This document shows positions 1 through 64,000 of a stretch of 64,000 nucleotides of DNA, in pieces (positions within the stretch are counted from its first letter, which is position 1; each line of letters begins with the position of its first letter). The notes under the pieces were generated by a model. That model made no database searches. It saw nothing but the letters and a program-made list of their open reading frames with translations, and had not been told where the DNA came from. A program made the position numbers and the translations under genes. The DNA is from Candidatus Omnitrophota bacterium (GTDB taxonomy: Bacteria; Omnitrophota; Gorgyraeia; Gorgyraeales; Gorgyraeaceae), in assembly GCA_030649895.1 (NCBI GenBank), contig JAUSEX010000031.1, positions 2,620 through 66,619 of the forward strand. The letters are read 5' to 3'.

Positions 1-58
1 AAAAGAAAGATTAAAAGTATTAGAGCAGAAAAATTAAAAAAGAAAGGAAACGTAACGC

Positions 59-685
59 ATGTTTGAACTTATACAGAAAAGCGGGGCAATAATATATCCC
101 ATTATACTGTGTTCTATAATAGCTCTTGGCATAATCCTGGAGAGGCTTTATTATCTTCGTAAAATAAAGATAGACGCAGTAGCTTTTATGAACAATATAG
201 AAGCCGCTCTGAAGCGCAATAAAATCGCAGAGGCGGTGAAGATATGTGAAGATACTCCTGGCCCTATAGCGCGTATAATAAAAGCAGGGTTGTTTAAGCA
301 CGATAGGCCCAGGCAGGAAATAAGAGAGGCGATAGAAGACGCAGGCCATCAGGAGGTGCCAAGGCTTGAAAAATATATTAAAATTTTAGCCACTATAGCT
401 CATATATCCCCGCTTCTCGGGCTTCTTGGAACCGTTGCTGGGATGGCAAAGGCCTTTCAGGTTATCCAGATGAAAACAATAGCCCTTAACCCTGTGAATA
501 CAGCTGATCTGGCAGGCGGGGTGTGGCAGGCGCTTTTGACTACAGCCGCAGGCCTTATTGTAGCGATACCTGCAATAGTGGCTTATCATTATCTGGTTAG
601 CAAGGTTCAGGATTTCGTGCTTGAAATGGAACGCAGCGCAACAGAGCTGATAAATATAATGTCACAGAGGGTAGAGGGGTATTAA
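59..685 (+). CDS. exbB: MotA/TolQ/ExbB-family proton channel
   Basis: 208 aa. Three predicted TM segments. Conserved C-terminal LGLLGTVAGM...TTAAGL motif of ExbB/TolQ. Followed directly by ExbD-like and TonB-like genes. Confidence 0.75.
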   Translation: MFELIQKSGAIIYPIILCSIIALGIILERLYYLRKIKIDAVAFMNNIEAALKRNKIAEAVKICEDTPGPIARIIKAGLFKHDRPRQEIREAIEDAGHQEVPRLEKYIKILATIAHISPLLGLLGTVAGMAKAFQVIQMKTIALNPVNTADLAGGVWQALLTTAAGLIVAIPAIVAYHYLVSKVQDFVLEMERSATELINIMSQRVEGY

Positions 686-1084
686 ATGAAATTTAAGCGC
701 AATATCTACATAGAAGACGCTCAACCGGATATGGTGCCTTTTGTAAACTGCGTTTTCCTGCTGTTAATGTTTTTTCTATTGACCTCAAATTTTATTTTTC
801 AATCAGGTATTAAGATAAGCCTTCCAAGGGTAGTGACAAGCGAGGTTTTACAAGAGAATACCGCTATAATCGTTATTACTCCTGATAACAGGTTTTATTT
901 AAATCAGACGCCCGTGACTTTAGTGGAGCTGAAAAGCAAGCTTGAAAAAATGTCCACCCTGGAGCCAATATTGATAAAGGCGGACAGAGACGTTACTTTA
1001 AACAAGGTAGTTAATATATGGGATTTTTGCAGGGGCATTGGCATAAAGCAGGTTAACATAGCCACCAATCAGGAGGTAGAGTAG
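686..1084 (+). CDS. exbD: ExbD/TolR biopolymer transport protein
   Basis: 132 aa. Single N-terminal TM (FVNCVFLLLMFFLLTS) plus periplasmic domain. Start abuts exbB stop, suggesting translational coupling. Confidence 0.7.
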   Translation: MKFKRNIYIEDAQPDMVPFVNCVFLLLMFFLLTSNFIFQSGIKISLPRVVTSEVLQENTAIIVITPDNRFYLNQTPVTLVELKSKLEKMSTLEPILIKADRDVTLNKVVNIWDFCRGIGIKQVNIATNQEVE

Positions 1085-1152
1085 TATCTTTATAACAAAA
1101 TAAAGTTGTAAGCTATAAGTCGTTCTTACAGCTTACAACTTACAGCTTAAAA

Positions 1153-1782
1153 ATGCAGTTACTTAAAGACCGCAATCTAAATAGCGCAATATTAATTTCA
1201 GTTTTATGGCATTTTTTATTGATAGCTTCAGTCAACCCGGTATTTAAAACCGGTCATATGATGGAGCATGATACTTCAATATCATTTCTTGGGAGCATTC
1301 TTGAGCGGGTTGTCCCGGGAGAAGAAAAGCCTCTTATGCCTGGTTATGTCCCAAAAGAAAATAAGATGTATAAATCAGGATTAGACGAAGCGGATTTTAT
1401 CAATATGCGTCCGGAAAAGATAGAGGTTCTTTATTTACCAGATATTCGAAGTTTTTTGAGTTTAAACGTGTTTCACAAAAAAGAAGCAGCCAGGGTTGAT
1501 TTTGCGGATTTTTTTATTAAAGGAGAAGCTAGGGACAGGGTGATTATGTATAAACCTGACCTTAATAAAGTTACGGTTTTGCCTTCGGATTTTAATTCAG
1601 ATTTCAGCGCGAATGTTAAATTTAAAATATCAAAAGAAGGGTTTGTTAAATATGTAGAATGCATTACATCAAGTGGTTTTCCTGAAATAGACCAGGCAGC
1701 TATAAGGTACATAAGGAAATGGCAGTTTGTTCCTAATCCAAAAGATGACCAGGAGGGGATTGTGCGGGTTAGTTTTAAATAA
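1153..1782 (+). CDS. TonB-family energy transducer (TonB C-terminal domain protein)
   Basis: 209 aa. N-terminal TM. C-terminal ~80 aa (KFKISKEGFVKYVECITSSGFPEIDQAAIRYIRKWQFVP) resembles the TonB_C fold. Position is after exbBD. Confidence 0.5.
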   Translation: MQLLKDRNLNSAILISVLWHFLLIASVNPVFKTGHMMEHDTSISFLGSILERVVPGEEKPLMPGYVPKENKMYKSGLDEADFINMRPEKIEVLYLPDIRSFLSLNVFHKKEAARVDFADFFIKGEARDRVIMYKPDLNKVTVLPSDFNSDFSANVKFKISKEGFVKYVECITSSGFPEIDQAAIRYIRKWQFVPNPKDDQEGIVRVSFK

Positions 1783-2036
1783 TGTTAAAGATAGAGTTTT
1801 CTGCCGCAATCGCATGGTATCTTATTTTAACAACGTGCCTTGTATTGCTGGTCCTTGTATTTGAAAATAGGAAAGGGCCGAAGCAGTTTTCTTCCGAAAA
1901 AAGTTTTTTATGGCAATGTTCTATATGTACTTACGTATATATAGATAGCAGGCATGCTAACATATCTCAGTGTTCGCGATGCGGGAGTTACAATAAAAAA
2001 GAAGAGGTAGAGAAAGGAGGAAGTGCTTATGCCTGA
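1782..2036 (+). CDS. hypothetical small membrane protein with CxxC...CxxC zinc-ribbon
   Basis: 84 aa. TM helix, then CSICTY...CSRCGS motif. Start overlaps the previous stop. Confidence 0.3.
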   Translation: MLKIEFSAAIAWYLILTTCLVLLVLVFENRKGPKQFSSEKSFLWQCSICTYVYIDSRHANISQCSRCGSYNKKEEVEKGGSAYA

Positions 2037-2298
2037 TGAAAAGATAGTAAATGAAGAAGAAAAGCTGCCTATAGCCCCGCCATTAAAAGTACTGGATTAC
2101 AGGACTATCAGCAGGGGTTTCGGGTGGTGGTCGGCAGTAGTCCTGGTTGAATCATGGGGCAATAAACGCCTATGTATGTATTTATGGCAGAAGTCAGATA
2201 ATGGCTGGAAAAGAAAGCAAAAATATACAATACATAGCCAGGAGCGTTGGCAGCTGATATCCGGAGCAGTTGAAAAATTAGTAGGAGAATTGCAATAA
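2023..2298 (+). CDS. hypothetical protein
   Basis: 91-aa ORF in the operon gap with a GGAGG-like RBS (gaaaggagga) upstream. No recognisable domain. Confidence 0.25.
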   Translation: MLMPDEKIVNEEEKLPIAPPLKVLDYRTISRGFGWWSAVVLVESWGNKRLCMYLWQKSDNGWKRKQKYTIHSQERWQLISGAVEKLVGELQ

Positions 2299-2396
2299 AG
2301 GCGAAGGCCGAGAATAGGCACGGCTCATAAAGACCTTTGTGACAATATTGCAGGACAGAGACTTTAGTCTGCCAAAAACAATGTTAAAGGTATAAT

Positions 2397-2759
2397 ATGA
2401 AAACACATAATAATAAAGGCATAGCTATTTTTATAACCTTAGCGCTATTATTTTTGCTGTCTTTAATCGTCACGGCAGTCTTGTTAACAGCGTATAATTA
2501 TGCCAATATAAGCGCAGGCCAGATAAACAGGCTGAAAGCCCTAAAACTTGCAGAATCAGGCGTTAACTACGCTTATTGGAAAATCAGGATTGGCAAAGAC
2601 GATGCAGGCGATGATATAACTTATCCGTGCACGTTGAATCCGGATCCGTCTAATCCATCTCTGGTTCCAGCCGGCTGGACTCTTAATGTAGATGTTACAA
2701 ACGATAACCCGCGCAGGATTCAATCGAGAGTTACATACCCTAAATCTGGGGCGCTATAA
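2397..2759 (+). CDS. PilX-like minor pilin / pilus assembly protein (PilX N-terminal domain)
   Basis: 120 aa. Hydrophobic N-terminal helix followed by ALKLAESGVNYAYW, which resembles the PilX_N signature. Confidence 0.5.
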   Translation: MKTHNNKGIAIFITLALLFLLSLIVTAVLLTAYNYANISAGQINRLKALKLAESGVNYAYWKIRIGKDDAGDDITYPCTLNPDPSNPSLVPAGWTLNVDVTNDNPRRIQSRVTYPKSGAL

Positions 2760-2905
2760 TTTTATAAGTATCTGTATTTAAATATGTTAAGGAAAAACAA
2801 CAGAAACTTGGATGTTTTTTCTTATTTTTTTTATTCTGCGATTATTTTTCCATAACTCATTTGTTTTAAATGAGTTGCTTCAGCCTTCAGCCTTCAGCTC
2901 GTTAC

Positions 2906-2934
2906 TTGACAAAGTAAGTTCTTTATGGTATATT
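2906..2934 (+). promoter_or_regulatory. sigma-70-like promoter (TTGACA-17-TATATT) upstream of the HTH gene
   Basis: TTGACA at 2906-2911, 17-nt spacer, TATATT at 2929-2934. Preceded by three tandem cttcagc heptamers and a hairpin (2850-2880). Confidence 0.5.
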
Positions 2935-2979
2935 TTGTTCCACCTATAAAATAGGTAAATCTATTAGGAGGTGTTATAG

Positions 2980-3162
2980 ATGTCAAGACTTATGGATACA
3001 GATGAATTAGCCAGATACCTCAAGCTGGAGAAGCAGACTATCTACAATTGGCTTCATCAAAAAAAGATTTCAGGCATAAAGGTAGGCCATGTCTGGAGAT
3101 TTGATAAGAAGTCAGTTGATGAATGGTTGAATTCTCAGATGGTAGAAGCTAAAGCTAAGTAG
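2980..3162 (+). CDS. helix-turn-helix DNA-binding protein (excisionase/MerR-like HTH_17 family)
   Basis: 60 aa. DELARYLKLEKQTIYNWLHQKKISGIKVGHVWRF is a classic Xis-type HTH. Has its own promoter and a downstream hairpin. Confidence 0.6.
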   Translation: MSRLMDTDELARYLKLEKQTIYNWLHQKKISGIKVGHVWRFDKKSVDEWLNSQMVEAKAK

Positions 3163-3185
3163 GAAACGGTTTAAAACCGTTTCCT
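3161..3185 (+). terminator. perfect hairpin (aggaaacggttt-aaa-accgtttcct) overlapping the stop of the HTH gene
   Basis: 11-bp stem. No strong U-tract follows, so it may be an attenuator or processing site rather than a full terminator. Confidence 0.4.
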
Positions 3186-3207
3186 ACAACGTAGTAAGGT
3201 TTTTATA

Positions 3208-4833
3208 ATGAATAAAAATATATTATCTATCATTAATCCTAAAAAGGTCGTTGGCTTGTATATCAGCCATGATACTGTAGACCTTGTTGTGCTTAAATCA
3301 AGCATTGGAGGCCCTAAGCTTATAAAGTTCGGTCAGGCGGCTATATATCCGGCGAAGGCTGAGCATGGCGGAGAAATTATACCCGAGGCTCAGGCATCCT
3401 GCTCTACTCTTTCTCAACCCTCTTCCGAAACGCCCAATAAAACTGGAACCAGAGAAGAGTATGTTATAAGAGCAATAAAAAAGGTTCTTTTGGAAAACGA
3501 CGAGAAGCCTGGAAATATAGTTACAGCTATTCCAAGCGAAGAGGCCATGGTCCGCTATTTTCAAATGCCTAAAATCCCGAAGCAAGAAAGAGCGGTTGCC
3601 GTTAATTTTGAAGCAAAACGATATATACCTTTTCGCGTGGAAGATGTTGTTTCTGATTTTCAAGTGTTACCAAGCAAGGCTGTGCAGAATGCGATGGATG
3701 TAGTGTTTGTGGCAGTTAAAAAAGATACCCTGGAACAGTATTTAAATATTTTTAATACAGCGGGGCTTAATCCTGTTATCATAGAATCCGCGCCTTTTAG
3801 TTTAATGAGGGCATTTAACGCAGCCCAGCAAATAGACCCCAAAGTCAATACCGCAATAGTTAGCGTAGACAGCAATGCCCTTAACATCAATATTCTCAGG
3901 AGCGGGGTACCGTACATAATAAGAGATATACCTATATTTGATATGGAAACCGAGGGCAAATCATTAGAGCCTATATTTGAAAAGATGCTGGCAGAGATAA
4001 AGCTATCTTTTGATTTTTATGAAAAACAATTTCCGAGCGAAGTTATAGATAAAATAATTATATACAGTAAATTGCCTCTGGAAAATTGGCATGAAATAGT
4101 AGGCAAAGAATTGCAGATACCCGTAGAGGTGGGGGACCCTTTAAGAGGAATAAAGATAGCATCAGGGGTTGTACCTGCGAGGGTAGCTATATGTTTCGGG
4201 ATAGCGCTCAGAGGCCTGGCAGAGCCTTTTATTGACATAAATCTAGGCAAAGAAAAACTGCTTGTTTATAAAAAGAAGGAGTTTTTCTTAAGGGTAATAC
4301 TTCTAGGGGCTTCTCTGGCCGTATTTTTATTGATAGTATTCAAGATTCTTGCAACAAGGGCTATGGTGCCTCTTATTAACGAATTAGATAAGACATTATC
4401 CGAAAGGCCGAAGGTGGAGGTGAATATAAAGAGTGATAATATAGCTGATCTCGAAAAAATAAAAAATGAGATGGAAGCAAAAAAAAATATCATGGAAGAT
4501 CTGATATCCAGCCGGACTTATTTGACTCCTAGGTTGCAGGATATTGTAAAAATAATGTCTAAGGATATGTGGCTCTCTGAAATAAGTTTTGAAGAGAAAA
4601 TAGATAAAAAAAATACTTCCAGGACTACCAGATTCCTTAATATAAGAGGTTATTGTATTACAAGCGATAAGATCGGCGAAAAAGCCGATAGCGTGAATAT
4701 CTTTCTGGGTAAACTAAAAGAATCAAAAGGCGTTAATAATGGAATGCCCAAGGCTGATATTATATCTGTTAAAAAGATGGATATGGAAGATAAAAAGGTT
4801 TCTAGTTTTGAAATAGTATTAACAGGGCCATGA
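3208..4833 (+). CDS. pilM: type IV pilus assembly protein PilM fused to PilN
   Basis: 541 aa. N-terminal ~340 aa is an actin-like ATPase fold (PilM). After INLGKEKLL (a PilN-like INLLP motif) comes a TM helix and a ~190-aa PilN-like periplasmic region. Confidence 0.8.
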   Translation: MNKNILSIINPKKVVGLYISHDTVDLVVLKSSIGGPKLIKFGQAAIYPAKAEHGGEIIPEAQASCSTLSQPSSETPNKTGTREEYVIRAIKKVLLENDEKPGNIVTAIPSEEAMVRYFQMPKIPKQERAVAVNFEAKRYIPFRVEDVVSDFQVLPSKAVQNAMDVVFVAVKKDTLEQYLNIFNTAGLNPVIIESAPFSLMRAFNAAQQIDPKVNTAIVSVDSNALNINILRSGVPYIIRDIPIFDMETEGKSLEPIFEKMLAEIKLSFDFYEKQFPSEVIDKIIIYSKLPLENWHEIVGKELQIPVEVGDPLRGIKIASGVVPARVAICFGIALRGLAEPFIDINLGKEKLLVYKKKEFFLRVILLGASLAVFLLIVFKILATRAMVPLINELDKTLSERPKVEVNIKSDNIADLEKIKNEMEAKKNIMEDLISSRTYLTPRLQDIVKIMSKDMWLSEISFEEKIDKKNTSRTTRFLNIRGYCITSDKIGEKADSVNIFLGKLKESKGVNNGMPKADIISVKKMDMEDKKVSSFEIVLTGP

Positions 4834-5390
4834 GCATGAAAACAAAAAAAATAGAAAAAAATACCGTTAATAAACTTTATATAGCTATGGCTGTTATTAT
4901 AGTCCTGACGCTAATCACAGGAATTCTTTTTATTTACACGCCTTTTGCAAGTAAAAATAAATCCCTGAGGGCCGATATATTAAAAGAAAGGGATAAAAAT
5001 GTTCTGATAGGCAGGATAAGGGCCCTGAGTAAATATATAAAGATATATGATAAAAAGATTCCAGAGGGCGGAAGCGTTTCATGGCTTTTAGGCGAGGTTT
5101 CAAATATTGCTTCAAGCGAACAAGTAGAGGTGTCTTCTATAAAGCCCGGGAATCCGGAAGGTTACGGGTTGTATACGAAACTATCTGTGGCAGTTGACTT
5201 AATTTCTACGTATAGTCAGCTTGGAAACTTTGTTTCCAGGATAGAATCTTCAGAAAAGTTTCTCAAGATAGAAAGTATTAATATAAAGAGGATGGATCTT
5301 GACGGGAAACCTGAAAAAAGTTCAGACAGATTTAAGGCATTTGACGTAAAGGTAAATATTGTTATAAGCACTATTGTGCAGAAGGAATAG
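4830..5390 (+). CDS. pilO: type IV pilus assembly protein PilO
   Basis: 186 aa. Single N-terminal TM plus coiled coil plus periplasmic domain. Position between pilMN and pilQ. 4-nt start/stop overlap. Confidence 0.6.
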   Translation: MSMKTKKIEKNTVNKLYIAMAVIIVLTLITGILFIYTPFASKNKSLRADILKERDKNVLIGRIRALSKYIKIYDKKIPEGGSVSWLLGEVSNIASSEQVEVSSIKPGNPEGYGLYTKLSVAVDLISTYSQLGNFVSRIESSEKFLKIESINIKRMDLDGKPEKSSDRFKAFDVKVNIVISTIVQKE

Positions 5391-5393
5391 TTT

Positions 5394-5882
5394 ATGGCAG
5401 AGACAACGCCCAAAAAACAGCATATCATAGAATATGTAGCAATAGGGGCGCTGGTTCTGGTGGCCCTTATTATAGGTATGTCCAGATTTAAAAAGGGAGA
5501 TGTCGATGATGAAGTTTTTTCAAGAAAGGAATTTACAAAGAAATGGAAAGAGGTGGAAATATTCGAAGCCAAGCTTCCAAAGAATGAAAAAACGGTAACT
5601 TTTACTCCGGAAGGAGAAATGCTCCCTTTTAAAAGCCCTTTTGATAATGTAGAGGAGAGCAGGCAAGCGGAGGGAGAAAATGTGGTTCTCCCTGAGATGA
5701 AATATCAGGGTATGATTTGGAAAAGCTCTCGGCCTCAGGCGATCATAAATAATAAGGTATATGATATAAAAGATATTATTAACGTAGATAAAGACGGAGA
5801 AGGTATCGAGGTCAAGGATATAAATAAAGACGGTATTCATTTAATATACAAAGGAAAGGAATTTATCGTAAGGCCGAAATAA
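5394..5882 (+). CDS. PilP-like pilus assembly protein (hypothetical)
   Basis: 162 aa. N-terminal TM. Assignment rests only on position between pilO and pilQ. Confidence 0.35.
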   Translation: MAETTPKKQHIIEYVAIGALVLVALIIGMSRFKKGDVDDEVFSRKEFTKKWKEVEIFEAKLPKNEKTVTFTPEGEMLPFKSPFDNVEESRQAEGENVVLPEMKYQGMIWKSSRPQAIINNKVYDIKDIINVDKDGEGIEVKDINKDGIHLIYKGKEFIVRPK

Positions 5883-5970
5883 CCGCGGAACTACGCAGAA
5901 ACTGGCTTTTGGTCAGACGCGGAACAGCGCTGAAACTTATATATAATTTCAGCGATAAATATGGGAGGTT

Positions 5971-7368
5971 ATGATGAAAGCAATCAGAGTAATTACCGCT
6001 ATTATATTTACTATTTTTAGTTCAGTTCCGTTTTCGTTTGCCGCTGATATGCACACTAAAGACATGTCCCCAGGTAAAATCAGCCTGATATCTATGGATT
6101 TTCAGGACGCAAACCTCAAGACGGTATTGAAGATTTTTTCCCAGCAGTCCGGACTTAATTTTATTGCCAGCCAGAATGTCCAGGAAAGGACTGTCACTGT
6201 TTATTTTGATAATGTCAAGATAGAAGACGCCCTGAATTATATAATGAATGCCAACAATCTGATTTACGAACAAGAATCAGGGTCCAATATATTCATAGTT
6301 AAAGAGACGGGAAAACCAGAGATAGAGACTATTACAAAAATATATGAATTAAAATATGCTCAATTGAGCGCGCCTGCTAAGTCTTCTGAAGGAGTATCTC
6401 AGGATGCAGAAATAGTTTCTATTATTCAGAACATACTTTCTTCGAATGGAAAAGTGGTGGCTGATAAGAGATCCAACAGCCTTATCATAAAAGATGTGCC
6501 AAGTCAATTCCCCATGGTAGAAGATTTATTGGCAAGATTGGATATAAGGACTCCTCAGGTAATGATAAAGGTAGAAATCCTGGAAACTACTACAAAGGCA
6601 GTAGAAAATCTTGGAATAAATTGGAGCGGCTCATTCGGGCAGTATGCGGGGCCTATCCATAATACTATATTTCCTATGAATAACTCTCTAGGGGAGAATA
6701 ATTCAAGCGGAGAAGGGATTTCAGCCACAGGCACTTTTAGTATGTCAGGCGTGACTGCTGTTATATCCGCATTGTTAAACAACACTGATACAAAGCTTCT
6801 CGCCAGGCCTCAAGTCATGGCTATGAATAATGAAACAGCGAAAATAGAGCTTTCTTCCAAAGAGAAATCCAATGTGACAAATCAAGCTCAAACTGTAAAT
6901 AGCGTGACTACTACAGGTAATACGTATGAGGAAAGCGATACAGGAGTTATCTTGGAAGTCACGCCGCAAATCAGTAAAGATGGTTATATTACAATGAATT
7001 TAAAGCCCAGTTTCGCTGAATTAGAGCTTTCCAGATTTACAGGCGCATATGATACCCATACAAGAGCTACAGAGACTACAGTTATGGTTAAAGACGGAGA
7101 AACGGTTGTTATCGGGGGCCTTATTAAATCTAAGCATGAAGGCGGCGTTAAAAAAGTGCCATTTTTTGGAGATATACCTATTTTAGGAGCTGCATTTCGT
7201 TATAAATCTAAAGATAATTCCGATAGAGAGCTTGTAATATTTATTACGCCTAATATTATTAAAGATACTTCGTATGCGCTTGGGAATATCTCCGAGAGAG
7301 AGCAGGAAAGGCCAAAGGCAATAAGAGAGAAAGAGGTTAATACGGTGTTGGATTTGTTTGGGGGATAA
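5971..7368 (+). CDS. pilQ: type IV pilus secretin PilQ
   Basis: 465 aa. Signal peptide, secretin-N domains. C-terminal secretin motif LLARPQVMAMNNETAKI...VVIGGLIKSKHEGGVKKVPFFGDIPILGAAFRYKS. Confidence 0.85.
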   Translation: MMKAIRVITAIIFTIFSSVPFSFAADMHTKDMSPGKISLISMDFQDANLKTVLKIFSQQSGLNFIASQNVQERTVTVYFDNVKIEDALNYIMNANNLIYEQESGSNIFIVKETGKPEIETITKIYELKYAQLSAPAKSSEGVSQDAEIVSIIQNILSSNGKVVADKRSNSLIIKDVPSQFPMVEDLLARLDIRTPQVMIKVEILETTTKAVENLGINWSGSFGQYAGPIHNTIFPMNNSLGENNSSGEGISATGTFSMSGVTAVISALLNNTDTKLLARPQVMAMNNETAKIELSSKEKSNVTNQAQTVNSVTTTGNTYEESDTGVILEVTPQISKDGYITMNLKPSFAELELSRFTGAYDTHTRATETTVMVKDGETVVIGGLIKSKHEGGVKKVPFFGDIPILGAAFRYKSKDNSDRELVIFITPNIIKDTSYALGNISEREQERPKAIREKEVNTVLDLFGG

Positions 7369-7392
7369 TTAAATAAACGGGTTACATGTAAG

Positions 7393-9102
7393 ATGAAAAA
7401 ATCCAGAGAAAAATTAGGTCATATGCTATTAAAGGAAGGCCTTATCACGGAAGAGCAGTTGGAAAAGGCTATTGATGTCCAGAAAAAAGAAGGGAAAAGA
7501 CTGGGAGAAACTTTAATAAACCTTGGGATTGTCACAGAAAAAGATATTGTGATCGCAATGGCAAAACAGCTGTCAATTCCCTATGCCTCTTACGCAAAAG
7601 GCCTTTTGAGGCCTGCAGAAAACCAGGATCTTGCAAAATTAGTGCCTGAAGATTATGCCCGCAGAAATATGCTTATTCCTATTTCCAGGCATGCGAATTC
7701 TCTCACAGTGGCCTTTATGGATCCATTGGACCTCATTACCATGGACAATTTAAAACGCATGACAAACTGCGATATAAATCCTATCATCGCCACTAGAACA
7801 GATCTTCAGCGATCTATAGATGAATTTTACGGGAGAGAGGATCTTTTAAAAGATGCTATTAGCGATTCATATGAATTAGAAGAGTTTAAACTGGAGAAAG
7901 ACGCGGAAGAAGATTTGAGCTTAGATGATCTTATTGCAAGGGCGGAAGAGGCGCCTGTTATAAAACTCGTAGATCTTATATTGATGCAGGCTATAAAAGA
8001 CAGGGTCAGCGATATACATATAGAACCTTTTAAAGATAAGATTAATATACGATATAGGATAGACGGAATCCTGTATGAGATACCTCCTCCGGCAAAGCAT
8101 CTATTGCCTGCAATAGTTTCCAGGATAAAGATACTTTCAAATCTGGATATAGCGGAACGCAGGCTTCCGCAGGATGGCGTATTTTTTGTAAAAGTAAATA
8201 ACAAGGGCATAGATATACGCGTATCGACTATTCCAGCTATATTTGGCGAGAAAGTAGTGCTCAGGATACTTGATAAATCTGCTACGCCTCTTAACCTGGG
8301 AGACCTTGGTTTTGATCCTGAAGAGCTTGAAAAATTTAGAAGGGCTATTAACAGTCCTCACGGCTTAGTTTTAATTACGGGCCCCACAGGGAGCGGCAAA
8401 ACCACAACCCTATATGCAGCGCTAAATGAAATAAAAAGTCCGCGTAAAAATATCTCAACAGTAGAAGACCCTGTAGAGTATAAACTAGAAGGCATAAACC
8501 AGGTTCAAATAAAACCTAGCATAGGTTTTACATTTGCAGGGGCGCTAAGGGCATTTTTGAGGCAAGACCCTGATATTATAATGGTAGGAGAGGTAAGGGA
8601 TCTGGAAACGGCTCAGATATGCATAAGGGCTTCTCTCACTGGGCATCTTGTTTTAAGCACTCTTCATACTAATGATGCGCCAAGCGCCATAGCCAGGCTG
8701 ATAGATATAGGCCTTGAGCCCTACCTGATAAGCTCTTCGTTGATTATGGTGGGGGCTCAAAGGCTCATCAGGAGGCTATGTCCGGAATGCAAGGAGGCTT
8801 ATGAGACAACGCCTGCGTTAATCAAGGACTTGGGCATAAAACAAGAGCTTTTGTATAAACCTAAGGGTTGCGATTATTGCAGCCATACTGGTTATAGGGG
8901 CAGGATAGCTATTTACGAAATGATATTAATAGATGATAAATTAAGAGAATTGATTTCAAGAGGGGCTTCGCTGGGAGAGATTAAAAATAGGATAAAAGAG
9001 CTTGGTTTAAAAACTCTTATTAAGAGCGGGCTGAAAAAAGCAGAAGAAGGCATGACAAGCGTTGAAGAGGTGCTTAGCGTAACGTTGGTTGCGGGAGAAT
9101 AA
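7393..9102 (+). CDS. pilB: type IV pilus assembly ATPase PilB (GspE family)
   Basis: 569 aa. N-terminal GSPII_E_N domain. Walker A GPTGSGKTTTL, Walker B, and a tetracysteine CPEC...CDYC motif. Confidence 0.9.
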   Translation: MKKSREKLGHMLLKEGLITEEQLEKAIDVQKKEGKRLGETLINLGIVTEKDIVIAMAKQLSIPYASYAKGLLRPAENQDLAKLVPEDYARRNMLIPISRHANSLTVAFMDPLDLITMDNLKRMTNCDINPIIATRTDLQRSIDEFYGREDLLKDAISDSYELEEFKLEKDAEEDLSLDDLIARAEEAPVIKLVDLILMQAIKDRVSDIHIEPFKDKINIRYRIDGILYEIPPPAKHLLPAIVSRIKILSNLDIAERRLPQDGVFFVKVNNKGIDIRVSTIPAIFGEKVVLRILDKSATPLNLGDLGFDPEELEKFRRAINSPHGLVLITGPTGSGKTTTLYAALNEIKSPRKNISTVEDPVEYKLEGINQVQIKPSIGFTFAGALRAFLRQDPDIIMVGEVRDLETAQICIRASLTGHLVLSTLHTNDAPSAIARLIDIGLEPYLISSSLIMVGAQRLIRRLCPECKEAYETTPALIKDLGIKQELLYKPKGCDYCSHTGYRGRIAIYEMILIDDKLRELISRGASLGEIKNRIKELGLKTLIKSGLKKAEEGMTSVEEVLSVTLVAGE

Positions 9103-9160
9103 CAATCAGCGTAAAATATATTCAATGAATAGCAAAGGAGCTGAAGGCGGAGGGTGAGAT

Positions 9161-10387
9161 ATGCCATTTTTCAGGTACATGGCCAGGGATAAGTCCGGTA
9201 AATTAATAGATGAAAGAGTGGAAATCAAGAGCGAAGAAGACCTGGTTAATAGTTTGCAGGCAAGGGGCCTTATAGTTATATCGATCGGGCCTGCTTCTGA
9301 AGTCAAGGTAAAGAAAAAGGGAGATATGAGGAAATATCACAAAGCAGTCAAGCCTCATGACCTTATAATGTTTTCAAGAGAACTGGCAACGCTTTTGGGC
9401 GCAGGCGTAACGCTCATAAAGAGTTTGGAGATATTATGCAAGCAGATAGAATCCCAGACTCTTCTCAAGACCGTAGAGCAGATAAAAAAAGATGTAGAAG
9501 GCGGTTATACTTTTCAAAGCGCTTTAAAAAAGCACGATAAGATATTTTCTAATTTCTGGATAAATCTGGTAGAAACAGGAGAGGCATCAGGCCACCTTCC
9601 TTTAAGCCTTGACCAAGTTGCTGCTTACCTGGAAGAGAATGCAGAATTGAAAAGAAAAATCATGTCAGCGCTCATGTATCCTCTTGTATTGGTGGTTGTG
9701 GCAACAGGCGCGATAGCGGTGTTTTTGATTAAGATAATTCCTGTATTTTCTGAGATATTTAAAGGTTTTGATGTGGAATTGCCGGTTCTTACGCAGATAG
9801 TTATTAGCGTAAGCAATATAGCGAGAAAATATTTTCTTGTTGTAATAGTAGCAGTCGTAGTGATAGTTGTTGTTATGAAAAAATATATATCTACTGATAA
9901 AGGGAGGTGGCAGTTTGACAGTATTATGATTAAGATACCTGTTGTAGGCCAGCTGATTCAGGAGATAGCTACGGAGCGGTTTGCAAGCGGCTTAGGCACG
10001 CTTATTAAAAGCGGGGTTCCTATATTACATGCGCTTGAAATATCCGAAAAAACAGCAGGTAATAAAATAATGGAAAAAGAGCTTAAGGAAGTCAGGATGG
10101 CTGTAAAAGAAGGCAAGGGAATGGGTAAGACCATGCAAAACAGCAGCTTGTTTTCTCCTCTTGTAATCCAAATGATAAGCGTAGGAGAAGAAATAGGAGA
10201 ATTGGGTAAAATGCTGGATAGGGTTTCCGTGTTTTATAAAGAAAGAGTGAATACATTTATTTCGAGGGTTACTACAATGTTTGAACCTATAATTCTAGTT
10301 TTCATGGGTATTGTAGTAGGCATTTTAGTGGTAGCGATGTTTATGCCTATATTCAGTTTGTCCAGCGCTGTAAAGGCGTCTGGTTAA
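9161..10387 (+). CDS. pilC: type IV pilus platform protein PilC (GspF family)
   Basis: 408 aa. Two GspF repeats and three TM segments. Confidence 0.85.
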   Translation: MPFFRYMARDKSGKLIDERVEIKSEEDLVNSLQARGLIVISIGPASEVKVKKKGDMRKYHKAVKPHDLIMFSRELATLLGAGVTLIKSLEILCKQIESQTLLKTVEQIKKDVEGGYTFQSALKKHDKIFSNFWINLVETGEASGHLPLSLDQVAAYLEENAELKRKIMSALMYPLVLVVVATGAIAVFLIKIIPVFSEIFKGFDVELPVLTQIVISVSNIARKYFLVVIVAVVVIVVVMKKYISTDKGRWQFDSIMIKIPVVGQLIQEIATERFASGLGTLIKSGVPILHALEISEKTAGNKIMEKELKEVRMAVKEGKGMGKTMQNSSLFSPLVIQMISVGEEIGELGKMLDRVSVFYKERVNTFISRVTTMFEPIILVFMGIVVGILVVAMFMPIFSLSSAVKASG

Positions 10388-10401
10388 TATAGATAATTTA
10401 T

Positions 10402-10429
10402 TTGACTTCTATTATTTATAATGTATAAT
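10402..10429 (+). promoter_or_regulatory. sigma-70-like promoter (TTGACT-16-TATAAT) for the first pilin gene
   Basis: TTGACT at 10402-10407, TATAAT at 10424-10429. A G-rich RBS (aaggggggaaaATG) follows. Confidence 0.45.
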
Positions 10430-10484
10430 TAAATAATAGAAAATGTAGCCTGATCGGGGCGAATATACAAAAAAAGGGGGGAAA

Positions 10485-10850
10485 ATGAATAAAAAAGGTT
10501 TTACGCTTGTAGAAGTGCTGATAGTTGTCATAATTATAGGTATCCTTTCTGCTATAGGTATACCTCAATTTGCGGCATCTATTGAAAAAGCAAAAGGCGG
10601 AGAAGCAAGGGCAGGCCTAGGCCACATTCAGACAGGTGAAAAAGTATATTTTGCTGAAAGCGAATATTATACAACCGTTTTAAGTGACCTTGATATAACT
10701 TTAAGTCAGCAATACTGGACTTTTACTATAGCTACGCTTAGTTCTACAACCTATACGGCAACTGCTACAAGGTCGGGCGGAACACATACCGGCGAGACTT
10801 TGACTATGGATCAGGCTGGAACAATTTCCGGAGACTGGGAATATAGATAG
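10485..10850 (+). CDS. pilA: type IV pilin (prepilin with N-terminal methylation motif)
   Basis: 121 aa. MNKKGFTLVEVLIVVIIIGIL is a class III signal peptide with G-F cleavage site and Glu5. No cysteines. Confidence 0.8.
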   Translation: MNKKGFTLVEVLIVVIIIGILSAIGIPQFAASIEKAKGGEARAGLGHIQTGEKVYFAESEYYTTVLSDLDITLSQQYWTFTIATLSSTTYTATATRSGGTHTGETLTMDQAGTISGDWEYR

Positions 10851-10916
10851 TTAGATCTTCTTTGTAGTATAATATTGCTTTAGGGCGACTACATAAATTA
10901 AAAAAGGAGAGCAAAG

Positions 10917-11342
10917 ATGCATAAAAAAGGGTTTACTCTTCTAGAGGTGCTTATAGTTGTTATAATTATAGGCATTCTTGCTGCTATAGCATTGCCGCAA
11001 TATACGGCAACTATAGAAAAAAGCAGGTCTGCTGAAGCAGCTTCAAATATTGGAGCTCTTAGGACAGCTGTAGATAGGTATTGGTATCAAAACAATGCTT
11101 CTGATCCTACGAATACTGACTTGGATAAGTTAGATATAGATAACCCGAATAACGTTATCGGTAAACTATACACTTATTCAATCTCATCCAATACCAGCAC
11201 TGCTTCTACAAGAACGTATACTATACTTGCTACACGCACTTCTTCTGGTGGAACTACCTATACAGTTCAATGGGTGCAGACAAATAATAATACAGGCAAC
11301 CTTTACAGAAGCGCTAATCTTGGCGGTCCTGTGGCGCCCTGA
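10917..11342 (+). CDS. type IV pilin paralog
   Basis: 141 aa. MHKKGFTLLEVLIVVIIIGILAAIALPQY. Own RBS aaaaggagagc. Confidence 0.8.
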   Translation: MHKKGFTLLEVLIVVIIIGILAAIALPQYTATIEKSRSAEAASNIGALRTAVDRYWYQNNASDPTNTDLDKLDIDNPNNVIGKLYTYSISSNTSTASTRTYTILATRTSSGGTTYTVQWVQTNNNTGNLYRSANLGGPVAP

Positions 11343-11374
11343 TACTATGTTGCGGCAGGCAATGTTTCATATGT

Positions 11375-11429
11375 AAAAAAAGGCTCTATGTTTTTGGAGT
11401 TTTTGATTGTCGTTATAATTAACGGGTAA
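11375..11429 (+). pseudogene. pilin gene remnant (N-terminal fragment KKGSMFLEFLIVVIING-stop)
   Basis: Translates to a degenerate copy of the pilin N-terminal methylation/hydrophobic motif followed by a stop. Lies in the intergenic gap between pilin 2 and pilin 3. Confidence 0.4.
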
Positions 11430-11573
11430 TAATTTTACATTGCTTGATACAGATAGCCCAAATGGTATAGTAAACAAAGTTTAAGTATTTTTTTCGGATA
11501 ACGAATATTAAGCGCTCAAAGAAAATATAGTTTTACAGCAACGCGGATAGGGAGTGCCGGTACGAGAAAATAT

Positions 11574-11990
11574 ATGTTATCCAAAAAACGTAAAGTTGCT
11601 TTTACTCTTACAGAAATATTGATAGTTGTTATTATTATTGGAATACTTGCCACGCTTGCCCTTCCTATGCTTGTCAAAACGCTTGAAAAGGCAAAGGTAG
11701 GAGAGGCGATGAGCAATTTGAATCTTATCAGGACAGGCCAGAAGATATATTTTTTAGAATGCAACCAATTTGCCCCAAGTATAGATAATTTGAATATAGA
11801 AAACCCAAATGATGCCTCGTCCCGTTATTTTTATTACGATCTAGACGCTACGGTACCTGTAGGAACTGATTTTAAGGCTAAGGCAACAAGAGGCGGAAGC
11901 GGGGCTACAGGTGCGTCTGAGCCTTATCAAGATGACGAATATTATATCCAAAAAGACGGCACTATTCACGGAAGATTTGCAAGTCCCTAA
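11574..11990 (+). CDS. type IV pilin / pseudopilin paralog
   Basis: 138 aa. KVAFTLTEILIVVIIIGILATLALP has Ala instead of Gly at the -1 cleavage position. Confidence 0.7.
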   Translation: MLSKKRKVAFTLTEILIVVIIIGILATLALPMLVKTLEKAKVGEAMSNLNLIRTGQKIYFLECNQFAPSIDNLNIENPNDASSRYFYYDLDATVPVGTDFKAKATRGGSGATGASEPYQDDEYYIQKDGTIHGRFASP

Positions 11991-11992
11991 AA

Positions 11993-12412
11993 ATGGCATT
12001 ATTCTCAGAAGAGTTACCCTCCTATCCTGAAATCACAAAGATATTGAGTAAGAGAGGCTTTACTCTAACAGAAGTGATTGTTTCTACGCTTGTTTTAGCA
12101 ATGCTCGCTGCGGGTGTAGCTAGCGCGTTTTGGGGCGCGCAACACTTGCTTAATCGCACAAGACATAGGACACAGGCATATAATTTTGCAGTAGAGGCCA
12201 TAGATAGATTGAGGAGTAATTATCAATATTCCTCGGATCCGGCTATGAATATAAGCAATGATCATGACCAGTCAGAGATAGATTCAGAGGGGATATTAAA
12301 AGGAGAGATTGCTGATCTTGGCGGGACGCTTAAATATGATATTGCAGAACTTCAGTCTAACGGGTATAAGCAGGTTAATATTAAGGTGCATTGGGATGAG
12401 CCGGCTTTTTAA
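11993..12412 (+). CDS. minor pilin-like protein (long leader, PilV/FimT-like)
   Basis: 139 aa. KRGFTLTEVIVSTLVLAMLAAGV sits after a ~21-aa leader. Confidence 0.55.
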   Translation: MALFSEELPSYPEITKILSKRGFTLTEVIVSTLVLAMLAAGVASAFWGAQHLLNRTRHRTQAYNFAVEAIDRLRSNYQYSSDPAMNISNDHDQSEIDSEGILKGEIADLGGTLKYDIAELQSNGYKQVNIKVHWDEPAF

Positions 12413-12929
12413 AAAGAAATCAGGTCTGACAATAGTGGAGCTGATGATGGCCACGCTCCTTATGAGCATGGTGTTTTTAGCGGTATCCAGTATTTATGTC
12501 GCAAGCCAGAGATTTTATCTTACTTCAAGCAATAAGGTCATCATAAGTAATGAGGTGCAGTATGCGATACAACATATATATAAATATACTATGATGGCTA
12601 TGGGAGATAAAAATACAGCCTCTTTTCAAATAACCGGCGCAACCCAGCTTGACATCAGCATAAATGATAGCAATCCTCTTACAAGCGCTAATTATAGCAG
12701 CGGAGTGGAAAATTATAGATACCGCTATGACGCTGTAACTAAAAAGATATTTTTTCAAGTTGGTTCCGGAGGAGAAGAAGATCTGATCCCGAAGGTGAAT
12801 GTTACCGAGGTTAATTTTACAAAAACAGAAAATACTCTGACAGGTTATATAAAAGCTTATTACACAGATCCTACTCAGATCCTTACTTTTTATTTTGGCT
12901 GTTATCCCCGCCTGGCAAGCTTCAATTGA
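12396..12929 (+). CDS. minor pilin-like protein (PilW-like)
   Basis: Start re-assigned to the ATG at 12396 (MSRLFKKKSGLTIVELMMATLL). The track ORF begins at 12309 inside the previous gene. 17-nt overlap with the upstream gene. Confidence 0.5.
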   Translation: MSRLFKKKSGLTIVELMMATLLMSMVFLAVSSIYVASQRFYLTSSNKVIISNEVQYAIQHIYKYTMMAMGDKNTASFQITGATQLDISINDSNPLTSANYSSGVENYRYRYDAVTKKIFFQVGSGGEEDLIPKVNVTEVNFTKTENTLTGYIKAYYTDPTQILTFYFGCYPRLASFN

Positions 12930-13125
12930 TGGTCTCTGCGCAGTATTTTACATTGTAAGCTAGCCTGTTTTTTTGGTCGGCCATTTGACACTGAAAAATT
13001 TTTCCGTCTACCATGATTTACAGCTTGTTTCGTTTTATTATATAGAAATATTTCAAATGTGCCTAAGACCTTGGCTTGTAGGCAGGCAATAAGATAAAGT
13101 TATTTCCAATGCAGCTTAAAAATGG

Positions 13126-13131
13126 TATAAT
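13126..13131 (+). promoter_or_regulatory. possible -10 box (TATAAT) of the tRNA-Ala cassette promoter
   Basis: ggTATAATt at 13124-13132. A weak -35 (ttccaa, 13104-13109) sits 16 nt upstream. Confidence 0.3.
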
Positions 13132-13232
13132 TAATACTTTAGAATATTATAAGGTCTTTCAGCGCCTACAATGTTTCTGTTCGTCATATTGTTTAGCGGT
13201 ACTTCAAGATCAAATTTTGCTTCGCAAAATTT

Positions 13233-13308
13233 GGGCCTGTAGCTCAGCTGGGAGAGCGCTTCGTTCGCAACGAAGAGGTCAGCGGTTCGATCCCGCTCAG
13301 GTCCACCA
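13233..13308 (+). tRNA. tRNA-Ala (anticodon CGC)
   Basis: Cloverleaf by eye: 7-bp acceptor with the G3:U70 Ala identity pair, D-arm GCTCAGCTGGGAGAGC, anticodon loop TTCGCAA, T-arm AGCGGTTCGATCCCGCT, encoded CCA. The track ORF 13109-13573 across it is spurious. Confidence 0.85.
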
Positions 13309-13524
13309 ATTCTGCGTCGAAGGCAGAATTAATCTTGAGCAAGTCAAAAATTCTACAAATAGGAGAATTTTTGACGAAGCGAAAGACCTTTGCGGATCTA
13401 TGAAAGGTCCTTCAGTAGCTAAAATGCGCGCTTTGCTCGCATTTTTGACGTTGCTTCAGAATAGAATTTGCTTTGCGAATTCTATTCTATCTCGCTCATG
13501 TTCACCAAAGCATAAGGAGATTTC

Positions 13525-14250
13525 ATGCGCTTTTACGTTCCCCCTGGCTCAATATTCCCGTCAAAAAAATTAATACAGATAAAAGATAAGACAGAAGTTC
13601 ATCATATTCGCGATGTCATGCGCCTTAAAAAATGGGATATTGTGGATATCTTTGATGGCGAAGGCAAGGAATTCTCATGTTTTATTGAAGAGGTGAAAAA
13701 AGAAGAAGTTATTATAAAAATCAAAGAAGAACTAACCCCTAAATCTGATACGCCCTTTAATGTCACTTTGTATCAGGCTGTTCCTAAAAAAACCAAAATG
13801 GATTTTATAGTGGAAAAGACTGTAGAATTAGGCGTGGGTCGGATAGTCCCCTTAATAACTGACAGGACAGTGCCTGATATGAAGGATTTTACTAAAAAAG
13901 TGGAAAGATGGAAAAGGATAGCTATGGCCAGCTCTAAGCAATGTGGCAGGCGTATTCTGCCTGTCATTTCAGATGTTACGGATTTTAAAAGCGCCTTAAT
14001 GGATTCAAAACAAAAAGATTTAGCAATTTTTGCCAGTCTGGATAAAGAAACTAAGTCTTTAAAGAATATATTAAGAGGAATAGCGCAGAAAAATATAGCG
14101 GTATTTATAGGTCCTGAAGGGGATTTTAGCCCAAGAGAGGTATCTATGGCTAAGGAAAGCGGATGTGATCTGTGTTCGCTGGGCAGACTTGTCCTTAAAT
14201 CAGAGACAGCGGCTATCTATATATTGTCATGCTTATCATATGAAGCGTAA
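13525..14250 (+). CDS. rsmE: 16S rRNA (uracil1498-N3)-methyltransferase RsmE
   Basis: 241 aa. N-terminal MRFYVP...HHIRDVMRLKKWDIVDIFDGEG PUA-like region plus C-terminal SPOUT domain. Confidence 0.8.
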   Translation: MRFYVPPGSIFPSKKLIQIKDKTEVHHIRDVMRLKKWDIVDIFDGEGKEFSCFIEEVKKEEVIIKIKEELTPKSDTPFNVTLYQAVPKKTKMDFIVEKTVELGVGRIVPLITDRTVPDMKDFTKKVERWKRIAMASSKQCGRRILPVISDVTDFKSALMDSKQKDLAIFASLDKETKSLKNILRGIAQKNIAVFIGPEGDFSPREVSMAKESGCDLCSLGRLVLKSETAAIYILSCLSYEA

Positions 14251-15940
14251 TAAAATAGTTACGGTGCTAAATAGAGATTGGATTATATTCTTTATTTTTT
14301 TAGCGGCCATTTCAATAAGAGTTCTTTATGTCTTCCAGATTTTACAGTTCCCGCTTACGGAATATTTTATTAAATCATATACTTTTGATCAGTATACTTA
14401 TAATACCAGCGCAATAAAAATCATGTCAGAAGGATGGATAGGCTCGCAGGTTTTTGCCAAAGAGCCACTTTATCCGTATTTTCTGGCGATTATATATAAA
14501 ATATTCGGATATAGCCATATTCCTGTATATATAATTCAAACAATCTTTACGTCGTTAGGCGCGCTGTTTTTATGCAGAATAGCGACTATTCTTTTTAATA
14601 AGCTGACGGGCTATATAACGGCGTTTATTTTCGCGTTCTATTCACTATCCATTTATTACGATGCGCTCCTTTTAAGAGAAAGCTTTATTGCATCATTAGG
14701 TATTTTCTTATTGTACATAATATTGAAAGCAGAAATTAAGAATAAGGCTGGTCCCTGGTTTTTAGCAGGCATAACGCTAGGCTTTCTGATGATAACGAGG
14801 CATAATATGTTATTTCCGTTTATATTGATTTATATATTTACGGCGAAGAAACCTTTTAGTCGGGCATTCAGATTCGCTTTGATATTTACCGCGGGTTTTT
14901 TTATAATAATCATGCCTGTATTAATAAGAAATTATGCTGTTTCCGGAGGTGAATATATAGGGATCTCAAAAGAGGTTAATGCATTTTGGGTAGGCAATAA
15001 TCCAACTGCGTCAGGCGTAGATGTGGATTGGTCTAAGGAGTATGAATACCTTAATAGTAAAGCAGGAGGAAATACGCTCAAAACAGCTGTTGTTTTTTTT
15101 GAAGAGATAAAAAAGAGACCGGATGCGTACATCAGGCTGTATCTCAGGAAGGCATGGATGTTCTTTAACGGATACGAAGCGCCTTCTAACACGAATTATT
15201 ATATTTACAGGGAAGAGTTTCCCACTGCATTGCGATGGCCGCTATTTAGTTTTCAATTTGTCTGCGCTCTTGGCATACTAGGCGTATTCTTGAGTCTATT
15301 TATGAAGCCTGCCAGGCCTTATATAGCATATATTTTTTTCTTAGTCCTTAGTGTCTCAGTCATATTATTCCATATTCAAGACAGGTTTAGACTGGTGGTC
15401 GTTCCATTTTTCATCATATTTGCCTCGTATTCAATTTATATTATCATACAGGGCATTAGAAACAGCGCATACCTGAAACCGGCTATTGGTATAATAATCT
15501 CGGTATTTCTATATATTCTCATAAGACCTGACCTTACATACGGAGGCTTCAGAACAGGGCAGAGTAAAATCAGGCCTAATGACAGGACCAATCTCGCGCT
15601 ATCCTATGTAAACGCTTATGAGAAAGAAAAGAGCAGCAATTTATTGAAACTTGCTTTCAGGCAGTGCAACCTGGCGCTAAAGGAAGCAAATAGTTTTTAT
15701 GTGCCATACCTCATAAAAGGCCGGGTATATTTTTTAGAAGGCAGATTAATAAGTTCAATAAATGAGTATAAAAAAGCCGTTATATACAATAATCGCAATC
15801 CATTTTTATATAATGAACTGGCAGGCGTCTATTATGCCAGAGGCGCTTATTGGAAATCTTTTTTATGCATAAAACGTGCATTACATCTTTATCCTGGGAA
15901 TAAAGGTTTTGAAAAAAATTTATCTCTAATACATTTATGA
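14240..15940 (+). CDS. GT-C membrane glycosyltransferase (GT39/ArnT/PMT_2-like) with C-terminal TPR repeats
   Basis: Start moved to the ATG at 14240 (MKRNKIVTV). The track ORF 14165 overlaps rsmE. About 11 TM helices with an EPLYPY loop motif and a TPR-like C-terminus. Confidence 0.65.
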   Translation: MKRNKIVTVLNRDWIIFFIFLAAISIRVLYVFQILQFPLTEYFIKSYTFDQYTYNTSAIKIMSEGWIGSQVFAKEPLYPYFLAIIYKIFGYSHIPVYIIQTIFTSLGALFLCRIATILFNKLTGYITAFIFAFYSLSIYYDALLLRESFIASLGIFLLYIILKAEIKNKAGPWFLAGITLGFLMITRHNMLFPFILIYIFTAKKPFSRAFRFALIFTAGFFIIIMPVLIRNYAVSGGEYIGISKEVNAFWVGNNPTASGVDVDWSKEYEYLNSKAGGNTLKTAVVFFEEIKKRPDAYIRLYLRKAWMFFNGYEAPSNTNYYIYREEFPTALRWPLFSFQFVCALGILGVFLSLFMKPARPYIAYIFFLVLSVSVILFHIQDRFRLVVVPFFIIFASYSIYIIIQGIRNSAYLKPAIGIIISVFLYILIRPDLTYGGFRTGQSKIRPNDRTNLALSYVNAYEKEKSSNLLKLAFRQCNLALKEANSFYVPYLIKGRVYFLEGRLISSINEYKKAVIYNNRNPFLYNELAGVYYARGAYWKSFLCIKRALHLYPGNKGFEKNLSLIHL

Positions 15941-17982
15941 AGATTATCGCTAGAACTCATATATTATTTATAGCGCTTATTATAGTAATAGTATTTTCTA
16001 GCTCCCTGAAGAATAATTTTGCGTGGGATGATAAGTTTTTGATAGTGAATAACCCTAATATAAAAGATTTAGCCTGCATACCAAAGATATTTAATAATCA
16101 ATTATATGAAGGCGACGGGATGCATAGTAATTTCTACAGGCCTATCCAGCTTCTTTCTTTCATGGCAGATTATCGTATATGGAAACTTAATCCATTTGGA
16201 TACCATCTTACAAGTTTATTGCTGCATATATTCAATTCAGCGTTGGTATATCTTATTGTATTTGCTATCAGTTTATCCCCATATATGGCTTTCATCACAG
16301 GTTCTTTGTTTGGAATCGCTCCTGCTATATCAGGCATTGTATTTTATATACCAGCAAGGTCTGATTTATTAATGGCTTTATTTTTATTTCTATCTGTGTG
16401 GTTTCTTATCAAATATAGACAGAAAGGTAAAGGCATGCTATATGTGTTATCCATCGTTTCATTCGTACTGTCGCTTTTATGCAAAGAAATGGCAATGATG
16501 TTGCCGTTGTTATTATTGTTAATAGAATTAAGCGCAGGTAGTGGTAACGATCGCCCCATGCCACGCTTTAAATATCTAGTGCCTTACCTGGCAATAGTAC
16601 TAACATATGCCTTACTCAGGGTCACTATATTTAATTTTGCAAAAGGGACTAACTTTATCATAGACTTAAGTTTTTCTGCTACTTTACCGTTATGGGTACG
16701 CCTTTTAACGGATTTTAAGATAATATTTTTATATATGAAGATATTAATATTGCCTTTTGGGCTGCATATGGAATGGTTTATAGAGCCTGTTAGAAATGTA
16801 TTTCATTCAGGCATATTGCCATACATAGCCGGGTTTATTCTTGTGATATTAGGCCTTAAAAAAATAGCCAGTAAAAATAAACTTGTTCTATTTGGTAGTT
16901 TGTGGTTTTTATTCGCATTATTGCCTGTTCTGAATATATATCCCATATCGGTACTTTTTGGAGAGGGCTGGCTTTATGTGCCATCAGTAGGCTTTTTTAT
17001 TGTTTTCAGCGCCATTTTTCAGGATATTATAAGGCTCAAGCTGGGAAAAATATTCAGTGGAATCTTAGTTGCGTTGTTCTTAGTTTATTATGCATTTTTT
17101 ACTATTTTTTACGGATCAGTATGGAAAGATTCCGTGAGCGTGTTTAGCAACGTATTGAAATACGAAAAAAATAGCCCTTTTATTTATCTTACCTATAACA
17201 ATCTAGGAATGGCATATTATGATAAAGGGGATTTTACAAGGTCTATCGAATATTGCAAGAAAAGCATATCTTTAAACCCGAAATATTTTGAAGCTTATAA
17301 TAACTTAGGCGTTGCTTATGTCGCTACAGGTAAAACCGTAAGAGCCATGGAATCTTTTAAAAAGGCTATTAGATTAAAAAAGGATTTTGTATCCAGTTAT
17401 TGTAATCTGGGCCATTTGTATGCTTTTATAGGTTTTGAAGATAAAGCTGTGGAGATTTTAAACGCAGCAATAAAGATAGACCCAAATTCTTACAGGGCAT
17501 ATTGCAATCTAGGGTATGTGTATACGGAGAAAGGCGACATGACTAAAGCAGAAGAGTTCTTTAAAAAAGCCAGCCAGCTAAGAGAAGGAGATTATGAGCT
17601 GCATTACTGTTTGGGCACCGTGTATATAAAAAATAAAAATTATAAGAAAGCCCTAGATGAATATAAAAAGGCATTGGGGCTTAGATTATGCGATTTTGAG
17701 ATTTATAATAAATTAGGTTTTGCTTATATAAAGAACGGCAGATTTAAAGAGGCCGAGGCCGCGTTCAGGCATTCATTGGCATTGAATAAAGAACAGAGTG
17801 AGCCGTATAATAATTTAGGTAATCTTTATGCTGTGTTTGGCTATTTTGGTTTAGCTATTCATGAGTATAGGGAGGCTTTAAAAGTGGGATCGGTAGATAA
17901 GAAAATAGTCGATAATATTAATAAAGCAAAATCCGGATGGAAGCGAGCGTTAACGAAGCATAAAGCGAAGAGTATAAAATAA
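15937..17982 (+). CDS. TMTC-like (DUF1736) GT-C O-mannosyltransferase-like membrane protein with TPR repeats
   Basis: 681 aa. N-terminal FAWDDKFLIVNNP...YRPIQLLSF motif characteristic of the DUF1736/TMTC family, multiple TM helices, and at least 7 C-terminal TPR repeats. Confidence 0.6.
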   Translation: MKIIARTHILFIALIIVIVFSSSLKNNFAWDDKFLIVNNPNIKDLACIPKIFNNQLYEGDGMHSNFYRPIQLLSFMADYRIWKLNPFGYHLTSLLLHIFNSALVYLIVFAISLSPYMAFITGSLFGIAPAISGIVFYIPARSDLLMALFLFLSVWFLIKYRQKGKGMLYVLSIVSFVLSLLCKEMAMMLPLLLLLIELSAGSGNDRPMPRFKYLVPYLAIVLTYALLRVTIFNFAKGTNFIIDLSFSATLPLWVRLLTDFKIIFLYMKILILPFGLHMEWFIEPVRNVFHSGILPYIAGFILVILGLKKIASKNKLVLFGSLWFLFALLPVLNIYPISVLFGEGWLYVPSVGFFIVFSAIFQDIIRLKLGKIFSGILVALFLVYYAFFTIFYGSVWKDSVSVFSNVLKYEKNSPFIYLTYNNLGMAYYDKGDFTRSIEYCKKSISLNPKYFEAYNNLGVAYVATGKTVRAMESFKKAIRLKKDFVSSYCNLGHLYAFIGFEDKAVEILNAAIKIDPNSYRAYCNLGYVYTEKGDMTKAEEFFKKASQLREGDYELHYCLGTVYIKNKNYKKALDEYKKALGLRLCDFEIYNKLGFAYIKNGRFKEAEAAFRHSLALNKEQSEPYNNLGNLYAVFGYFGLAIHEYREALKVGSVDKKIVDNINKAKSGWKRALTKHKAKSIK

Positions 17983-17986
17983 AGGC

Positions 17987-18958
17987 TTGAAAATGGAAAA
18001 ACCTTTTGTTTCGGTTGTAATACCAACTTTTAATTCTGCGTCAACGCTTAGCCTGACAATTAAGGCATGCCTAGATCAGGATTATCCTAAAGATAGATTT
18101 GAGATAATAGTCATAGACGATGGCTCATGCGATAATACGAAAGATGTTGTAGCGGAGTTTAGGATAAAGTATCTATATCAGAAGAAAAGTGGGCCTGCTT
18201 TAGCCAGGAATAATGGCTGGAGGAATTCAAAAGGCGACGCAATATGTTTTACTGATGCGGATTGTATACCTGACGGAGACTGGGTTTCAAAATTAGCCCA
18301 GCATTATAATATGAATGACGTAGGGGCCGTGGCAGGTAGTTATAGCGTGCATGGCTCACCTTATCTGCTGGATAAATTTGTTCATTATGAGATACAGGAT
18401 AGGCATTCAAGGATGCCTGAACATATAAGTTCTTTTGGCACTTATAATGTAATGATTAAAAGGGTTGTTCTTGAGGTTACGGGCGGATTTAATCCCGAGT
18501 ATTATAATGCAAGCGGAGAAGATACCGACCTTTCCTATAGGATAACAGGAGCAGGCTATAGGATATATTTTGCAAAGGATGCCTTTGTGAGCCATAAAAA
18601 CATATTAAGGCTCTGGAAGTATCTTTTTGTTCAGTTCAGGCATAGTTACTGGAGGATGAAACTTTACAGGGGAAATGCCCATATGATAGTTAAAGATAGA
18701 TATGGTTATTGGAAAGATTTTCTGGAAGCGTTACTGGTAATGACATTGATTAGTTCTTTGTTTTTTAATTTTGGTTATAGGGCCATGTTAATAGCTGCGC
18801 TTTTTTTGATTCAATTACCAGTAGTTTTTAAGATTTTTTTTCAAGGCAAGAGTATTTTGTATCTAAGTTTTTCGCTAGTTACTTTTATCCGCGCTTTTAT
18901 TCGCATTGTAGGAGGCATATTTGGGTTTATCAAGTTCTGGATTTTCCGCATGGGATGA
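17987..18958 (+). CDS. family 2 glycosyltransferase
   Basis: 323 aa. VVIPTFNSASTLSLTIKACLDQDY...IIVIDDGSCDNT (GT-A DxD context), DAD motif, C-terminal TM helices. Confidence 0.8.
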   Translation: MKMEKPFVSVVIPTFNSASTLSLTIKACLDQDYPKDRFEIIVIDDGSCDNTKDVVAEFRIKYLYQKKSGPALARNNGWRNSKGDAICFTDADCIPDGDWVSKLAQHYNMNDVGAVAGSYSVHGSPYLLDKFVHYEIQDRHSRMPEHISSFGTYNVMIKRVVLEVTGGFNPEYYNASGEDTDLSYRITGAGYRIYFAKDAFVSHKNILRLWKYLFVQFRHSYWRMKLYRGNAHMIVKDRYGYWKDFLEALLVMTLISSLFFNFGYRAMLIAALFLIQLPVVFKIFFQGKSILYLSFSLVTFIRAFIRIVGGIFGFIKFWIFRMG

Positions 18959-19571
18959 TTTCTGGAGAGCACGTGGAGCAGAAAAAGCTGTGTCATGGTC
19001 TAAAAAGCGCATAACAGGCATAGTTTCTCGCTATCTGAGGCCTGGTATGGATATATTGGACGCAGGGTGCGGCGCAGGATTTTTCTCCTCTTATTTTATA
19101 TCCCGCGACTGCAATGTCCATTCCCTGGACTATTCTGAGAAGGCTCTTAGTATTGCGAAGAACGCCACTGATAATAAATCCAGGATGTATATAAACGCTG
19201 ATATTCTTAAAACTGGCGCATTGGCAATGCTTGATATAAAATTTGATATAATATTTACTGATGGGCTGCTGGAGCATTATTCAATAGAAAATCAGGATGC
19301 GATTATACGCAATATGAAAAGCGTAAAAAAAGAGCAGGGCTATATTATAGATTTTGCGCCGAACAGGATTTCTCTTTGGAATATTATAAGGCCTTTTGTA
19401 ATGAATATAGAAGAGAGGCCTTTTACGATGAGCGAGTTTGTAAGCTTACATAAGAGGAATGGTTTGAGCGTTGTTGCTTCAGGAGGCATAAATGTGTTGC
19501 CGCTCAGGATTTCGCCGGAAAGATTGTTAGGCAGTTATTTTGGAATGCTATTTTATTGCATAGCGGCGTAA
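18921..19571 (+). CDS. class I SAM-dependent methyltransferase
   Basis: 216 aa. Motif I ILDAGCGAGFFS. Overlaps the GT2 gene by 38 nt, so the true start may be downstream. Confidence 0.65.
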   Translation: MGLSSSGFSAWDDFWRARGAEKAVSWSKKRITGIVSRYLRPGMDILDAGCGAGFFSSYFISRDCNVHSLDYSEKALSIAKNATDNKSRMYINADILKTGALAMLDIKFDIIFTDGLLEHYSIENQDAIIRNMKSVKKEQGYIIDFAPNRISLWNIIRPFVMNIEERPFTMSEFVSLHKRNGLSVVASGGINVLPLRISPERLLGSYFGMLFYCIAA

Positions 19572-19802
19572 TATTAATTTTTCTTCGGATCCGGCAGGCT
19601 GTTTGGCACTGAAAAGTTTCGTCGTCCACTACAGTTTACAGTTCGCAAATTTGGAGGAATTCCCTTGCCAAATACATGAACAATAAGTATGTGGAAAAGC
19701 AGACTCAGTCAGTTTCGCCATTTGCTCGTTGTAATCCCTTGCGGACTTTTGCCGAAACTTTTTTTGATGTGCCTCAGGCCCCAGCCCGAAGACAGGGCGA
19801 GC

Positions 19803-19858
19803 GGCCCTTCGACAGACTCAAGGTTTTTAGTCCCGAGTGAAGCCGAGAGGGCATTTTT
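19803..19858 (+). terminator. GC-rich stem followed by TTTTTT in the 5' leader of the B12-radical SAM gene (candidate attenuator/expression platform)
   Basis: ggcccttcg...cgagagggc stem, then attttttcg at 19853-19861. Sits ~45 nt upstream of the 19904 start. Confidence 0.35.
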
Positions 19859-19903
19859 TCGTAGGCTTGTTAGGCTAAGAATAAACTAGATAGTTAAAAT
19901 TAT

Positions 19904-21337
19904 ATGAAAATATTGTTTCTTAATCCATCTTATGGGAAAGGATTTTGTAAGACTGCACGCTGGTTTGCGAAGTCCAGGGCAAGGGAGCAACGGCACCCTG
20001 ATTATATCTGCGTAGCTATAGCTGTGCTTGAGGAAGGCGGTCATACATGTAAGTTTATAGATGGAGCAGCCAGGGATATGTCTTTTAAGGAAACAAGGCA
20101 AATATTTAAGGATTTTAAACCCGATATGGCTGTTATAAATGCGACAACGCCTTCTATAGATTCTGATTTAAGTTATGCAAAGATGTGCAAGGAAGAGGGT
20201 GATAATAAGGTTATTACTGTTATGATAGGCGCGCATGTCAGCGCTGAACCGGAAGGTACCTTAAAAAAAGGTAACGGATTTTTGGATATAGTTGCAAGAA
20301 GAGAGTATGACTGGACATTGAAAGATATTGCGGGTGGCAATGAGTTTTCAAGCGTTCAGGGAATATCTTATTGCAGGGAAGGCAATATAACCCATAATCC
20401 CGAGAGGCATTTTATCCGGGATCTTAATGAGTTGCCTTTTCCTGCATGGCGACATATAAATCCGCGCGATTACTATAGCCCTGCAAAAAGAAATCCGTTT
20501 CTTACCGTGATTACAGGGAGAGGATGCGAGGGCAGGTGCGTATTTTGCCTGTTTCCGCAGGTAATGTATGGCAGGCAATATAGGCACAGGAGCGCCGAGA
20601 GCGTCCTAGACGAGATAGAATATGACATAAGGTTTTTCCCTTCTTTGAAAGAAATAATGTTTGAGGATGACACCTTTACTTTTAGTAAATACAACAGCAG
20701 GCTGGAAAGTATATGCAAAGGTATTATAGATAGAGGTATAAAAATTTCATGGTGCTGCAACGCAAGGCCCGAGATACAGGATATTTTGCTTTTGAGACTC
20801 ATGAAAAAAGCAGGCTGCAGGATGATGTGCGTTGGTTTTGAATCAGGAGACGATGCCATATTAAAGAATCTGAAAAAAGATATTACTGCTGATAGAATGA
20901 GAAATTTTGCCGATCTCTCCAGAAACGCAGGCATTTCTGTGCACGGGTGTTTTGTTATAGGCGCTCCAGGCGAAACGCCTGATTCAGTTAATAGGACTAT
21001 AAAATTTGCCGCTAAGCTTCCTATAGATACGGTTCAATTCAGCGGATTGTGCGCTTATCCGGGAACAGAGTTTTATAATTGGTGCAAGGAGAACAGTTAT
21101 ATTGTTGCTAGAGACTGGAAAGAATGGGTGGATGAGAAGAAAGAGCAGAGGGCGATAATAGATTACCCGGCTCTTTCTTGTAGCGCTATGAATAAAGCCG
21201 TAGACAGGGCGCTTTACAATTTCTATCTTAGGCCTGGCTACATATTCTCGCAGATAATACATCCAAAGTCATTCCGCGACATCAAGGCCAGATTAAAAGG
21301 GCTTTCGAACTTTGCCGCTTACCGCTTAAGGAATTGA
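19904..21337 (+). CDS. B12-binding domain radical SAM protein (class B)
   Basis: 477 aa. N-terminal cobalamin-binding Rossmann-like domain, then CEGRCVFC (CxxxCxxC) and a TIM-barrel rSAM core. Paralogous to the N-terminal 470 aa of the 50923 gene. Confidence 0.85.
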   Translation: MKILFLNPSYGKGFCKTARWFAKSRAREQRHPDYICVAIAVLEEGGHTCKFIDGAARDMSFKETRQIFKDFKPDMAVINATTPSIDSDLSYAKMCKEEGDNKVITVMIGAHVSAEPEGTLKKGNGFLDIVARREYDWTLKDIAGGNEFSSVQGISYCREGNITHNPERHFIRDLNELPFPAWRHINPRDYYSPAKRNPFLTVITGRGCEGRCVFCLFPQVMYGRQYRHRSAESVLDEIEYDIRFFPSLKEIMFEDDTFTFSKYNSRLESICKGIIDRGIKISWCCNARPEIQDILLLRLMKKAGCRMMCVGFESGDDAILKNLKKDITADRMRNFADLSRNAGISVHGCFVIGAPGETPDSVNRTIKFAAKLPIDTVQFSGLCAYPGTEFYNWCKENSYIVARDWKEWVDEKKEQRAIIDYPALSCSAMNKAVDRALYNFYLRPGYIFSQIIHPKSFRDIKARLKGLSNFAAYRLRN

Positions 21338-21663
21338 AAATGAATAGTAAAAGCAGATTTTTTATTATTTTTAATATGGATGTGTTTTCTTTTCAGATTT
21401 ATTTACCTGGCGCGTTTTGTGCCTGGATTTAATGGTAATGAGGCGCTTTATGATATAAAAACTTATATCATAAAGCATGAGTCGTTTATATTGATGGGGT
21501 TTAATATACACAGGGCCTTTGATAGGCTATACGAGAACTTTGTTCTATTAGCTTATGGGTGTTAATATTTTTTTCATTAAGATTTCCAAGAATAAAGAGA
21601 ATACGAGTTTAAATAATTAGCATGTATTTTTGCTTATAAAACAGGCTGATCGGCAGATAAAAT

Positions 21664-22866
21664 ATGAGACTTGATATTATGAGGAAGATAGATTTTTGGG
21701 TAGGCACGCCGCTATGTTTTATTCTTTCTTTATTTAAGCGTAGAGGGGCGAGGTCCGCAAGGTTTAATAAAATATTATTCATAGAGTTGTCGGAGATGGG
21801 AAGCGCCATATTAGCGTACTCCGCCATCAAAAGAATAAAAGAAACTTTGCCTTGCGCCGAGTTATATTTCTGGGTGTTTGAAAGGAATAAAGAAAGCGTG
21901 CAGGTATGTGGCATAATACCAGAAAAGAATATTATTACGATGAATGATAAGACATTTTATTCCATTGTAAGAGATTCTGTCAGGAATATCTGTAGGATAC
22001 GGTCCGAAAAAATAGATGTAGTAATTGATATGGAGCTTTTTTCTAGGTTTACCGCAATATTAAGTTGTCTTAGCGGCGCAAAAACAAGAGCGGGTTTTTA
22101 TAGATTTTTTCAAGAAGGGCTTTTCAGGGGCTCCCTTTCTAATATAAGAGTGCAGTATAATCCCCATCTTCATATAAGTTCGAATTTTATGGCGCTTAGC
22201 GAATCTTTGTTGACAATGGAGCCGCATATGCCTTTTTATAAAGGAAGAATAGAAAGCGCGAAGATAAGATTGCCGGTATTTGAGCCGGATAAGGCGTCTA
22301 TGGGTAAAATAAGAGCCTTGCTTGATAGTAATTCTGGGATGCGCTTAACAGAGAATAGTAAAATAGTAGTTATCAATCCTTTTGGAGGAAACTTGCTGCC
22401 TATAAGGAGCTGGCCATTGGAAAATTATATGTTTCTGGCAGAAAGGCTTCTTATTCATGAAGATACTTTTGTAGTCATTATAGGCATTGAATCAGACAGT
22501 AAAGAAAAGAGTCGAATGCGCAGGATAGCAGGCCATGGAAGAGTTGCTGATATCACAGGCAAATTGTCTCTTGCGGATTTGTTAGCCCTTTTTTCCATGT
22601 CAGATATTTTTATAACCCATGACAGCGGGCCTGTCCATTTCGCAAGCCTTACAAAGGTTAATATGATAGTTTTGTTCGGGCCTGAAACTCCGATTTGTTA
22701 CGGCCCGCTAAAAAAAGACGTTGTTATGTTTTATTCCGGTTTTGCATGCAGCCCATGCCTGTCAGCTTATAATCACAGAAAGTCGCCCTGTAAGGACAAT
22801 AAATGTCTTAAGGCGATAAGCGTGGAAGATGTTTATAAAACCGCAGTAAGATTGATAGAAAAATAG
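21664..22866 (+). CDS. family 9 glycosyltransferase (ADP-heptose:LPS heptosyltransferase-like)
   Basis: 400 aa. Two Rossmann halves with VVINPFGG...SWPLENY and ITHDSGPVHFASL motifs typical of RfaF/WaaC-like GT9. Confidence 0.7.
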   Translation: MRLDIMRKIDFWVGTPLCFILSLFKRRGARSARFNKILFIELSEMGSAILAYSAIKRIKETLPCAELYFWVFERNKESVQVCGIIPEKNIITMNDKTFYSIVRDSVRNICRIRSEKIDVVIDMELFSRFTAILSCLSGAKTRAGFYRFFQEGLFRGSLSNIRVQYNPHLHISSNFMALSESLLTMEPHMPFYKGRIESAKIRLPVFEPDKASMGKIRALLDSNSGMRLTENSKIVVINPFGGNLLPIRSWPLENYMFLAERLLIHEDTFVVIIGIESDSKEKSRMRRIAGHGRVADITGKLSLADLLALFSMSDIFITHDSGPVHFASLTKVNMIVLFGPETPICYGPLKKDVVMFYSGFACSPCLSAYNHRKSPCKDNKCLKAISVEDVYKTAVRLIEK

Positions 22867-22889
22867 CGCTAAGAGGATAATCGGTAGTA

Positions 22890-24857
22890 ATGAAAAAAAT
22901 ACTTATTTTCTTTACATTCGCGGTTTTGGCATTGTTTTTAGTGCATCCTGTGCAGAATGGAGATACATGGATGCACCTTAAATCCGGCCAATTAATGATA
23001 GAAAGAATGCAAGTGCTTAGCATAGATGACTATTCATACACTATAGCCGGCAAGGAATGGCTAAATCACCAGTGGTTATCGCAGGTTATTTTCTATTTTG
23101 TGTATAAACTTTTTGGCGTCAATGGGCTTATATTCTTCTTAGCTATTGTAATATTTTTCGCGTTTATCTTATTATTTATAAATACATACAGAAGGAATAG
23201 TTGGTTATTGTCTGTTTTTCTAGTATTGTTAGTCATGTTATTTTCGCTAGAGCAATTTTTGATCCGGCCGCTCATATTTTCTTTATTTTTATTTTCACTT
23301 TTCATATTTATTTTACATAGATATAAGTACGTATGGCCTCCGGAAAAAGAGAAATATCTGTATGCGTTAATCCCGCTTCAGATTTTTTGGGTAAATTTAC
23401 ATGGCGCGGCTATAATGGGTATTTTTCTTGTATGGGCTTATATAGCCGGCGAATTTATAGATAACAATATAAGGCGCAATTTCAAAAACTATTTTTACAT
23501 AAGAAAGAGTAAATATAAAAAACTGCTATATGTTGGAATACTAGTGGTTGTTTCAGCCGGTCTTACCCCATACGGATATAGGGCAATTTTATTTCCTATA
23601 AATGAGTTAAAAGAAATGTATTTTTTAACTGAATGGGCACCTGCTTTACATAAGGATATTTTTCTTAATTTTGGCGCAATGCCATATTACCGGTTATTTC
23701 TTCTGATCAGTATATGTGTATTTATTTTTAGAATTAATCTTATTTCTTCAGCTAATATTATTATCTTCGGATCTCTTTTGTACCTTTCTTTAAGCGGGAA
23801 AAGGCATTTGCCATTATATGGCTTTGCAATAGCCCCGTGTATCAGCGAATATTTAAGAGGGATAGAGCTTAGAAAAGTGCCGTTATATATAAAAAAGTTT
23901 TTTATCGGTGCGTTATCCATAGCATTGGCTTTGTATTTGGTATTATTGGTTAAAGATATCATTACCGGAAGGTATTATGTGAGAAAAAAGATAGAATCGT
24001 GGGTTGGTTTAGGTAAGGTAGGGTATCCAGAGAAAGCGGTAGATTTTTTGTTGAAATCTGGATTAAAAGGAAATATGTTTAATGATTTTAGCAGTGGTTG
24101 CGACCTTATATGGGGATTGTATCCTGAAAAGAAGGTTTTTATAGACGGCAGAAATACTATTTATGGCAGTAAGTTTATAGAAGATAATTATGTAGGGCCT
24201 TTAATAGACACTTTTCTTTTCGAAAGAGTAGTCGATAAGTATAATATAACTTATGTTTTTTTGAACGACTATGTTTCTAATAATATAGAAAAAATTGTAC
24301 CTTATTTATATCATAGCGAGAATTGGAAATTGATTTTTTTTGATGACATGGCGTGCATATTTGTAAAAAATACAGAATCCAATTTTGAAATAATAAATAA
24401 ATACCATGTAGATCTGCGAGAGAAAAAAGAAGTTATCAAATTAAATAAATTCAAGTGGCAAATATTTTATCCTAAAGGTTATATAAATAGAGCTGCTTTC
24501 TATGAGAAAGCCGGCTTGCTAGATATGGCAATAGATACTCTCAGGGATACCCTTTTAATTGCGCCAGAAGCGGAAGACGGTTATTGTAATTTGGGCATTT
24601 TATATTTAAAAAAAGAAATGTGGCTAGATGCTGTTGAAGAATTCAAAAAGGCAATAAAGCTTAATAAAAAGAGTCTTACGGCGCATAATAATCTTGGGGC
24701 TGTATATATAAAATTAGGCAGATATAAAGATGCGATAGATCAATTCAAAAAGGTTTTATGGCTGAATCCATTATACGTAGAAGCTATATATAATATTAGA
24801 ATAGCTACGAGAGGTTATAAAAATCAAAAGCTTTTATATAAAAACACTGGGATGTAA
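22890..24857 (+). CDS. polytopic membrane protein with C-terminal TPR repeats (putative GT-C-like glycosyltransferase)
   Basis: 655 aa. About 12 TM helices, then TPR repeats (YCNLGILYLKKEMWLDAVEEFKKAIKLN...). Confidence 0.5.
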   Translation: MKKILIFFTFAVLALFLVHPVQNGDTWMHLKSGQLMIERMQVLSIDDYSYTIAGKEWLNHQWLSQVIFYFVYKLFGVNGLIFFLAIVIFFAFILLFINTYRRNSWLLSVFLVLLVMLFSLEQFLIRPLIFSLFLFSLFIFILHRYKYVWPPEKEKYLYALIPLQIFWVNLHGAAIMGIFLVWAYIAGEFIDNNIRRNFKNYFYIRKSKYKKLLYVGILVVVSAGLTPYGYRAILFPINELKEMYFLTEWAPALHKDIFLNFGAMPYYRLFLLISICVFIFRINLISSANIIIFGSLLYLSLSGKRHLPLYGFAIAPCISEYLRGIELRKVPLYIKKFFIGALSIALALYLVLLVKDIITGRYYVRKKIESWVGLGKVGYPEKAVDFLLKSGLKGNMFNDFSSGCDLIWGLYPEKKVFIDGRNTIYGSKFIEDNYVGPLIDTFLFERVVDKYNITYVFLNDYVSNNIEKIVPYLYHSENWKLIFFDDMACIFVKNTESNFEIINKYHVDLREKKEVIKLNKFKWQIFYPKGYINRAAFYEKAGLLDMAIDTLRDTLLIAPEAEDGYCNLGILYLKKEMWLDAVEEFKKAIKLNKKSLTAHNNLGAVYIKLGRYKDAIDQFKKVLWLNPLYVEAIYNIRIATRGYKNQKLLYKNTGM

Positions 24858-26100
24858 GGTTAACCAGTATGAGTCGCAGATGATCCGCGAGAATTTTCTG
24901 AAGGAGGGATATACTGAAGCCGGAAATAGCGACGAAGCTGACGTGTGCGTGGTCAACACCTGCACCGTTACCTCGACAAGTGATTCCAAGTCTTTAAAAT
25001 CAATCCGTTCCGGCTTAAGAAAAAAGGATAAATGCGTAGTCGCCACAGGGTGCATGATAAATGATAGAGACCTGGATTTAGCCAAACTTAAAGGGGTAGA
25101 TTTTATTATAAAGAACAAAGATAAATATAAAATCCCGAAAATTATTCAACAATCCCTTGAGCCTTCAGCCTTGAGCCCTCAGCCAAGCGGGTCTATCACG
25201 TGGTTCGAAGGCCATTCCAGGGCGTTCGTGAAGGTTCAGGACGGCTGCAACAATAGATGTTCTTATTGCAAGGTTAGTATTGTAAGAGGCAGGTCCAGGA
25301 GCAGGGCTTCCGAAGAAGTGTTTCGCGAATGCGAAACTTTAATAAAAAACGGCTATAAGGAAATAGTGCTTACGGGGATATGTCTCGGCGCTTATGGCAG
25401 GGATATTTCAAATAGCGTAGATCTTTCGAGATTAATAAAAGAACTATGCAGGATAAAAGGGGATTGGCGCATAAGACTTAGCTCCATAGAGCCCAAAGAC
25501 GTGGTAGACGGCCTTATCTCGCAGATGAGATCGGAAGATAAACTCTGTAAACATTTACATATCCCATTTCAGAGCGGGGATGATGATATATTAAAAAGAA
25601 TGAACAGGCCATATGCCGCAGGCGATTATATAGGCATTGTTAATAAATTGAGAAAAGCTATTCCTGATATCGCTATCTCTACGGATATAATGGTAGGGTT
25701 CCCGGGAGAAGAAGAAGCTAATTTTCAGAATACAATGACTTTTATTAAAGAGATAAGGCCTATGCGCTTGCATACTTTCGGATTTTCGAAAAGGATAGGC
25801 ACGCCTGCGCATAGCTACAAAGATAATGTGGCTAGCGCCATAAAAAAAAAGAGAGAGCACGCTCTTATGGATGCAGTTAAGGGTTTTACCAAAGAGTTTG
25901 AGGGGATGTTTATAGGTAAAATTGCAAGGGTTCTCGTTGAAGATAAAAGGGATAAAGATGATTTTCTACAAGGATATACAGACAGATATATAAAGGTACT
26001 CATAGATGGGCCAGATAGCGCGAAATCCTGCCTTTTAACTTGTCAGCTGACCTTGACAAATCAGAAAGCGTATGGTATACTTCTTTCATATTCGGATTAA
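24805..26100 (+). CDS. MiaB/RimO/MtaB-family radical SAM methylthiotransferase
   Basis: Has the MTTase N-domain (VVNTCTVTS), CNNRCSYC radical SAM motif and a C-terminal TRAM-like domain. The conserved N-terminus FYIKTLGCKVNQYESQ is encoded in-frame upstream of the first ATG (24880) with no ATG/GTG/TTG. The 5' boundary is given as the frame opening at 24805 and is uncertain. Confidence 0.75.
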   Translation, partial: LREVIKIKSFYIKTLGCKVNQYESQMIRENFLKEGYTEAGNSDEADVCVVNTCTVTSTSDSKSLKSIRSGLRKKDKCVVATGCMINDRDLDLAKLKGVDFIIKNKDKYKIPKIIQQSLEPSALSPQPSGSITWFEGHSRAFVKVQDGCNNRCSYCKVSIVRGRSRSRASEEVFRECETLIKNGYKEIVLTGICLGAYGRDISNSVDLSRLIKELCRIKGDWRIRLSSIEPKDVVDGLISQMRSEDKLCKHLHIPFQSGDDDILKRMNRPYAAGDYIGIVNKLRKAIPDIAISTDIMVGFPGEEEANFQNTMTFIKEIRPMRLHTFGFSKRIGTPAHSYKDNVASAIKKKREHALMDAVKGFTKEFEGMFIGKIARVLVEDKRDKDDFLQGYTDRYIKVLIDGPDSAKSCLLTCQLTLTNQKAYGILLSYSD

Positions 26101-26116
26101 TTCCTCAAACTAATTT

Positions 26117-26659
26117 ATGCCTCAAATAAAATTTAACTGGGTTGATATATTTTTCATAATTGTTTTATTTAGAACATGTTACATAAGTTTCAAAAATGGA
26201 CTTTTACCGGAATTTTTCAGGATTTCAGGTCTTTTTCTAGCGTTTGTTCTTTCGTTTAATAATTATATTCTGGCTAGCGATTTTCTTGCCAAGCACGCCA
26301 GATTGACAGGTCTAAAAGCAGAGGCAACAGGCTTCGTATTCATATTTTTAACAGTTCTACTGGTCTTTAAACTGCTGACTGTATTGGCAGTTAAACTTTT
26401 GGGCAATTCTGAAAACGTTTCCTTGGCCAACAAGATGGTAGGCCTGATGTTTGGATTAGCAAGAGGAATTCTTTTAACAGGGCTTTTTTACTTTTTGTAT
26501 ACCCACAGCCCTGTTGATTATTTTTATAAAAGCGCGAAAGAAAAATCTTTTTCAGCTCCGTACGCCTCGCTCGTGGCGCCTTTTGCGTATAAGACAGGGA
26601 TGAGTTTTTATCCCCTCGAGAAACACGAGACACCGCTCGTTAAACTATTAGGAAAATAA
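26117..26659 (+). CDS. cvpA: CvpA-family membrane protein
   Basis: 180 aa, four TM helices, N-terminal pattern typical of colicin V production protein family. Confidence 0.65.
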   Translation: MPQIKFNWVDIFFIIVLFRTCYISFKNGLLPEFFRISGLFLAFVLSFNNYILASDFLAKHARLTGLKAEATGFVFIFLTVLLVFKLLTVLAVKLLGNSENVSLANKMVGLMFGLARGILLTGLFYFLYTHSPVDYFYKSAKEKSFSAPYASLVAPFAYKTGMSFYPLEKHETPLVKLLGK

Positions 26660-26693
26660 AATTGGCGCGTGACGCCAATCACAGGAGGATGAA

Positions 26694-27653
26694 GTGAAAC
26701 TTATAGACATCTATAGGAGTGTAGTGTTTTTTGGAATGGAACAGGATCCCAGAGGCAAGGATAAAGTTAAGAAGGAGCTTTTAGGGGCAAAGAATGAATA
26801 CGAAAAATTGAGCGCCAAGGATAAAGAGTTTTATGATAAGGAAAGACTTGAGAACCCTTACAGCGACACAAGGATCCTTTTCGGTAAACATGACAGTGAA
26901 ATAAAAACGATCCTGGTAGGCGTGGATATGGAGGTAGGGGAGATAGTCCTTGCTGAAAGGCTAAAAGAAAAAGGCGAGAAAATAGATTTGGTAATGACTC
27001 ATCATCCCGAAGGCCTTGCCTTGGCGGGATTTTTTAATGTGATGTATATGCAAGCGGATATATTGAGCAAGATAGGCGTTCCTATAAATGTCGCAGAGTC
27101 TCTTATGTGCGACAGGATCAGGGAGGTTGAAAGAAGGGTCATGCCTGTGAATCACACCCGTGCCGTTGACGCGGCAAGGCTTTTGGATATTAATTTTATG
27201 AGCTGCCATACGCCGGCCGATAACCACGTCGCTACTTATCTGCAGGATTTGATGGATAAGAAAAAACCGGGCACGCTTGGCGATATTATTGATATATTAA
27301 GGGAGATACCTGAATATAATGCAGCAGCCAAAGAGAATGCCGGCCCCAAGATAACAAGAGGCGATAATTCGCGCAAGGCGGGCAAGATCTTTGTAGACAT
27401 GACGGGCGGCACGGAAGGCTCCAAGGATATATTCAAAAAGCTTTCAGAGGCGGGTATCTCCACTATTGTATGTATGCATCTTAGTGAAGAGCATTTTAAA
27501 AAAGCGCAGGAAGAGCATATGAATGTTGTAGTCGCAGGCCATATAGCGAGCGACAATGTAGGACTCAATATGATACTTGATGAGCTTGAGAAAAAGTCCA
27601 AGCTTAAGATATTGGCGTGTTCCGGGTTCAGGAGATTTACAAGGAAAAAATAA
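26694..27653 (+). CDS. Nif3-family dinuclear metal center protein
   Basis: GTG start after an AGGAGG RBS. DLVMTHHPEG motif and length of NIF3/YqfO. Upstream of dnaG, as in many genomes. Confidence 0.65.
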   Translation: MKLIDIYRSVVFFGMEQDPRGKDKVKKELLGAKNEYEKLSAKDKEFYDKERLENPYSDTRILFGKHDSEIKTILVGVDMEVGEIVLAERLKEKGEKIDLVMTHHPEGLALAGFFNVMYMQADILSKIGVPINVAESLMCDRIREVERRVMPVNHTRAVDAARLLDINFMSCHTPADNHVATYLQDLMDKKKPGTLGDIIDILREIPEYNAAAKENAGPKITRGDNSRKAGKIFVDMTGGTEGSKDIFKKLSEAGISTIVCMHLSEEHFKKAQEEHMNVVVAGHIASDNVGLNMILDELEKKSKLKILACSGFRRFTRKK

Positions 27654-29414
27654 ATGGGCAAGATACCGGAAAACATATTGAACGAGATACAGGATAGATG
27701 CGATATAGTAGAGGTGATTTCAAACTATATTTCGCTTAAGCCATCAGGTAGAAATTTTAAGGCGTGCTGCCCCTTTCATCATGAGAAAACGCCTTCTTTT
27801 GTCGTGAGCCCCGATAAGCAGATATATCATTGTTTTGGATGTAACTCAGGCGGAAACGTGTTTAATTTTATAAAAGAATATGAAAAAATGGATTTTATAG
27901 ACGCTGTAAAAATGCTGGCCGAAAAAACAGGCGTAAAGCTGCCTGAGTATAAAAGCCATGATGACCAGGACAGTTCTGTCGTAAGCACGCTGTATTCAAT
28001 CAACGACATTGCGGTGAATTATTACTCTAATTTTTTAGAGAAGGCCGGGTCATCTTCGGATGTGAAGCGGTATATAGTAAAAAGAGGCCTTGACGCAGTC
28101 GTGTTAAAAAAATTCAGGGTTGGTTATGCTGACTCTTCATGGAAAGCCCTTATAGATTATTTGTCCGGAAGGGGCGTTAAACAGGATATGATTCTCAAGG
28201 CGGGGTTGGTTACTAAAGGCAAAGACGGCGCTTATTATGATCTTTTCAGGAACAGGATTATTTTTCCGATATTTGACGCGAGGGACAAGGTTGTAGGTTT
28301 CGGCGCCAGGGTTATGGATGAAGCTATGCCAAAGTATATAAACTCTCCTGAAACAGCTATTTATAAAAAGGGTCTGCATTTGTATGGCCTTAATTTTGCA
28401 AAGGCTAATATAAAGGAAAAAAATTTTGCGATAATCACGGAAGGGTACCTGGACGTGATGACGTGCCATCAATATGGCGTTGCCAATTCAATAGCGTCTC
28501 TGGGAACCGCCCTTACGACAGAGCAGATAAGGCTTTTGAAGAGATACACCCACAATGTGGTTATGCTTTACGACGCTGATCAGGCAGGAGAAATGGCGTC
28601 ATTGAGAGGTTTGGATTTATTTTTAGAAGAAGGCATGAATGTAAAAATAGCTACTCTGGAAAAAGGCCATGACCCGGATAGTTTTTTAAGGAAGTTTGGC
28701 AGGGAAAAATTTGACACGGCGATAAATAAATCAAAGAGCCTTTTTACGTATAAGTTAGATATATTGAAAAATAAATTTGATAAGAGAGACCCCGAGTCAA
28801 AGGCGGAGATTATAAAAGAGATGCTTTCCACTATTTACAAGGTGAAGAATGCGATAGTAAAGGCGGAATATATAAGGCTTCTTTCTTACGAACTTTCAGT
28901 CAAAGAAGATGCTGTATGGGAAGAGCTAAAGAAGATAAAAGACAAAAGGCCGTCTGATTTTAATCGTTCCAAGCAGGACGTTAAGAGGCCTATCGAGATA
29001 TCCCCCGCTGAAAAGATATTGACGAGGCTGATGTTAGAAGATATTAATGTGGTTAAAATAGTAAAGGACGAACTTAAGCCGTCTGATTTCAGGAACCATG
29101 ATATTCGAAATATAGCTGAAGCGCTTTTTTTAATTGACACAGATGGCGGATTAATAGATGTAGGCAGGTTAATAAATTCAATGGAGAACAAAGTGCCTCA
29201 GAATGTCGTATCTTTTATAGTGAACGAGGAAGTGGATATAAAGGATAAAGAGAAAAACGTGTGTGACTGTATAATGTCCATAAAAAAGGAAAACAGGTCC
29301 AGGCTGTTAAAGGATATACAAAGCAGGCTGGATATAGCGCAGAAGAGCGGTTACGAGGAAGAAGAAAAGAGGCTTTTAGAGGAGTTTAATCAGATTATAA
29401 AGAAGGGGGTTTAG
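27654..29414 (+). CDS. dnaG: DNA primase DnaG
   Basis: 586 aa. Zinc ribbon [31 protein letters not shown] domain ([19 protein letters not shown]). Confidence 0.9.
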
Positions 29415-29416
29415 CT

Positions 29417-31027
29417 ATGAAAAAAGAAACGAAGGAGAAAAAGGCGCTGAATATCGAAGGCCAGCTAGATAAACTGGTGGCCATAGGCAGGAAAAAGGGA
29501 CATCTCACCTATGAAGAGATCAATGGTTTCCTTCCGGAAGACGTTGTTTCTCCCGAACAAATAGAGAAGGTCTTCGCTGTCCTGGAGAAGGAGAACATAG
29601 AGGTGGTTGACGCAGAAGAAGAATTAAAACCTGCGAACAAAGAAGAAGAGGCTGAAGAAGGCAAGCAGATATTTGATAAAGACAGGCGGATTGTAGCAGA
29701 ACCTGGCGAGGCGCGTGAGCCTGTAGTGGATATAGGCATAGAGGATCCCGTGAAGATGTATCTCAGGCAGATGGGTCAAATACCGCTTCTTTCCAGGCAG
29801 GATGAAATAAGACTTGCCCAGGAAATAGAAAAGGCGGAAGAGGATTACAAGAGGTCTATATTAAGTTCGCCTTTTGTAAAAGACGAAGTCCTTGCTCTTA
29901 GCAACAGGATCCTTTCCAGAAGCGTAAACATGGACGAGATTATAAAGGAAGACCCTAAGATAAAAACAGAAATTCTGATATTTAAAAAGATCACGAATCT
30001 AGTGCGCAGAATCAGGGCTGCCAGGAAAGGGTCTAATATCATGGAGTTGTGCCTGGAGTTTAATTTTTGCATTTCCATTGTAGATGATATGGCTAACGGT
30101 ATAAAGATGGCAATTTCCGAGATTGACGCCATTGACAAAGAGATGCAGAGGATGAGAAAGCGCAGGATAAAAGGCAGTATACAGAGTTTTGAGAAAAGAA
30201 AAAAGGACATAGAGTCCAGGTTTGGCAAAAAGATAGACGATATAAAGAAAGATTATGCGCTTATCAGAAAGAAGGCCTTGAGGTTTAATAGGGTTAAAAA
30301 GGCCATGGTAGAGGCGAATCTGAGGCTTGTTGTGAGCATTGCTAAGAAGTATACCAACAGGGGTCTTTCTTTTCTGGACTTGATCCAGGAAGGAAATATA
30401 GGCTTAATGAAGGCTGTTGAGAAATTTGAATACAGGCGCGGGTATAAGTTTTCTACGTATGCTACCTGGTGGATAAGGCAGGCGGTTACCCGCTCAATAG
30501 CTGATCAGGCCCGCACTATCAGGATACCTGTTCATATGACAGAGACTATCAATAAGCTTATAAGGGTTTCCAGGATCCTGGTTCAGGAAAATGGCAAGGA
30601 GCCTACGGCAGAAGAGATCGCTCATGAGATGAGGATGGGCGTTGAAAAGGTAAGAAGCATCCTTAAAATAGCTCAGGAGCCTATTTCTCTGCAGACTCCC
30701 ATAGGCGATGAAGGCGATACCAATTTCGGCGATTTTATAGAGGATAAAAGGGCTGTTTCTCCTGCGAATGCCACTGCTTATACTATCTTAAAAGAAGAGA
30801 TGGATAACATACTTAATACACTTACAGAAAGAGAAAAGAGGGTATTAAGGCTGAGGTTTGGAATAGGCGATGGTTATCCCAGGACGCTTGAAGAAGTTGG
30901 CAGCATATTCAATGTGACCAGGGAGAGGGTCAGGCAGATAGAGGCAAAGGCGCTGAGGAAACTAAGGCATCCTACGAGGTCCAGGAGGCTTAAGAATTTC
31001 CTTGAAATAGCTTTTAGCCAGGAGTAA
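29417..31027 (+). CDS. rpoD: RNA polymerase sigma factor RpoD (sigma-70)
   Basis: 536 aa. Regions 1.2-4.2, including [19 protein letters not shown] (region 2), [27 protein letters not shown], and a region 4 HTH. Confidence 0.92.
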
Positions 31028-31050
31028 GCCTTGCCGATAGTTAAGAAATA

Positions 31051-31085
31051 AAAGGGGCTGGATTTTATCCAGCCCCTTTTTCTTG
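31051..31085 (+). terminator. rho-independent terminator after rpoD
   Basis: aaaggggctggat-ttta-tccagcccctttttcttg. A second perfect 12-bp hairpin (atgaggggttcc-ggg-ggaacccctcat, 31100-31126) follows. Confidence 0.75.
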
Positions 31086-31144
31086 TTCGCTGAACCATAA
31101 TGAGGGGTTCCGGGGGAACCCCTCATGACGAAAGAGTTAAAATC

Positions 31145-31999
31145 ATGGTTAAAAAGTTTCTCATAGCTTTAATTATTTCCGGATTATTAGCGAAGCCTTG
31201 TTTTGCAGATTTCAGGTTTGCTGTTATAGGCGATACCAGGGGCGATAGCTCTAGCGGGATTAATGTCAAGGTAATGAAAGCTATTCTGGAAAAAATAAAA
31301 CAAGAGAAAGTGGATTTTATTATAGTCACGGGAGATATGATAACCGGATCTACGAAAACCAGCACCCATAGAAGCAGATTAAAAAAATGGAAAGACATTA
31401 TTGAAAGGTACAGGGTGCCTTTTTATGTAGGCGTTGGAAACCATGAGATAGAATCAGAGCTGTCTCAAAATATAGTGAAGTCAATTTTTGAAATGCCTGA
31501 AAACGGGCCACCTGATTTTAAAGAATTGGTATATTCTTTTGATCATAAAAATACCCACTTTATAATGCTTGATACGGAGATTTTTAATAGTTTTCATGTC
31601 TTAGGCAAAGTTCAGATGAAATGGCTCAGAGAAGATCTGAAAAAAAATCAGGAAAAACCCATTTTCGTATTTGGCCATGACCCAGCTTACCCTGTCTATA
31701 GTCACATAGGCAGTTCTCTGGATAAGGATCCGGCGCAAAGAAATGAACTATGGGCTGTATTAAAAAAATACAAGGTCGGTGCTTATATCTGCGGCCATGA
31801 GCATCTATTCAATAGGGGCATTCATGACGGCGTTTATCAGGTGATAACAGGAGGCGGAGGAGCTCATTTATCTGTCCCGAAAGAACAGGGTGGATTTTAT
31901 AATTTCATAATTATAGACGTGAAGGATGCCGGGGCAACTCTTGTTACCGTCAAAGATATAAACGGTTCCGTAAGAGATATTTTTAAGATTGCTCCGTGA
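31145..31999 (+). CDS. secreted calcineurin-like metallophosphoesterase
   Basis: Start moved to MVKKFLIALIIS (signal peptide). The track start 31100 lies inside the terminator hairpins. Motifs GDTRGD, GDMI, GNHE, GHEH. Confidence 0.7.
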   Translation: MVKKFLIALIISGLLAKPCFADFRFAVIGDTRGDSSSGINVKVMKAILEKIKQEKVDFIIVTGDMITGSTKTSTHRSRLKKWKDIIERYRVPFYVGVGNHEIESELSQNIVKSIFEMPENGPPDFKELVYSFDHKNTHFIMLDTEIFNSFHVLGKVQMKWLREDLKKNQEKPIFVFGHDPAYPVYSHIGSSLDKDPAQRNELWAVLKKYKVGAYICGHEHLFNRGIHDGVYQVITGGGGAHLSVPKEQGGFYNFIIIDVKDAGATLVTVKDINGSVRDIFKIAP

Positions 32000-32205
32000 T
32001 TTACTAAACATTTTTCAAGGAGTGTGTGCGAATCTGGATAATTATATTGCCTTCCGAAGAGATCTTTTCTTTATAATTCAAATTTTGTAATACTGTCAAT
32101 GTTAGGTAGCGCTACAATGAGCTCTTGCCAGCCCTGGCGCTTACGTAATATGTTACCTGACTCTTCAAATAGTACAGATTCATAGAATTTTACTCTTGTC
32201 ATAAT

Positions 32206-32234
32206 ATAATTCAGGTGGTATAATTTATGACTTA
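32206..32234 (+). promoter_or_regulatory. sigma-70-like promoter (TTGTCA-17-TATAAT) driving tRNA-Met
   Basis: TTGTCA at 32206-32211, TATAAT at 32229-32234. The tRNA starts 12 nt downstream. Confidence 0.6.
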
Positions 32235-32245
32235 CGGGCCCATAG

Positions 32246-32322
32246 CTCAGTTGGTTAGAGCACCTGACTCATAATCAGGTGGTCCAAGGTTCAAGTCCTT
32301 GTGGGCCCACCATGTTATTTTA
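32246..32322 (+). tRNA. tRNA-Met or tRNA-Ile2 (anticodon CAT)
   Basis: GGGCCCATAGCTCAGTTGGTTAGAGCACCTGACTCATAATCAGGTGGTCCAAGGTTCAAGTCCTTGTGGGCCCACCA. Anticodon loop CTCATAA, CCA encoded. An elongator-type anticodon stem cannot separate Met from lysidine-Ile. Confidence 0.85.
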
Positions 32323-32455
32323 CAATTTAAGATAGGGCTTTAAAAGGACTTGAAGTGAGTCCCGCTAGATGCGACAAATAGGAGCATCTGTTTAGCGGGA
32401 CGAGTGGCCGACCCTGAGCCCTTCGCTGTGTTCAGGATAAACTCCGCGAAGGGCG

Positions 32456-32476
32456 CCAAGTCCTTGTGGGCCCACC
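32456..32476 (+). repeat. direct duplicate of the 3' end of tRNA-Met (T-stem 3' strand + acceptor 3' strand)
   Basis: caagtccttgtgggcccacc (20 nt) is identical to 32303-32322. This is a partial tRNA 3' copy 134 nt downstream, like the att-site scar of a tRNA-targeting integrative element. Confidence 0.55.
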
Positions 32477-32582
32477 GATTTCGCTGAAAGCGAAATCGAT
32501 CTTGAGAATACGACCGAATAGAGAGTATTCGAAGGACCTAAAGGATTAGTAAGCTAGATAGAATAAAGAATAAGCAAGCGTA

Positions 32583-32661
32583 GGTCCTTCAGTGCCTATG
32601 ATCTTCCTTTTTGTAGGATTGTTTAACGGCGCTTCAGGATCCAAATTTGCTTTGCAAATTT
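32583..32661 (+). repeat. conserved ~80-nt tRNA leader element (second copy at 13153-13232)
   Basis: The two leaders (before tRNA-Val and tRNA-Ala) align at ~75-80% identity. Both begin GGTC(C/T)TTCAG and end with a perfect hairpin (caaatttgc-ttt-gcaaatttg) abutting the tRNA 5' end. Confidence 0.6.
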
Positions 32662-32737
32662 GGGCGATTAGCTCAGCTGGTTAGAGTGCTGCCTTCACAT
32701 GGCAGAGGTCACTGGTTCGAGCCCAGTATCGCCCACC
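32662..32737 (+). tRNA. tRNA-Val (anticodon CAC)
   Basis: GGGCGATTAGCTCAGCTGGTTAGAGTGCTGCCTTCACATGGCAGAGGTCACTGGTTCGAGCCCAGTATCGCCCACC. Anticodon loop TTCACAT. 3' CC encoded, followed by G. Confidence 0.85.
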
Positions 32738-32828
32738 GATTTCGCCGGAAACGAAATCGATCCTGAAAAAGCGACGAATAGGAGCTTCTGAAGGACCTGT
32801 TAAAATAGGCATAATATAAGGAGATCAT

Positions 32829-33563
32829 TTGGAGCAAAAACCGATTAAAGGGCAGATAGGACTATTGATAGAACTTCAGGCCTTGGATACCCAGATCTAT
32901 GCTTTTAACAGGGAAAAGGCATCTACGCCAGGTTATCTGAAAGCAATCGATGATATGCTTGAATCTAAGAAGGCAGGCATTAAGCAGGCGGAGGATAGCT
33001 TAAAAGGCGTCCAGCTGAAATTAAAAGAAAAAGAAGGGAGCCTTCAGCAGAAAGAAGATCAGATAAAAAAACTGCAAGGCCAGCTTTATACATTGAAGAC
33101 GAATAAAGAATATTCTACCATGCTTGCCGAGATAGAGGGTATTAAGGCGGATAATTCTCTGATAGAAGAAGATATTATTAAATTTATGGACGAGATAGAG
33201 TTTGCCAGGAAGAAGATATCGGAAGAGAAAGAGCTCTACAGGATTGAAGAGGCTAGATCTCAGAAGGATAAAGAGATTATTAATTTAAAGGCCAAAGATA
33301 TAGAGGCGGCCCTTTCAACGCTTAATGAAAAAAGAAACGTCATAGCCCCTAATATAGAAAAACAGGTGATATCCAAGTATGAGAAGACTCTGAAGAATAA
33401 AGACGGCCTTGCAATAGTGCCTGTTGAAAACGGTTCCTGCGGCGGGTGTCATATGGGCCTTCCTCCTCAGGTTATAAGCGATGTAAAATTAAGAGAGGAT
33501 ATAATTATCTGCGGCAGTTGCCTGAGGATACTTTATATGGAGGACAATGTCGAAATCAATTAA
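32829..33563 (+). CDS. COG1579-family zinc-ribbon coiled-coil protein
   Basis: 244 aa. Long coiled coil plus C-terminal CGGCHMGLPPQ...CGSC zinc ribbon. Typical partner gene of rnhA. Confidence 0.65.
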   Translation: MEQKPIKGQIGLLIELQALDTQIYAFNREKASTPGYLKAIDDMLESKKAGIKQAEDSLKGVQLKLKEKEGSLQQKEDQIKKLQGQLYTLKTNKEYSTMLAEIEGIKADNSLIEEDIIKFMDEIEFARKKISEEKELYRIEEARSQKDKEIINLKAKDIEAALSTLNEKRNVIAPNIEKQVISKYEKTLKNKDGLAIVPVENGSCGGCHMGLPPQVISDVKLREDIIICGSCLRILYMEDNVEIN

Positions 33564-33975
33564 TATATTTATAGACGGCGCATCAAGAGGAAATCCCGGG
33601 CCTTCGGGCATAGGCATAGTATTTTGCGACGATCAGGACAAGGTTGTTAAAAAGTTATTTAAATTTATAGGAAACGCTACCAATAATGTGGCGGAATACT
33701 CAGCGCTTATATACGCTATGCAGGAAGCGCTGATAGATAGATATGACGATGTAAAGGTAAAGTCCGACAGCGAATTGCTAACCAGGCAGCTGACAGGAGA
33801 ATATAAAGTAAAAAATGATAACCTCAGGCCTTATTACGATATGTTTCAGCATATTGCGAGAGGCTTCAATAAGATAGAAGTTATCTCTATAGCCAGAGAA
33901 ATAAATTCAATAGCAGATAAGCTTGCAAATAAAGCGATAGATTCCAGGTTTGACAGTTCTTTAAAAATAGAATAG
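33547..33975 (+). CDS. rnhA: ribonuclease HI
   Basis: 142 aa. IFIDGASRGNPGPSGIGIV (catalytic Asp), AEYSALIYAM (catalytic Glu), and the DS...D motif of the RNase H1 fold. Confidence 0.8.
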   Translation: MSKSINIFIDGASRGNPGPSGIGIVFCDDQDKVVKKLFKFIGNATNNVAEYSALIYAMQEALIDRYDDVKVKSDSELLTRQLTGEYKVKNDNLRPYYDMFQHIARGFNKIEVISIAREINSIADKLANKAIDSRFDSSLKIE

Positions 33976-34383
33976 GCGTAGGCTGGATGATCGCGTTGGC
34001 TTATAACCAGATAGCTGAAAGATCCTTCGGCGCTTTGCGCCTCAGGATCATCGGCATAAATTTTGGCACTAGGGCCGATGAGGAAAGTCCGGGCTCCAAA
34101 GGGCAGCGTAGCGGGTAACGCCCGTCGTCACGCCCCTTAAATATACGCGTGATAGGATAAGAGCCACAGAGACGAGTTCCGCTGTTAAAAATTCGGCGGA
34201 GGTGAAACGAGGTAATCTCTACGCGGAGCAAGGCCAAATAGGTCCGGCTGAAAGAGCTGCCCGCTCGTAATAGCTGGACGGGTAGGTTGCATGATTCCGG
34301 CAGCAATGCCGGGGCATAGATAGATGATCGTCGCAATCAGCGCTTGGCGCTGATTGACAGAACCCGGCTTACAGGCCTGCGCC
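33976..34383 (+). ncRNA. rnpB: RNase P RNA (bacterial type A)
   Basis: Contains the universally conserved P4 strands GAGGAAAGTCCGGGCTCC (34076-34093) and ACAGAACCCGGCTTA (34358-34372). GGGCAG.GTAACGCC and GGAGCAAGGCCAAATAGG blocks align to E. coli M1 RNA. The 5' GGCGTAGGCTG pairs with the 3' CAGGCCTGCGCC (P1). The antisense track ORF 34001-34336 is spurious. Confidence 0.9.
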
Positions 34384-34506
34384 TATATATTCTTCGAGCG
34401 AGGCCGAAGGCCGAGTCGAGAAGTCTGCACCGAGTTATGTTGAAGAGCTCTCGATTCGCGGAGTTTATCCTGAGCGAAGCGAAGGGCTCGCTCGAACACT
34501 ATTAAA

Positions 34507-35460
34507 ATGCGTAAAATAATAATTTTTTTAATGCTAATGTTAATATCCGCTACTCTTTACGCGGACACTGTTATTTTAAAAAACAGGACAAAGGTAAAGG
34601 GGCTTGTGGTAGATGAGTATGTTGACAGGATTGCCCTAAGCACTGCGGAAGGGGAAGAGCATATCCTGCGTAAAGACATAGACAGGGTAGAATACGATAC
34701 TCCTGAGCAGAATTTTATGCAGCTGGGGAGGGCATATGACGAAAAAGGCTGGTATGACAAGGCAGTTTTTTATTATAAAAAGGCCATGGATATAAACCCG
34801 GATTATAAAGAGGCCAGAGACGCTTATGTTGCGAGCCACGCAAAAATGTGGCGCGAAGAAGAAAAAAGGACAAAAAAAGACATAGATCTCCATAATATGG
34901 CCAAAGAATGGCAGGAGAGGAAAAGCAGGAAGGAGCCGGTTGTAGTTAAAAGCAAGAAAAATATTGTGAAGGAGAGCCTTGGTATTAGTTTAGTGGAACA
35001 TGAAGGCGTTTTCAGTATAAACGATGTGGTCGCGGGCTCAAGCGCGGCCAAGGCAGGTATCCAAAAAGGCGATTTTCTTGTAGGTATATGGGGAAGGCTT
35101 ATACGCTATAGCAAGCTCGAAGACATTCTGGGAGAGTTGATAGGGCCAAAATATTCCGAAGTGAAGATTCTCGCAGAAAGGAACATCCCTGTTCCAGTAG
35201 AAGCAGGGGTTAACACGTATAAGGAGTTAGGCGTGTCTCTTGGTTTTGAATATGAAGGCCTTTTGATAAAAGACATCGCTTCAGGCAAAAAAGGAGAGCT
35301 GTCAGGGCTCAAAAAAAGCGACCTTGTGATAGCCATCGATAAAAATATTACAAGATATCTCCCGCTGGATAGCGTCATTTCTCTGATAAATAACCCTAAA
35401 GGCGATAAAATAGTTTTTACGGTCAGAAGAAATATAAACTTGAGAAGAGAGGGGGAATAA
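34507..35460 (+). CDS. secreted TPR + tandem PDZ domain protein
   Basis: 317 aa. Signal peptide, one TPR-like repeat, two PDZ-like segments (GISLVEHEGVFSINDVVAGSSAAKAGIQKGDFLV; GVSLGFEYEGLLIKDIASGKKGELSGLKKSDLV). Confidence 0.6.
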   Translation: MRKIIIFLMLMLISATLYADTVILKNRTKVKGLVVDEYVDRIALSTAEGEEHILRKDIDRVEYDTPEQNFMQLGRAYDEKGWYDKAVFYYKKAMDINPDYKEARDAYVASHAKMWREEEKRTKKDIDLHNMAKEWQERKSRKEPVVVKSKKNIVKESLGISLVEHEGVFSINDVVAGSSAAKAGIQKGDFLVGIWGRLIRYSKLEDILGELIGPKYSEVKILAERNIPVPVEAGVNTYKELGVSLGFEYEGLLIKDIASGKKGELSGLKKSDLVIAIDKNITRYLPLDSVISLINNPKGDKIVFTVRRNINLRREGE

Positions 35461-36056
35461 TGCCAAGGCCTATTTTCAGAAGAAGAAAATATATAATACA
35501 AAAAGGCTTGCAGTTTCGTTACATAGGGTTGGTTTTTGGGCTAGCGCTTATAGCGTCAATAGTCACCGGCTGGACCGTGTTTGCGACAGGGTGGCATTTT
35601 CTCGGAGAAAAGCTTGCGAGCGTTTATCCCCAAGGGCGGCTGGTATACGTGCTCAGGGCTACAAATCTGGCTTTATTGCGCAATCTTTTATTGATATCGC
35701 CTCTGATTTTCATACTAGGGCTTTTATTTTCCCACAGGATAGCGGGGCCTGTTTACAGGATAAGCAAAACGCTTGAGGAAATTATAAAAGGAAATCTTGG
35801 CCTCAAGATAAAACTAAGAGAAGGCGATGAACTTGTGGACCTGGCTGATATGATAAATAGGCTTACGGAAAGTTTCAACAATACCGTGGTTATAGATAAA
35901 GATATAGCAATAAAAATAGAAAAGGACTTAGAAGAGATAAAAAAACTTCTCGCCGGACAGCCGTGCGATTATGCTAAAATAGAATTGCTGGTAAACTCTA
36001 TTCATGCGAAATCTAAAGAACTATCCTCATCATTCAGCAAGTGGACTGTTGCGTAA
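35460..36056 (+). CDS. membrane protein with HAMP-like domain
   Basis: 198 aa. Two TM helices flank a short loop, then an amphipathic HAMP-like segment (IAGPVYRISKTLEEIIKGNLGLKIKLREGDELVDLADMINRL). Confidence 0.4.
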   Translation: MPRPIFRRRKYIIQKGLQFRYIGLVFGLALIASIVTGWTVFATGWHFLGEKLASVYPQGRLVYVLRATNLALLRNLLLISPLIFILGLLFSHRIAGPVYRISKTLEEIIKGNLGLKIKLREGDELVDLADMINRLTESFNNTVVIDKDIAIKIEKDLEEIKKLLAGQPCDYAKIELLVNSIHAKSKELSSSFSKWTVA

Positions 36057-36115
36057 ATAATATTAAATAGACCAGCCTATGCGTTTAGCGGATGCTGTTG
36101 TAAGCAGGTGACGCT

Positions 36116-36144
36116 ATGTTGACAACAGGGTATTTTTTTGTTAA
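36116..36144 (+). promoter_or_regulatory. sigma-70-like promoter (TTGACA-17-TAAACT) upstream of the GT4 gene
   Basis: TTGACA at 36116-36121, TAAACT at 36139-36144. Start codon 15 nt downstream, so a short leader. Confidence 0.35.
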
Positions 36145-36158
36145 ACTAATAGATACTT

Positions 36159-37325
36159 ATGCGTATATGTCATGTGATAACAAAGCCTGAACTAGGCGGG
36201 GCGCAGCTTTCCACTCTAAATCTTATCTTGAACCTTCCAAAAGACAAATATCAGATATCTGTAATTACTTCTCCCCGGGGTATCTTAAACCCAGACTTTA
36301 AAAATCTAGAGAACAGTAAGGCCTATTTTTCGTCTTTTTTAATAAGGCAGTTAAATCCAATATTAGATATATTGGCATTAATACATATATATCTTATATA
36401 TAGATCTAATGAGTTTAAAATCATTCATACTCATAGTTCAAAGGCAGGGATTGTAGGAAGATGGGCGGCATTTATTTATAATATAACAATATTTGGCTCC
36501 AGGCTTAAGGCTGAAGGCTCTAGGGTTGTACATACAGTTCATGGGTGGCCTTTTAATGATTATCAGCCGTTTTTAGTAAAGAGATTTTATATTTTTCTTG
36601 AGAGGATCACGGCAACTTTCACTACAAAAATTATATGCGTTTCAAAAAAGGATATAGAAACAGGCTTAAAATATAAAATAGCGCCAAGAGATAAATTTGT
36701 CCTGATAAAATACGGGATACCGCTTGATCGGTTCAAGAATTCCAATGGCAACGGAGCGGATAAAAAGAGAGAATTGGGGGTTAATAATAATGACCCTGTT
36801 GTCGGGATGATTTCCTGCCTTAAGCCTCAGAAATCCCCAGTGGATTATGTCAGGGCGTGTATAACTGTTTACAGCAGAATGCCTAATGTGAATTTCCTAT
36901 TGATAGGAGACGGTGTTTTAAGAAACAGGTGCAAGTCAGAGCTTAAAGGGTCATCCCTGAACGGCAGGTTTATTTTTACTGGCTGGAGGAAGGATATTTC
37001 TGATATTCTGGATATTATTGACATAGTGGTCCTTACTAGCAAGTGGGAGGGCCTTCCTATTGCTATAATAGAGGCGCTTAGTAAGGGCAAGCCTGTAGTG
37101 GCAACTGATGCCGGCGGCATGCGGGAACTGGTTAAAGACGGGATCACTGGATATATTACCAGGCCGGGAGATTACAAGGATACAGCTGAGAGGATATTAA
37201 GTATTCTCGAAAATAGAGATTCTTTTTTGAAAATGCAAAGAGAGGCAGCGGAATCAATAGACGATTCATTTGATATTAATGCAATGGCAATCAATATGGA
37301 TAATCTATACAGGAGGCTGGCATGA
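36159..37325 (+). CDS. family 4 glycosyltransferase (GT-B)
   Basis: 388 aa. EGLPIAIIEALSKGKPVVATDAGGMRELV is the E-x7-E GT4 signature region. Confidence 0.8.
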   Translation: MRICHVITKPELGGAQLSTLNLILNLPKDKYQISVITSPRGILNPDFKNLENSKAYFSSFLIRQLNPILDILALIHIYLIYRSNEFKIIHTHSSKAGIVGRWAAFIYNITIFGSRLKAEGSRVVHTVHGWPFNDYQPFLVKRFYIFLERITATFTTKIICVSKKDIETGLKYKIAPRDKFVLIKYGIPLDRFKNSNGNGADKKRELGVNNNDPVVGMISCLKPQKSPVDYVRACITVYSRMPNVNFLLIGDGVLRNRCKSELKGSSLNGRFIFTGWRKDISDILDIIDIVVLTSKWEGLPIAIIEALSKGKPVVATDAGGMRELVKDGITGYITRPGDYKDTAERILSILENRDSFLKMQREAAESIDDSFDINAMAINMDNLYRRLA

Positions 37326-38314
37326 TTTTATTCTACACGGTATTGTGCTCTTTTATTTTAAGCCTTTTATTGGTCCCCATTACTATAAGAATAAGCGCCA
37401 GGTTCAATATATTAAAACCGGCGAAAGATAAGAATGGCAAACCTTGCATAGGAGGGGCGGGTATTTACATGGCGTTCCTCGCAGCGGTTTTAACCAGCCT
37501 GTTTTTCATTAAATTGCCTGCTGTGAAATTATCAGGGATTATATTGTCTTCTTCCGTGATATTGCTGCTCGGATTGATAGACGACATAAAAGATCTCAGG
37601 CCTATGCTTAAAATATCAGGAGAGTTGCTGGGCATAGGCGTTCTTATATTTTTTGGATTTTTTACTAAAATAGCATTTCTACCAGGATGGGCGAATATAT
37701 TAATCACAACGGCGTGGCTTTTATTTATAACTAACGCATTTAATCTGCTTGATATAATGGATGGCTTGACGTCAGGCCTGGTAATTATCGTATCTTTGAG
37801 TTTACTGATAGTAGCGTTTATAAATAAAGATATTTTTTCCTGCGTTATTCTCGCGGCTCTTATAGGAGCTCACGCAGGATTTTTAAGATATAATTATCCT
37901 CCCGCCAGTGTTTACATGGGAGATACGGGCAGCCTTTTTTCAGGATTTTTGCTGGCAATGGTAGCTATAAATATCAGCTACGCTCCCATAGAAAGACAGA
38001 TCGCGCTTTTTACGCCTATTTTAGCGATGAGCCTTCCTATCTACGATACATTGTTTCTAATAGTCATGCGTATTAAAAAGAAAAAGCCTATTTTTAACAA
38101 AACAAGAGACCATTTTGTATTAAGGCTTGTGACTATGGGGTGCAGCATAAAAAAAAGTATCTGGATAATGTATTTTTTCAGCGTATTACTGGCGCTATCA
38201 GTAATAATAGTCGCTTTCAGCAATAATTTGACAGGGTTTGTCATGCTGTTGGTTATCGGGCTGGCGTTTATTTTAATGGGGAAAAAAGTCGGGATGGTAA
38301 ATATAGACGATTAG
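37322..38314 (+). CDS. polyprenyl-phosphate sugar-1-phosphate transferase (WecA/MraY/TagO family)
   Basis: 330 aa, ~10 TM helices. NAFNLLDIMDGLTSG and MGDTGSLFSGFLLA motifs of the PNPT (GT4-MraY-like) superfamily. Initiating enzyme of an undecaprenyl-linked glycan. Confidence 0.85.
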   Translation: MILFYTVLCSFILSLLLVPITIRISARFNILKPAKDKNGKPCIGGAGIYMAFLAAVLTSLFFIKLPAVKLSGIILSSSVILLLGLIDDIKDLRPMLKISGELLGIGVLIFFGFFTKIAFLPGWANILITTAWLLFITNAFNLLDIMDGLTSGLVIIVSLSLLIVAFINKDIFSCVILAALIGAHAGFLRYNYPPASVYMGDTGSLFSGFLLAMVAINISYAPIERQIALFTPILAMSLPIYDTLFLIVMRIKKKKPIFNKTRDHFVLRLVTMGCSIKKSIWIMYFFSVLLALSVIIVAFSNNLTGFVMLLVIGLAFILMGKKVGMVNIDD

Positions 38315-38329
38315 TGTCTTAGAAAAAAT

Positions 38330-39655
38330 ATGAAAAATGAAGAAACTATAATATTAGGCGCGGGGCTTGCAGGCTTGAGCGCAGCATATCATCTGAAAAA
38401 AGGCTACGCATTATTTGAAAAAGACGGCGAGATAGGCGGTATGGCCAGGTCGGTACATAAAGACGGGTACACTTTCGATTACGACGGCCATCTTTTGCAT
38501 TTCAGAAATGAATATACGTTTAATCTTGTTTCAGAGCTTTTAAACGGGAATCTGGCGCCGCACAAACGCAATTCCTGGGTGTATTCAAAAGGTATTTTTA
38601 CCAGATATCCTTTTCAGGCAAATTTCTATGGCCTTCCGAATTCCGTAGTGAAAGATTGCCTGATGGGCCTTATCAAAGCCAGGGTTCTAAGTGCGTCGCA
38701 TTTAAATTCAAACGGGAGTTTTGAGAGCTGGATAATAAAAACGTTCGGGGAAGGCGTAGCAAATCACTTTATGAAGCCATATAACAAAAAATTTTGGACA
38801 GTTGATCTGAGAGAGTTGACGTGCGAGTGGCTGGATGGCTTTGTGCCTGTCCCGGATCTGGAGGATACTGTAACAGGCGCTATATCGGATAACACGAAGC
38901 CGTACGGTTACAACTCCAGATTCTGGTATCCTGTGAAAGGCGGGATATCTGAATTGGTGAAAGGATTTTCAGGAAAAATCAGAAGCGCGCATGTTAATAA
39001 AAAAGCCGTTACCATAGACCAGCGCAGGAAAGAAGTGGTTTTTGAGGACGCCACAATAAAGAAATTTAAAAATATGATAACTACTATACCATTGCCTGAG
39101 CTATCCGGACTTCTGGTAGATATGCCTTCGGAGGTGCAGCAGGCATTTTCAATGTTGAGGTGGACATCTATATATGTGTTAAATATAGGCATAAAAAGCG
39201 ATAATTTAACGGAAAGGCATTGGGTTTATTATCCCGAAGAAAATGTGATTTTCTACAGGGTAGGCTTTCCCACAAGTTTTTCAACGGATGCGGCGCCCGA
39301 GAACAGGATCTCTATCTATGCTGAGATAGCGTATTCAGATGTAAAGAAGATAGATAAATTTGAGGCGCTCCCCAAGGCTATCAGCGATCTTAAAACATGC
39401 GGTATTATTTCAGAAGAATCCGAAGTGGAAATATGCCTGCCGATGGATATCAAATACGGGTATGCGATTTATGATTCCAATAGAAGGCATGCTGTCCAGA
39501 TTATAAAAAATTATCTGGAAAGATTCGAAATATATACGATTGGAAGGTACGGGAGCTGGAAATATATGTCCATGGAGGACGTGATATTAGAGGGCAGGGC
39601 GCTGGCAGAAAAAATGAATTCATGCAATAAGTATAAGGTTGAGGCTAAGGCCTAG
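38330..39655 (+). CDS. FAD/NAD(P)-binding flavoprotein (UDP-galactopyranose mutase / amine-oxidase-like)
   Basis: 441 aa. N-terminal GxGxxG dinucleotide fold (IILGAGLAGLSAAYHL) and GGMARS...FDYDGHLLHF resembling Glf/HemY-like oxidoreductases. Confidence 0.5.
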   Translation: MKNEETIILGAGLAGLSAAYHLKKGYALFEKDGEIGGMARSVHKDGYTFDYDGHLLHFRNEYTFNLVSELLNGNLAPHKRNSWVYSKGIFTRYPFQANFYGLPNSVVKDCLMGLIKARVLSASHLNSNGSFESWIIKTFGEGVANHFMKPYNKKFWTVDLRELTCEWLDGFVPVPDLEDTVTGAISDNTKPYGYNSRFWYPVKGGISELVKGFSGKIRSAHVNKKAVTIDQRRKEVVFEDATIKKFKNMITTIPLPELSGLLVDMPSEVQQAFSMLRWTSIYVLNIGIKSDNLTERHWVYYPEENVIFYRVGFPTSFSTDAAPENRISIYAEIAYSDVKKIDKFEALPKAISDLKTCGIISEESEVEICLPMDIKYGYAIYDSNRRHAVQIIKNYLERFEIYTIGRYGSWKYMSMEDVILEGRALAEKMNSCNKYKVEAKA

Positions 39656-39663
39656 GTTAAGAT

Positions 39664-41511
39664 ATGGCTGTATATATTTTGGGAATCTCGTGTTTCTACC
39701 ATGATGCCGCAGCTGCGCTGATAAAAGACGGAGAGATTATAGCTGCGGCGCAGGAAGAGCGTTTTACGCGCAAGAAGCACGATTTTAATTTTCCGGAAAA
39801 CGCTATCAAGTATTGTCTGAGCGAAGCGTGTATAGAAACCAGGGATTTATCTTTCGTAGCCTTTTATGATAAACCTCTCTTAAAATTTGAAAGGATACTG
39901 CTGACATATTTTTCTTATGCCCCTATAGGTTTCAGGTCTTTTAATAAAGCAATACCTTTGTGGCTCAGGGACAGGCTGTGGATGTCCAGCCTTATTTCAG
40001 AAAATCTGAATTATCAGGGCAAGATTCTTTTTACAGAGCACCACGAATCGCATGCTTCATCCGCATTTTACCCATCGCCTTTTAAAGAAGCGGCTATTCT
40101 CACGATGGATGGCGTAGGAGAATGGGCCACTACAAGTTTTGGCGTAGGCAAGGACAATGATTTTGAATTATTGTATGAAATAAGATTTCCGCATTCTTTA
40201 GGGCTTTTATATTCCGCTTTTACTTATTACACAGGCTTTAAAGTCAATTCAGCTGAATATAAGGTCATGGGCCTTGCGCCTTATGGAGAGCCAAAATACG
40301 CAAATCTAATCTTAAAAGAACTTATAGATTTAAAAGAAGACGGTTCTTTTAAGCTTAATATGAAATATTTCAACTATTGCGCCGGTCTTACAATGACAAA
40401 TAAAAACTTTGACAAGCTGTTCAAACGGCCGCCCAGAAAACCTGAGACAAAAATTACGCAACTTGATATGGATCTTGCAAGGTCAGTCCAGGCTGTAACA
40501 GAAGAGGCTATGCTTAGAACCTGTAGGCATATTCATAAGTTAACCGGCCAGAAAAATCTTTGCCTTGCAGGGGGCGTTGCTTTGAACTGCGTTGCGAACG
40601 GAAAGATTTTAAAGGAAGGGCCTTTTGAGAATATCTGGATCCAGCCTTCAGCCGGAGACGCGGGAGGGGCGCTGGGGGCGGCGTTACGAATCTGGTATAA
40701 ATATTTAGGAAACAAGCGGAGCGCTGATGATATCCATGATTCACAGAAAGGCTCTTATCTCGGGCCTGAATATCAGGATAGTTATATAGAAAACTATCTG
40801 AAAACCAACAATATAGCATATTCTAAGTTAGGCAGACAGGAATTATCAAAAACTATAGCCGGTTATATTAGCAATGAAAAGGTTATAGGATGGTTTCAGG
40901 GAAGGATGGAATTCGGGCCCAGGGCCCTTGGGGCGCGCAGCATAATAGGAGACGCCAGATCGCCTGTCATGCAATCAAGGATGAATCTTAAGATAAAATT
41001 CAGGGAATCGTTCAGGCCGTTCGCTCCCAGCGTCCTGGCTGAAAAGGCAAAAGATTATTTTAATATAGACTGTGAAAGCCCGTATATGCTATTGGTAGCT
41101 GAAGTAGAAAAATCCCATATTTGCTTTCCGATCGCCGATCGGAAAACCATATCCGATCGGCGATCGGAAAAAGAGTTAGAAGGCTTTGACAGGTTGAAAA
41201 TTATACGATCTGATATACCGGCGGTGACTCACATAGACAATTCAGCCAGGCTACAGACGGTGTCGGAAGACACGCCTAATAAAGCTTATTACGAGCTTAT
41301 CATGGAATTATATAAAAATATCGGTTGCCCTGTGATAATAAACACATCTTTTAATGTAAGAGGGGAGCCTATAGTAGCCAGCCCCCAGGACGCTTACAGG
41401 TGTTTTATGCGGACTGAAATGGATTATCTGGTGATAGGGAGCTTTGTGATTGATAGAAAACAGCAGCCAAAAAAAGACCTGGAAGACAGGCAATATTTTG
41501 AATTGGATTGA
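39664..41511 (+). CDS. carbamoyltransferase (NodU/CmcH family)
   Basis: 615 aa. MAVYILGISCFYHDAAAALIKDGEIIAAAQEERFTRKKHD is the hallmark N-terminus. C-terminal YrdC-like transfer domain. Confidence 0.9.
   Translation: MAVYILGISCFYHDAAAALIKDGEIIAAAQEERFTRKKHDFNFPENAIKYCLSEACIETRDLSFVAFYDKPLLKFERILLTYFSYAPIGFRSFNKAIPLWLRDRLWMSSLISENLNYQGKILFTEHHESHASSAFYPSPFKEAAILTMDGVGEWATTSFGVGKDNDFELLYEIRFPHSLGLLYSAFTYYTGFKVNSAEYKVMGLAPYGEPKYANLILKELIDLKEDGSFKLNMKYFNYCAGLTMTNKNFDKLFKRPPRKPETKITQLDMDLARSVQAVTEEAMLRTCRHIHKLTGQKNLCLAGGVALNCVANGKILKEGPFENIWIQPSAGDAGGALGAALRIWYKYLGNKRSADDIHDSQKGSYLGPEYQDSYIENYLKTNNIAYSKLGRQELSKTIAGYISNEKVIGWFQGRMEFGPRALGARSIIGDARSPVMQSRMNLKIKFRESFRPFAPSVLAEKAKDYFNIDCESPYMLLVAEVEKSHICFPIADRKTISDRRSEKELEGFDRLKIIRSDIPAVTHIDNSARLQTVSEDTPNKAYYELIMELYKNIGCPVIINTSFNVRGEPIVASPQDAYRCFMRTEMDYLVIGSFVIDRKQQPKKDLEDRQYFELD
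41125..41171 (+). repeat. in-frame palindromic insert inside the carbamoyltransferase CDS
   Basis: ttccgatcgccgatcggaa-aaccatat-ccgatcggcgatcggaaaaa. Two nested palindromes encoding ...FPIADRKTISDRRSEK... in a region not typical of NodU cores. Confidence 0.4.
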
Positions 41512-41543
41512 TATCGCGGAACTTATACGGAAGAGATGAATGT

Positions 41544-41963
41544 ATGAAAAATAATATTGTTCGAGCGAGGCCCGAAGAGCAGAGTCGAGAACTGCGGAAA
41601 TTCGGGTTTAATATAGGTTTAGGTTTGAATATACTCGGATGCATAATGTTTTACAGGCGCAGGGAACATTTTATATGGCTTGCTGCTATCGGGTCCGCTG
41701 CCCTGGTTTCAGCTGTTTTATATCCGAAGGCCTTAAAGCCGCTAAAGAAGTTTTTAGACAAGCTGATTTTTATTATTGGCTGGCTCATGAGCGCGATAAG
41801 CATGTCGATAGTTTTTTATCTAATATTCACGCCAATAGCAATCTTGCTTAGAATTATTGGAAAAGACCTGCTTAATGAAAAAATGGATAAAAAAGCCGCT
41901 TCTTATTGGATCAAGAGAAAGGCAAGTATTTTTTCAGAAAAATCTTATGAACAGATGGGCTGA
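41544..41963 (+). CDS. small membrane protein, SxtJ-like (carbamoyltransferase-associated)
   Basis: Two TM helices. Gene order mirrors the sxtI-sxtJ arrangement; family assignment is from memory. An alternative TTG start at 41508 overlaps the upstream stop. Confidence 0.35.
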   Translation: MKNNIVRARPEEQSRELRKFGFNIGLGLNILGCIMFYRRREHFIWLAAIGSAALVSAVLYPKALKPLKKFLDKLIFIIGWLMSAISMSIVFYLIFTPIAILLRIIGKDLLNEKMDKKAASYWIKRKASIFSEKSYEQMG

Positions 41964-41977
41964 AGATAGGATGGAGA

Positions 41978-42760
41978 ATGAACTTAATAGTCAGATTTAA
42001 AAAAATAATAGCTGAAAGACAGATTATCAGGGGCATGGTAATAAAAAATTTAAAGAGCAAATATATCGGCTCTATATCAGGGATCTTGTGGGCTGTTATA
42101 AATCCTTTGTTGATTATGCTGGTGATCACCTTTGTTTTTAGCCAGATAATGAAGACAGATATAAAGCATTTTCCATTATTGGTGTTAAGCGCGCTTTTAC
42201 CTTGGAATTTTTTTAATAATTCTATAAATGAATCCGCAGCTTCGATCAGCAGCAATGTCGATGTGTTAAGGCAATTTGTGATGCTTAAAGAGACTATCCC
42301 TATAGCTACGGTAATAACTAATCTTATAACTTTTTTATTTGGTTTTATAATTGTCCTGCCGGTTTTTATTATGTTTAATACAGGCATTGTAAATTATCTT
42401 ATCTTGCTGCCTTTTGTAGTGGTGCTACATTTTATTTTTACATTAGGGATCTCCATGCTTCTTAGTATAATAAATGTTTATTTTAAAGACTTGCCTCAGT
42501 TATTGAATATTTTTTTAATGTTACTATTTTGGCTTACGCCTGTATTTTATTCCATAGATATGATACCTCAAAAATACCACTGGCTTATTATTGCCAATCC
42601 GAGCGCATGTTATATTATTATTTACAGGGCGCTATTATATCAGGGTTTTAGCGGCGGCATATCTATATGGTTACTTGCGATTGGATTTGCTTTGATCAGC
42701 ATAATAAGCGGGTATTTTTTATTTATGAAAAAAGAATCGGAAATCTTGAAATACGCGTAG
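41978..42760 (+). CDS. wzm: ABC-2 type polysaccharide exporter permease (Wzm/TagG-like)
   Basis: 260 aa, six TM helices, ABC-2 family pattern. Immediately upstream of the ATPase. Confidence 0.8.
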   Translation: MNLIVRFKKIIAERQIIRGMVIKNLKSKYIGSISGILWAVINPLLIMLVITFVFSQIMKTDIKHFPLLVLSALLPWNFFNNSINESAASISSNVDVLRQFVMLKETIPIATVITNLITFLFGFIIVLPVFIMFNTGIVNYLILLPFVVVLHFIFTLGISMLLSIINVYFKDLPQLLNIFLMLLFWLTPVFYSIDMIPQKYHWLIIANPSACYIIIYRALLYQGFSGGISIWLLAIGFALISIISGYFLFMKKESEILKYA

Positions 42761-42783
42761 ATAAAAACGATGGATTGAATATC

Positions 42784-45597
42784 ATGAGCATGATATCTTT
42801 AAAAGATGTTGGTTTAAAATATAAGGTAGAGTTTAAAGAAAACGGCAGGATTACAACCGAGGATTTTTTGGCGCTTAAGGATATAAATATAGAGATAGAA
42901 AAAGGGGAAATCGTAGGGATCATAGGTGAAAATGGGGCTGGGAAAACCACGTTACTTAAAATAATAGCCAGGATGCTGGCGCCTGATAAGGGTACAGTTG
43001 ATGTAAATGGCAAAGTCTCTATGCTTATGGAAATAGGGTCTGGTTTTCACAGGGAGCTTACAGGCAGAGAGAATATATATACTATTTCTTCATTATTTGG
43101 CTTTTCAAAAGCGGAGATAGAGGCGAAATATGGTGATATAGTGAAGTTTGCAGCTATAGGCAGGTTTATAAATGCGCCGGTAAAGATTTATTCTCAAGGC
43201 ATGTATATGCGCCTGGCTTTTGCTATAGCGATACATGTGAACCCCGATATCTTGCTGGTGGATGATATATTTGCGGTCGGAGATGTTTATGCGCAGCGTA
43301 AATGTATCAATAAAATGTTTGAACTTAAAGAGCAGGGCAAGACTATTATTTTTGTTAACCAGGATATAGAAATACTAAAAAGATTCTGCACAAAGGGTAT
43401 ATTCTTAAGGGAAGGCAGCGTTGTTAAGGAAGGACCTATAGATAAAATATGCGATTACTATATGGAATCAGTGGGTGAAAAAAAAGGAATTGCTATTTTG
43501 GAAAAAGGTTTATTAGGCGTAGTTTTTAATAATGGCAGACTTATTCTAAGGTGGAAGAACAACGCTATTACATGTGGTTTTGGCGGATATACTATGGTTT
43601 TAACTTCAGGCCGTCAATATCTGTCAAATACTGCTGACTGGGAAGTCCAAAAGTCTAAGACAGGCGATGAAATCATAGCCATAGGTAAATGGCCTGATAC
43701 CCCGCTTATTCAATGCTGGAAAATAGTTTTCTTAAGTGAGAGAGAATTTTCATGGGAAATAACGATGCAAATGTTTGAAAATATTGCTATAGAGAAATTT
43801 TCTGCAGATATTATATTTATAGAGGGATATAAAAAGTGGTTTACTTTGGACAGTGAAACTAGTTTCCCGGAGGCTTTTGTTCACGATGCAGAATGGGAAT
43901 ACAATCTAGTCAGTGATTCTGCCAATAAGCTAATCGGCTTAAAAGGCAATAATCAAATATCAGGCTTTTTACCCGTGGTAATTTTAGACAGGTCTAATGA
44001 TAATATGGAAATAAAATGTGAAGTTTGTAATACAGGCGCCGATATAGGAGGCAGGGCAGTCCGATATCAGTCTCTTTGTCAGAAGCCGGGATTTGATTAT
44101 ATCCAGGATAAATACAGGTGTTTCCTTAGCACGGTAAGAATATTTGAATCTGAAGAAGGCGAGGGTTTAAAAAATTATATTAGTTGTACAAAACAAATAA
44201 TAAGTGAATCCTACATTATACGCAAAGGCTTAATAAGCCTTTTTTGCAAGGATCATAAGGTTGAAATTTATTATCGAGATAAATTACTTACGAGCGGAAT
44301 AGGTTTAAATGTGAGATTTAAATGCCAAGATAAAAATTACAGCCCTCTTGATGGGCAATGGGTTATGCACAAAAAAAATAATGAAGAAATAGCAATAACT
44401 ATTTCTTGGGGCGGGAAATCGCCACTTATTCAAACATGGAAGCTGAAATTGCAGGATGATAATGTTGTAGCATGGGAAATAGAGATGGAGATTAATGAAA
44501 AGACAGTGATAAGAAATAAGGAAGTAGAGCTGACACTTAATGAAGAATATGAGAAATGGATAACTGAGAATGAAAGAGGAGATTTTAAAAAAGCAGAGAA
44601 ACAAGGCAGCACAGTGCTTTTAAATAAATATATAAATGAACATATCGGCGTAGAGGGCATATCTAAAGTGGATGGGTTAGTTTTGCCTGGTGTAATATTT
44701 AATTATAAAGACGCGGCCCCCAAGGTTTCTTACATTTCTAAAATAAAAGAAGGGATAATGGCTACAAAATTACGGTATACGGAAATAGACTGTAAGGATA
44801 ATTTTTATATTCCATCAGGAAGGTATGAATATTTTAAAGGCGAGATAAAAGTGATAGCTGATCAAGAAAAAAGCCAGGATTTGATAAATAAAAAATCGGC
44901 TATTGGTAAGAAGGAATCATTAAACAGAATAGAACTTGGCAGCGTGTCGTTAGTTTTTGATAACGGAAGAGGCAGGATTTTTTGGAACGGTACAGAATTG
45001 ACAAAAGGATTAGGGCTGTACGCGTCTATTTTTTTTAAAGACGTATGGCATGATTCCTCTCAGGCTTTTTGGGAGGTTAAAAAGTTAGACCAAAAAAGAT
45101 TATCGGCTGTTGGTTATTGGCCTTGGCTGCCACTGATACAGACTTGGAAGATTTGTTTAGAGGATGAAAATACTGTTGTGTGGGATATAAAAAAAGAAAT
45201 TTGGGATGATGTTATTTTAAAAAGAGAACAGGTAAATCTTATGCTTTCGGATAACTATAAGGCATGGTCTGCTCATAAACGAATTCATGGAAAGTTTCCC
45301 AGTACATTTAGCAAGCATAGTGGTATTTTTTGGGATAGACTGTGGTGTGGGGATACTACCTCTCCTATTAGAGTTGAAAAGCAGAGGATTGGAAATAGGA
45401 TTTTAGGTGGGCAGCTTTTACCAGCTGTTGCTCTTGATTGTTCAATAGATTGTCCTGCCCGCTATTTCATTATTGAAAATACGGATGATTTATTTGAAGC
45501 CCGGGTTCTACAGTGTGAATTTGATTCGAATCAGAAATGCGGCGTTAATAAAGATAGAGATAAATATTTTGAAGGGCGAATCAAGGTAAATATTTAA
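42784..45597 (+). CDS. wzt: ABC transporter ATP-binding protein (Wzt/TagH-like) with ~690-aa C-terminal extension made of three novel bipartite modules
   Basis: Start placed at ATG 42784 (MSMISLKDVGL) after the permease stop. Walker A GENGAGKTT, ABC signature YSQGMYMRLAFA, Walker B ILLVDDIFAVGD. The C-terminal repeats start near 43510, 44230 and 44940. Confidence 0.85.
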   Translation: MSMISLKDVGLKYKVEFKENGRITTEDFLALKDINIEIEKGEIVGIIGENGAGKTTLLKIIARMLAPDKGTVDVNGKVSMLMEIGSGFHRELTGRENIYTISSLFGFSKAEIEAKYGDIVKFAAIGRFINAPVKIYSQGMYMRLAFAIAIHVNPDILLVDDIFAVGDVYAQRKCINKMFELKEQGKTIIFVNQDIEILKRFCTKGIFLREGSVVKEGPIDKICDYYMESVGEKKGIAILEKGLLGVVFNNGRLILRWKNNAITCGFGGYTMVLTSGRQYLSNTADWEVQKSKTGDEIIAIGKWPDTPLIQCWKIVFLSEREFSWEITMQMFENIAIEKFSADIIFIEGYKKWFTLDSETSFPEAFVHDAEWEYNLVSDSANKLIGLKGNNQISGFLPVVILDRSNDNMEIKCEVCNTGADIGGRAVRYQSLCQKPGFDYIQDKYRCFLSTVRIFESEEGEGLKNYISCTKQIISESYIIRKGLISLFCKDHKVEIYYRDKLLTSGIGLNVRFKCQDKNYSPLDGQWVMHKKNNEEIAITISWGGKSPLIQTWKLKLQDDNVVAWEIEMEINEKTVIRNKEVELTLNEEYEKWITENERGDFKKAEKQGSTVLLNKYINEHIGVEGISKVDGLVLPGVIFNYKDAAPKVSYISKIKEGIMATKLRYTEIDCKDNFYIPSGRYEYFKGEIKVIADQEKSQDLINKKSAIGKKESLNRIELGSVSLVFDNGRGRIFWNGTELTKGLGLYASIFFKDVWHDSSQAFWEVKKLDQKRLSAVGYWPWLPLIQTWKICLEDENTVVWDIKKEIWDDVILKREQVNLMLSDNYKAWSAHKRIHGKFPSTFSKHSGIFWDRLWCGDTTSPIRVEKQRIGNRILGGQLLPAVALDCSIDCPARYFIIENTDDLFEARVLQCEFDSNQKCGVNKDRDKYFEGRIKVNI

Positions 45598-45621
45598 GAT
45601 TTATTTTATTAGATAGATAAA

Positions 45622-46656
45622 ATGGACATTAGCACGCAAAATATCAATGCAAATTTTAAAAGAAACGGATCAAATTCTATTTTTCCGAATTATTGCTGTT
45701 TTGTAATTACGCTTAAGTGTATAATGAAATGTAAAATGTGTCACATTTGGAGAGATAGTGGAAACATCTTAAACGAACTGACAATTCAAGAATGGAAAGA
45801 TGTTGTAAATTCTCTCAAGGGTTTTTTGGATACGAAATATGATATTATATTATCCGGCGGAGAGCCGCTTTTAAAGAAAGATATACTAGGTCTGGTAAGT
45901 TATATTGCAAAATCAGGGTACAGGGCATCTCTTGAAACAAACTCTTATCTTGTTGATGAAGAACTGGCCAGGGCAATCCAGGATTCAGGGTTGTGGAGAA
46001 TTTGTATTTCATTGGATAGCTTGGCTGAGGATACGCATGATTCATTAAGAGGAAGAAAAGGTTCGTATGGAAGGGTAATGAGAGGGATTGAATATTTAAA
46101 TAAGTTTTGTCCATCGGTCGGTATAAATATACAAACTACTATTATGGAGCAAAATTTAGATGAGCTTGCTAAGCTTGCTGAATGGGTAGCTAGTGATGAA
46201 CGATTAGATTATGTTTATTTCCAGGCAATAGTCCGTCCTTTTGGCACGCCTATGGATGAAAATTGGTTTAAAGGCGATCATTATGGGTTTTTATGGCCTA
46301 GCCATACAGATAAAGTAAATCTGGCTATAGAAGAGCTGATAAGAATTAAAGAAAATAATCCTAAAATTGCCAATACAGTTGCTCAGTTTAAGGCGTATAA
46401 GGCATATTTTAAAGACCCGGTTAACTTCGGTAATAACATAAAATGCACGATAGGTAACCGCGATATTAATATAAATCCATGCGGCGATGCATACCTTTGT
46501 TTTTCAAAAGATTCCATAGGCAATATAAAAAATAGAAGCATAGAAGAAATATGGTATTCAGAAAAGGCTGACAAGGTAAGAAATGAGATCATTGGCTGTA
46601 AAAAACATTGCCATTTTTTACTCAATTGTTCTTTTGAAAAGGGAGACTATTTTTAG
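45622..46656 (+). CDS. radical SAM protein with C-terminal Cys-rich (SPASM/twitch-like) domain, paralog 1 of 8
   Basis: 344 aa. YCCFVITLKCIMKCKMCHIW (CxxxCxxC), SGGEPLL glycine motif, C-terminal C-x12-C-x5-C...C-x3-C-x5-C (IGCKKHCHFLLNC). Confidence 0.8.
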   Translation: MDISTQNINANFKRNGSNSIFPNYCCFVITLKCIMKCKMCHIWRDSGNILNELTIQEWKDVVNSLKGFLDTKYDIILSGGEPLLKKDILGLVSYIAKSGYRASLETNSYLVDEELARAIQDSGLWRICISLDSLAEDTHDSLRGRKGSYGRVMRGIEYLNKFCPSVGINIQTTIMEQNLDELAKLAEWVASDERLDYVYFQAIVRPFGTPMDENWFKGDHYGFLWPSHTDKVNLAIEELIRIKENNPKIANTVAQFKAYKAYFKDPVNFGNNIKCTIGNRDININPCGDAYLCFSKDSIGNIKNRSIEEIWYSEKADKVRNEIIGCKKHCHFLLNCSFEKGDYF

Positions 46657-46679
46657 TAGATTTTTATCTAAAAATTATT

Positions 46680-47696
46680 ATGCAAGATAAGCCATTTAAT
46701 TTTTTAAAATCTCAAAGCAGCCTTTTAGATATACGAAAACCGGCATTTTGCTGTATAGGTATTTCTACAGGGTGCATTTTGAAATGCAAGATGTGTTCAG
46801 TGTGGAAAACCAAATATGTTGCTATGCCACAAGAACCTACTATGGATGAATGGTTTCGTTTTATCGAGCTTGCTGCCGGCTTAACGGAAAATTCTATCGA
46901 GATAAACGTTTCCGGAGGAGAGCCTTTATTAGATGAAAGAAATTTAGCGTTAGTTAAATTTAGCGCCAAAAAAGGACTTTCAACTTCTATGCCTACCAAC
47001 GGTTTTCTCATAGACAAAGAGATGGCTTATAAAATAGCAGATAGCGGACTAAGCGCGATAGGCATATCTTTGGATGGTATCAAAAAAGATACGCATGATT
47101 TTTTAAGAGGCGTAGAGGGATGCCATGACAAAGCAATGCAGGCGATTGACTATCTTGATAGATGCTGCGGAAATATAGGAATAGGAATTTTGACAACTAT
47201 ATCAGAGAAGAATATCGATGAAATTATTGAGCTAACCAGGTGGGCTAATGAAGACAATAGAATCGAAACTATTATTTTTCAGGCGGTAACTCAGCCATTT
47301 AATACTCCTTTTGACGATGAATGGCATGATAAAAGCGAATATAGTTTTCTCTGGCCGAAAGACATCAGAAAGACCCATGTCTTATTAGACGAGATAATAA
47401 AACTAAAAAAAATGGCGTATAAGATATCCAACACAGTTTCTCAATTGGAAACTTTTAAGAAGTATTTTGAAAACCCCTTGGGATTTATTAAAAAAGATGC
47501 GTGTAATGTGGATTTTTATATGAATATAAATCAATTTGGAGATGTATATATGTGTCCAAGAAAAAAAGCTGTAGGGAATATAAGAAAATGCACTCCAAAA
47601 GATATGTGGTATTCAGAAGGCGCAAATCAAATGAGAGAAGAAATAAAAAGCTGCAGAGTAAATTGTCATCATGTATTAAATTGTTGTTATGAATGA
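46680..47696 (+). CDS. radical SAM/SPASM-like protein, paralog 2
   Basis: 338 aa. FCCIGISTGCILKCKMCSVW, SGGEPLL, KSCRVNCHHVLNCCYE. Confidence 0.8.
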   Translation: MQDKPFNFLKSQSSLLDIRKPAFCCIGISTGCILKCKMCSVWKTKYVAMPQEPTMDEWFRFIELAAGLTENSIEINVSGGEPLLDERNLALVKFSAKKGLSTSMPTNGFLIDKEMAYKIADSGLSAIGISLDGIKKDTHDFLRGVEGCHDKAMQAIDYLDRCCGNIGIGILTTISEKNIDEIIELTRWANEDNRIETIIFQAVTQPFNTPFDDEWHDKSEYSFLWPKDIRKTHVLLDEIIKLKKMAYKISNTVSQLETFKKYFENPLGFIKKDACNVDFYMNINQFGDVYMCPRKKAVGNIRKCTPKDMWYSEGANQMREEIKSCRVNCHHVLNCCYE

Positions 47697-50600
47697 GGAT
47701 GGTGGTTATCGTATGAACAGCTGGACAGCAAAATTTAAGAATAAAATATATGCGTTCGAAAAGATATTCAAGCAAAAAAGGACAAGCTTTCGCACGATAT
47801 ATAATGGTACCTTAAGGCTCTTTCTGGATGAAAATAATAGGCTTAGGATATATTATAAAGACAATGAGCTTACAAAAGTCTCCGGTTTGAATACTAACAT
47901 ATTATCCGAAGCTAATTGGCATAGTTCGCTTGACTCTATAGTTAATAATATAGAAAAACTATCTTCTGAAGAGATGATTATCCATTTGAAGCATAGTCAG
48001 CTTCCTCTTGTGCAAGCTTGGCATCTGAAATGCAACTCAGAAGATACGCTTAGCTGGGAAGTAAATATGCATATAAAAAAACCGTTACGTATAGATTGTA
48101 TGAAAGCATCCTTGTTCTTATCCAAAGCTTATGAGGATTGGATAATTCCTGCCAAACAAGATACATTTCCTCCTTTTTCTGATTTTCAATGGAAAAGTAT
48201 GAATTCTTTTGAAGATAAAGCCGGCTTCATAGGCCTTGCTTCTTCCTTAGAAGAATTTCCTGGCATGTCTCTTAAAAGTTCTGATAACTCAAAAGCTTCA
48301 TTAATAATCCAAAATACCGATATAAATCTTTCTTCCCGTGTTCTTGAAATTCAATGCGAAGATAAAAAAGAATTCTACCAGCCCGGCACCTACTCTTTTC
48401 TTAAGGCCACAATACAGTTTTATCCTGATAAGAATGTTTTAAAAAATATTCTCAAAGAAATAAAGGAGCAGGAACAAAAGAAGCAGGACGAGCTAATGCT
48501 TCAAGAAGAAGAGCGCCTCAAAAAAGCCAAAGAGGAAGACCATAAGCTCCGCACCCTTCAAAGCGGCCCCTTTAGGCTCCATATAGACCAGCATAACAGG
48601 TTTCACCTCTATTATAAAGAACAAGAGCTTACCAAAGGAGTTGGTATTAATATGGGAATACTCTCTGAAGGTAATTGGTATGCTGCCTGTGATTCCAGAA
48701 TTGAAATAAAAAGGCCGTCTTCTAATAAGATGCTTGTACAGTTTATTTACAATAAGCTTCCTGTTATTTGCTCATGGCAGATAGATTTTAAGCCGGAAGG
48801 CGTGTTTACCTGGGTCATTGATATATCTTTTAAAGAATCTCTACGCATAGATCGAAGCAATGTTTCTTTATTCTTATCCAAATCTTACGATAATTGGATT
48901 GCTCCTCCTGAAGAAGGGAGTTTCAGCTCTTCATTCGGCCCAGGGTGGCAAAGGATGAATACTCACAAAGACAATGCTGAATTTACCGGATTATATTCTT
49001 CTTCAGAAGAATTTCCGGATGTGATTTGTAAAAGCTCAAAGGATTCAAAAGCTTCATTAATAATCCAAAATACCGATATAAATCTTTCTTCCCGTGTTCT
49101 TGAAATTCAATGCGAAGATAAAAAAGAATTCTACCAGCCCGGCACCTACCCTTTTCTTAAGGCCACAATACAGTTTTATCCTGATAAGAATGTTTTAAAA
49201 AATATTCTCAAAGAAATAAAGGAGCAGGAACGAAAGAAGCAGGAACAGGAACAAAAACGGCTTCAAGAATTAGAAAGGCTTAGACAGGAAGAAGAAAGGC
49301 TTAAGCAGGAACAGGAACAGAAGAAACAGGAAGAAAATCACAAACAGAATGAATTTAAAAAAATATACATGTTATTAAAAGAAGACGAAAAAGATTTTCC
49401 ATTAATCGAGGATAATGATGTGTATGTATATGGAGACTGCGAAGACTTGCATGACAAAATTGCTTCTCAACAAGGAAATTTTAATAATCTCATTTCAAGA
49501 ATAGAGACAGCCAAAAAAAAAGGTTTAAAGGTTAATATAAAAATAGGCGTATCGAAATTTAATTTTTTTAAGCTAGACACTATTATTCAATTTTATTCTA
49601 GATTGCTAAATAGCCGCATAGACCTGCGTTCTGTTTCTTTGAATTTTTTACCCGCAAAGAATATTTTTTATTATTTCGCCGAGTATATAAAACAATTAAA
49701 TATGCAGCTCGAATCGAGTAATATAGGGCTTTTCTTAAGAGACAAAGAGTTGCCCGGCCTTCTTTGGGCTATTTCTAGCCAAGCAGATCAATATAATGAG
49801 AAAGATTTATTGCGATTATTGGGAGTTATAACGGAGCACGCCTTTATTGGACCTCAAACTATCGTTCTAGATATTAATCATAGCTGTAATACTAATTGTA
49901 TACATTGTTGGATCCATACGCCAAAGCGTAAGGCCTCTCTACAGCTTAGTAATTTAAAGATGGACATCTCTTTATATAAAAATATTATTGATGATGCGGC
50001 AAATCTTTTATGTGACGAGATTATCATACAGGGAGATGGCGAGCCTCTTCTAGACGATAGATTTTTAGAAATGACCTGTTATGCGCGGGATAAGGGATTA
50101 AAAGTTTTATTTTTTACGAATGGCATACTTTTGGATAAAGAAAAAGCCGGTAGAATAATAGACTTGGAAGTAAACGAGATATTCTGCAGCCTTCCTGCAG
50201 GAACAGATAAGACTTATGCCTTGGTTAATCCGGGGCATTCAAAGGATACCTTTCATCATATAGCAGCGAATTTAAAAAATTTAAGCTTGATGAGAAAAAA
50301 ATCAGGAAAAAACAAACCATTATTACAAATGTCCCATGTTATCCATAACCTGAATTATCATGAGTTAGAAGAAATGGCTGAATTGGACGCTTATATAGGA
50401 GCGGATAAAACAAGATTTTATCTTGCCCGCTTAGATGAGAATATAGATTTTTTAAAATTAAGCCCTAGACATATTAAGATAATAAAAGAATCCCTAAAAA
50501 AGACAGCGCCCTATTTAAAAAGCAAGCACGTAGAATTACAAGACAATATATATTTTCAGCTAGAAAACTATAACTCTACAACAGGTTATTGGTCTAAAAA

Positions 50601-50910
50601 TGCGTTTTTAAAGTCTGGCTGTCCGGTGGGATGGTTTTTTTCTTTAATATTAGCCAAGGGTGAAGTAAGCATTTGCTGTCATTTGCGCGTTGTTGATCAT
50701 TTAAAACTCAAATCTTTTGAAGATATATGGAAATCTGAATCTTATAATAAATTCAGAAGTCAAGCCAAGTATTTAGCAAAAAACAAAAATATTGTTTTTA
50801 ACAATAATATGAAACTATATGATGAATTTTGCAATCATTGCGATACTCATCAGGTTATTTTAAGGATTTATGACTTGCTTCAAAAGTATAATCTGCATAA
50901 ATTTTTATAA
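47689..50910 (+). CDS. giant multidomain radical SAM/SPASM protein (2 novel bipartite modules + E/K/Q-rich coiled coil + rSAM core)
   Basis: 1073 aa. The N-terminal half has two copies of the Wzt-type module. A KEQEQKKQ.../RLQELERLRQEEERLKQEQEQKKQEE linker follows. The C-terminus carries CNTNCIHC (CxxxCxxC), GDGEPLL, and a Cys-rich tail (CPVGW...ICCH, CNHCD). Confidence 0.8.
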   Translation: MNEDGGYRMNSWTAKFKNKIYAFEKIFKQKRTSFRTIYNGTLRLFLDENNRLRIYYKDNELTKVSGLNTNILSEANWHSSLDSIVNNIEKLSSEEMIIHLKHSQLPLVQAWHLKCNSEDTLSWEVNMHIKKPLRIDCMKASLFLSKAYEDWIIPAKQDTFPPFSDFQWKSMNSFEDKAGFIGLASSLEEFPGMSLKSSDNSKASLIIQNTDINLSSRVLEIQCEDKKEFYQPGTYSFLKATIQFYPDKNVLKNILKEIKEQEQKKQDELMLQEEERLKKAKEEDHKLRTLQSGPFRLHIDQHNRFHLYYKEQELTKGVGINMGILSEGNWYAACDSRIEIKRPSSNKMLVQFIYNKLPVICSWQIDFKPEGVFTWVIDISFKESLRIDRSNVSLFLSKSYDNWIAPPEEGSFSSSFGPGWQRMNTHKDNAEFTGLYSSSEEFPDVICKSSKDSKASLIIQNTDINLSSRVLEIQCEDKKEFYQPGTYPFLKATIQFYPDKNVLKNILKEIKEQERKKQEQEQKRLQELERLRQEEERLKQEQEQKKQEENHKQNEFKKIYMLLKEDEKDFPLIEDNDVYVYGDCEDLHDKIASQQGNFNNLISRIETAKKKGLKVNIKIGVSKFNFFKLDTIIQFYSRLLNSRIDLRSVSLNFLPAKNIFYYFAEYIKQLNMQLESSNIGLFLRDKELPGLLWAISSQADQYNEKDLLRLLGVITEHAFIGPQTIVLDINHSCNTNCIHCWIHTPKRKASLQLSNLKMDISLYKNIIDDAANLLCDEIIIQGDGEPLLDDRFLEMTCYARDKGLKVLFFTNGILLDKEKAGRIIDLEVNEIFCSLPAGTDKTYALVNPGHSKDTFHHIAANLKNLSLMRKKSGKNKPLLQMSHVIHNLNYHELEEMAELDAYIGADKTRFYLARLDENIDFLKLSPRHIKIIKESLKKTAPYLKSKHVELQDNIYFQLENYNSTTGYWSKNAFLKSGCPVGWFFSLILAKGEVSICCHLRVVDHLKLKSFEDIWKSESYNKFRSQAKYLAKNKNIVFNNNMKLYDEFCNHCDTHQVILRIYDLLQKYNLHKFL
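48290..48477 (+). repeat. intragenic near-identical direct repeat, copy 1 (copy 2 at 49046-49233)
   Basis: The two 188-nt copies differ at 2 positions (756-bp period). Flanking module sequence has diverged to ~50% amino-acid identity. Confidence 0.85.
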
Positions 50911-50922
50911 AGGATTTTAGCT

Positions 50923-53115
50923 ATGAAAATAGTCCTTGCTAATTTGCCATGGAATAGTTTTGGAAAAGTAGGGGTTCGGGCAGGTTCGAGATGGCCGCAT
51001 TTAAAAGGCCGTACTGAAAAGCATTATTTACCTTTTCCTTTTTTCTTGGCGTATACGGCAGCTTTGCTTAAAGAAAATGATTTTGACGTGAAGTTGATTG
51101 ATGCTATTGCCGAGAAAAGATCGTATAAGGGGTTTTTGGGCGACATAAAAAAACTTAAGCCGCGCATCCTTATCTGCGAAACTTCAACGGTTACCTTGGA
51201 GCATGATATAAAATTTTTAGAAAAGATAAAGAAAGAGGTTTCGGGTATTTTTTTTGTAATTTGCGGCCCTGATATCAATATAAGGCAACCTGCTTTTCTT
51301 GAAAAATATAGATTTATAGACGCTGTCCTTGCCGGAGAATACGAATTTACAGTTCTTGACTTGGTCAGGTGCATCCGGGAAAATAAGGAGTTAAATAATA
51401 CGCCGGGCATTATATATCGCGATTCAAATAATGTTAAGGTTAATCCATTCCGCCCCCTGATTAACCTGGATAAATTGCCATGGCCATTGAGAAAAGGGCT
51501 GCCTATGGGCATGTATAATGATACGCCAGGGGATATGCCTATACCGTCAGCGCAAATGCTTGCCAGCCGCGGTTGCCCTTATAGATGCAAATTCTGTCTT
51601 TGGCCTCAAGTTATGTATCAAAGCAATAGTTACAGGGCCAGGGATATAATTGACGTGGTGGATGAAATGGAATATTTAATAAAAGAGATGCATTTTAAAT
51701 CAATATATTTTGATGACGATACTTTCAATGTGGGCAAGGGTCGGATGTTAAAGTTGTGCGATGAGATAAAAAAGCGGAAGCTGGATATTCCTTGGGCAAT
51801 AATGGCAAGGGCTGATTTGATGGATAGGGAAATTTTAGAAAAAATGAGAGAGACAGGATTATTTGCGGTTAAGTATGGAGTAGAATCTGCGTCACAAGAA
51901 CTTTTGGATAATATAAATAAGAATATGGATATTAAGAAAACAGAAGAAATTATAAGGCTTACAAAGAAGCTGGGCATTAAAACTCATTTGACGTTTACAT
52001 TCGGCCTTCCCGGCGAAACTAAAGAAACTATACGAAAAACAATAGATTTTGCGTTAAGATTAGACCCTGCTACTATCCAATTTTCCATAGCTACGCCTTT
52101 TCCAGGGACATCTTTTTATGAAGAGATGATGGCGAAAGGCCATATTATTTCCGAAAATTGGACAGAGTATGACGGGAATCATAAAAGCGTCATAGGTTTA
52201 CCTGATACCACAAAAAAAGACCTTGAATTTGCCATAAGGTCTGCTTATAAAGAGTGGGCTGTTCATTGTTCTAGAAGAAATACATTTAAGAAATTAGGTT
52301 ATTACCAGTTAATGTCAAAATCATTAAAGGTGCATGGAATTTTTATAACATTTTTTAAGATTATAAGATTTTTAACACGATATTTGTTTCTATATCTCAA
52401 AGAAAAAATATTTTTTAAAAAAGAGATAGAAAATAAGACAAAAGAAAATGGCCTTAAAATCGGCAGATTAATATTAATATTTAATGGCAACGGCCTGGTA
52501 TTGTATTGGGATGATATGCGGTTGACGAAAGGAGAAGGTTTCGCAAGTTTATTTAGTTTTCAAGGAAAATTATCGCAAAAACTTTTTAATCAATGTTGGA
52601 ATTTTGAAAGGGTAAATAATAATGAGCTGTTACTTACAAGGAGCCAAGATGGCGTTGGTATGGATGAGACATGGAGGCTGAAGATTATAGATGAAAAGCA
52701 GATTGATTGGGAGATAGAGATTAATTTAAAGAATGAAATTGAATTTAGCGCCAAAAAGGCCATGCTTATTTTGTCAAGCAGGTATCGTACGTGGATAGAT
52801 AGCTGGGGCGAAGGCAGGTTCTATCCTATGACAGATTATAGAAATGTAGAATTAAGAAATCCTAGCACCGGTTTTATAGGGTTAAGAGGGCGCAAAAAAC
52901 TAAAAGGCCAACTGCCAACTATCTTGCTGGAATTATCAGGAAATAATGGCAGCTATTTACCTTTTATCAAAAATGCCAAGTCGATTTTTGGCGCCAGGGT
53001 GCTTGAGGCGCAGATAAAAAACTTCAACGGGCATGGTGAAAAATATTTGCCTGGCGCATATAAATTATTTTCTGGAAGAATAAAGATTGTAGAAGAAGAT
53101 TTTAGCAAGAGATAA
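50923..53115 (+). CDS. B12-binding radical SAM protein fused to a C-terminal novel bipartite module
   Basis: 730 aa. N-terminal 470 aa is paralogous to the 19904 gene (CPYRCKFC). The C-terminal ~220 aa (from GRLILIFNGNGLVLYWDD...) matches the Wzt/giant-rSAM module. Confidence 0.85.
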   Translation: MKIVLANLPWNSFGKVGVRAGSRWPHLKGRTEKHYLPFPFFLAYTAALLKENDFDVKLIDAIAEKRSYKGFLGDIKKLKPRILICETSTVTLEHDIKFLEKIKKEVSGIFFVICGPDINIRQPAFLEKYRFIDAVLAGEYEFTVLDLVRCIRENKELNNTPGIIYRDSNNVKVNPFRPLINLDKLPWPLRKGLPMGMYNDTPGDMPIPSAQMLASRGCPYRCKFCLWPQVMYQSNSYRARDIIDVVDEMEYLIKEMHFKSIYFDDDTFNVGKGRMLKLCDEIKKRKLDIPWAIMARADLMDREILEKMRETGLFAVKYGVESASQELLDNINKNMDIKKTEEIIRLTKKLGIKTHLTFTFGLPGETKETIRKTIDFALRLDPATIQFSIATPFPGTSFYEEMMAKGHIISENWTEYDGNHKSVIGLPDTTKKDLEFAIRSAYKEWAVHCSRRNTFKKLGYYQLMSKSLKVHGIFITFFKIIRFLTRYLFLYLKEKIFFKKEIENKTKENGLKIGRLILIFNGNGLVLYWDDMRLTKGEGFASLFSFQGKLSQKLFNQCWNFERVNNNELLLTRSQDGVGMDETWRLKIIDEKQIDWEIEINLKNEIEFSAKKAMLILSSRYRTWIDSWGEGRFYPMTDYRNVELRNPSTGFIGLRGRKKLKGQLPTILLELSGNNGSYLPFIKNAKSIFGARVLEAQIKNFNGHGEKYLPGAYKLFSGRIKIVEEDFSKR

Positions 53116-53119
53116 TGAT

Positions 53120-54379
53120 ATGAAAAATATTTTCTATAATTGCACTAACGTTTTTAGAATTAAAAGGCTTTTTGGGAACTATATTGATACTATTAGTGTT
53201 TTTGACGGCTTATACGCATATAGAGGCCCTGGTTTCGCACAGATAGATTTAACGAACAACTGCAATAATGATTGCATAGGCTGTTGGTGTAATTCCCCTC
53301 TTTTGGAGGAAAAAAAGATTGATCCTGAGATAAAAAAACAAAGCCTTCCTTTCAAAAGGGTTATAAAGTTGATAGATGAGCTCTATAAAATGGGGGCTAG
53401 CCACATATATTATGCGGGTGGAGGAGAACCATTTATGCATCCTCAGATTATGGATATTCTCAGATATACAAAAAAGAAAGGGTTTACATGCTATGTTAAT
53501 ACGAATTTTACTTTAGTTGATGAAAAGGCCGTGAAAGAGTTAGTGGGTTTAAAAATAGATCATTTGACCGTGAGCGTTTGGGCAGGAACGCCGCAAGTTT
53601 ATTCTACCACTCACCCTAGTAAAAACGAAGATACGTTTTATAAAATAAAAGAAATGTTGAAGTTGCTAAATACGATTAAGCATAAATATCCTATAATAAA
53701 ACTTTATAATGTTATTTTCAATATGAACTATCATAGCATAGAAACAATGGTTGAGTTTGCTGCCCAAACTGGTTCGGAAACAGTAGAATTTACCGTTATA
53801 GATACGATACCAGGAAAAACGGATAAATTATTACTAAACGACAAAGAGGCGCGCAGTTTGCTTGATGACTGCGGAAGATTAAAGGAAAAATACGGAGATT
53901 TTAAAAATAATGTTCAATTGCTGGGATTTGAGCAATTTATGCGCAGGATTTCAAATATTGATGCTGTATCTGCGGAATATGATTCAAACATTATAGGGAA
54001 GATACCTTGCTATGCAGGGTGGGCATTTGTAAGGATATTAGCGGATGGCAATGTTAATTCATGCCTTAAGTCGCATAGATTTCCGGTTGGAAATATACTT
54101 GGCCAGGATTTTCGTAAGATTTGGAACGGTTCATTGCAGAGGCGTTTTAGGGAGAAAACAGCGGAGTTTAAACAAGGAGATTCTTTCTTTTCCTTGATCG
54201 GCAATGACCCTGATTCTAATATGGGTTGCTATAAAAGCTGTGATAATATAGGACATAACATGAATATGCACGGCAAATTTACTTCACTTAATAAATTAGA
54301 GAGAAATGCCTTAAAAGGCATAGCTAATATCATGAAAACCATAAGGAAAATCAAGGAGGCGGCAAATGGCAGAAACTAA
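53120..54379 (+). CDS. radical SAM/SPASM-domain protein
   Basis: 419 aa. CNNDCIGC (CxxxCxxC), AGGGEPFMH, and a C-terminal Cys cluster (CYAGW...CLKSH, CYKSCDNIGH). Confidence 0.8.
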   Translation: MKNIFYNCTNVFRIKRLFGNYIDTISVFDGLYAYRGPGFAQIDLTNNCNNDCIGCWCNSPLLEEKKIDPEIKKQSLPFKRVIKLIDELYKMGASHIYYAGGGEPFMHPQIMDILRYTKKKGFTCYVNTNFTLVDEKAVKELVGLKIDHLTVSVWAGTPQVYSTTHPSKNEDTFYKIKEMLKLLNTIKHKYPIIKLYNVIFNMNYHSIETMVEFAAQTGSETVEFTVIDTIPGKTDKLLLNDKEARSLLDDCGRLKEKYGDFKNNVQLLGFEQFMRRISNIDAVSAEYDSNIIGKIPCYAGWAFVRILADGNVNSCLKSHRFPVGNILGQDFRKIWNGSLQRRFREKTAEFKQGDSFFSLIGNDPDSNMGCYKSCDNIGHNMNMHGKFTSLNKLERNALKGIANIMKTIRKIKEAANGRN

Positions 54380-54537
54380 TTTACAAAAGTTTGTTAAACA
54401 TTGCAAGGCAGGCGGGTTATTTTATGCTATTAGTAGAGGCGTTAAATATGTAACTTGGCGCAATAAATGTAAAAAAATGGGTATAGACTGTGGAAAATTC
54501 AGCAGAGAAAGATAGCTGTATTAAAAAAAGGTGATTT

Positions 54538-55587
54538 TTGGAATATCTTAAAGAGTTGCTCGGGACTAAAAAATGTTTCGATAGAAAGATATTGGAATTT
54601 TCCTGTTTTGGCATAACTGATGATTGTATCTTAAAATGCAAGATGTGCCATAAATGGAAAGAGGATATATTTATTAAAAAAAAGGCAAAGATCCCCTCTT
54701 TGAAAGATTGGAAGAATTGCGTTAGTTCTATTAGGGGCATCACTGATGATTCTTTTCAGATAAACTTTGGCGGAGGAGAGCCATTTTTAAATAAAGATAT
54801 CTTGGAATTAGTCAGGTTCTGTAAATCAAAAAACTTTAAGACAAATATAGCTACTAATGGATATCTTATAGATCAAGAGATGGCTAAAAAGATAGCGGAT
54901 TCCGGATTGGACAGCGTTATCTTATCATTAGATAGTCTGGATGAAAATACGCATGATTATTTGAGAGGCGTAAAGGGTGTTTTTAGCAGAGTCATGGATG
55001 GCATGGCGCATCTCGATAAATATTGTAACGGTATTTATAAGGGCATATGCTGCGCGATATATGAAAAGAACTTAGATGGCATATTGAATCTTATGGAGTG
55101 GGTAGATAATGATTCCAGAATAAATTCCATTTATTTCATGGCTTGCATGCAGCCGAATAATACTCTGGTAGATCCGGGGTGGCATAAAAAAGATGAATTT
55201 AATTTTCTTTGGCCGAAAGATTCAAAAAAGATCTCTGGTGTAATAGACAAGCTTATAGAGCATAAAAAAAATAATTCCAAAATAACCAATCAAATTTGTC
55301 AATTAGAAGCATTTAAGTTATACTACCGGTGTCCGGAGAAATTTGTCAAGAATACAAAATGCAATATGGATAGAGCTGTTCATATCAGTTCTTGCGGCGA
55401 TATATTTCTTTGCTATAGATGGCCTTTATTAGGCAATATTCAGACAGATGATCTAGCCGAGGTCCTGGGCTCAGAAAAAGCCGGGCGTATAAAGCAAGAT
55501 ATAGCCGGCTGTAAAGATAACTGCCATTTTTTGCTTAATTGTTTTTTTAAAGATGAATATCCTTTTGAATCAGAAACCAAAAAATAA
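54538..55587 (+). CDS. radical SAM/SPASM-like protein, paralog 3
   Basis: 349 aa. FSCFGITDDCILKCKMCHKW, GGGEPFL, AGCKDNCHFLLNCFF. Confidence 0.8.
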   Translation: MEYLKELLGTKKCFDRKILEFSCFGITDDCILKCKMCHKWKEDIFIKKKAKIPSLKDWKNCVSSIRGITDDSFQINFGGGEPFLNKDILELVRFCKSKNFKTNIATNGYLIDQEMAKKIADSGLDSVILSLDSLDENTHDYLRGVKGVFSRVMDGMAHLDKYCNGIYKGICCAIYEKNLDGILNLMEWVDNDSRINSIYFMACMQPNNTLVDPGWHKKDEFNFLWPKDSKKISGVIDKLIEHKKNNSKITNQICQLEAFKLYYRCPEKFVKNTKCNMDRAVHISSCGDIFLCYRWPLLGNIQTDDLAEVLGSEKAGRIKQDIAGCKDNCHFLLNCFFKDEYPFESETKK

Positions 55588-55610
55588 ATTATATACGAAA
55601 GGAATTTTAA

Positions 55611-56669
55611 ATGAAAAGCAATGTTAAGAATAGCCTTACAAGGCAAGATGTGCCTGCGGTATTAAAACCAGGTTTTTGCTGTATAGGTATCGTTGATACG
55701 TGTATGTTAAAATGCCAGATGTGCCACAAATGGCAGGATGATCCTGGCACCATTGGTTTTTCTCAGCCTACTACTGACGAGTGGAAAATGTTTATCAGGC
55801 AGTTAAGAGACTTGGTGGATGAAGGGTTTGAGATTGATTTTGGAGGCGGGGAAGCTTTGATGAGAAATGATGTTTTGGATCTGGTATCTTATGCCAAGAG
55901 TTTAGGGTTTAGAAACGCCATAGCTTCAAATGGCTACCTTATTAATGAAGACATGGCAAAAAGGATAGTGGATTCCGGGTTAGACAGCATAGTTTTATCA
56001 TTAGACAGCTTAAAACCCGAGGTCCATGATCGAATGCGCGGTGTAAAAGGCGTTACAGAAAGGGTATTTAAGGCTATTGAATTCTTAAGAAAATATTCAA
56101 AAGATATACACATAGGGATATGCACGATAATAATGGAACAGAGCCTTGGCGGCATTATAGACTTGGCTGAATGGGTAAATACTAATAGGGACAAGATGAA
56201 CTCGATTCTTTTTATGGCTCCCATGCAGCAAAATAATACGCCTTTTGATCCTGGATGGTTCAAGAAAACAGAATATAATTTTATATGGCCAAAAGACAAT
56301 AAAAAAACCCAGAATGTCCTTGATGAGTTAATAAGACGCAGAAAATTGGGACATTGGATAGGCGATTCAGTGGTGCAATTAGAGGCTTTTAAAGCATATT
56401 TTGAAAACCCTGCCAGGTTTGTGAAAAAAAGCCCTTGCAATCTGGACAGGGCTATACATGCGAGTTCCATTGGTGATGTATTCTTTTGTTATCGTTACGG
56501 CCTTTTAGGCAATATAAAAAATGGGGATGATATAAGGGAAATATGGCATTCAGGATCAGCCGACAGGGTCAGGACTGATATTAAAAAATGCCAGCATAAT
56601 TGCCACTTTTTGCTTAACTGTTTTTTTGAAGGCGATTATCCCTTTACGGTAGGAGGAGAGGGGGGTTGA
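55611..56669 (+). CDS. radical SAM/SPASM-like protein, paralog 4
   Basis: 352 aa. FCCIGIVDTCMLKCQMCHKW, GGGEALM, KKCQHNCHFLLNCFF. Confidence 0.8.
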   Translation: MKSNVKNSLTRQDVPAVLKPGFCCIGIVDTCMLKCQMCHKWQDDPGTIGFSQPTTDEWKMFIRQLRDLVDEGFEIDFGGGEALMRNDVLDLVSYAKSLGFRNAIASNGYLINEDMAKRIVDSGLDSIVLSLDSLKPEVHDRMRGVKGVTERVFKAIEFLRKYSKDIHIGICTIIMEQSLGGIIDLAEWVNTNRDKMNSILFMAPMQQNNTPFDPGWFKKTEYNFIWPKDNKKTQNVLDELIRRRKLGHWIGDSVVQLEAFKAYFENPARFVKKSPCNLDRAIHASSIGDVFFCYRYGLLGNIKNGDDIREIWHSGSADRVRTDIKKCQHNCHFLLNCFFEGDYPFTVGGEGG

Positions 56670-56670
56670 A

Positions 56671-57717
56671 ATGCCTGATTCTTGCGAAGTAAGATCGGAG
56701 AAAGAAACTTTAAATGAAAAAAATGTTCTAAAACCCAGTTTTTGCTGTGTAGCTGCTACGGATTATTGTATGTTACGCTGCAAGATGTGCAATAAGTGGC
56801 ATGAACCTGCCCCAAAGAAAGAGGAGTTGCCTTCTTTGGATGAGTGGAAAAATTTTATAGCCGGTTTTAGAGAATTGGTAGACGAAGGTTTTGAAATGGA
56901 TTTTGGGGGAGGCGAGGCGTTATCGATGCCAGGCATATTGGATTTAGTAAAATTTGCAAAACTAAAAGGGTTTAGGACAACTATGGCTTCAAATGGGTAT
57001 CTTATTGATATGGATATGGCTAAGAGAATCGCAGATGCAGGATTAGATGCCGTAAGCTTGTCTTTAGATAGCTATAACCCTGAGGTTCACGATAAAATGA
57101 GGGGAGTTAAAGGCGTTCATCAGCAGGTAATGAATGCTATAGATAATTTGACAAAATATTCTCCGCAAACAAGAAAAGGCCTTTGCTGTATTATCATGAA
57201 CGAAAATTTGGATGAAATCCTCAATCTTGTTGATTGGGCAAATGGCAATAAAAAAGTAGACTGGATATATTTTATGGTAGTAGTCCAGCCTAATTATAGC
57301 GGGCCGTTGACAGATAACTGGGTGGATGAGTATCAATATCTCTGGCCTAAAGATAAATCAAAGGTGCTTGCTGTTCTAGACGAGCTTATAATGCGAAAGA
57401 AAAATGGCTCCAAGGTAAGCAATAGGGTAGAGCATCTCAGGGCATACAAGGCGTATTTTAACAATCCGCAGAAATTAGTAAATAAGGCCAGATGCATTGT
57501 TGGCGGCAAGGCAATAAGCGTTAATGCTTATGGCTTTGTCCAACTCTGTCTTTTTAAGGATTTTATAGGAAATATAAGGCAGAATGATATCAGGGAATTA
57601 TGGCGTTCTCAGGATGCAAATTTAATAAGAAAAAAAGTAGATGAGTGCAAGACAAATTGTCATTTGCTTCTTAATTGTTGTTATATAGAAGATGAACCGT
57701 CTCTCTATTCGGATTAA
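56671..57717 (+). CDS. radical SAM/SPASM-like protein, paralog 5
   Basis: 348 aa. FCCVAATDYCMLRCKMCNKW, GGGEALS, DECKTNCHLLLNCCY. Separated from paralog 4 by 1 nt. Confidence 0.8.
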   Translation: MPDSCEVRSEKETLNEKNVLKPSFCCVAATDYCMLRCKMCNKWHEPAPKKEELPSLDEWKNFIAGFRELVDEGFEMDFGGGEALSMPGILDLVKFAKLKGFRTTMASNGYLIDMDMAKRIADAGLDAVSLSLDSYNPEVHDKMRGVKGVHQQVMNAIDNLTKYSPQTRKGLCCIIMNENLDEILNLVDWANGNKKVDWIYFMVVVQPNYSGPLTDNWVDEYQYLWPKDKSKVLAVLDELIMRKKNGSKVSNRVEHLRAYKAYFNNPQKLVNKARCIVGGKAISVNAYGFVQLCLFKDFIGNIRQNDIRELWRSQDANLIRKKVDECKTNCHLLLNCCYIEDEPSLYSD

Positions 57718-57731
57718 ATATCCTTGACCAG

Positions 57732-58739
57732 ATGAACCAGGACTTTCTCGTTCGCAAGCCTAAATACTGCTGCTGGGTTCTTAATTATCGCTGTATGTTA
57801 AGATGCAAGATGTGCTACATCTGGAATATCAAAGACGATAAAAGCCAGGAAACTACCATGGAGGAGAAAAAGAAATTTGTCAAATCCTTGCGCGGCATGG
57901 TAGGCCCTGATTTTGAATTTCACTTATCAGGCGGGGAGCCTTTAATGACAGAGGGGGTTTTGGATTTAGTTAGTTTTATTGCTGATGAAGGATATAAGAC
58001 AAATATGGTTACAAATGGCTTTCTTATCGATGAAAAAATGGCAGAAGATGTTATGAATTCTAAACTGGGGAGCGTTACTATTTCATTAGATGGAATAAAT
58101 CCAGATACCCATGATTATATCCGAGGCGTAAATGGCAGCTATTCCAGGATAATGGAAGCTATCGAATATCTGGATAGGTCTAGAAAAGATAAAAGCCCGA
58201 AAATCTCCATGTTGACTGTTATAATGGAACGCAATTTAGATGAGCTGCTTGAGCTTGCAGAATGGGTTCAACAGGATAAGAGGTTAGAGATGATAAGCTT
58301 TCAGGCAATAAACCAGCCTTTTTGCGAAGATATGGATAAAGAATGGTTCAGAGAAAATAAAAATAGTTTTCTATGGCCTCAGGATAAAGCAAAAACCAGC
58401 TTTATTATGGAGAGGCTTAGAGAATTAAGGTTAAAAGGGAATAAAATAGGGAATCACCATAATCATTTTTTGCATTTCAGGGAATATTTTAAGGATCCGA
58501 ACACATTTTTAAAGAAGATAAAATGCAATCTTGGAGATTATGAGTTTCATGTTGATCCGTACGGGAAGATGTTTTTCTGCTCTTTTACAGATTCGATGGG
58601 AAATATAAAAAAAGATGATATAAATAAAATCTGGTATTCGCCGGAAACAAAAAAAATAAGGCAGGATGTGTATAATTGCCGCAGAAACTGCCATATAATG
58701 ATTAATTGTTTTTATGAAGATGAAGCCTGCATTACGTAA
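57732..58739 (+). CDS. radical SAM/SPASM-like protein, paralog 6
   Basis: 335 aa. YCCWVLNYRCMLRCKMCYIW, SGGEPLM, YNCRRNCHIMINCFY. Confidence 0.8.
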   Translation: MNQDFLVRKPKYCCWVLNYRCMLRCKMCYIWNIKDDKSQETTMEEKKKFVKSLRGMVGPDFEFHLSGGEPLMTEGVLDLVSFIADEGYKTNMVTNGFLIDEKMAEDVMNSKLGSVTISLDGINPDTHDYIRGVNGSYSRIMEAIEYLDRSRKDKSPKISMLTVIMERNLDELLELAEWVQQDKRLEMISFQAINQPFCEDMDKEWFRENKNSFLWPQDKAKTSFIMERLRELRLKGNKIGNHHNHFLHFREYFKDPNTFLKKIKCNLGDYEFHVDPYGKMFFCSFTDSMGNIKKDDINKIWYSPETKKIRQDVYNCRRNCHIMINCFYEDEACIT

Positions 58740-59982
58740 AACATTTTTTATAACAGTGCCAGCCGTATTGATTTTTCTCATCGTGCTGGAGTTATGCTTG
58801 AGGATGTGCGGGTATTTATATATACAGCGTCACAATCATGAAGCGCATACCAAAACAACGGAATTAAGTAAGGATAAACTCAGGATTCTTTGCTTGGGAG
58901 ATTCTTTTACTTTTGGCGTGGGGTCTAGTCCTGAAAACAATTATCCAAAGCAGTTAGAAAGAATATTGCAGGAAAATATCTCTGAGAAAATAAGCGTTAT
59001 TAATGGGGGCCGCCTTGCCAATACTTCATCGTTACTCTTAAAAAATTTACAAGAAAATATTAATAAATATTCTCCGTCTATCATAGTTGTAATGATAGGA
59101 ATGAATAATAGTTGGAACTTAGAAGGCAGCAGTTATTTTTTGTTAAATAGCAGCATAGGTTTACTGGAAAGACTGGAAAGAATGTCAAGCTCTTTCCGTA
59201 TATACAAATTATTAAAGATAGGATGGGTTAATTTTAAATATAAAATAGATGGAAATAAGAAAATAGCTTCTGCTAATAATTCGATTCGGAAAATAAAACC
59301 TGAATCATTAGAGTTATCCGCTATTGGCAATGAATTATTCTTAAAAGGGGAGTATATCCTGGCTATAGAGAAGTTGCAGGAGTCATTAAAAATAGATAAC
59401 AACAACTACGATGCGTATTTATTTTTAGCAGGTATGCGAAATACTCAGAAAGAATTTCAATTAGCTGAAAAAGAGATATGGCAAGCTATTAATTCGATAG
59501 ATGAATGGGACGATCATCTTATCTGCACAGTGCTTCTAGCCATCAATAGGCTTGGCGATAAGAAAGAAGCAGAATTAGTAAAACTGAAATCGTATTTTAA
59601 AAGTAAATATTATGGGAATAAAAAGAGCAGGCTACTTAAGATAATAGAGGCAGATTTAGATTTTTCAAAAAAAGAAACCATATCTAAAGTGCTGGAATAT
59701 GATTTGGAACGGATAGTTAGGTTGGCTAGGGAGAACAGAGTAACGCTTATTTTGCAGACTTATCCAAGGAGCATACTTGAGAATATTACTATAGAAACAA
59801 TAAGCCGAAAATATAATAGTTGCTTAGCAAACAACGAAATAATATTTAAAGAAAAGGCTCGAAGCGATTTTTTTGTTGCCGATGGCCATTGTAATGAGAA
59901 AGGATATGAATTAATTGCGGAAAATGTGTATGATATTTTGGTTAAAGAAGAAATGTTACCTAGAAAAAGAACAGGAGAATAG
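58714..59982 (+). CDS. membrane-anchored SGNH/GDSL-family hydrolase with TPR-like C-terminal region
   Basis: 422 aa. N-terminal TM, then GDSFTFGVG (GDS-x block I) and later SGNH blocks. Overlaps paralog 6 by 26 nt. Confidence 0.6.
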   Translation: MKMKPALRKTFFITVPAVLIFLIVLELCLRMCGYLYIQRHNHEAHTKTTELSKDKLRILCLGDSFTFGVGSSPENNYPKQLERILQENISEKISVINGGRLANTSSLLLKNLQENINKYSPSIIVVMIGMNNSWNLEGSSYFLLNSSIGLLERLERMSSSFRIYKLLKIGWVNFKYKIDGNKKIASANNSIRKIKPESLELSAIGNELFLKGEYILAIEKLQESLKIDNNNYDAYLFLAGMRNTQKEFQLAEKEIWQAINSIDEWDDHLICTVLLAINRLGDKKEAELVKLKSYFKSKYYGNKKSRLLKIIEADLDFSKKETISKVLEYDLERIVRLARENRVTLILQTYPRSILENITIETISRKYNSCLANNEIIFKEKARSDFFVADGHCNEKGYELIAENVYDILVKEEMLPRKRTGE

Positions 59983-59986
59983 AATA

Positions 59987-61045
59987 ATGGCAGATAAAAT
60001 AAAAGAGAATTTAAGCAAGACAATTGTTTTACCCGCATTTTGCCTTTTGGTTGTTTCTAAAATATGCAATTTTAGATGTAAGATGTGCAATATGTGGAAG
60101 AATAAAGAACGCGGTATAGACAGGAAAGAACTTACCATGGAAGAGATGAAAGGTTTTGTAGATGATTTGAAGAATGTTACTACAGAGCCTATCTTTATTC
60201 ATCTTATAGGAGGAGAGGCATTATTAAGAAAGGATTTAACGGAGATCGTATCTTATATAAAGAAAAGCGGCTTTAATAGCTCTATTACTACGAATGGATA
60301 TTATATTGATGATGAGATGGCGAAAAAGTTAGTTGAATCAGGGCTTAAAGGAATATTTCTTTCTCTGGACGGTTTTGAGGAAGATACCCATGATTATCTG
60401 CGAGGCGTTAAAGGCAGCTATAGGCGCGTGATGGATGCTATTGAATTATTGGATAAAAATAGGGGAGACGATAAGTTGAATAGGTTAAGTATCGGCATAA
60501 CTATGACGCTTATGGAGAAGAATTTGGACGAGGTGTTGGATTTGGCTGAATGGGCAAATAACAATGAAAAGATAAACGATTTATTTATTAATGCATGTTT
60601 GCAGCCATTTGACGCCGATGATCATGAAAGAGAATGGTTTAAAAATAGAAAGAATAGCGATGTCTGGCCGCAGGATATAGAAAAAGTTTGCGCTATCTTA
60701 GAAAAGTTGGCTTTGTTAAAGGAAAAGGGTTATAAGATTTGCAATCCTCCGAAACAACTGAGGCTGGTCAAGGAGTATTTTAAAAACCCCTATAGATTTA
60801 TACATGACAGTAAAATAAAATGCCCAAGGGGAGACTTGGCTCCGGAAATAAACGCTTATGGAGATATAAATATGTGTTTTTGTATGCCGCCTGTTGCAAA
60901 CATAAGAGAGAAGAAGTTTTCAGAGGTATGGTATTCCAGGGAAATGGAGGACGTAAGAAATGAAATAAATAAATGTAAGAAAGATTGCGATATAGCTGTA
61001 AATTGCTTCTATAAAATTGAAAATATAACCGATTATGTTAAATAA
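59987..61045 (+). CDS. radical SAM/SPASM-like protein, paralog 7
   Basis: Start moved to ATG 59987 (MADKIKENL) with an AGGAG RBS 9 nt upstream. The track start 59915 overlaps the SGNH gene. AFCLLVVSKICNFRCKMCNMW, IGGEALL, NKCKKDCDIAVNCFY. Confidence 0.8.
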   Translation: MADKIKENLSKTIVLPAFCLLVVSKICNFRCKMCNMWKNKERGIDRKELTMEEMKGFVDDLKNVTTEPIFIHLIGGEALLRKDLTEIVSYIKKSGFNSSITTNGYYIDDEMAKKLVESGLKGIFLSLDGFEEDTHDYLRGVKGSYRRVMDAIELLDKNRGDDKLNRLSIGITMTLMEKNLDEVLDLAEWANNNEKINDLFINACLQPFDADDHEREWFKNRKNSDVWPQDIEKVCAILEKLALLKEKGYKICNPPKQLRLVKEYFKNPYRFIHDSKIKCPRGDLAPEINAYGDINMCFCMPPVANIREKKFSEVWYSREMEDVRNEINKCKKDCDIAVNCFYKIENITDYVK

Positions 61046-62012
61046 GAGCCCAAAAACCTGTCTTCTGACTGTAACAAATAATTGTGTTTTGCGCTGCAAA
61101 ATGTGCCATCTATGGCAGCTTAATACCGCAGAAAATGAAGTTAATATAGATGACTGCAAAAGATTAATAGATTCTTTTAAGGGGTTTGGGCCAGAACCTG
61201 TAGAGGTGCATATTATTGGAGGAGAATCCTTGATTAAAAAAGGAGTATTAGACTTGATCTCGCATATAAGCAACAAAGGATCTAGGACTGTTATGACTTC
61301 ATGCGCATATACTATAGATGAAACAATGGCAAAGGCAATTGCCGGATCTGGTTTAAATATGTTAAATATATCCATAGATAGCTTAAACCCATTAGTTCAT
61401 AATTTTTTAAGAGGGCGAGATGATTCTTTTCAGCGCGCAATGAGCGCAATTGATTATCTGAGTAAGTATAAAGATAATAGACTGAGATTAGGTATCAACA
61501 CTGTTATTTCAGCAAAGAATTTAGATGATATAGTTGGATTAAGCGAGTGGACACTAGGTAATAAAAATCTGGATTCTATTTATTTTATGGCAGTAATGAG
61601 GCCTTTTGGCTCTAACCTGGACTGGCATTGGTTTAAAAAAGAGGAATATAAGGATCTCTGGCCTTTGGATTATTCTAAAGTTGAACTAGTATTAGATAAA
61701 CTCATTACTTTAAAAAACAAAGGCTCTAAGATAGGGAATCCTGCAAGTCAATTAGAGGTCTTTAAGACATATTTTAAAAATCCTTTCGATTTTATAAAAG
61801 TCAATAGGTGCAATGTTTCTGAGCAAGCCCTTAATATAAACGCATTAGGCGATGTTTATCTTTGTTTTTTTATGGAAAAATTGGGCAATATCAAAGAACA
61901 TAATGTGGCGCAGCTTTGGAATTCCGATAAGGCGCAAAAGATCCGCGCCCAGATGCGCTCCTGCAGGAATAATTGCGAATTAGTAGTGAATTGTTATTAT
62001 GAGGAAAAATAA
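61035..62012 (+). CDS. radical SAM/SPASM-like protein, paralog 8
   Basis: 325 aa. KTCLLTVTNNCVLRCKMCHLW, IGGESLI, RSCRNNCELVVNCYY. 11-nt overlap with paralog 7. Confidence 0.8.
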   Translation: MLNKSPKTCLLTVTNNCVLRCKMCHLWQLNTAENEVNIDDCKRLIDSFKGFGPEPVEVHIIGGESLIKKGVLDLISHISNKGSRTVMTSCAYTIDETMAKAIAGSGLNMLNISIDSLNPLVHNFLRGRDDSFQRAMSAIDYLSKYKDNRLRLGINTVISAKNLDDIVGLSEWTLGNKNLDSIYFMAVMRPFGSNLDWHWFKKEEYKDLWPLDYSKVELVLDKLITLKNKGSKIGNPASQLEVFKTYFKNPFDFIKVNRCNVSEQALNINALGDVYLCFFMEKLGNIKEHNVAQLWNSDKAQKIRAQMRSCRNNCELVVNCYYEEK

Positions 62013-63624
62013 TCGTAGAGATACTAATTTTATAGAGTCTAAAATGAGAAGAAGGAATTATTTATTTTTAATATTAATAATATTAAGTTTTCATGTCTTC
62101 CTAAACTATCAAGTATTGAAGAAAAGTAATATTATAAGAATGGATGATGAAGGAGGGACTATAATAGCAGGCTTGAATTGTTACAATATAATATTCTTGG
62201 ATCATAGCATTAAGCTTGTTAATAAATTAGGTTTTATTTTAGGCCTGCATGGTCAATGCCATCCTCGTTTTGTTGAACTCGCAGAAGCGCTTTCTTGGAA
62301 GGCGCTTAATTTATTTAAAATTTTAGACATAACTTCAATGATTTTAGTAGTTAATGCTATATTTTTTATTATTTTATTAGGCAGTGTATATGGAATTGGT
62401 TCAATAGTTTATAATAGAAATGTAGGCATATTATCTGCAGCGCTGGTTTCAATGTTTCCTTTGGTATTTGGACATTCAAGATTAGCTATGCGAGATTTTC
62501 CTTTGATGTGCATGGTTTCTCTGGGTTTTTATCTGCTTCTGAAGGCCGGTAAATTTAGTTCTAGTTTGTATAGCGTATTATCTGGCGTAGTGTTTGGTTT
62601 AGCGCAATTGACCAAAGAAACTGCTTTTATTTTTTTTCTTACCCCATTAATTTATTATTTTACTGGATCTTACTCGTTGGACAATAAAAAGAAGGTGTTG
62701 CGAAATTTTATTGTTACTTTGGCTTGTTTTTTAATTTTAACCGGAGTTGTATATTTCAGATTAGAAAATCTGCACGCGTTTAAAATATATTTTGGGAAAA
62801 CTTGTTATATCAGGAATTATCCCAATTTTTTTTATTATTTAAAAAATTTTATAGAAATTACAGGGCCATTTATTTTGATTATATCGTTGCCTTTGTTTGT
62901 TCAATACTTGGTTAACATTAAAAGAAGAGAGAAAATTCTATTTGTTTGGTTTATTATCCCGATTATATTGTTTAGCATTACCCCAAATAAAGCTATCAGA
63001 TTTCTTTTCCCCATATTGCCGGCTTTTGCCCTAATCGTAAGCAGCGAAATAGCCAATATTAATTTATCTAAAGAATTTAAAAAGGTATTTTATATTATGC
63101 TGATTTCAATCTCAATACTTCAATATGCGTTTTTCAATGCTGGAATTTTAGATACAAAATTTAAAAACCCGTATTTTGAAGCAGGCATCTTGTCTGTTAG
63201 AAAAGATAAATATTTGCCTGAATATATGAGATTATTGGATGTTTTTAAAAAAGAAGCAAAAAATAATAATGTCTCGGGAAATAAGAATGTAGTTTTTTTA
63301 TTCAATATTCGGGAGATCTATTGGCCGTTTTGGCTGGATACTTGGGTATATAAAATGCCTTTCAATGTATCTAATTCACTGCTGGTAGATGAGGTAGATG
63401 TGATTAATACCTACCATGTTGATTGGGATAAAGAAATTTTGAAAGCGGATTATATTGTTAATAAAACAGGCTTTAAAGAACGGCAAGATTATCGGAATCA
63501 TATTTTAGATGGGTTGGAAAAAGGTTTTATTAAATATAAAGATAGATTTGAATTAATCGCTGACATTAAGCTATTGTTTGATAACTCTGCGGTATACGTG
63601 TATAAAAAAGTTAGTCACAATTGA
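62002..63624 (+). CDS. GT-C membrane glycosyltransferase (GT39/ArnT/PMT_2-like)
   Basis: 541 aa, ~12 TM helices. MFPLVFGHSRLAMRDFPLMCMVSLGFYLL loop region resembles ArnT/PMT-family mannosyltransferases. Confidence 0.6.
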   Translation, partial: RKNNRRDTNFIESKMRRRNYLFLILIILSFHVFLNYQVLKKSNIIRMDDEGGTIIAGLNCYNIIFLDHSIKLVNKLGFILGLHGQCHPRFVELAEALSWKALNLFKILDITSMILVVNAIFFIILLGSVYGIGSIVYNRNVGILSAALVSMFPLVFGHSRLAMRDFPLMCMVSLGFYLLLKAGKFSSSLYSVLSGVVFGLAQLTKETAFIFFLTPLIYYFTGSYSLDNKKKVLRNFIVTLACFLILTGVVYFRLENLHAFKIYFGKTCYIRNYPNFFYYLKNFIEITGPFILIISLPLFVQYLVNIKRREKILFVWFIIPIILFSITPNKAIRFLFPILPAFALIVSSEIANINLSKEFKKVFYIMLISISILQYAFFNAGILDTKFKNPYFEAGILSVRKDKYLPEYMRLLDVFKKEAKNNNVSGNKNVVFLFNIREIYWPFWLDTWVYKMPFNVSNSLLVDEVDVINTYHVDWDKEILKADYIVNKTGFKERQDYRNHILDGLEKGFIKYKDRFELIADIKLLFDNSAVYVYKKVSHN

Positions 63625-63688
63625 GTAATTTCAGATTCTGTGACATTAAAGCTTTCAATTAAGATGCCTGGTTGAGATCGGAACCAAA

Positions 63689-64000
63689 CTTGAAAACAAA
63701 GAATCTAGTTATTTTAAGAGTTCTATTATTTATTTTATTAGTAGTAGGATTTTTAGCCTTGTGTGTTTTTGTAAAAAGACCTTTCCAAGAGCCTGAATTC
63801 AATGTTACAGAGAAAACCGACCTATCTTTAGATATTAAAATAAGCCAAGATGACATCTCTTCCTGCAGAGATTTTATTAAGAACAATGAGCGATACCGAA
63901 AGCCAATATCAAAGGCAAAATTTTCAAAGCAGATCAACGATGCTCAGGGCTATTTAAAAGCTCACCCTTCGGGTAAGATCGCTAAGGATTTAAGAAAAAC
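63689..64000 (+). CDS. partial hypothetical membrane protein (TTG start, runs off window end)
   Basis: Open frame with no ATG. LKTKNLVILRVLLFILLVVGFLALCVFV is TM-like. The minus-strand track ORF 63659-63937 overlaps it and is less plausible. Confidence 0.25.

Follow-up and report, generated by a model that had tools for sequence, protein, structure and literature searches.

An operon-like gene set from an uncultured groundwater bacterium, Candidatus Omnitrophota, joins glycan-assembly genes and a polysaccharide-type Wzm/Wzt ABC exporter to 11 radical SAM (rSAM) enzymes, two of which carry the same predicted sugar-binding-type module as the exporter ATPase. On balance, we read it as the operon of a lipid-linked glycan, which the rSAM suite would heavily tailor in the cytoplasm, with the modules bound to it, before export by the ABC transporter.

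Gene content and extent of the locus

The genes lie on the forward strand from position 36159 to 63624 of the window (the whole 64,000-nucleotide stretch analysed) and continue beyond its end (Table 1). A GT4 glycosyltransferase, a WecA-like transferase, a UDP-galactopyranose-mutase (UGM)-like flavoprotein, a NodU-type carbamoyltransferase, an SxtJ-family protein and Wzm/Wzt are followed by the rSAM enzymes (eight related rSAM-SPASM proteins, a 419-aa and a 1073-aa rSAM-SPASM protein, and a 730-aa B12-binding rSAM), with an SGNH esterase and a GT-C membrane glycosyltransferase interspersed among them. Adjacent genes overlap by 4–94 nt or are separated by 1–24 nt, with a single gap of 158 nt; this spacing suggests that the rSAM/export gene set is co-transcribed, and it is the basis for the translational coupling proposed in a preliminary description of this DNA. 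Promoter and terminator scans of the gene set gave signals at background level, and a search for RNA data returned none.

Pfam and NCBIfam searches recovered, at or near their expected positions, all of the glycan-assembly parts and the exporter named in a preliminary description of this DNA, along with the interleaved SGNH esterase (GDSL/SGNH) and “GT39-like” membrane glycosyltransferase (PMT_2/GT-C). Of the twelve rSAM enzymes counted there, 11 belong to the cluster and the twelfth is a separate B12-rSAM gene at 19904. The limits proposed there, 41978–63624, are narrower than the gene set, which starts at 36159, and the right limit does not stand: past the window edge the contig (locus L001) continues with a further two GDSL esterases, a GT9, another rSAM-SPASM and a TPR protein.

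Table 1. Features of the rSAM/export gene set, in window positions.
Feature	Position	Strand	Evidence
GT4 glycosyltransferase	36159..37325	+	Glycos_transf_1 (PF00534) 9e-32, Glyco_transf_4 (PF13439)
WecA-like polyprenyl-phosphate HexNAc-1-phosphate transferase	37322..38314	+	PF00953 8.6e-32; NCBIfam TIGR02380 ECA_wecA 1e-17
FAD flavoprotein, UDP-galactopyranose-mutase-like	38330..39655	+	closest solved are UDP-galactopyranose mutases, E 8.5e-43
NodU/CmcH-type O-carbamoyltransferase	39664..41511	+	PF02543 Carbam_trans_N 2.4e-100, PF16861 Carbam_trans_C 2.4e-69; NCBIfam NodU
SxtJ-family small membrane protein	41508..41963	+	PF19588 6.5e-9; TTG start; 3 hydrophobic segments
Wzm ABC-2 permease	41978..42760	+	ABC2_membrane 2.6e-13; NCBIfam galactan Wzm/RfbD, KpsM
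Wzt ABC ATPase	42784..45597 (ORF from 42667)	+	ABC_tran 8.2e-21; NCBIfam TagH/galactan Wzt
Wzt modules	M1 ~43474-44181, M2 ~44194-44886, M3 ~44893-45594	+	alignment
rSAM-SPASM paralog 1	45622..46656	+	Radical_SAM 2.6e-25, SPASM
rSAM-SPASM paralog 2	46680..47696	+	Radical_SAM 1e-19, SPASM
1073-aa rSAM-SPASM	47689..50910	+	Radical_SAM 731-899, SPASM 978-1051
730-aa B12-binding rSAM, C-terminal module ~52381-53112	50923..53115	+	B12-binding, Radical_SAM
419-aa rSAM-SPASM	53120..54379	+	Radical_SAM 6.9e-19, SPASM
rSAM-SPASM paralog 3	54538..55587	+	Radical_SAM 1.3e-20; TTG start, exact start uncertain
rSAM-SPASM paralog 4	55611..56669	+	Radical_SAM 2.1e-21
rSAM-SPASM paralog 5	56671..57717	+	Radical_SAM 2.1e-24
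rSAM-SPASM paralog 6	57732..58739	+	Radical_SAM 1.4e-23
SGNH/GDSL esterase or acyltransferase	58714..59982	+	Lipase_GDSL_2 2.5e-12, TPR; N-terminal hydrophobic segment 5-38
rSAM-SPASM paralog 7	59915..61045	+	Radical_SAM 3.5e-26; TTG start
rSAM-SPASM paralog 8	61035..62012	+	Radical_SAM 1.7e-20, SPASM 4.7e-11
PMT_2/GT-C polytopic glycosyltransferase	61999..63624	+	PMT_2 5.8e-11, Glyco_transf_22; ~11 hydrophobic segments

Glycan assembly and export

The GT4 enzyme, predicted from its sequence to extend the chain in the cytoplasm, matches TIGR04157 (glyco_rSAM_CFB) and other NCBIfam models, every one below cut-off, and has an ortholog-like counterpart in locus L014. The WecA-like protein is polytopic (∼11 hydrophobic segments) and is kept in loci L014 and L019. 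In Pfam the flavoprotein falls within Amino_oxidase/NAD_binding_8, with no match to GLF, and in NCBIfam it matches PRK07208 and, weakly, the UGM model TIGR00031; its L019 ortholog is 47% identical. The label “UGM-like” holds, since UDP-galactopyranose mutases are the best matches among solved structures. Judged by sequence similarity, the enzyme probably makes UDP-galactofuranose (UDP-Galf), and the lipid-linked glycan that Wzm/Wzt would handle probably contains galactofuranose. No dedicated polymerase family was identified among the cluster genes, where the GT4 is present.

Orthologs of Wzm occur at 43–63% identity in L019, L014 and L017, and 2251 Wzt homologs were found in the database, mainly in Omnitrophota. 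The true start of Wzt is probably Met40 (42784), since an identical database protein is 937 aa long. All NCBIfam matches of the exporter to galactan Wzm/Wzt and TagH-type models were under equivalog cut-offs. The SxtJ gene is paired with the carbamoyltransferase gene. Homologs of the SGNH/GDSL enzyme occur in L001, on the same contig, and in L012; the anchored protein probably has the glycan as its substrate beyond the cytoplasm, and the GT-C enzyme probably glycosylates on the membrane's far side, using a lipid-linked donor.

Radical SAM enzymes

The eight ∼340-aa rSAM-SPASM paralogs share 35–52% pairwise identity (Radical_SAM E-values 1e-19 to 4e-26). They had been described as a tandem array; eight are indeed present, but they are not strictly tandem, the 1073-aa enzyme, B12-rSAM, 419-aa enzyme and esterase lying between them. 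Their closest solved relatives are SkfB and BlsE, the BlsE match being weak. Paralogs 1 and 2 have orthologs in L019 (52% identity with a tree bootstrap of 100, and 59%, respectively), and paralog 3 clusters in the tree with an ortholog from genome G014. As the tree places orthologs of the paralogs across genera, the suite is old and kept rather than a recent expansion.

The 1073-aa enzyme consists of two N-terminal modules (∼47746–49188), a charged linker and a C-terminal rSAM-SPASM part (∼49879–50910); it has a full-length L019 ortholog (53%), and its gene contains an internal repeat of 299 nt at 87%. Its rSAM part is the closest match of the 419-aa enzyme, whose own L019 ortholog is 70% identical. 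For the B12-rSAM, the closest solved relative is AprD4 (6fd2, E 1.7e-26), and TsrM and TokK are also among the closest; these are B12/rSAM enzymes that modify sugars or small molecules. Full-length orthologs (42–64%) occur in L010, L019, L011, L013 and L014, and the family numbers ∼53 proteins in the database.

Profile searches confirmed the Radical_SAM, SPASM and B12-binding domains on the rSAM ORFs of the cluster. The preliminary description had allowed that these ORFs might be pseudogenes; the CxxxCxxC motif and SPASM cysteines are intact in every one, so none looks like a pseudogene. Its view of the B12-rSAM at 19904 as a paralog fared less well: that protein is only ∼30% identical to the cluster enzyme, sits beside a GT9 heptosyltransferase and is one of at least 15 B12-rSAMs in the genome, and the term is therefore weak.

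A module shared by exporter and enzymes

Alignment identified six copies of a ∼230-aa module: three in the C-terminus of Wzt (residues ∼270–505, 510–740 and 743–976 of the ORF from 42667), two in the 1073-aa enzyme (∼20–500) and one in the B12-rSAM (∼487–730). An AF2 model of M3 (pLDDT 82, pTM 0.84) is all-β, with a galactose-mutarotase-like/GH N-terminal supersandwich fold identified by VIA Z-scores of 16–19 (16.9–18.9 against aldose 1-epimerase and GalNAc-ase domains). The common module claimed earlier for the exporter ATPase and two rSAM enzymes is real, and its predicted fold is of a sugar-binding type. Fold sharing by itself shows no function, and the modules could be protein-docking domains; most likely, their ligand is the glycan, possibly in the form of its terminal residues. 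Sugar-binding-like domains common to enzymes and exporter suggest action on the same sugar polymer, and the modules probably tie both to one glycan.

Conservation in relatives

The neighbourhood of the Wzt modules and rSAM array proved to be conserved in other Omnitrophota genomes. At 38–70% identity per gene, other Omnitrophota MAGs (L019/L020) retain a core order of WecA, mutase-like protein, Wzm, Wzt, two to three rSAM-SPASM enzymes, module-bearing giant, module-bearing B12-rSAM and 419-aa enzyme, and core gene order also occurs in relatives G014, G008 and G024. A Deltaproteobacterium locus (L017) holds a partial set of UGM-like protein, Wzm, Wzt and module-bearing B12-rSAM. In genome G039 (locus L014), a single 1900-aa ORF (database entry P0121) joins the nucleotide-binding domain and modules of Wzt to the module-bearing B12-rSAM and an rSAM-SPASM of the 419 type. 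Conserved gene order and this Wzt/rSAM fusion strengthen the same-polymer argument.

Proposed pathway and alternatives

In the pathway we favor, WecA would place HexNAc-1-phosphate on undecaprenyl-phosphate, and the GT4, probably with other glycosyltransferases, would extend the chain, probably with galactofuranose supplied by the UGM-like flavoprotein. NodU would O-carbamoylate the glycan and the rSAM suite would modify its sugars in the cytoplasm. C-methylation or dehydration/deoxygenation is likely for the B12-rSAM, whose closest solved relative is the sugar diol dehydratase AprD4; the SPASM enzymes may carry out oxidation, epimerization or deoxygenation-type chemistry. The finished glycan would leave through Wzm/Wzt, and its further decoration on the membrane's far side would fall to the GT-C glycosyltransferase of PMT type and to the SGNH esterase/acyltransferase anchored there. 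The modules would behave like the Wzt carbohydrate-binding domain that recognizes capped O-antigen, and would gather tailoring enzymes and exporter on one chain. LpxC (lipid A) and a Wzy_C/WaaL-like ligase are encoded in the genome, and the product may therefore be the O-antigen of LPS; a capsule or S-layer glycan is also possible.

A bolder proposal, which we hold tentatively and with some doubt, is that the rSAM enzymes modify the finished lipid-linked polysaccharide rather than nucleotide sugars. Recruited to the chain and to Wzt by their modules, they would couple modification to export: immediately ahead of its export, the polymer would be decorated, and perhaps capped, by C-methylation, dehydration/deoxygenation, oxidation or epimerization through radical chemistry. 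In the 1900-aa fusion, this arrangement would have become covalent. The module-bearing B12-rSAM and the giant rSAM are candidates, and candidates only, for chain-terminus capping enzymes. To our knowledge, radical SAM chemistry on a lipid-linked polysaccharide has no precedent. A literature search found no published description of this rSAM/Wzm/Wzt system; the preliminary description knew of no characterised ABC-dependent glycan pathway this rich in rSAM enzymes. Nucleotide sugars before polymerization, or a small glycolipid, are also possible rSAM substrates.

It is unlikely, in our estimation, that the product is instead a short glycoconjugate natural product (a lipo-oligosaccharide or glycosylated secondary metabolite), rSAM-tailored, NodU-carbamoylated and sent out through the ABC-2 transporter in the way that Nod factors leave through NodIJ. 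The closest solved relatives (AprD4 for the B12-rSAM; SkfB and BlsE for the SPASM paralogs) are small-molecule enzymes, and rSAM tailoring is known in aminoglycoside and nucleoside antibiotic pathways (AprD4, BlsE). As in the rhizobial Nod-factor system, the cluster has a NodU-type O-carbamoyltransferase and an ABC-2 exporter, and Wzt also matches NodI models in NCBIfam. Against this, WecA on a polyprenyl carrier with a galactan-type Wzm/Wzt and multiple modules is a classic polymer setup, and Galf, which the mutase-like enzyme suggests, is a typical constituent of polymers. Unlike the Nod system, moreover, the cluster is without NodC/NodB/NodA or comparable chitin or acyl machinery, NodC chitin synthase and NodA acyltransferase being absent from its Pfam results.

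Distinctly unlikely is a scheme in which the rSAM enzymes act only on soluble nucleotide-sugar precursors and the modules are docking domains that build a cytoplasmic metabolon on Wzt, with no glycan contact. The G039 fusion fits a protein scaffold as well as it fits glycan binding and, as far as we know, nearly all known sugar-modifying rSAM enzymes use nucleotide sugars or small molecules, which counts for this scheme; yet the module has a sugar-binding fold in the AF2 model, and comparable Wzt C-terminal extensions are substrate-recognition domains (the O9a-type carbohydrate-binding domain). A cluster for RiPP-type maturation of peptides (sactipeptide- or ranthipeptide-like), which the preliminary description had considered, is very improbable: such clusters also set several SPASM rSAM enzymes beside an ABC transporter, and NCBIfam gave matches to the peptide maturases StsB, WgkB, AlbA and SkfB, all well under cut-offs, but the cluster and its surroundings yielded no ORF for a precursor peptide (no small ORF with leader-core structure in 41500–64000), the exporter is a polysaccharide-type ABC-2 Wzm/Wzt rather than a peptidase-containing PCAT, and carbohydrate-fold modules, WecA, glycosyltransferases and a UGM-like enzyme are present.

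If the proposed glycan pathway is correct, radical SAM chemistry, whose known substrates are mainly small molecules, nucleotide sugars and peptides, would also serve to tailor a polysaccharide or glycolipid of the cell surface. ABC-dependent glycan export would gain a new organization in which one family of sugar-binding modules serves exporter and tailoring enzymes, sometimes fused, raising the question of whether the glycan feature seen by the transporter's recognition domain is also the one that tailoring enzymes of ABC pathways recognize. Because retention of the pathway extends across the widespread, uncultured phylum Omnitrophota, unusual surface glycans would characterize the lineage and might serve as a marker or be targeted by phages or hosts. 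The natural fusion and shared modules offer enzymologists a handle for reconstitution.

Comparison with known systems

The AprD4 diol dehydratase, BlsE decarboxylase, DesII and GenK/TokK-type B12-rSAM methyltransferases belong to the same enzyme chemistry class, with small molecules or nucleotide sugars of antibiotic pathways as substrates; we know of none that carries a carbohydrate-binding module or sits in a Wzm/Wzt operon. Klebsiella D-galactan I and mycobacterial galactan pathways (WecA, UGM/Glf, glycosyltransferases, Wzm/Wzt) share with this cluster, in the same order, a WecA-type initiator, mutase-like flavoprotein and, by best NCBIfam hits, galactan-type Wzm/Wzt. In contrast to them, the cluster has a GT4 and a GT-C as its glycosyltransferases and, by Pfam, no GT2 (GlfT-type) galactofuranosyltransferase or polymerase; only here are an rSAM suite, carbamoyltransferase and modules present, and the mutase-like enzyme is closer to eukaryotic-type UGMs in the PDB than to the bacterial Glf family.

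The E. coli O9a WbdD/Wzm-Wzt and Klebsiella O-antigen systems are alike in undecaprenyl-phosphate initiation, cytoplasmic glycosyltransferases, Wzm/Wzt export and a C-terminal extension of Wzt. In O9a-type systems this extension recognizes the glycan, and an enzyme may modify the chain terminus before export. Whereas the extension there is one small binding domain, here it comprises three ∼230-aa predicted supersandwich modules; the candidate capping and tailoring enzymes are rSAM proteins bearing the module of Wzt, together with eight rSAM-SPASM paralogs, and in one relative of this locus Wzt and two rSAM enzymes are fused.

Gene content and order of the cluster

All ORFs of at least 100 aa from position 19,900 to the end of the window were annotated with Pfam and NCBIfam, and the predicted proteins were then compared with one another. 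The resulting gene list, summarized in the table, agreed in substance with that of the preliminary description, which had recognized a polysaccharide-type ABC exporter locus rich in radical-SAM (rSAM) enzymes. Pairwise identity among the eight ∼340-aa rSAM-SPASM paralogs was 35–52% in an all-versus-all protein comparison. Since the CxxxCxxC motif and the SPASM cysteines were kept in every rSAM of the cluster, none looks like a pseudogene, a concern raised when the locus was first described.

Genes along the cluster have overlapping or closely spaced ends. The annotated start of Wzt (42667–42783 region) creates a 94-nt overlap with Wzm; an identical database protein begins 39 codons later, at Met40 (42784), leaving a 23-nt gap after Wzm, and this match suggests that Met40 is probably the true start. 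Promoter and terminator scans of the cluster returned counts equal to the shuffled background, thus neither supporting nor refuting one long transcript. The sequencing runs containing this DNA were groundwater metagenomes, and no RNA run was listed among the matching runs (DNA only). The cluster extends past the window end on the same contig (C17), where the additional rSAM-SPASM formed a long branch in the tree.

Coordinates of features in the cluster and of related loci
Feature	Position	Strand	Basis or remark
GT4	start 36159	+	Pfam/NCBIfam
WecA-like	start 37322	+	Pfam/NCBIfam
FAD flavoprotein	start 38330	+	Pfam/NCBIfam
NodU carbamoyltransferase	start 39664	+	Pfam/NCBIfam
SxtJ	start 41508	+	Pfam/NCBIfam
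Wzm	start 41978	+	Pfam/NCBIfam
Wzt	annotated start 42667; probably 42784 (Met40)	+	Pfam/NCBIfam; identical database protein
rSAM-SPASM paralogs (2)	starts 45622, 46680	+	
1073-aa rSAM-SPASM (giant)	start 47689	+	
730-aa B12-rSAM	start 50923	+	
419-aa rSAM-SPASM	start 53120	+	
rSAM-SPASM paralogs (4)	starts 54538, 55611, 56671, 57732	+	
SGNH esterase, anchored	start 58714	+	one N-terminal anchor
rSAM-SPASM paralogs (2)	starts 59915, 61035	+	
PMT_2/GT-C glycosyltransferase	start 61999	+	
GDSL esterases (2, one with TPR), GT9, one more rSAM-SPASM, large TPR protein	L001 (G000:C17:66000-73335)		beyond window end
B12-rSAM	19904-21337		
GT9 heptosyltransferase	21664-22866		
TPR protein	22890-24857		
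1900-aa fusion ORF	7073-12772 of L014 (G039:C27:30000-49999)		
PMT_2 GT-C (614 aa), B12-rSAMs (3), rSAMs (4), GT9 heptosyltransferase, phosphodiesterase/sulfatase-methyltransferase fusion (764 aa)	L002 (G000:C47:1-20000)		

Enzyme identities

Among solved structures, the closest relatives of the flavoprotein were UDP-galactopyranose mutases (UGM; E 8.5e-43), and the glycan is therefore likely to contain galactofuranose. For the cluster's B12-binding rSAM (B12-rSAM) the nearest solved relative was AprD4 (E 1.7e-26), a radical-SAM enzyme that serves as the sugar diol dehydratase in apramycin biosynthesis; TsrM and TokK ranked next. The SPASM paralogs showed weak likeness to SkfB, BlsE (a cytosylglucuronate decarboxylase) and MoaA, and their NCBIfam matches were to generic SPASM models, all far under cut-off. 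Roles assigned to these enzymes from their families are leads rather than tests. The AprD4- and BlsE-like homologies, together with NodU, would also fit a natural product in the form of a short glycoconjugate (a lipo-oligosaccharide, for example, or an rSAM-tailored glycoside) that the ABC-2 transporter exports; however, WecA initiation and the galactan-type Wzm/Wzt point to a polymer, and we consider such a product unlikely.

A shared module with a carbohydrate fold

The preliminary description had proposed a novel substrate-binding-like module common to the exporter ATPase and two rSAM enzymes. The repeat is real: Wzt carries three units of ∼230 residues in its C-terminal extension, the giant rSAM-SPASM has two in its N-terminal half, and the B12-rSAM has one at its C-terminus. 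Motifs common to the units include ELTKG.G and LPxxQxW...WEI. Because Pfam searches of these regions at a relaxed E of 10 gave no family (only a weak match to Candida_ALS_N), and a profile of the module alignment found no match among PDB sequences, the module is unannotated by sequence and was placed by fold search alone. AlphaFold2 modelling from a nine-unit alignment produced a confident all-β domain (pLDDT 82, pTM 0.84), identified with Foldseek and VIA-align as a galactose-mutarotase-like β-supersandwich (Z 16–19 over ∼200 residues, rmsd 2.5–3.4). Its fold neighbours were aldose 1-epimerases, GalM and the N-terminal sandwiches of GH97/GH36/GH27-like glycosidases. Given this sugar-binding fold, the simplest reading of the modelled module is a carbohydrate-binding domain, a fold match being no proof of function. 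That the modules are instead protein-docking domains, with the rSAMs acting on nucleotide sugars only, seems to us quite improbable. A RiPP cluster was rejected as very improbable because a search of 41500–64000 found no precursor peptide ORF, the exporter type does not fit, and the fold of the modules is a carbohydrate one.

The gene for the giant contains a 299-nt direct repeat (48190–48488 and 48946–49244, 87% identity) spanning the C-terminal half of each of its two modules together with a charged linker, which points to recent gene conversion between the modules. Contigs from the source run and a second groundwater run gave continuous cover except for a split at this repeat, where the source-run contigs break; contig joins there were set aside as paralog or repeat artefacts.

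Conservation and gene fusion in relatives

The strongest new evidence is conserved gene order and fusion. When the neighbourhood was sought in related genomes, as the preliminary description had advised, nearly identical gene order was found in two other Omnitrophota MAGs (GCA_028716705.1 and GCA_028710245.1; loci L019 and L020), and related architecture in further genomes. Identities to the cluster in these two loci were 38% for WecA, 47% for the UGM-like protein, 43% for Wzm and 52% for Wzt. Wzt is followed there by three rSAM-SPASM proteins, two of which are one-to-one orthologs of 45622 (52%) and 46680 (59%) in the tree; by a 1114-aa giant whose orthology (53%) extends along the full length and takes in both modules; and by a module-bearing B12-rSAM (64%) and a relative of the 419-aa rSAM (70%). 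Relative to the cluster, both loci have an extra rSAM-SPASM paralog, as well as upstream B12-rSAMs and a sulfatase. Orthologs in other genera rule out a recent expansion of the eight paralogs in the tree, and the rSAM suite is thus old and kept.

Relatives of the same family or genus (G014, G008, G024 and G022) carry module-B12-rSAMs, standalone module proteins, paralogs, and di- and tri-rSAM fusions. In the Omnitrophota genome G039, from another family of the same class, GT4, WecA, the UGM-like protein and Wzm precede a single 1900-aa ORF. This ORF joins the Wzt nucleotide-binding domain and two modules to the module-bearing B12-rSAM and then to a 419-type rSAM-SPASM; a database copy (P0121) comes from an Omnitrophica MAG. 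This fusion is the strongest sign that the three proteins work together. A Deltaproteobacterium contig (L017) also had a partial architecture (UGM-like, Wzm, Wzt, module-B12-rSAM). Module-B12-rSAMs form a small family (∼53 database proteins, mostly Omnitrophota); Wzt proteins with such a C-terminal extension are common (>2,000 homologs). Protein-database relatives of Wzt bear the name 'Candidatus Omnitrophota/Omnitrophica bacterium', and the genomes of relatives in the genome collection are small (1.1–2.2 Mb). Taken with the groundwater metagenomes in which the DNA occurs, this makes the source organism most likely a member of the Omnitrophota.

Other radical-SAM loci of the genome

The whole source genome (1.68 Mb, 59 contigs, GC 41%, 97.7% complete) was searched for homologs. 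The B12-rSAM at 19904 was previously taken for a paralogous cluster member lying 22 kb upstream. It shares only ∼30% identity with that of the cluster, adjoins GT9 and TPR genes, and belongs to a family of at least 15 B12-binding rSAM homologs in this genome. It was set aside as probably outside the cluster, and 19904–24857 is probably an LPS core or another glycan locus. Next in the window lie a MiaB-family rSAM (24880–26100) and CvpA (26117–26659), and at 27654–31027 rpoD (sigma-70) adjoins the dnaG primase. A second rSAM-rich, glycan-type cluster occurs on contig C47. The genome also encodes LpxC and a Wzy_C (WaaL-like) ligase, genes from which we conclude that the organism makes LPS.

Proposed pathway and comparison with known systems

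We favour, with moderate confidence, a WecA-started, rSAM-tailored glycan exported by Wzm/Wzt, with the modules tethering enzymes and exporter. The analysis establishes the gene content, its order and conservation, the fusion and the module fold; the substrate, the chemistry and the glycan binding are inferred from these. WecA would start an undecaprenyl-PP-linked glycan, extended by GT4 and other glycosyltransferases, probably with Galf from the UGM-like enzyme, and carbamoylated by NodU. By radical chemistry, the B12-rSAM would likely C-methylate sugars or dehydrate/deoxygenate them, and the SPASM enzymes would likely oxidize, epimerize or deoxygenate them. After export by Wzm/Wzt, the GT-C enzyme and the anchored SGNH esterase/acyltransferase would probably add further decoration, and WaaL, encoded elsewhere in the genome, may link the glycan to lipid A-core. 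Binding of the glycan by the modules is most likely, and would gather the exporter and at least two tailoring enzymes on one chain. A tentative extension of this pathway is that the radical chemistry takes place on the lipid-linked polymer itself and is coupled to export; if true, it would deserve high interest.

Literature searches on radical SAM enzymes with Wzt, Wzm, O-antigen or polysaccharide yielded no description of such a system, and an Omnitrophota genome paper held nothing specific on radical SAM or ABC. To our knowledge, none of the ABC-dependent glycan pathways described so far has so large a radical-SAM suite, and no case is known to us in which an exporter and tailoring enzymes have binding modules in common. 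The pathway type, an ABC-dependent glycan, is itself already known. In systems with a Wzt carbohydrate-binding domain the capped O-antigen is recognized; the role of the modules here would resemble that, and the module-bearing rSAMs could be capping enzymes.

Follow-up and report, generated by a model that had tools for sequence, protein, structure and literature searches.

A 27-kb operon of a groundwater Omnitrophota bacterium (positions 36159-63624 of the window, the whole 64,000-nucleotide stretch of DNA analysed) joins a Wzm/Wzt-class ABC exporter to eleven radical SAM (rSAM) genes, half of the operon, and to a ~210-aa module that recurs in the exporter ATPase and in two of the rSAM enzymes. 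We lean towards reading the locus as an Omnitrophota-specific ABC-transporter-dependent (Wzm/Wzt) variant, in which a lipid-linked, furanose-containing glycan would be tailored by radical chemistry and coupled to export via the module as a reader domain. If true, the exporter, the rSAM set and the common module would represent an undescribed mode of cell-surface glycan decoration; a preliminary description of this DNA had put the pathway forward as a candidate undescribed system, and our literature search found no paper on such a system.

Layout and integrity of the operon

Twenty-two plus-strand genes lie within 36159-63624 at intergenic spacings of -68 to +24 nt, a packing that agrees with the single operon proposed in the preliminary description, and every gene listed there was recovered on the plus strand with its family as stated (Pfam). 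The list had missed one small ORF, at 54366-54515. The locus starts at 36159, and its end lies past the window end at 64000.

36159-37325, +, GT4 glycosyltransferase, the operon's first gene (PF00534/PF13439)
37322-38314, +, WecA/MraY-family polyprenyl-phosphate sugar-phosphate transferase, initiating (PF00953, 110.8 bits)
38330-39655, +, UGM-like FAD nucleotide-sugar pyranose/furanose mutase, resembling eukaryote-type UDP-galactopyranose mutases
39664-41511, +, NodU/CmcH-type O-carbamoyltransferase (PF02543, 336.8 bits; PF16861, 232.7 bits)
41508-41963, +, SxtJ-like small membrane protein beside the carbamoyltransferase (PF19588, 36.9 bits)
41978-42760, +, Wzm, ABC-2 permease (PF01061)
42784-45597, +, Wzt ATPase (NBD), then modules at 43531-44166, 44218-44862 and 44893-45594; longest ORF starts at 42667
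45622-46656, +, r1, ~340-aa rSAM/SPASM-twitch paralog (PF04055, PF13186)
46680-47696, +, r2, the same (PF04055, PF13186)
47689-50910, +, 1073-aa rSAM enzyme, modules at 47746-48417 and 48493-49173, rSAM/SPASM core from ~49846
50923-53115, +, 730-aa B12-domain-type rSAM enzyme (HpnJ/AprD4-like), C-terminal module at 52420-53112
53120-54379, +, 419-aa rSAM/SPASM protein, conserved-core member
54366-54515, +, basic 49-aa ORF
54538-55587, +, r3, rSAM/SPASM-twitch
55611-56669, +, r4, rSAM/SPASM-twitch
56671-57717, +, r5, rSAM/SPASM-twitch
57732-58739, +, r6, rSAM/SPASM-twitch
58714-59982, +, SGNH/GDSL hydrolase with TPR (PF13472, 48.1 bits; TPR_11)
59915-61045, +, r7, rSAM/SPASM-twitch, likely start 59987
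61035-62012, +, r8, rSAM/SPASM-twitch
61999-63624, +, GT-C fold (PMT_2/GT39-like) membrane glycosyltransferase (PF13231, 43.3 bits; PF03901, 32.4 bits)
63672-64000, +, next gene, start only, 348 aa, weak alpha/beta-hydrolase signal

Past the window (L038) the order continues with this abhydrolase-like gene, a GDSL gene, a GDSL+TPR gene, a 111-aa ORF, a GT9 gene, a 340-aa rSAM/SPASM gene and a TPR gene, which adds two GDSL esterases, one GT9 and one rSAM enzyme to the locus. The G+C content shifts from ~0.41 to ~0.35 at 42000. The same gene order was found again in other Omnitrophota families, and the arrangement is confirmed to be far beyond chance.

Among the glycan-building genes, the WecA-like transferase is a multi-pass membrane protein by hydropathy, with WecA as its top NCBIfam model (64 bits, under the cut-off), and the GT4 gene adjoins it also in loci L001/L002. 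The UGM-like protein matches solved eukaryote-type UDP-galactopyranose mutases at 150 bits (E 1e-43), retains all of the motifs GH, YPFQxN, FM(K)PYN, FYR and GSWxY, and reaches only 35 bits against the bacterial model TIGR00031; its gene adjoins Wzm in three families. Since the carbamoyltransferase was not found in locus L001, it can be regarded as accessory; the SxtJ-like protein has two hydrophobic segments. The SGNH hydrolase, of which genome G093 has one to three copies, carries one N-terminal membrane anchor (hydrophobic segment at residues 11-29). The glycan-building genes are packed translationally with the exporter, and their synteny is kept in L001/L002, G143 and G133.

The exporter and its shared module

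The pump is, as previously proposed, a genuine Wzm/Wzt-class exporter, the nearest solved relatives being the Aquifex aeolicus O-antigen transporter, TarGH/TagGH and the mycobacterial galactan exporter. Wzm matches A. aeolicus Wzm at 93 bits, with further matches to TarG and the mycobacterial galactan permease, and a Wzm query found no second copy in the host genome. The true start of Wzt is probably 42784, giving 937 aa, as judged from homologue alignment; its NBD matches A. aeolicus Wzt at 213 bits as well as TarH/TagH and mycobacterial RfbE, and no Pfam match to PF14524 (Wzt_C) was obtained. The top NCBIfam names for both subunits are galactan exporter models, far under their cut-offs.

Three copies of the module follow the Wzt NBD, two lie in the 1073-aa enzyme and one in the B12-type enzyme, and BLASTP relates the three sets (Wzt C-terminus, 1073-aa N-terminus, B12-enzyme C-terminus) at E 1e-10 to 1e-27, in keeping with the sharing pointed out in the preliminary description. 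These six are the only copies in the host genome, every one inside the locus, and the module matches no Pfam family. The AF2 model of the copy from the B12-type enzyme (pLDDT 89.9) gives a confidently predicted galactose-mutarotase-like beta-supersandwich; Foldseek and VIA align it to galactose mutarotases, GH36/GH2/GH97 accessory domains and GalN-ase with Z 15-17 over ~205 residues, and in the ESM Atlas it lies next to GH123_N, GH31 and GH36N domains and also to ABC ATPases of Omnitrophota. All copies share four Trp and one Tyr that are fully or almost fully conserved. We regard the module as a previously unnamed, sugar-binding-like domain, for which sugar binding is suggested by a fold that alone is no proof of it.

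We collected 591 representative module-bearing proteins and sampled the fusion partners in nine; in seven of them the partners are solely Wzt NBD, rSAM or PMT_2 GT-C, and the other two have no Pfam domain at threshold. Relatives of the GT-C protein carry two to three C-terminal modules (P0140, P0182, P0208 and a 772-aa protein of G093), and a P0222-type polypeptide, seen in three sequences, fuses a Wzt NBD, two modules and an rSAM domain. These partners lend independent support to the earlier proposal that modification and export by the module-bearing proteins concern one and the same polymer.

The module occurs in 80 of the 401 genomes sampled, all named carriers being Omnitrophota, and in one of four other genomes of the same genus, so patchy a distribution being like that of a surface-antigen locus. 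The conserved core consists of UGM, Wzm, Wzt with modules, the B12-type rSAM enzyme with its module and the 419-type rSAM enzyme; across families the UGM, WecA-like, GT4 and GT-C genes are syntenic with it. Family f23 keeps the core and lacks the ~340-aa array.

The radical SAM enzymes

The preliminary description had counted twelve rSAM enzymes, of which eleven belong to the locus. The twelfth, a B12-rSAM at 19904, was ruled out as a member of the system: it is 30% identical to the B12-type enzyme of the locus, forms part of a different glyco-cluster and has dnaG, rpoD and further housekeeping genes between it and the locus. The eight ~340-aa paralogs, thought to form one tandem run, instead fall into three blocks (2+4+2). 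None of the rSAM ORFs proved to be a pseudogene: the genes are intact, CX3CX2C is present in 11/11, and separate orthologs exist in other genomes. PF04055 and PF13186 matches were found in the rSAM genes, and no rSAM protein of the locus reaches an NCBIfam cut-off.

In the 1073-aa enzyme an N-terminal motif is followed by the two modules, an E/K/Q-rich linker, a ~160-aa domain and the rSAM/SPASM core, and its orthologues in L001 and L003 measure 1061-1095 aa. The B12-type enzyme scores 82 bits for PF04055 and 29.3 bits for PF02310, the latter under its cut-off; it reaches 266.6 bits against the HpnJ model (cut-off 577.6) and 96 bits against AprD4, and both of these nearest named relatives act on sugars. 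The 419-aa protein has orthologues 64-82% identical and is itself 26% identical to residues 717-1026, the catalytic part, of the 1073-aa protein; in f23 three 419-type domains are fused.

Pairwise identity among r1-r8 is 34-52%, and every paralog groups with a protein of a different genome in a clade of its own with 100% support, which argues that they are old and individually retained rather than pseudogenes. Orthologues of r1/r2 occur in L001 (100% support); those of r3-r6 in G093 are 61-80% identical, and r3-r6 group with proteins of G093 and G187 at 100% support. The order r3-r6 is the same in G187, and the r3-r8 order is conserved. Around the smaller conserved core, the array has expanded in a lineage-specific manner. 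An N-terminal peptide-recognition domain is lacking in the paralogs, whose rSAM core begins at residue ~20-30; they superpose best on BlsE, a decarboxylase of sugar nucleosides that equals them in size (TM 0.68/0.71), with SkfB, SuiB, CteB and anSME scoring about equally in the fold search.

Proposed glycan tailoring and alternative readings

In the reading we prefer, the WecA-like enzyme would begin the glycan on the cytoplasmic side, with polyprenyl phosphate as its carrier, GT4 would extend it, the UGM-like mutase would supply a furanose, probably galactofuranose, and the carbamoyltransferase would decorate the glycan in this strain. The rSAM battery may then introduce hydrogen-abstraction changes into the cytoplasmic intermediate, one step per enzyme, plausibly epimerisation, oxidation, deoxygenation, ring contraction and C-C or C-methyl bond formation, with the two module-bearing enzymes gripping the substrate via the galactose-mutarotase-like module. 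The three Wzt modules, in place of the usual carbohydrate-binding domain, would tie export to the same glycan, possibly in its finished form, and after export the membrane-anchored SGNH enzymes and the GT-C transferase would work in the periplasm and transfer the product to its final acceptor. From the observed gene content, integrity, paralogy and orthology, module fold and fusion partners, exporter class and locus conservation we infer the substrate, the sidedness, each chemical step and sugar binding by the module; within the limits of sequence tools, the interpretation given in the preliminary description appears supported at each inferential step. Against glycan tailoring count the single soluble glycosyltransferase (GT4), few for a polymer, the lack of a WbdD-type chain terminator in the locus by Pfam, the peptide substrates for which SPASM/twitch enzymes are chiefly known, and the conserved 49-aa ORF amid the rSAM genes, which it leaves without explanation.

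One could alternatively speculate that the module is a protein-protein unit that docks the rSAM enzymes on the exporter as a metabolon and reads no glycan. Wzt C-terminal domains are already known to dimerise, the module is repeated two to nine times per protein, and the Wzt-rSAM fusion indicates that both proteins work side by side; yet the module also sits at the C-terminus of GT-C transferases, and since the C-terminal domain of ArnT and PMT, solved members of that fold, faces the periplasm, such modules would lie away from Wzt; its conserved aromatics and fold neighbours suit sugar binding, so that we consider docking rather unlikely. Still less likely, in our view, is that the ~340-aa paralogs turn soluble nucleotide sugars into rare donors, with only the module-bearing enzymes touching the polymer. 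These paralogs do lack the module, and their size and fold fit BlsE, MoaA and DesII, users of nucleotide-linked small molecules, but at least eight donors would need matching glycosyltransferases, against a single GT4 and a single GT-C in the operon, which contains no NDP-sugar nucleotidyltransferase or dehydratase genes, and the array is missing in f23 despite retention of the core. Tailoring of a polyprenyl, isoprenoid or alkyl chain, as by Tes, GrsA/B and the hopanoid enzymes, with Wzm/Wzt flipping a glycolipid, seems improbable. The B12-type enzyme is nearest HpnJ of hopanoid side-chain synthesis, but the part of its substrate that HpnJ acts on is the sugar of a glycolipid, leaving the lipid untouched, and a search of the 97.7% complete genome turned up no squalene-hopene cyclase. 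The paralogs match the tetraether synthase Tes weakly (E 1e-11 to 1e-16), below many other families, and GDGT-MAS ranks 50th in their fold search; while another rSAM array of the host genome lies next to polyprenyl synthase and UbiA genes, this operon has no lipid-synthesis genes and its module looks like sugar-handling domains.

The 49-aa ORF raises a further alternative, namely that it is a RiPP-like precursor or scaffold peptide, modified by the rSAM/SPASM enzymes and exported by the ABC-2 pump, with the glycosyltransferases decorating it or being bystanders. Peptides are the usual substrates of SPASM-type enzymes, and the fold matches noted above include several that fit. The ORF shares 14 nt with the 419-aa gene, and ten other loci have intact homologues, of 47-51 aa in nine and of 40 aa in L012; in six of these loci it lies between the 419-aa gene and r3, L011 and L012 having a different upstream neighbour; it matches nothing in Pfam or NCBIfam, and Cys, Trp, Tyr and Phe residues are conserved. 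This conservation, however, spans the full length and leaves no variable core; in f23 and f6, module-bearing enzymes have this motif at their N-terminus in place of a free peptide, and the 1073-aa enzyme opens with a similar one. No gene of the locus has a PqqD/RRE domain, the early start of the paralog cores speaks in the same direction, and a leader peptidase is absent from the locus. The pump is of the Wzm/Wzt class and no peptide exporter, the UGM, WecA-like, GT4 and GT-C genes are syntenic with the core in several families, and the module has a carbohydrate-enzyme fold. We thus regard a RiPP-like pathway as very improbable.

Compared with known systems, the locus shares with the ABC-dependent O-antigen pathways in which Wzt reads the substrate, those of E. 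coli O9a, Klebsiella O12/Raoultella and A. aeolicus, its best solved sequence relatives, a Wzm and a Wzt with a C-terminal extension, a WecA-type start and cytoplasmic assembly before export. It differs in that the extension consists of three supersandwich modules rather than the PF14524 jelly-roll, in that exporter and biosynthetic enzymes have a module in common, and in that rSAM genes fill half of an operon with no kinase/methyltransferase terminator. A UGM-type mutase, WecA-type start and Wzm/Wzt are likewise found in mycobacterial galactan (Rv3781/Rv3783) and Klebsiella D-galactan I (glf) synthesis, but here the mutase is eukaryote-like, a GlfT-like GT2 polymerase is absent and the rSAM battery is without counterpart. 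RiPP clusters (sactipeptides, ranthipeptides, SCIFF, streptide) resemble the locus in their rSAM enzymes with C-terminal Fe-S domains, a small conserved ORF and an ABC-2 transporter, whereas here RRE and peptidase are lacking, other lineages have the small-ORF motif fused to enzymes, the transporter belongs to the glycan class and the genes for glycan building are retained together with the core. The rSAM enzymes belong to the same classes, twitch/SPASM and B12-domain, as BtrN, AprD4, DesII, BlsE, GenK and HpnJ, with AprD4, HpnJ and BlsE as their nearest named or solved relatives; natural-product and hopanoid pathways use one to three such enzymes per small molecule, in contrast to at least eleven in this polysaccharide-type export operon, two of which bear the substrate-binding-like module and none of which meets a family cut-off.

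Envelope loci rich in rSAM genes are typical of the host genome as a whole, which has 59 PF04055 matches in 1.68 Mb and about fifteen B12-type rSAM enzymes of the kind found here.

Organization of the locus and its exporter

The window is chromosomal and comes from a groundwater bacterium with a genome of 1.68 Mb that is 97.7% complete; the organisms named for its closest proteins assign it to the Omnitrophota. A search of sequencing runs finds the stretch in groundwater metagenomes, and since no RNA run was among those listed, that search is mute on expression. Positions 36159-63624 contain 22 genes, all on the forward strand, with spacings of -68 to +24 nt (-4 to +24 nt in the part holding the WecA-like and GT4 genes).

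Features of the locus (families by Pfam, except for the last entry)
within 36159-63624, + strand: GT4
within 36159-63624, + strand: WecA/MraY-family transferase (PF00953, 110.8 bits)
within 36159-63624, + strand: FAD protein
within 36159-63624, + strand: NodU-type carbamoyltransferase, with an SxtJ-like partner
within 36159-63624, + strand: ABC-2 permease, then an ABC ATPase of 937-976 aa
within 36159-63624, + strand: radical SAM proteins, eleven genes
within 36159-63624, + strand: SGNH+TPR hydrolase, one gene
within 36159-63624, + strand: PMT_2 (GT-C) transferase, one gene
54366-54515, + strand: basic conserved ORF of 49 aa, between the 419-aa radical SAM gene and paralog r3, overlapping the former by 14 nt

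The gene inventory of the preliminary description was right in substance, as Pfam families, CX3CX2C motifs and paralogy show, and its map needs some redrawing. The eight paralogs of about 340 aa (r1 to r8), which it presented as a single tandem run, are split into three blocks, of 2, 4 and 2 genes; the gene at 19904, counted there as a twelfth radical SAM gene, is part of a separate glyco-cluster, with dnaG, rpoD and other housekeeping genes intervening; and the locus extends beyond the end of the window. Just past that end (locus L038, G000:C17:66200-73335, in the bacterium's own genome) the operon seems to go on, in this order, with an abhydrolase-like gene, two further GDSL esterases, of which one carries TPR, an ORF of 111 aa without any match, a gene of the GT9 heptosyltransferase family, a 340-aa radical SAM/SPASM gene that is more distantly related, and a TPR protein.

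The Wzm permease matches PF01061 at 50.4 bits and the A. aeolicus Wzm at 93 bits, with TarG and a mycobacterial permease also matching; it is the only Wzm found in this genome. The ATPase domain of Wzt scores 213 bits against the solved Aquifex aeolicus O-antigen Wzt, 189 against TarH and 162 against TagH, and matches the mycobacterial galactan exporter too. Its best NCBIfam models are those for TagH and galactan Wzt, both under their equivalog cut-offs, and for Wzm, Wzt, the WecA-like gene and the carbamoyltransferase no NCBIfam model reaches its curated cut-off. The Wzt carbohydrate-binding domain PF14524 is absent from Wzt at E <= 0.01, and the C-terminal extension consists of three galactose-mutarotase-like modules. 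The longest Wzt reading frame (from 42667) overlaps Wzm by 94 nt; because homologues align only from residue 40, the ATG at 42784 is probably the true start.

The initiating transferase and the GT4 gene share the locus with the exporter, and across the genes of 36159-63624 Pfam detects neither a kinase domain nor a SAM-methyltransferase domain, as a chain terminator making the cap for Wzt would have. The FAD protein resembles UDP-galactopyranose mutases (UGM) of the eukaryote type (150 bits, E 1e-43) and keeps the GH, YPFQxN, FYR and GSWxY motifs, with one substrate Arg replaced by Lys; the bacterial UGM model TIGR00031 gives it just 35 bits. Its gene adjoins Wzm in three different Omnitrophota families. 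By the Wzm and Wzt matches, the UGM match with its motifs and this adjacency, the system belongs with the glycan pathways that depend on an ABC transporter, and the same evidence suggests that the product contains a furanose sugar.

A domain common to exporter and enzymes

A module of about 210 aa occurs in three copies behind the Wzt ATPase domain, in two copies at the start of the 1073-aa radical SAM enzyme (47689-50910) and in one at the C-terminus of the 730-aa B12-type enzyme (50923-53115), and within the genome it is confined to these six places. A putative third module in the 1073-aa enzyme (49186-49848) fails to align and was dropped. The module has no Pfam or NCBIfam match. Its AlphaFold model, built from 39 sequences (pLDDT 89.9), is an all-beta supersandwich that superposes on galactose mutarotases and on a galactosaminidase (GalN-ase) domain with Z of 15-17 and an rmsd of 2.9-3.5 A over about 205 of its 231 residues. 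Foldseek gives a probability of 1.00, the best structural matches also include accessory domains from GH2, GH36 and GH97 enzymes, and the neighbours found in the ESM Atlas agree. Four Trp and one Tyr (W30, W85, W97, Y122 and W125 of the model) are conserved across all copies, a hint of sugar binding.

Searching 1.84 billion representatives with a profile of the module returned 591 carriers, with 1-9 copies each. Seven of the nine carriers sampled have a Pfam partner, which is always a Wzt-type ATPase, a radical SAM enzyme or a PMT_2 GT-C transferase, and the remaining two have no Pfam domain at threshold. One protein, represented by three sequences, joins a Wzt ATPase, two modules and a large radical SAM enzyme in a single chain. 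Together with the exclusive set of partners, this fusion is the strongest evidence that the enzymes and the exporter handle the same substrate. The fusions of GT-C transferase and module have 8-10 membrane segments by a crude hydropathy count, which leaves the side of the membrane on which the module lies unsettled.

All carriers with a name belong to the Omnitrophota. Of the 401 genomes sampled from this phylum, 80 have the module; they represent 52 of 282 genera, and even inside the genus of the window the distribution is patchy. The G+C content is about 0.41 until Wzm starts (~42000), drops there to 0.34-0.36 and stays low to the end of the window; low G+C and patchy presence within the genus fit a variable, possibly exchanged surface-antigen locus. 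Within the 1073-aa gene, a direct repeat of 299 nt (48190-48488 and 48946-49244, + strand, 87% identical, 756 nt apart) spans the 3' ends of both modules, and since these two ends are nearly identical as protein, it points to a recent event, either gene conversion or the duplication of a part.

Radical SAM enzymes and the 49-aa ORF

All eleven radical SAM proteins carry CX3CX2C, and none of them reaches the curated cut-off of any NCBIfam model. The 419-aa enzyme (53120-54379) is akin to the catalytic part of the 1073-aa enzyme, in which residues 500-720 have no Pfam or NCBIfam match; an Atlas feature search hints at a partial radical SAM-like domain at residues 555-722, which we treat as a lead only. 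The 730-aa enzyme appears to have the B12-domain architecture, with PF02310 at 29.3 bits, under the cut-off of 32.1. Its nearest NCBIfam model is HpnJ (TIGR03471, 266.6 bits against an equivalog cut-off of 577.6), and its nearest solved relative is AprD4 (96 bits), which carries a B12-binding domain without using cobalamin; both relatives act on sugars. No squalene-hopene cyclase match was found in the 97.7% complete genome, and a hopanoid role is therefore excluded.

The eight paralogs are 34-52% identical to each other. In a maximum-likelihood tree built from 35 members of the family, each of them falls in a clade of 100% support with proteins from other genomes, their orthologues across families are 61-80% identical, well above the identity between paralogs, and the order from r3 to r8 is the same in another genome, G187. 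The duplications are thus old, with every copy retained, which favours distinct, non-redundant steps and disfavours pseudogenes. Pseudogenes were also rejected, with all frames intact, the catalytic motifs present and orthologues 61-82% identical, and so was an anSME/sulfatase island: the operon has no sulfatase, and for no paralog do the 25 best NCBIfam matches include an anSME model.

Families f1 and f12 share a common gene order, namely Wzm, Wzt, in some cases paralogs, the large enzyme, the B12 enzyme, the 419-type enzyme, a small ORF and the paralog array, which comprises 4 to 12 members with additional SGNH, B12-type and GT-C genes. Family f23 retains UGM, Wzm and a Wzt with more modules, and has no ~340-aa array. 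There, in loci L029 and L035, three 419-type radical SAM/SPASM domains are united in one protein of ~1285-1300 aa (G143:C2 ~204900-208750 and G133:C1 ~63800-67700), and the B12-type enzyme bears its motif and module at the N-terminus, not the C-terminus. These comparisons thus define UGM, Wzm, Wzt with modules, the B12-type enzyme with its module and the 419-type enzyme as the conserved core, and the array as a lineage-specific expansion.

A different reading of the locus is a RiPP cluster in which the radical SAM/SPASM proteins act as maturases, and for this the 49-aa ORF is the obvious precursor candidate. The paralog family has five C-terminal Cys that are invariant or nearly so among 50 members (PF13186 at 23-43 bits), where a full SPASM domain with two auxiliary clusters would have seven or eight. 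The AF2 model (pLDDT 89.5) superposes about equally on BlsE, SkfB, SuiB, MoaA, DesII and anSME, and the predicted fold does not discriminate between peptide and sugar. That model opens straight with the radical SAM barrel, without a peptide-recognition domain, CX3CX2C begins at residues 17-51, and Pfam finds no PqqD-like RRE (PF05402) or other N-terminal domain, either in the paralogs or stand-alone among the genes of the locus. In size and in lacking such a domain, the paralogs resemble small-molecule radical SAM enzymes.

Three observations on the 49-aa ORF, which has no Pfam or NCBIfam match, likewise disfavour a precursor. Intact homologues of 40-51 aa occur in ten other loci (six keep the position between the 419-type gene and r3) and are conserved end to end; in f23 and f6, proteins that bear the module, enzymes among them, begin with the motif of its first ~30 residues; and the 1073-aa enzyme starts with a similar motif. 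Genome by genome, the free ORF is present where the B12 enzyme has a C-terminal module, and absent where that enzyme has the motif and module at its N-terminus. We read its product as a putative detached helper or docking element; a predicted complex with the full B12-type enzyme scored 0.05 without controls and weighs neither way. Further rivals have the radical SAM enzymes tailor the lipid tail or supply nucleotide sugars, and the module might be a docking unit, an alternative compatible with glycan tailoring.

A proposed glycan pathway and its setting

According to the mechanism that we consider the most likely, and on balance probable, with substrate, sidedness and chemistry read from the genes, a polyprenyl-linked, furanose-containing oligo- or polysaccharide would be assembled in the cytoplasm, carbamoylated in this strain and then remodelled by the radical SAM battery. 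The module would keep two of the radical SAM enzymes on the glycan, and the copies in Wzt would tie export to that same glycan, in parallel with the O9a Wzt, whose domain recognises a terminal cap. Anchored SGNH enzymes and the GT-C transferase would act after export, in the periplasm. More tentatively, and in our view somewhat less likely than not to hold in full, about a dozen conserved radical SAM enzymes could rebuild the sugars of a surface glycoconjugate into carbocyclic, cross-linked, deoxy or C-alkylated units that no bacterial envelope is known to have, with the supersandwich reader common to enzymes, exporter and periplasmic transferase passing on the substrate and licensing export.

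Literature searches combining radical SAM with Omnitrophota or Omnitrophica, with Wzt and with O-antigen returned no description of this system, which we rate as a form of the ABC-dependent glycan pathway set apart by its new reader domain and by a radical SAM load without precedent. Radical SAM chemistry on sugars is known chiefly from antibiotic and hopanoid pathways, where it provides single steps. An operon for an envelope glycan with half its genes encoding such enzymes, each retained across families as its own orthologue, would widen the known chemistry of bacterial surfaces and offer enzymologists around a dozen related yet distinct catalysts for comparison. The natural fusions of Wzt and radical SAM enzyme support the module as a clean, if putative, example of one substrate-reading domain that serves an ABC exporter, the enzymes of biosynthesis and a periplasmic transferase alike; hand-over of substrate by a reader domain, if true, would give glycan assembly lines a new organising principle. 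The Omnitrophota are nanobacteria that have not been cultured and are believed to rely on other cells, and a surface glycan that varies and is specific to the lineage could plausibly take part in attachment or in the evasion of phages or hosts.

The genome has 59 PF04055 matches in its 1.68 Mb. Within the window, 14165-24857 (+ strand) is a separate envelope-glycan cluster with two PMT_2+TPR proteins, GT2, a methyltransferase, GT9, a TPR protein and an HpnJ-like B12-type radical SAM enzyme (397 bits, below cut-off). Elsewhere, a radical SAM array lies beside PMT_2, GT9 and a phosphodiesterase-methyltransferase fusion (C47:1-18000, L040), and a run of tandem B12-type radical SAM genes follows closely behind genes for a polyprenyl synthase and a UbiA prenyltransferase (C19:1-14000, L041). 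Given the number of matches and the arrays by GT9, PMT_2 and prenyl-lipid genes, radical chemistry on envelope components seems to be a habit of the lineage, with the locus described here as its clearest case. Radical SAM matches also lie on contigs C11 and C14.

Follow-up and report, generated by a model that had tools for sequence, protein, structure and literature searches.

Export of O antigen by the ABC transporter WzmWzt has been described in systems of the Escherichia coli O9a and Aquifex aeolicus type, in which an ABC-2 permease is paired with an ATPase whose cytoplasmic C-terminal extension, a carbohydrate-binding domain, recognizes the glycan (PMC9445017, PMC6379404). Galactofuranose glycans, including the Klebsiella O1/O2 galactan and the mycobacterial lipid-linked galactan, are also exported by Wzm/Wzt (PMC13649706). 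The window analyzed here, a stretch of 64,000 nucleotides from a groundwater Candidatus Omnitrophota bacterium, carries a locus that resembles the O-antigen systems in its ABC-2 permease, its ATPase with a cytoplasmic C-terminal extension, its WecA-type initiator and cytoplasmic transferases for a polyprenyl-carried glycan, and, as proposed here, the coupling of recognition to a chemical change before export. Unlike those systems, its Wzt tail comprises three tandem ~220-aa galactose-mutarotase-like modules rather than a single small PF14524-type domain, homologous modules are also found on two tailoring enzymes, the tailoring enzymes belong to the radical SAM (rSAM) group, and no WbdD-type chain-terminating kinase/methyltransferase was recognized at the locus. 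On the basis of homology, predicted folds, and gene linkage, we give about an even chance to an ABC-transporter-dependent, O-antigen-like surface-glycan pathway in which radical chemistry edits a lipid-linked glycan and the shared module provides the coupling to export. No description of such a system was found in the literature searched, and the locus points to an undescribed route for the chemical editing of a cell-surface glycan before export.

The genes of the locus are all on the plus strand. The first-pass annotation had listed glycan-assembly parts in the order GT4, WecA-like transferase, UGM-like flavoprotein, and NodU carbamoyltransferase; all were confirmed, although these four genes lie upstream of position 41978, where that annotation began the locus. 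A GT4-family glycosyltransferase (36159–37325; PF00534, 110 bits, and PF13439), with an orthologue in the same position in the related loci L002 and L019, is followed by a WecA/MraY-family polyprenyl-phosphate sugar-1-phosphate transferase (37322–38314; PF00953, 111 bits; 11 TM-like segments), which scores 64 bits against the WecA profile TIGR02380, under the cut-off. The FAD protein at 38330–39655 is, by sequence, a true homologue of UDP-galactopyranose mutase (UGM) of the eukaryote-type PRK07208 group, matching solved UGMs in phmmer over residues 5–413 with E-values of ~1e-43 to 1.9e-42 (3uka, 8.5e-43; 4dsg, 1.9e-42). A UGM homologue also adjoins Wzm in L002, L017, and L019; its absence from other related loci (G187, G093, and G155) counts against the glycan reading. 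The carbamoyltransferase of NodU/CmcH type (39664–41511; PF02543, 337 bits; PF16861, 233 bits) is an accessory gene, absent from L002, and a small SxtJ-like membrane protein (41508–41963; PF19588, 36.9 bits) precedes the exporter. Further downstream, the interleaved SGNH esterase and GT39-like transferase of the first-pass annotation were found as an SGNH/GDSL hydrolase with TPR and an N-terminal membrane anchor (58714–59982; PF13472, 48 bits; TM-like segment at residue 5), predicted to be an extracytoplasmic esterase or acyltransferase, and as a GT-C-type (PMT_2/ArnT-like) membrane glycosyltransferase (61999–63624; PF13231, 43 bits; PF03901, 32 bits; at least eight TM-like segments). The genome also carries LpxC and a single Wzy_C-family gene.

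The exporter consists of Wzm (41978–42760; PF01061), the sole copy in the genome by profile search, and Wzt (42667–45597; PF00005 at residues 70–201), and the two form the genome's only exporter pair of this type. In NCBIfam, Wzm best matches the galactan export permease Wzm/RfbD, and Wzt best matches TagH and Wzt, i.e., galactan, teichoic-acid, and capsule exporters. This match and the UGM homologue beside Wzm/Wzt are shared with the galactofuranose systems. By contrast with them, the scores here are far under the equivalog cut-offs (60 vs. 380 bits), the UGM resembles the eukaryotic enzymes, neither a GlfT- nor a WbbO-type galactofuranosyltransferase was identified at the locus, and rSAM tailoring, present here, is lacking in the galactofuranose systems. 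After the ATPase domain, Wzt continues for ~700 residues without a Pfam match, and PF14524 (Wzt_C) gave no match at E ≤ 0.01. This region holds three copies of the ~220-aa module (43477–44142, 44212–44853, and 44896–45588); two further copies are found in a 1073-aa rSAM enzyme and one in a B12-type rSAM enzyme. The module shared by the exporter ATPase and two rSAM enzymes, which the first-pass annotation had called novel, was borne out by BLAST (E 1e-9 to 1e-27 among the three proteins) and HMM searches (domain E-values 1e-64 to 1e-77), and its novelty holds for the sequence family and not for the fold. The model of the B12-type enzyme's copy (pLDDT 88.9, pTM 0.87) aligned best, in a VIA structure comparison, with 9awt (Z 17.6, rmsd 2.8, 204 residues), with the aldose-1-epimerases 3nre and 3mwx at Z 14–15, and the other matches (Z 12–17.6 overall) were mostly sugar-binding domains of glycoside hydrolases. 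The fold is thus confidently predicted to be a galactose-mutarotase-like β-sandwich of carbohydrate-binding type. Alignment columns conserved in the module are W, W, Y, W, F, T, G, and N, and they include neither an acid nor a His. Sugar binding itself is a prediction, of which fold likeness alone is no proof: the same fold occurs in a non-sugar setting in the YidC P1 domain, also among the structural matches.

Twelve rSAM enzymes had been claimed for positions 41978–63624; eleven lie there, each with PF04055 well over the cut-off, and the twelfth is the upstream gene at 19904. The eleven comprise eight ~340-aa paralogs (rS1–rS8), a 419-aa enzyme, the 1073-aa enzyme, and a 730-aa B12-domain enzyme. 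The paralogs, each with PF04055 and PF13186 (rSAM and SPASM), are present in the number stated but form three blocks (2+4+2) rather than a single tandem run: rS1 (45622–46656) and rS2 (46680–47696); rS3 (54538–55587), rS4 (55611–56669), rS5 (56671–57717), and rS6 (57732–58739); and rS7 (59915–61045, with a likely start at 59987 after AGGAG) and rS8 (61035–62012). They share five invariant C-terminal Cys residues (CX12GX4C ... CX3CX5C). Their pairwise identity is 34–52%, their orthologues are 54–80% identical, and each clusters with orthologues from another family with SH-aLRT support of 95–100; the old, specialized paralogs form eight separate orthologue groups. The model of rS1 (pLDDT 86.1) is nearest to BlsE (7vob; Z 27.0, 297 of 327 residues aligned, rmsd 3.0), the radical SAM cytosylglucuronate decarboxylase, followed by SkfB (Z 24.6) and SuiB (Z 23.0), with PqqE and anSME also close behind. 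The paralogs share with BlsE a ~330-aa single-chain layout without a peptide-recognition domain; unlike BlsE, to which they are only 16% identical (TIGR04466, 57 bits vs. a cut-off of 400), they keep the five Cys residues.

The 1073-aa enzyme (47689–50910) carries two modules (47767–48417 and 48523–49173), separated by E/K/Q-rich linkers, ahead of an rSAM and SPASM domain at residues 720–1051 (49846–50841), and has orthologues of 1061–1111 residues in L002 and L004. Its catalytic part is 26% identical over 324 residues (E 1e-35) to the 419-aa rSAM and SPASM enzyme (53120–54379), whose orthologues are 64–73% identical. The 730-aa enzyme (50923–53115; PF04055, 82 bits; PF02310, 29 bits, under the cut-off) ends in a linker and a module (52417–53088). 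The upstream B12 and rSAM gene (19904–21337, plus strand; PF02310, 38 bits), described previously as a paralog, is indeed 30% identical to the 730-aa enzyme and sits in a separate glycan gene group with two PMT_2 and TPR genes, GT2, a methyltransferase, and GT9. The closest named relatives of these two enzymes are HpnJ, a hopanoid-associated B12/rSAM enzyme (267 bits for the 730-aa enzyme and 397.5 bits for the upstream, most HpnJ-like one, both under the cut-off of 577.6), and AprD4, the rSAM diol dehydratase of apramycin biosynthesis (6fd2, E 1.7e-26 for the 730-aa enzyme). Both HpnJ and AprD4 act on amino sugars; neither has the additional linker and sugar-binding-fold module of the 730-aa enzyme. 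A role as hopanoid enzymes was ruled out because a search of the genome, which is 97.7% complete, found no squalene-hopene cyclase. The nearest characterized rSAM relatives by structure (BlsE), sequence (AprD4), and profile (HpnJ) thus act on sugars.

Within sugar chemistry, it is possible, though rather unlikely, that the eight paralogs act on soluble nucleotide sugars, using radical chemistry to make rare donor sugars that SDR, aminotransferase, and dehydratase enzymes would normally provide, and that only the module-bearing enzymes touch the polymer. BlsE acts on a small nucleoside sugar, the paralogs carry neither a module nor a membrane segment, and the gene string showed no ordinary gene for nucleotide-sugar tailoring. 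However, roughly as many glycosyltransferases would be required as there are donor sugars (eight to fourteen), whereas the conserved core offers a single GT4 and a single initiating transferase, and the paralogs are fused to one another elsewhere and tightly linked to module-bearing enzymes. The contrast between few transferases and many rSAM enzymes (at least 14 paralogs in G187) argues for editing of an assembled glycan. An improbable alternative is that the target of the rSAM enzymes is not the sugar part but a lipid, such as the polyprenyl carrier, lipid A acyl chains, or a membrane-spanning lipid, with the transporter flipping the glycolipid that results. Omnitrophota have been named in the literature as possible sources of unusual lipids, the structural matches include GDGT-MAS (7tom; Z 19.4), and the paralogs and B12-type enzymes weakly match the profiles of the tetraether lipid synthase Tes and a lipid-biosynthesis B12/rSAM family, respectively. 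These profile matches are far under the cut-offs and are equaled or exceeded by those to dozens of other rSAM families, the fold of the targeting module is of carbohydrate-binding type, and the neighbors are sugar enzymes (UGM, GT4, carbamoyltransferase, GT-C, and SGNH).

It also counts against the glycan reading that rSAM and SPASM enzymes of ~340 residues are best known as peptide maturases. The first-pass inventory had overlooked a conserved 49-aa ORF, pep49 (54366–54515), which overlaps the upstream stop by 14 nt, is basic and rich in aromatic and Cys residues, and keeps open a small possibility that we regard as very improbable: a RiPP cluster in which pep49 is a precursor cross-linked or epimerized many times by the rSAM-SPASM enzymes, maybe glycosylated, and exported by the ABC transporter. 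Several rSAM-SPASM genes with a translationally coupled small ORF and an ABC exporter recall the sactipeptide, ranthipeptide, PQQ, and streptide clusters, and the maturases SkfB, SuiB, PqqE, and CteB match strongly in structure (Z 20–24.6). Nevertheless, pep49 has no variable core, its 12 relatives (55–71% identical) being conserved over their full length, and its "GG" is not conserved. Among 301 genomes of the phylum, only about 7 had a free-standing pep49, which is usually absent from related loci; the module, by comparison, occurs in roughly 96 of 599 Omnitrophota genera. The first ~30 residues resemble residues 455–485 of the B12-type enzyme at this locus and have homologues in L017, L018, and L019, where these form the N-terminus or an internal linker of module-bearing enzymes; pep49 therefore looks like a linker element of such enzymes rather than a RiPP precursor. 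Furthermore, no RRE/PqqD domain (PF05402 is absent among the Pfam matches of window genes), leader peptidase, or C39-type exporter was detected at the locus, no characterized RiPP family scored over its cut-off, and sulfatase genes are absent; the exporter belongs to the polysaccharide Wzm/Wzt type, with a tail of sugar-binding fold.

All of the computational tests run here favored the earlier proposal of a glycan-directed, undescribed system, which is supported by the module fold, the sugar-acting rSAM relatives, the UGM homologue, the sole Wzm/Wzt, the conserved gene order, and the proximity of the paralog family to the module. In the glycan-editing pathway, the WecA-family transferase would start a glycan on polyprenyl phosphate at the cytoplasmic face, GT4 would extend it, and the UGM homologue would supply a furanose donor, probably UDP-Galf. 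The soluble rSAM enzymes may then use hydrogen-abstraction chemistry to edit the lipid-linked glycan, with epimerization, oxidation, deoxygenation, decarboxylation, ring rearrangement, or C-methylation as candidate reactions. Each BlsE-like paralog may be responsible for one position or residue, and the 1073-aa and B12-type enzymes would be held on the polymer by their galactose-mutarotase-like modules. The three modules in the cytoplasmic tail of Wzt would replace the usual carbohydrate-binding domain, binding the completed glycan and linking its capture to export by Wzm/Wzt. After export, the anchored SGNH esterases and GT-C transferase may finish the glycan, which the single Wzy_C-family protein could attach to lipid A-core or to protein. 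Differences in the paralog set between lineages would resemble those of tailoring genes between O-serotypes.

Such differences are observed, the number and set of rSAM paralogs varying between lineages. Within Omnitrophota (class Gorgyraeia), the arrangement of the genes is found repeatedly: GCA_041643295 and GCA_028716965 have an identical order, and G093, G143, G155, and G157 have a related one. The conserved locus, exporter and eleven rSAM genes together, spans at least 37 kb. Fused proteins elsewhere unite two paralogs (686 aa), three rSAM-SPASM domains (1284 aa), or two B12-rSAM domains (1261 aa). In 12 of 18 and 9 of 12 carriers, close members of the paralog family are found no more than 10 kb from the module, compared with 0 at random places. 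SPASM genes in general lie within 10 kb in 51 of 84 and 9 of 12 carriers in the upper score bands and in 12 of 75 in the lowest, fewer than five carriers having been tried in the top band; random places gave 9.

The gene string at 36159–64000 is tightly packed, with junctions of −26 to +24 nt after correction of two over-long ORF starts (Wzt, probably 42784/42790, and the ORF at 59915), and the single long operon proposed earlier is consistent with this spacing, from which operon status is inferred. The best sigma-70-like promoter candidate in the gap 5′ of the first gene (TTGACA-17-TAAACT with an extended TG; 36119–36147, plus strand) is a possible operon start, as a positional hint only, the total count of promoter-like sites being not above that in shuffled sequences. 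The string does not end at 63624, as had been assumed: the beginning of an anchored α/β-hydrolase-like gene (63672–64000) follows, and beyond the window, to the contig end (66000–73335 of the contig), lie GDSL, GDSL and TPR, a 111-aa ORF, GT9, a distant rSAM-SPASM gene, and a TPR protein, so that the continuation adds three esterases, one GT9, and one further rSAM-SPASM enzyme. No pseudogenes were found among the named genes, the rSAM ORFs included. The GC content of the locus is 34.9%, compared with 41.4% for the genome, and of 12 other genomes of the genus, 2 were found to carry the module. Low in GC and carried by only some species of the genus, the locus is an accessory island.

From 36159 to the window end, every gene lies on the + strand, and the junctions in this string range from −26 to +24 nt with two over-long ORF starts corrected. 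The longest ORF of Wzt (42667) is too long, its likeliest start being 42784 or 42790, where orthologues begin at a matching ...SLKDV... sequence; the longest ORF of rS7 (59915) is likewise too long, and its likeliest start is 59987, with AGGAG just before it. Briefly, the glycan genes are ordered as GT4, a WecA/MraY-family transferase, an FAD protein, a NodU-type carbamoyltransferase, an SxtJ-like gene, Wzm, and Wzt. Wzt is followed by rS1 and rS2, a 1073-aa radical SAM (rSAM) enzyme, a 730-aa rSAM enzyme with a B12 domain, a 419-aa rSAM-SPASM enzyme, a 49-aa ORF, rS3–rS6, an SGNH+TPR protein, rS7, rS8, and a GT-C (PMT_2) transferase; rS1–rS8 denote eight rSAM-SPASM paralogs of approximately 340 aa. 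Past the window, up to the contig end, three anchored esterases, GT9, a distant rSAM-SPASM enzyme, and a TPR protein are encoded. All genes named in the first-pass annotation were recovered by ORF listing and Pfam scans, and its count of twelve rSAM enzymes is right once the upstream gene at 19904–21337 is included. Pseudogenes are ruled out by the ORFs, all of which are intact and have orthologues of 46–80% identity in other genomes, and a sulfatase/anSME island by the absence of sulfatase families from every ORF of the string. Within the string, intrinsic terminators and promoters are about as numerous as in shuffled sequence and none falls in an intergenic gap, which makes these counts uninformative; a search with Rfam found no riboswitch near the locus.

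The source genome, in which the window occupies C17:2620–66619, comprises 1.68 Mb and is 97.7% complete, and all named relatives of the window proteins belong to Candidatus Omnitrophota. The organism is a diderm bacterium whose genome encodes RpoD, LpxC (324 bits, lipid A synthesis), and GT9 heptosyltransferase-family genes. The sequencing runs listed as containing this DNA are groundwater metagenomes, one of them possibly the source sample, with no RNA run among them. The GC content of 41978–64000 is 34.9%, compared with 41.4% for the genome and 39.0% for 1–36158, and within the genus the module/rSAM system was found in two of the 12 other genomes searched. On these two grounds, the locus behaves like a variable surface-glycan accessory island that has possibly been laterally exchanged.

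The assembly and export genes are assigned at the level of families. The initiating transferase matches PF00953 at 111 bits and GT4 matches PF00534 at 110 bits, scores which assign the family and not the sugar specificity. Adjacent genes match PF01061 and PF00005, i.e., an ABC-2 permease and its cognate ATPase are encoded together, and the best NCBIfam matches of this exporter pair are Wzm/RfbD, TagH, and Wzt, all under their equivalog cut-offs. PF14524, the canonical C-terminal carbohydrate-binding domain of Wzt, is found only in the terminus-dependent subclass of Wzm/Wzt pathways; it has no match here at E ≤ 0.01, and the Wzt tail instead consists of three copies of the module described below. 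The flavoprotein, previously called UGM-like, can be upgraded to a homologue, as it aligns over its full length with solved UDP-galactopyranose mutases (E 1e-43; 8.5e-43 to 3uka and 1.9e-42 to 4dsg, aa 5–413), with only 35 bits to the bacterial Glf equivalog TIGR00031 against a cut-off of 304. At the level of sequence homology, this suggests a furanose in the glycan product. The candidate Wzy_C-family ligase is a single PF04932 match on another contig (C19:23937–24350, 85.7 bits), which does not tell WaaL from a protein O-oligosaccharyltransferase. Membrane segments are present in the esterases and the GT-C enzyme and absent from the rSAM enzymes, a distribution that fits cytoplasmic editing followed by periplasmic finishing.

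The sharing of a module between the exporter ATPase and two rSAM enzymes, pointed out in the first-pass annotation, was found by both BLAST and HMM searches. The unit of approximately 220 aa is present in three copies in the Wzt tail, two N-terminal copies in the 1073-aa enzyme, and one C-terminal copy in the 730-aa B12-type enzyme, and no further copies were found in the genome by BLAST or by an HMM built from 23 copies. AlphaFold2 on the module alignment (pLDDT 88.9, pTM 0.87) predicts a helix followed by an all-beta domain, and Foldseek (E 1.7e-7) and an independent VIA search both assign it to the galactose-mutarotase-like supersandwich fold. In the VIA search, 119 chains are matched at Z ≥ 8, led by the galactosaminidase 9awt (Z 17.6), with aldose-1-epimerases at Z 14–15 (3nre, 15.1; 3mwx, 14.8); the next matches include long runs of sugar-binding accessory domains of GH2, GH36, GH38, and GH97 enzymes and phosphorylases, and the YidC P1 domain is also among the structural matches. 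In aldose 1-epimerase, a conserved His/Glu pair provides the catalytic acid and base. Across the 23 copies of the module, the columns that are invariant or nearly so hold W, F, T, W, Y, W, G, and N, and none holds His, Glu, or Asp; with this set of aromatic, T, G, and N columns, the module looks like a binding domain rather than a catalytic mutarotase. No Pfam model matches the module, and an exhaustive profile search recovered it in 663 cluster representatives among 1.84 billion, typically in 2–9 copies per protein. The module is a new sequence family with a known fold and a candidate new cytoplasmic carbohydrate-binding domain. The 1073-aa gene additionally carries a 299-nt direct repeat (48190–48488 and 48946–49244, 87% identical, 756 nt apart), which covers the C-terminal third of module 1 and its E/K/Q-rich linker and is nearly the same in module 2. 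The other parts of the two modules differ more, a pattern suggestive of partial gene conversion or of a partial duplication in the recent past. In the orthologue at the related locus L002, both module copies are identical in the alignment.

The eight paralogs share 34–52% pairwise identity, and PF13186 is above its cut-off in all eight. The CX3CX2C motif is kept, with C33, C37, and C40 invariant, and the invariant C-terminal cysteines C275, C293, C326, C330, and C336 form CX12GX4C and CX3CX5C. The SPASM seven-cysteine motif is CX9-15GX4C ... CX2CX5CX3C ... C, besides the CX3CX2C motif of rSAM enzymes; with five rather than seven invariant C-terminal cysteines, the paralogs are compatible with either one or two auxiliary clusters. 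The best match of the paralog-family model (pLDDT 86.1) is BlsE, a sugar-acting rSAM decarboxylase (Z 27.0, almost the entire length aligned), followed by the peptide maturases SkfB, SuiB, and PqqE and by anSME at Z 22.5–24.6. The resemblance to BlsE is in structure only: the paralogs reach 57 bits to TIGR04466 (equivalog cut-off 400), every other NCBIfam match is also far under its cut-off, and the paralog sequence profile matches only generic rSAM cores in the PDB. For the B12-domain enzymes, the closest relative is HpnJ in profile searches and AprD4 in sequence comparison, with 266.6 and 397.5 bits to TIGR03471 against a cut-off of 577.6. A hopanoid pathway for these HpnJ-like enzymes is ruled out by the lack of a squalene-hopene cyclase match (PF13243) in the 97.7%-complete genome.

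The proposed check of gene-neighborhood conservation was borne out, as the order of the module-bearing Wzt and rSAM genes recurs in related Omnitrophota genomes. In GCA_041643295 and GCA_028716965, the order is Wzm, Wzt with 3–4 modules, paralogs, a 1061–1111-aa enzyme, a 727–737-aa B12 enzyme, a 405–418-aa enzyme, a small ORF, and further paralogs; GT4, the WecA-like gene, and the UGM homologue are often upstream in related loci. A close form in the genome G093 replaces the long enzyme by a shorter one of 779 aa, and the genomes G143, G155, and G157 contain these domains in rearranged form, with the module N-terminal to B12-rSAM. Natural fusions in other Omnitrophota combine three rSAM-SPASM domains in a single 1284-aa protein (L017:8888–12742) and two B12-rSAM domains and the module in a 1261-aa protein (L019:6747–10532), both from this set of three genomes, and two paralogs in a 686-aa protein (L020:4187–6247, genome G187), and are possibly useful to infer which enzymes act together. 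In a quick maximum-likelihood tree, each of rS1–rS8 groups with orthologues from another family (SH-aLRT 95–100), and G187 and G093 hold extra groups absent from this locus; the duplications are thus old, with each copy kept and the set varying by lineage. A census of 36,145 genera placed the module in 174, approximately 96 of them among the 599 Omnitrophota genera and mostly in the class Gorgyraeia. SPASM genes lie within 10 kb of the module in 51 of 84 and 9 of 12 carriers in the upper score bands and in 12 of 75 in the lowest, versus 9 at random places, the top band having fewer than five carriers tried. Close paralog-family members occur almost exclusively in Gorgyraeia, and the module lies within 10 kb of them in 12 of 18 and 9 of 12 carriers versus 0 at random places. 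Hydrogenedentota show weak module matches in 51 of 65 genera, proportionally more than Omnitrophota.

Maturation of a ribosomal peptide was considered for the 49-aa ORF (54366–54515, +), which was overlooked in the first-pass annotation. It encodes a basic, aromatic-rich product and overlaps the stop of the 419-aa enzyme gene, and orthologues occupy the same position at three related loci (L002:19920–20075, L004:9858–10001, and L022:16729–16872). Twelve relatives are conserved along their full length. The N-terminal motif of the ORF, Q-K-F ... G-G-x-F-Y-A ... R-G-x-K-Y, reappears in other genomes at the N-terminus or in a linker of module-bearing enzymes. A double-glycine leader is ruled out: the second Gly alone is invariant, the arrangement of hydrophobic residues is wrong for such a leader, and there is no C39 peptidase. 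Free-standing copies occur in approximately 7 of 301 genomes of the phylum, and the module/rSAM system is far commoner. Module-bearing enzymes match the first ~30 residues at their own N-terminus in G143 and G157 and within an internal linker in G155, and these residues also resemble aa 455–485 of the local B12-type enzyme. Rare and homologous to enzyme linker segments, the ORF does not behave as a precursor peptide gene travelling with its maturases. PF05402 (RRE/PqqD-like) has no match at E ≤ 0.01 in 11 enzymes, a search that divergent RREs can escape, and a complex prediction that paired the 49-aa product and the 419-aa enzyme (score 0.00) carries no weight either way. The sequence comparisons favor, without settling, a detached linker copy of basic, aromatic character over a RiPP core, and the element is perhaps a membrane-interface or docking helix.

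The locus is confirmed as first described, and gene content, homologies, predicted folds, linkage, and phylogenetic pattern support its interpretation as a glycan-directed modification and export system. From these we infer substrate, chemistry, order of steps, and acceptor: an O-antigen-like, ABC-transporter-dependent pathway in which a lipid-linked glycan is edited by rSAM enzymes fits best. Homologous sugar-binding modules would tie the two rSAM enzymes and the exporter to one polymer. In known systems, the carbohydrate-binding domain of Wzt recognizes a glycan end that has been chemically modified, thereby linking export to completion (PMC9445017), and by analogy the tandem Wzt modules would do this job with a different fold. 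The main alternative is that the rSAM enzymes act on nucleotide sugars; the few transferases relative to the many rSAM enzymes argue for editing after assembly. In the ABC-transporter-dependent glycans known so far, diversity comes from glycosyltransferases, nucleotide-sugar enzymes, and a small number of capping enzymes. Building on editing of the lipid-linked glycan, we tentatively propose, with confidence well short of even, a new route to surface-glycan diversity in anoxic settings: a simple lipid-linked polymer of common sugars would be rewritten residue by residue by an interchangeable rSAM set, with a dedicated family of cytoplasmic sugar-binding modules guiding the enzymes and gating the ABC exporter, and the product would carry sugars not known from O-antigens, for example C-methylated, epimerized, deoxygenated, or ring-rearranged ones. 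If so, 11 to more than 15 rSAM enzymes tied to an exporter by a common recognition module would constitute a new logic of glycan diversification and a new source of sugar-directed radical chemistry. No characterized ABC-dependent glycan pathway of such rSAM density was known to the first-pass annotation, and the searchable literature yielded no account of a comparable system, few subscription journals being within reach of the search. Omnitrophota are uncultivated and thought to be attached to, or to prey on, other cells, a lifestyle in which surface structures are likely important, and the proposal offers a function that can be tested for a large part of their unusually many rSAM genes.

Over its 1.68 Mb, on contigs that include C11, C14, C19, and C47, the genome has 59 matches to the rSAM domain and 16 to the B12-binding domain, and cobamide is probably scavenged since CobS was not found in it. 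An rSAM array at C19:510–12757 is followed by multi-pass membrane proteins and the only Wzy_C gene of the genome (C19:23769–24971); further arrays are located at C47:3023–18078, with GT9, and on contig C11 (several). Within the window, upstream of the main string, a second glycan-related group at 14165–24857 comprises two PMT_2+TPR membrane proteins, GT2, a SAM methyltransferase, the HpnJ-like B12-rSAM enzyme (19904), GT9, and a TPR protein, and a MiaB-like gene at 24880 looks housekeeping. ExbB/TonB genes are found at 59–1782 and a type IV pilus or type II secretion-like cluster (PilM, PilO, secretin, ATPase, and platform protein) at 3208–10387, followed by several small ORFs within the 59–12929 region. 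Housekeeping RNA genes lie between the upstream genes and the glycan string, namely a class A RNase P RNA (33975–34387, 194 bits), immediately after an RNase H-like gene, and tRNA genes at 32236–32309 and 32662–32735; a third tRNA gene is located at 13233–13305.
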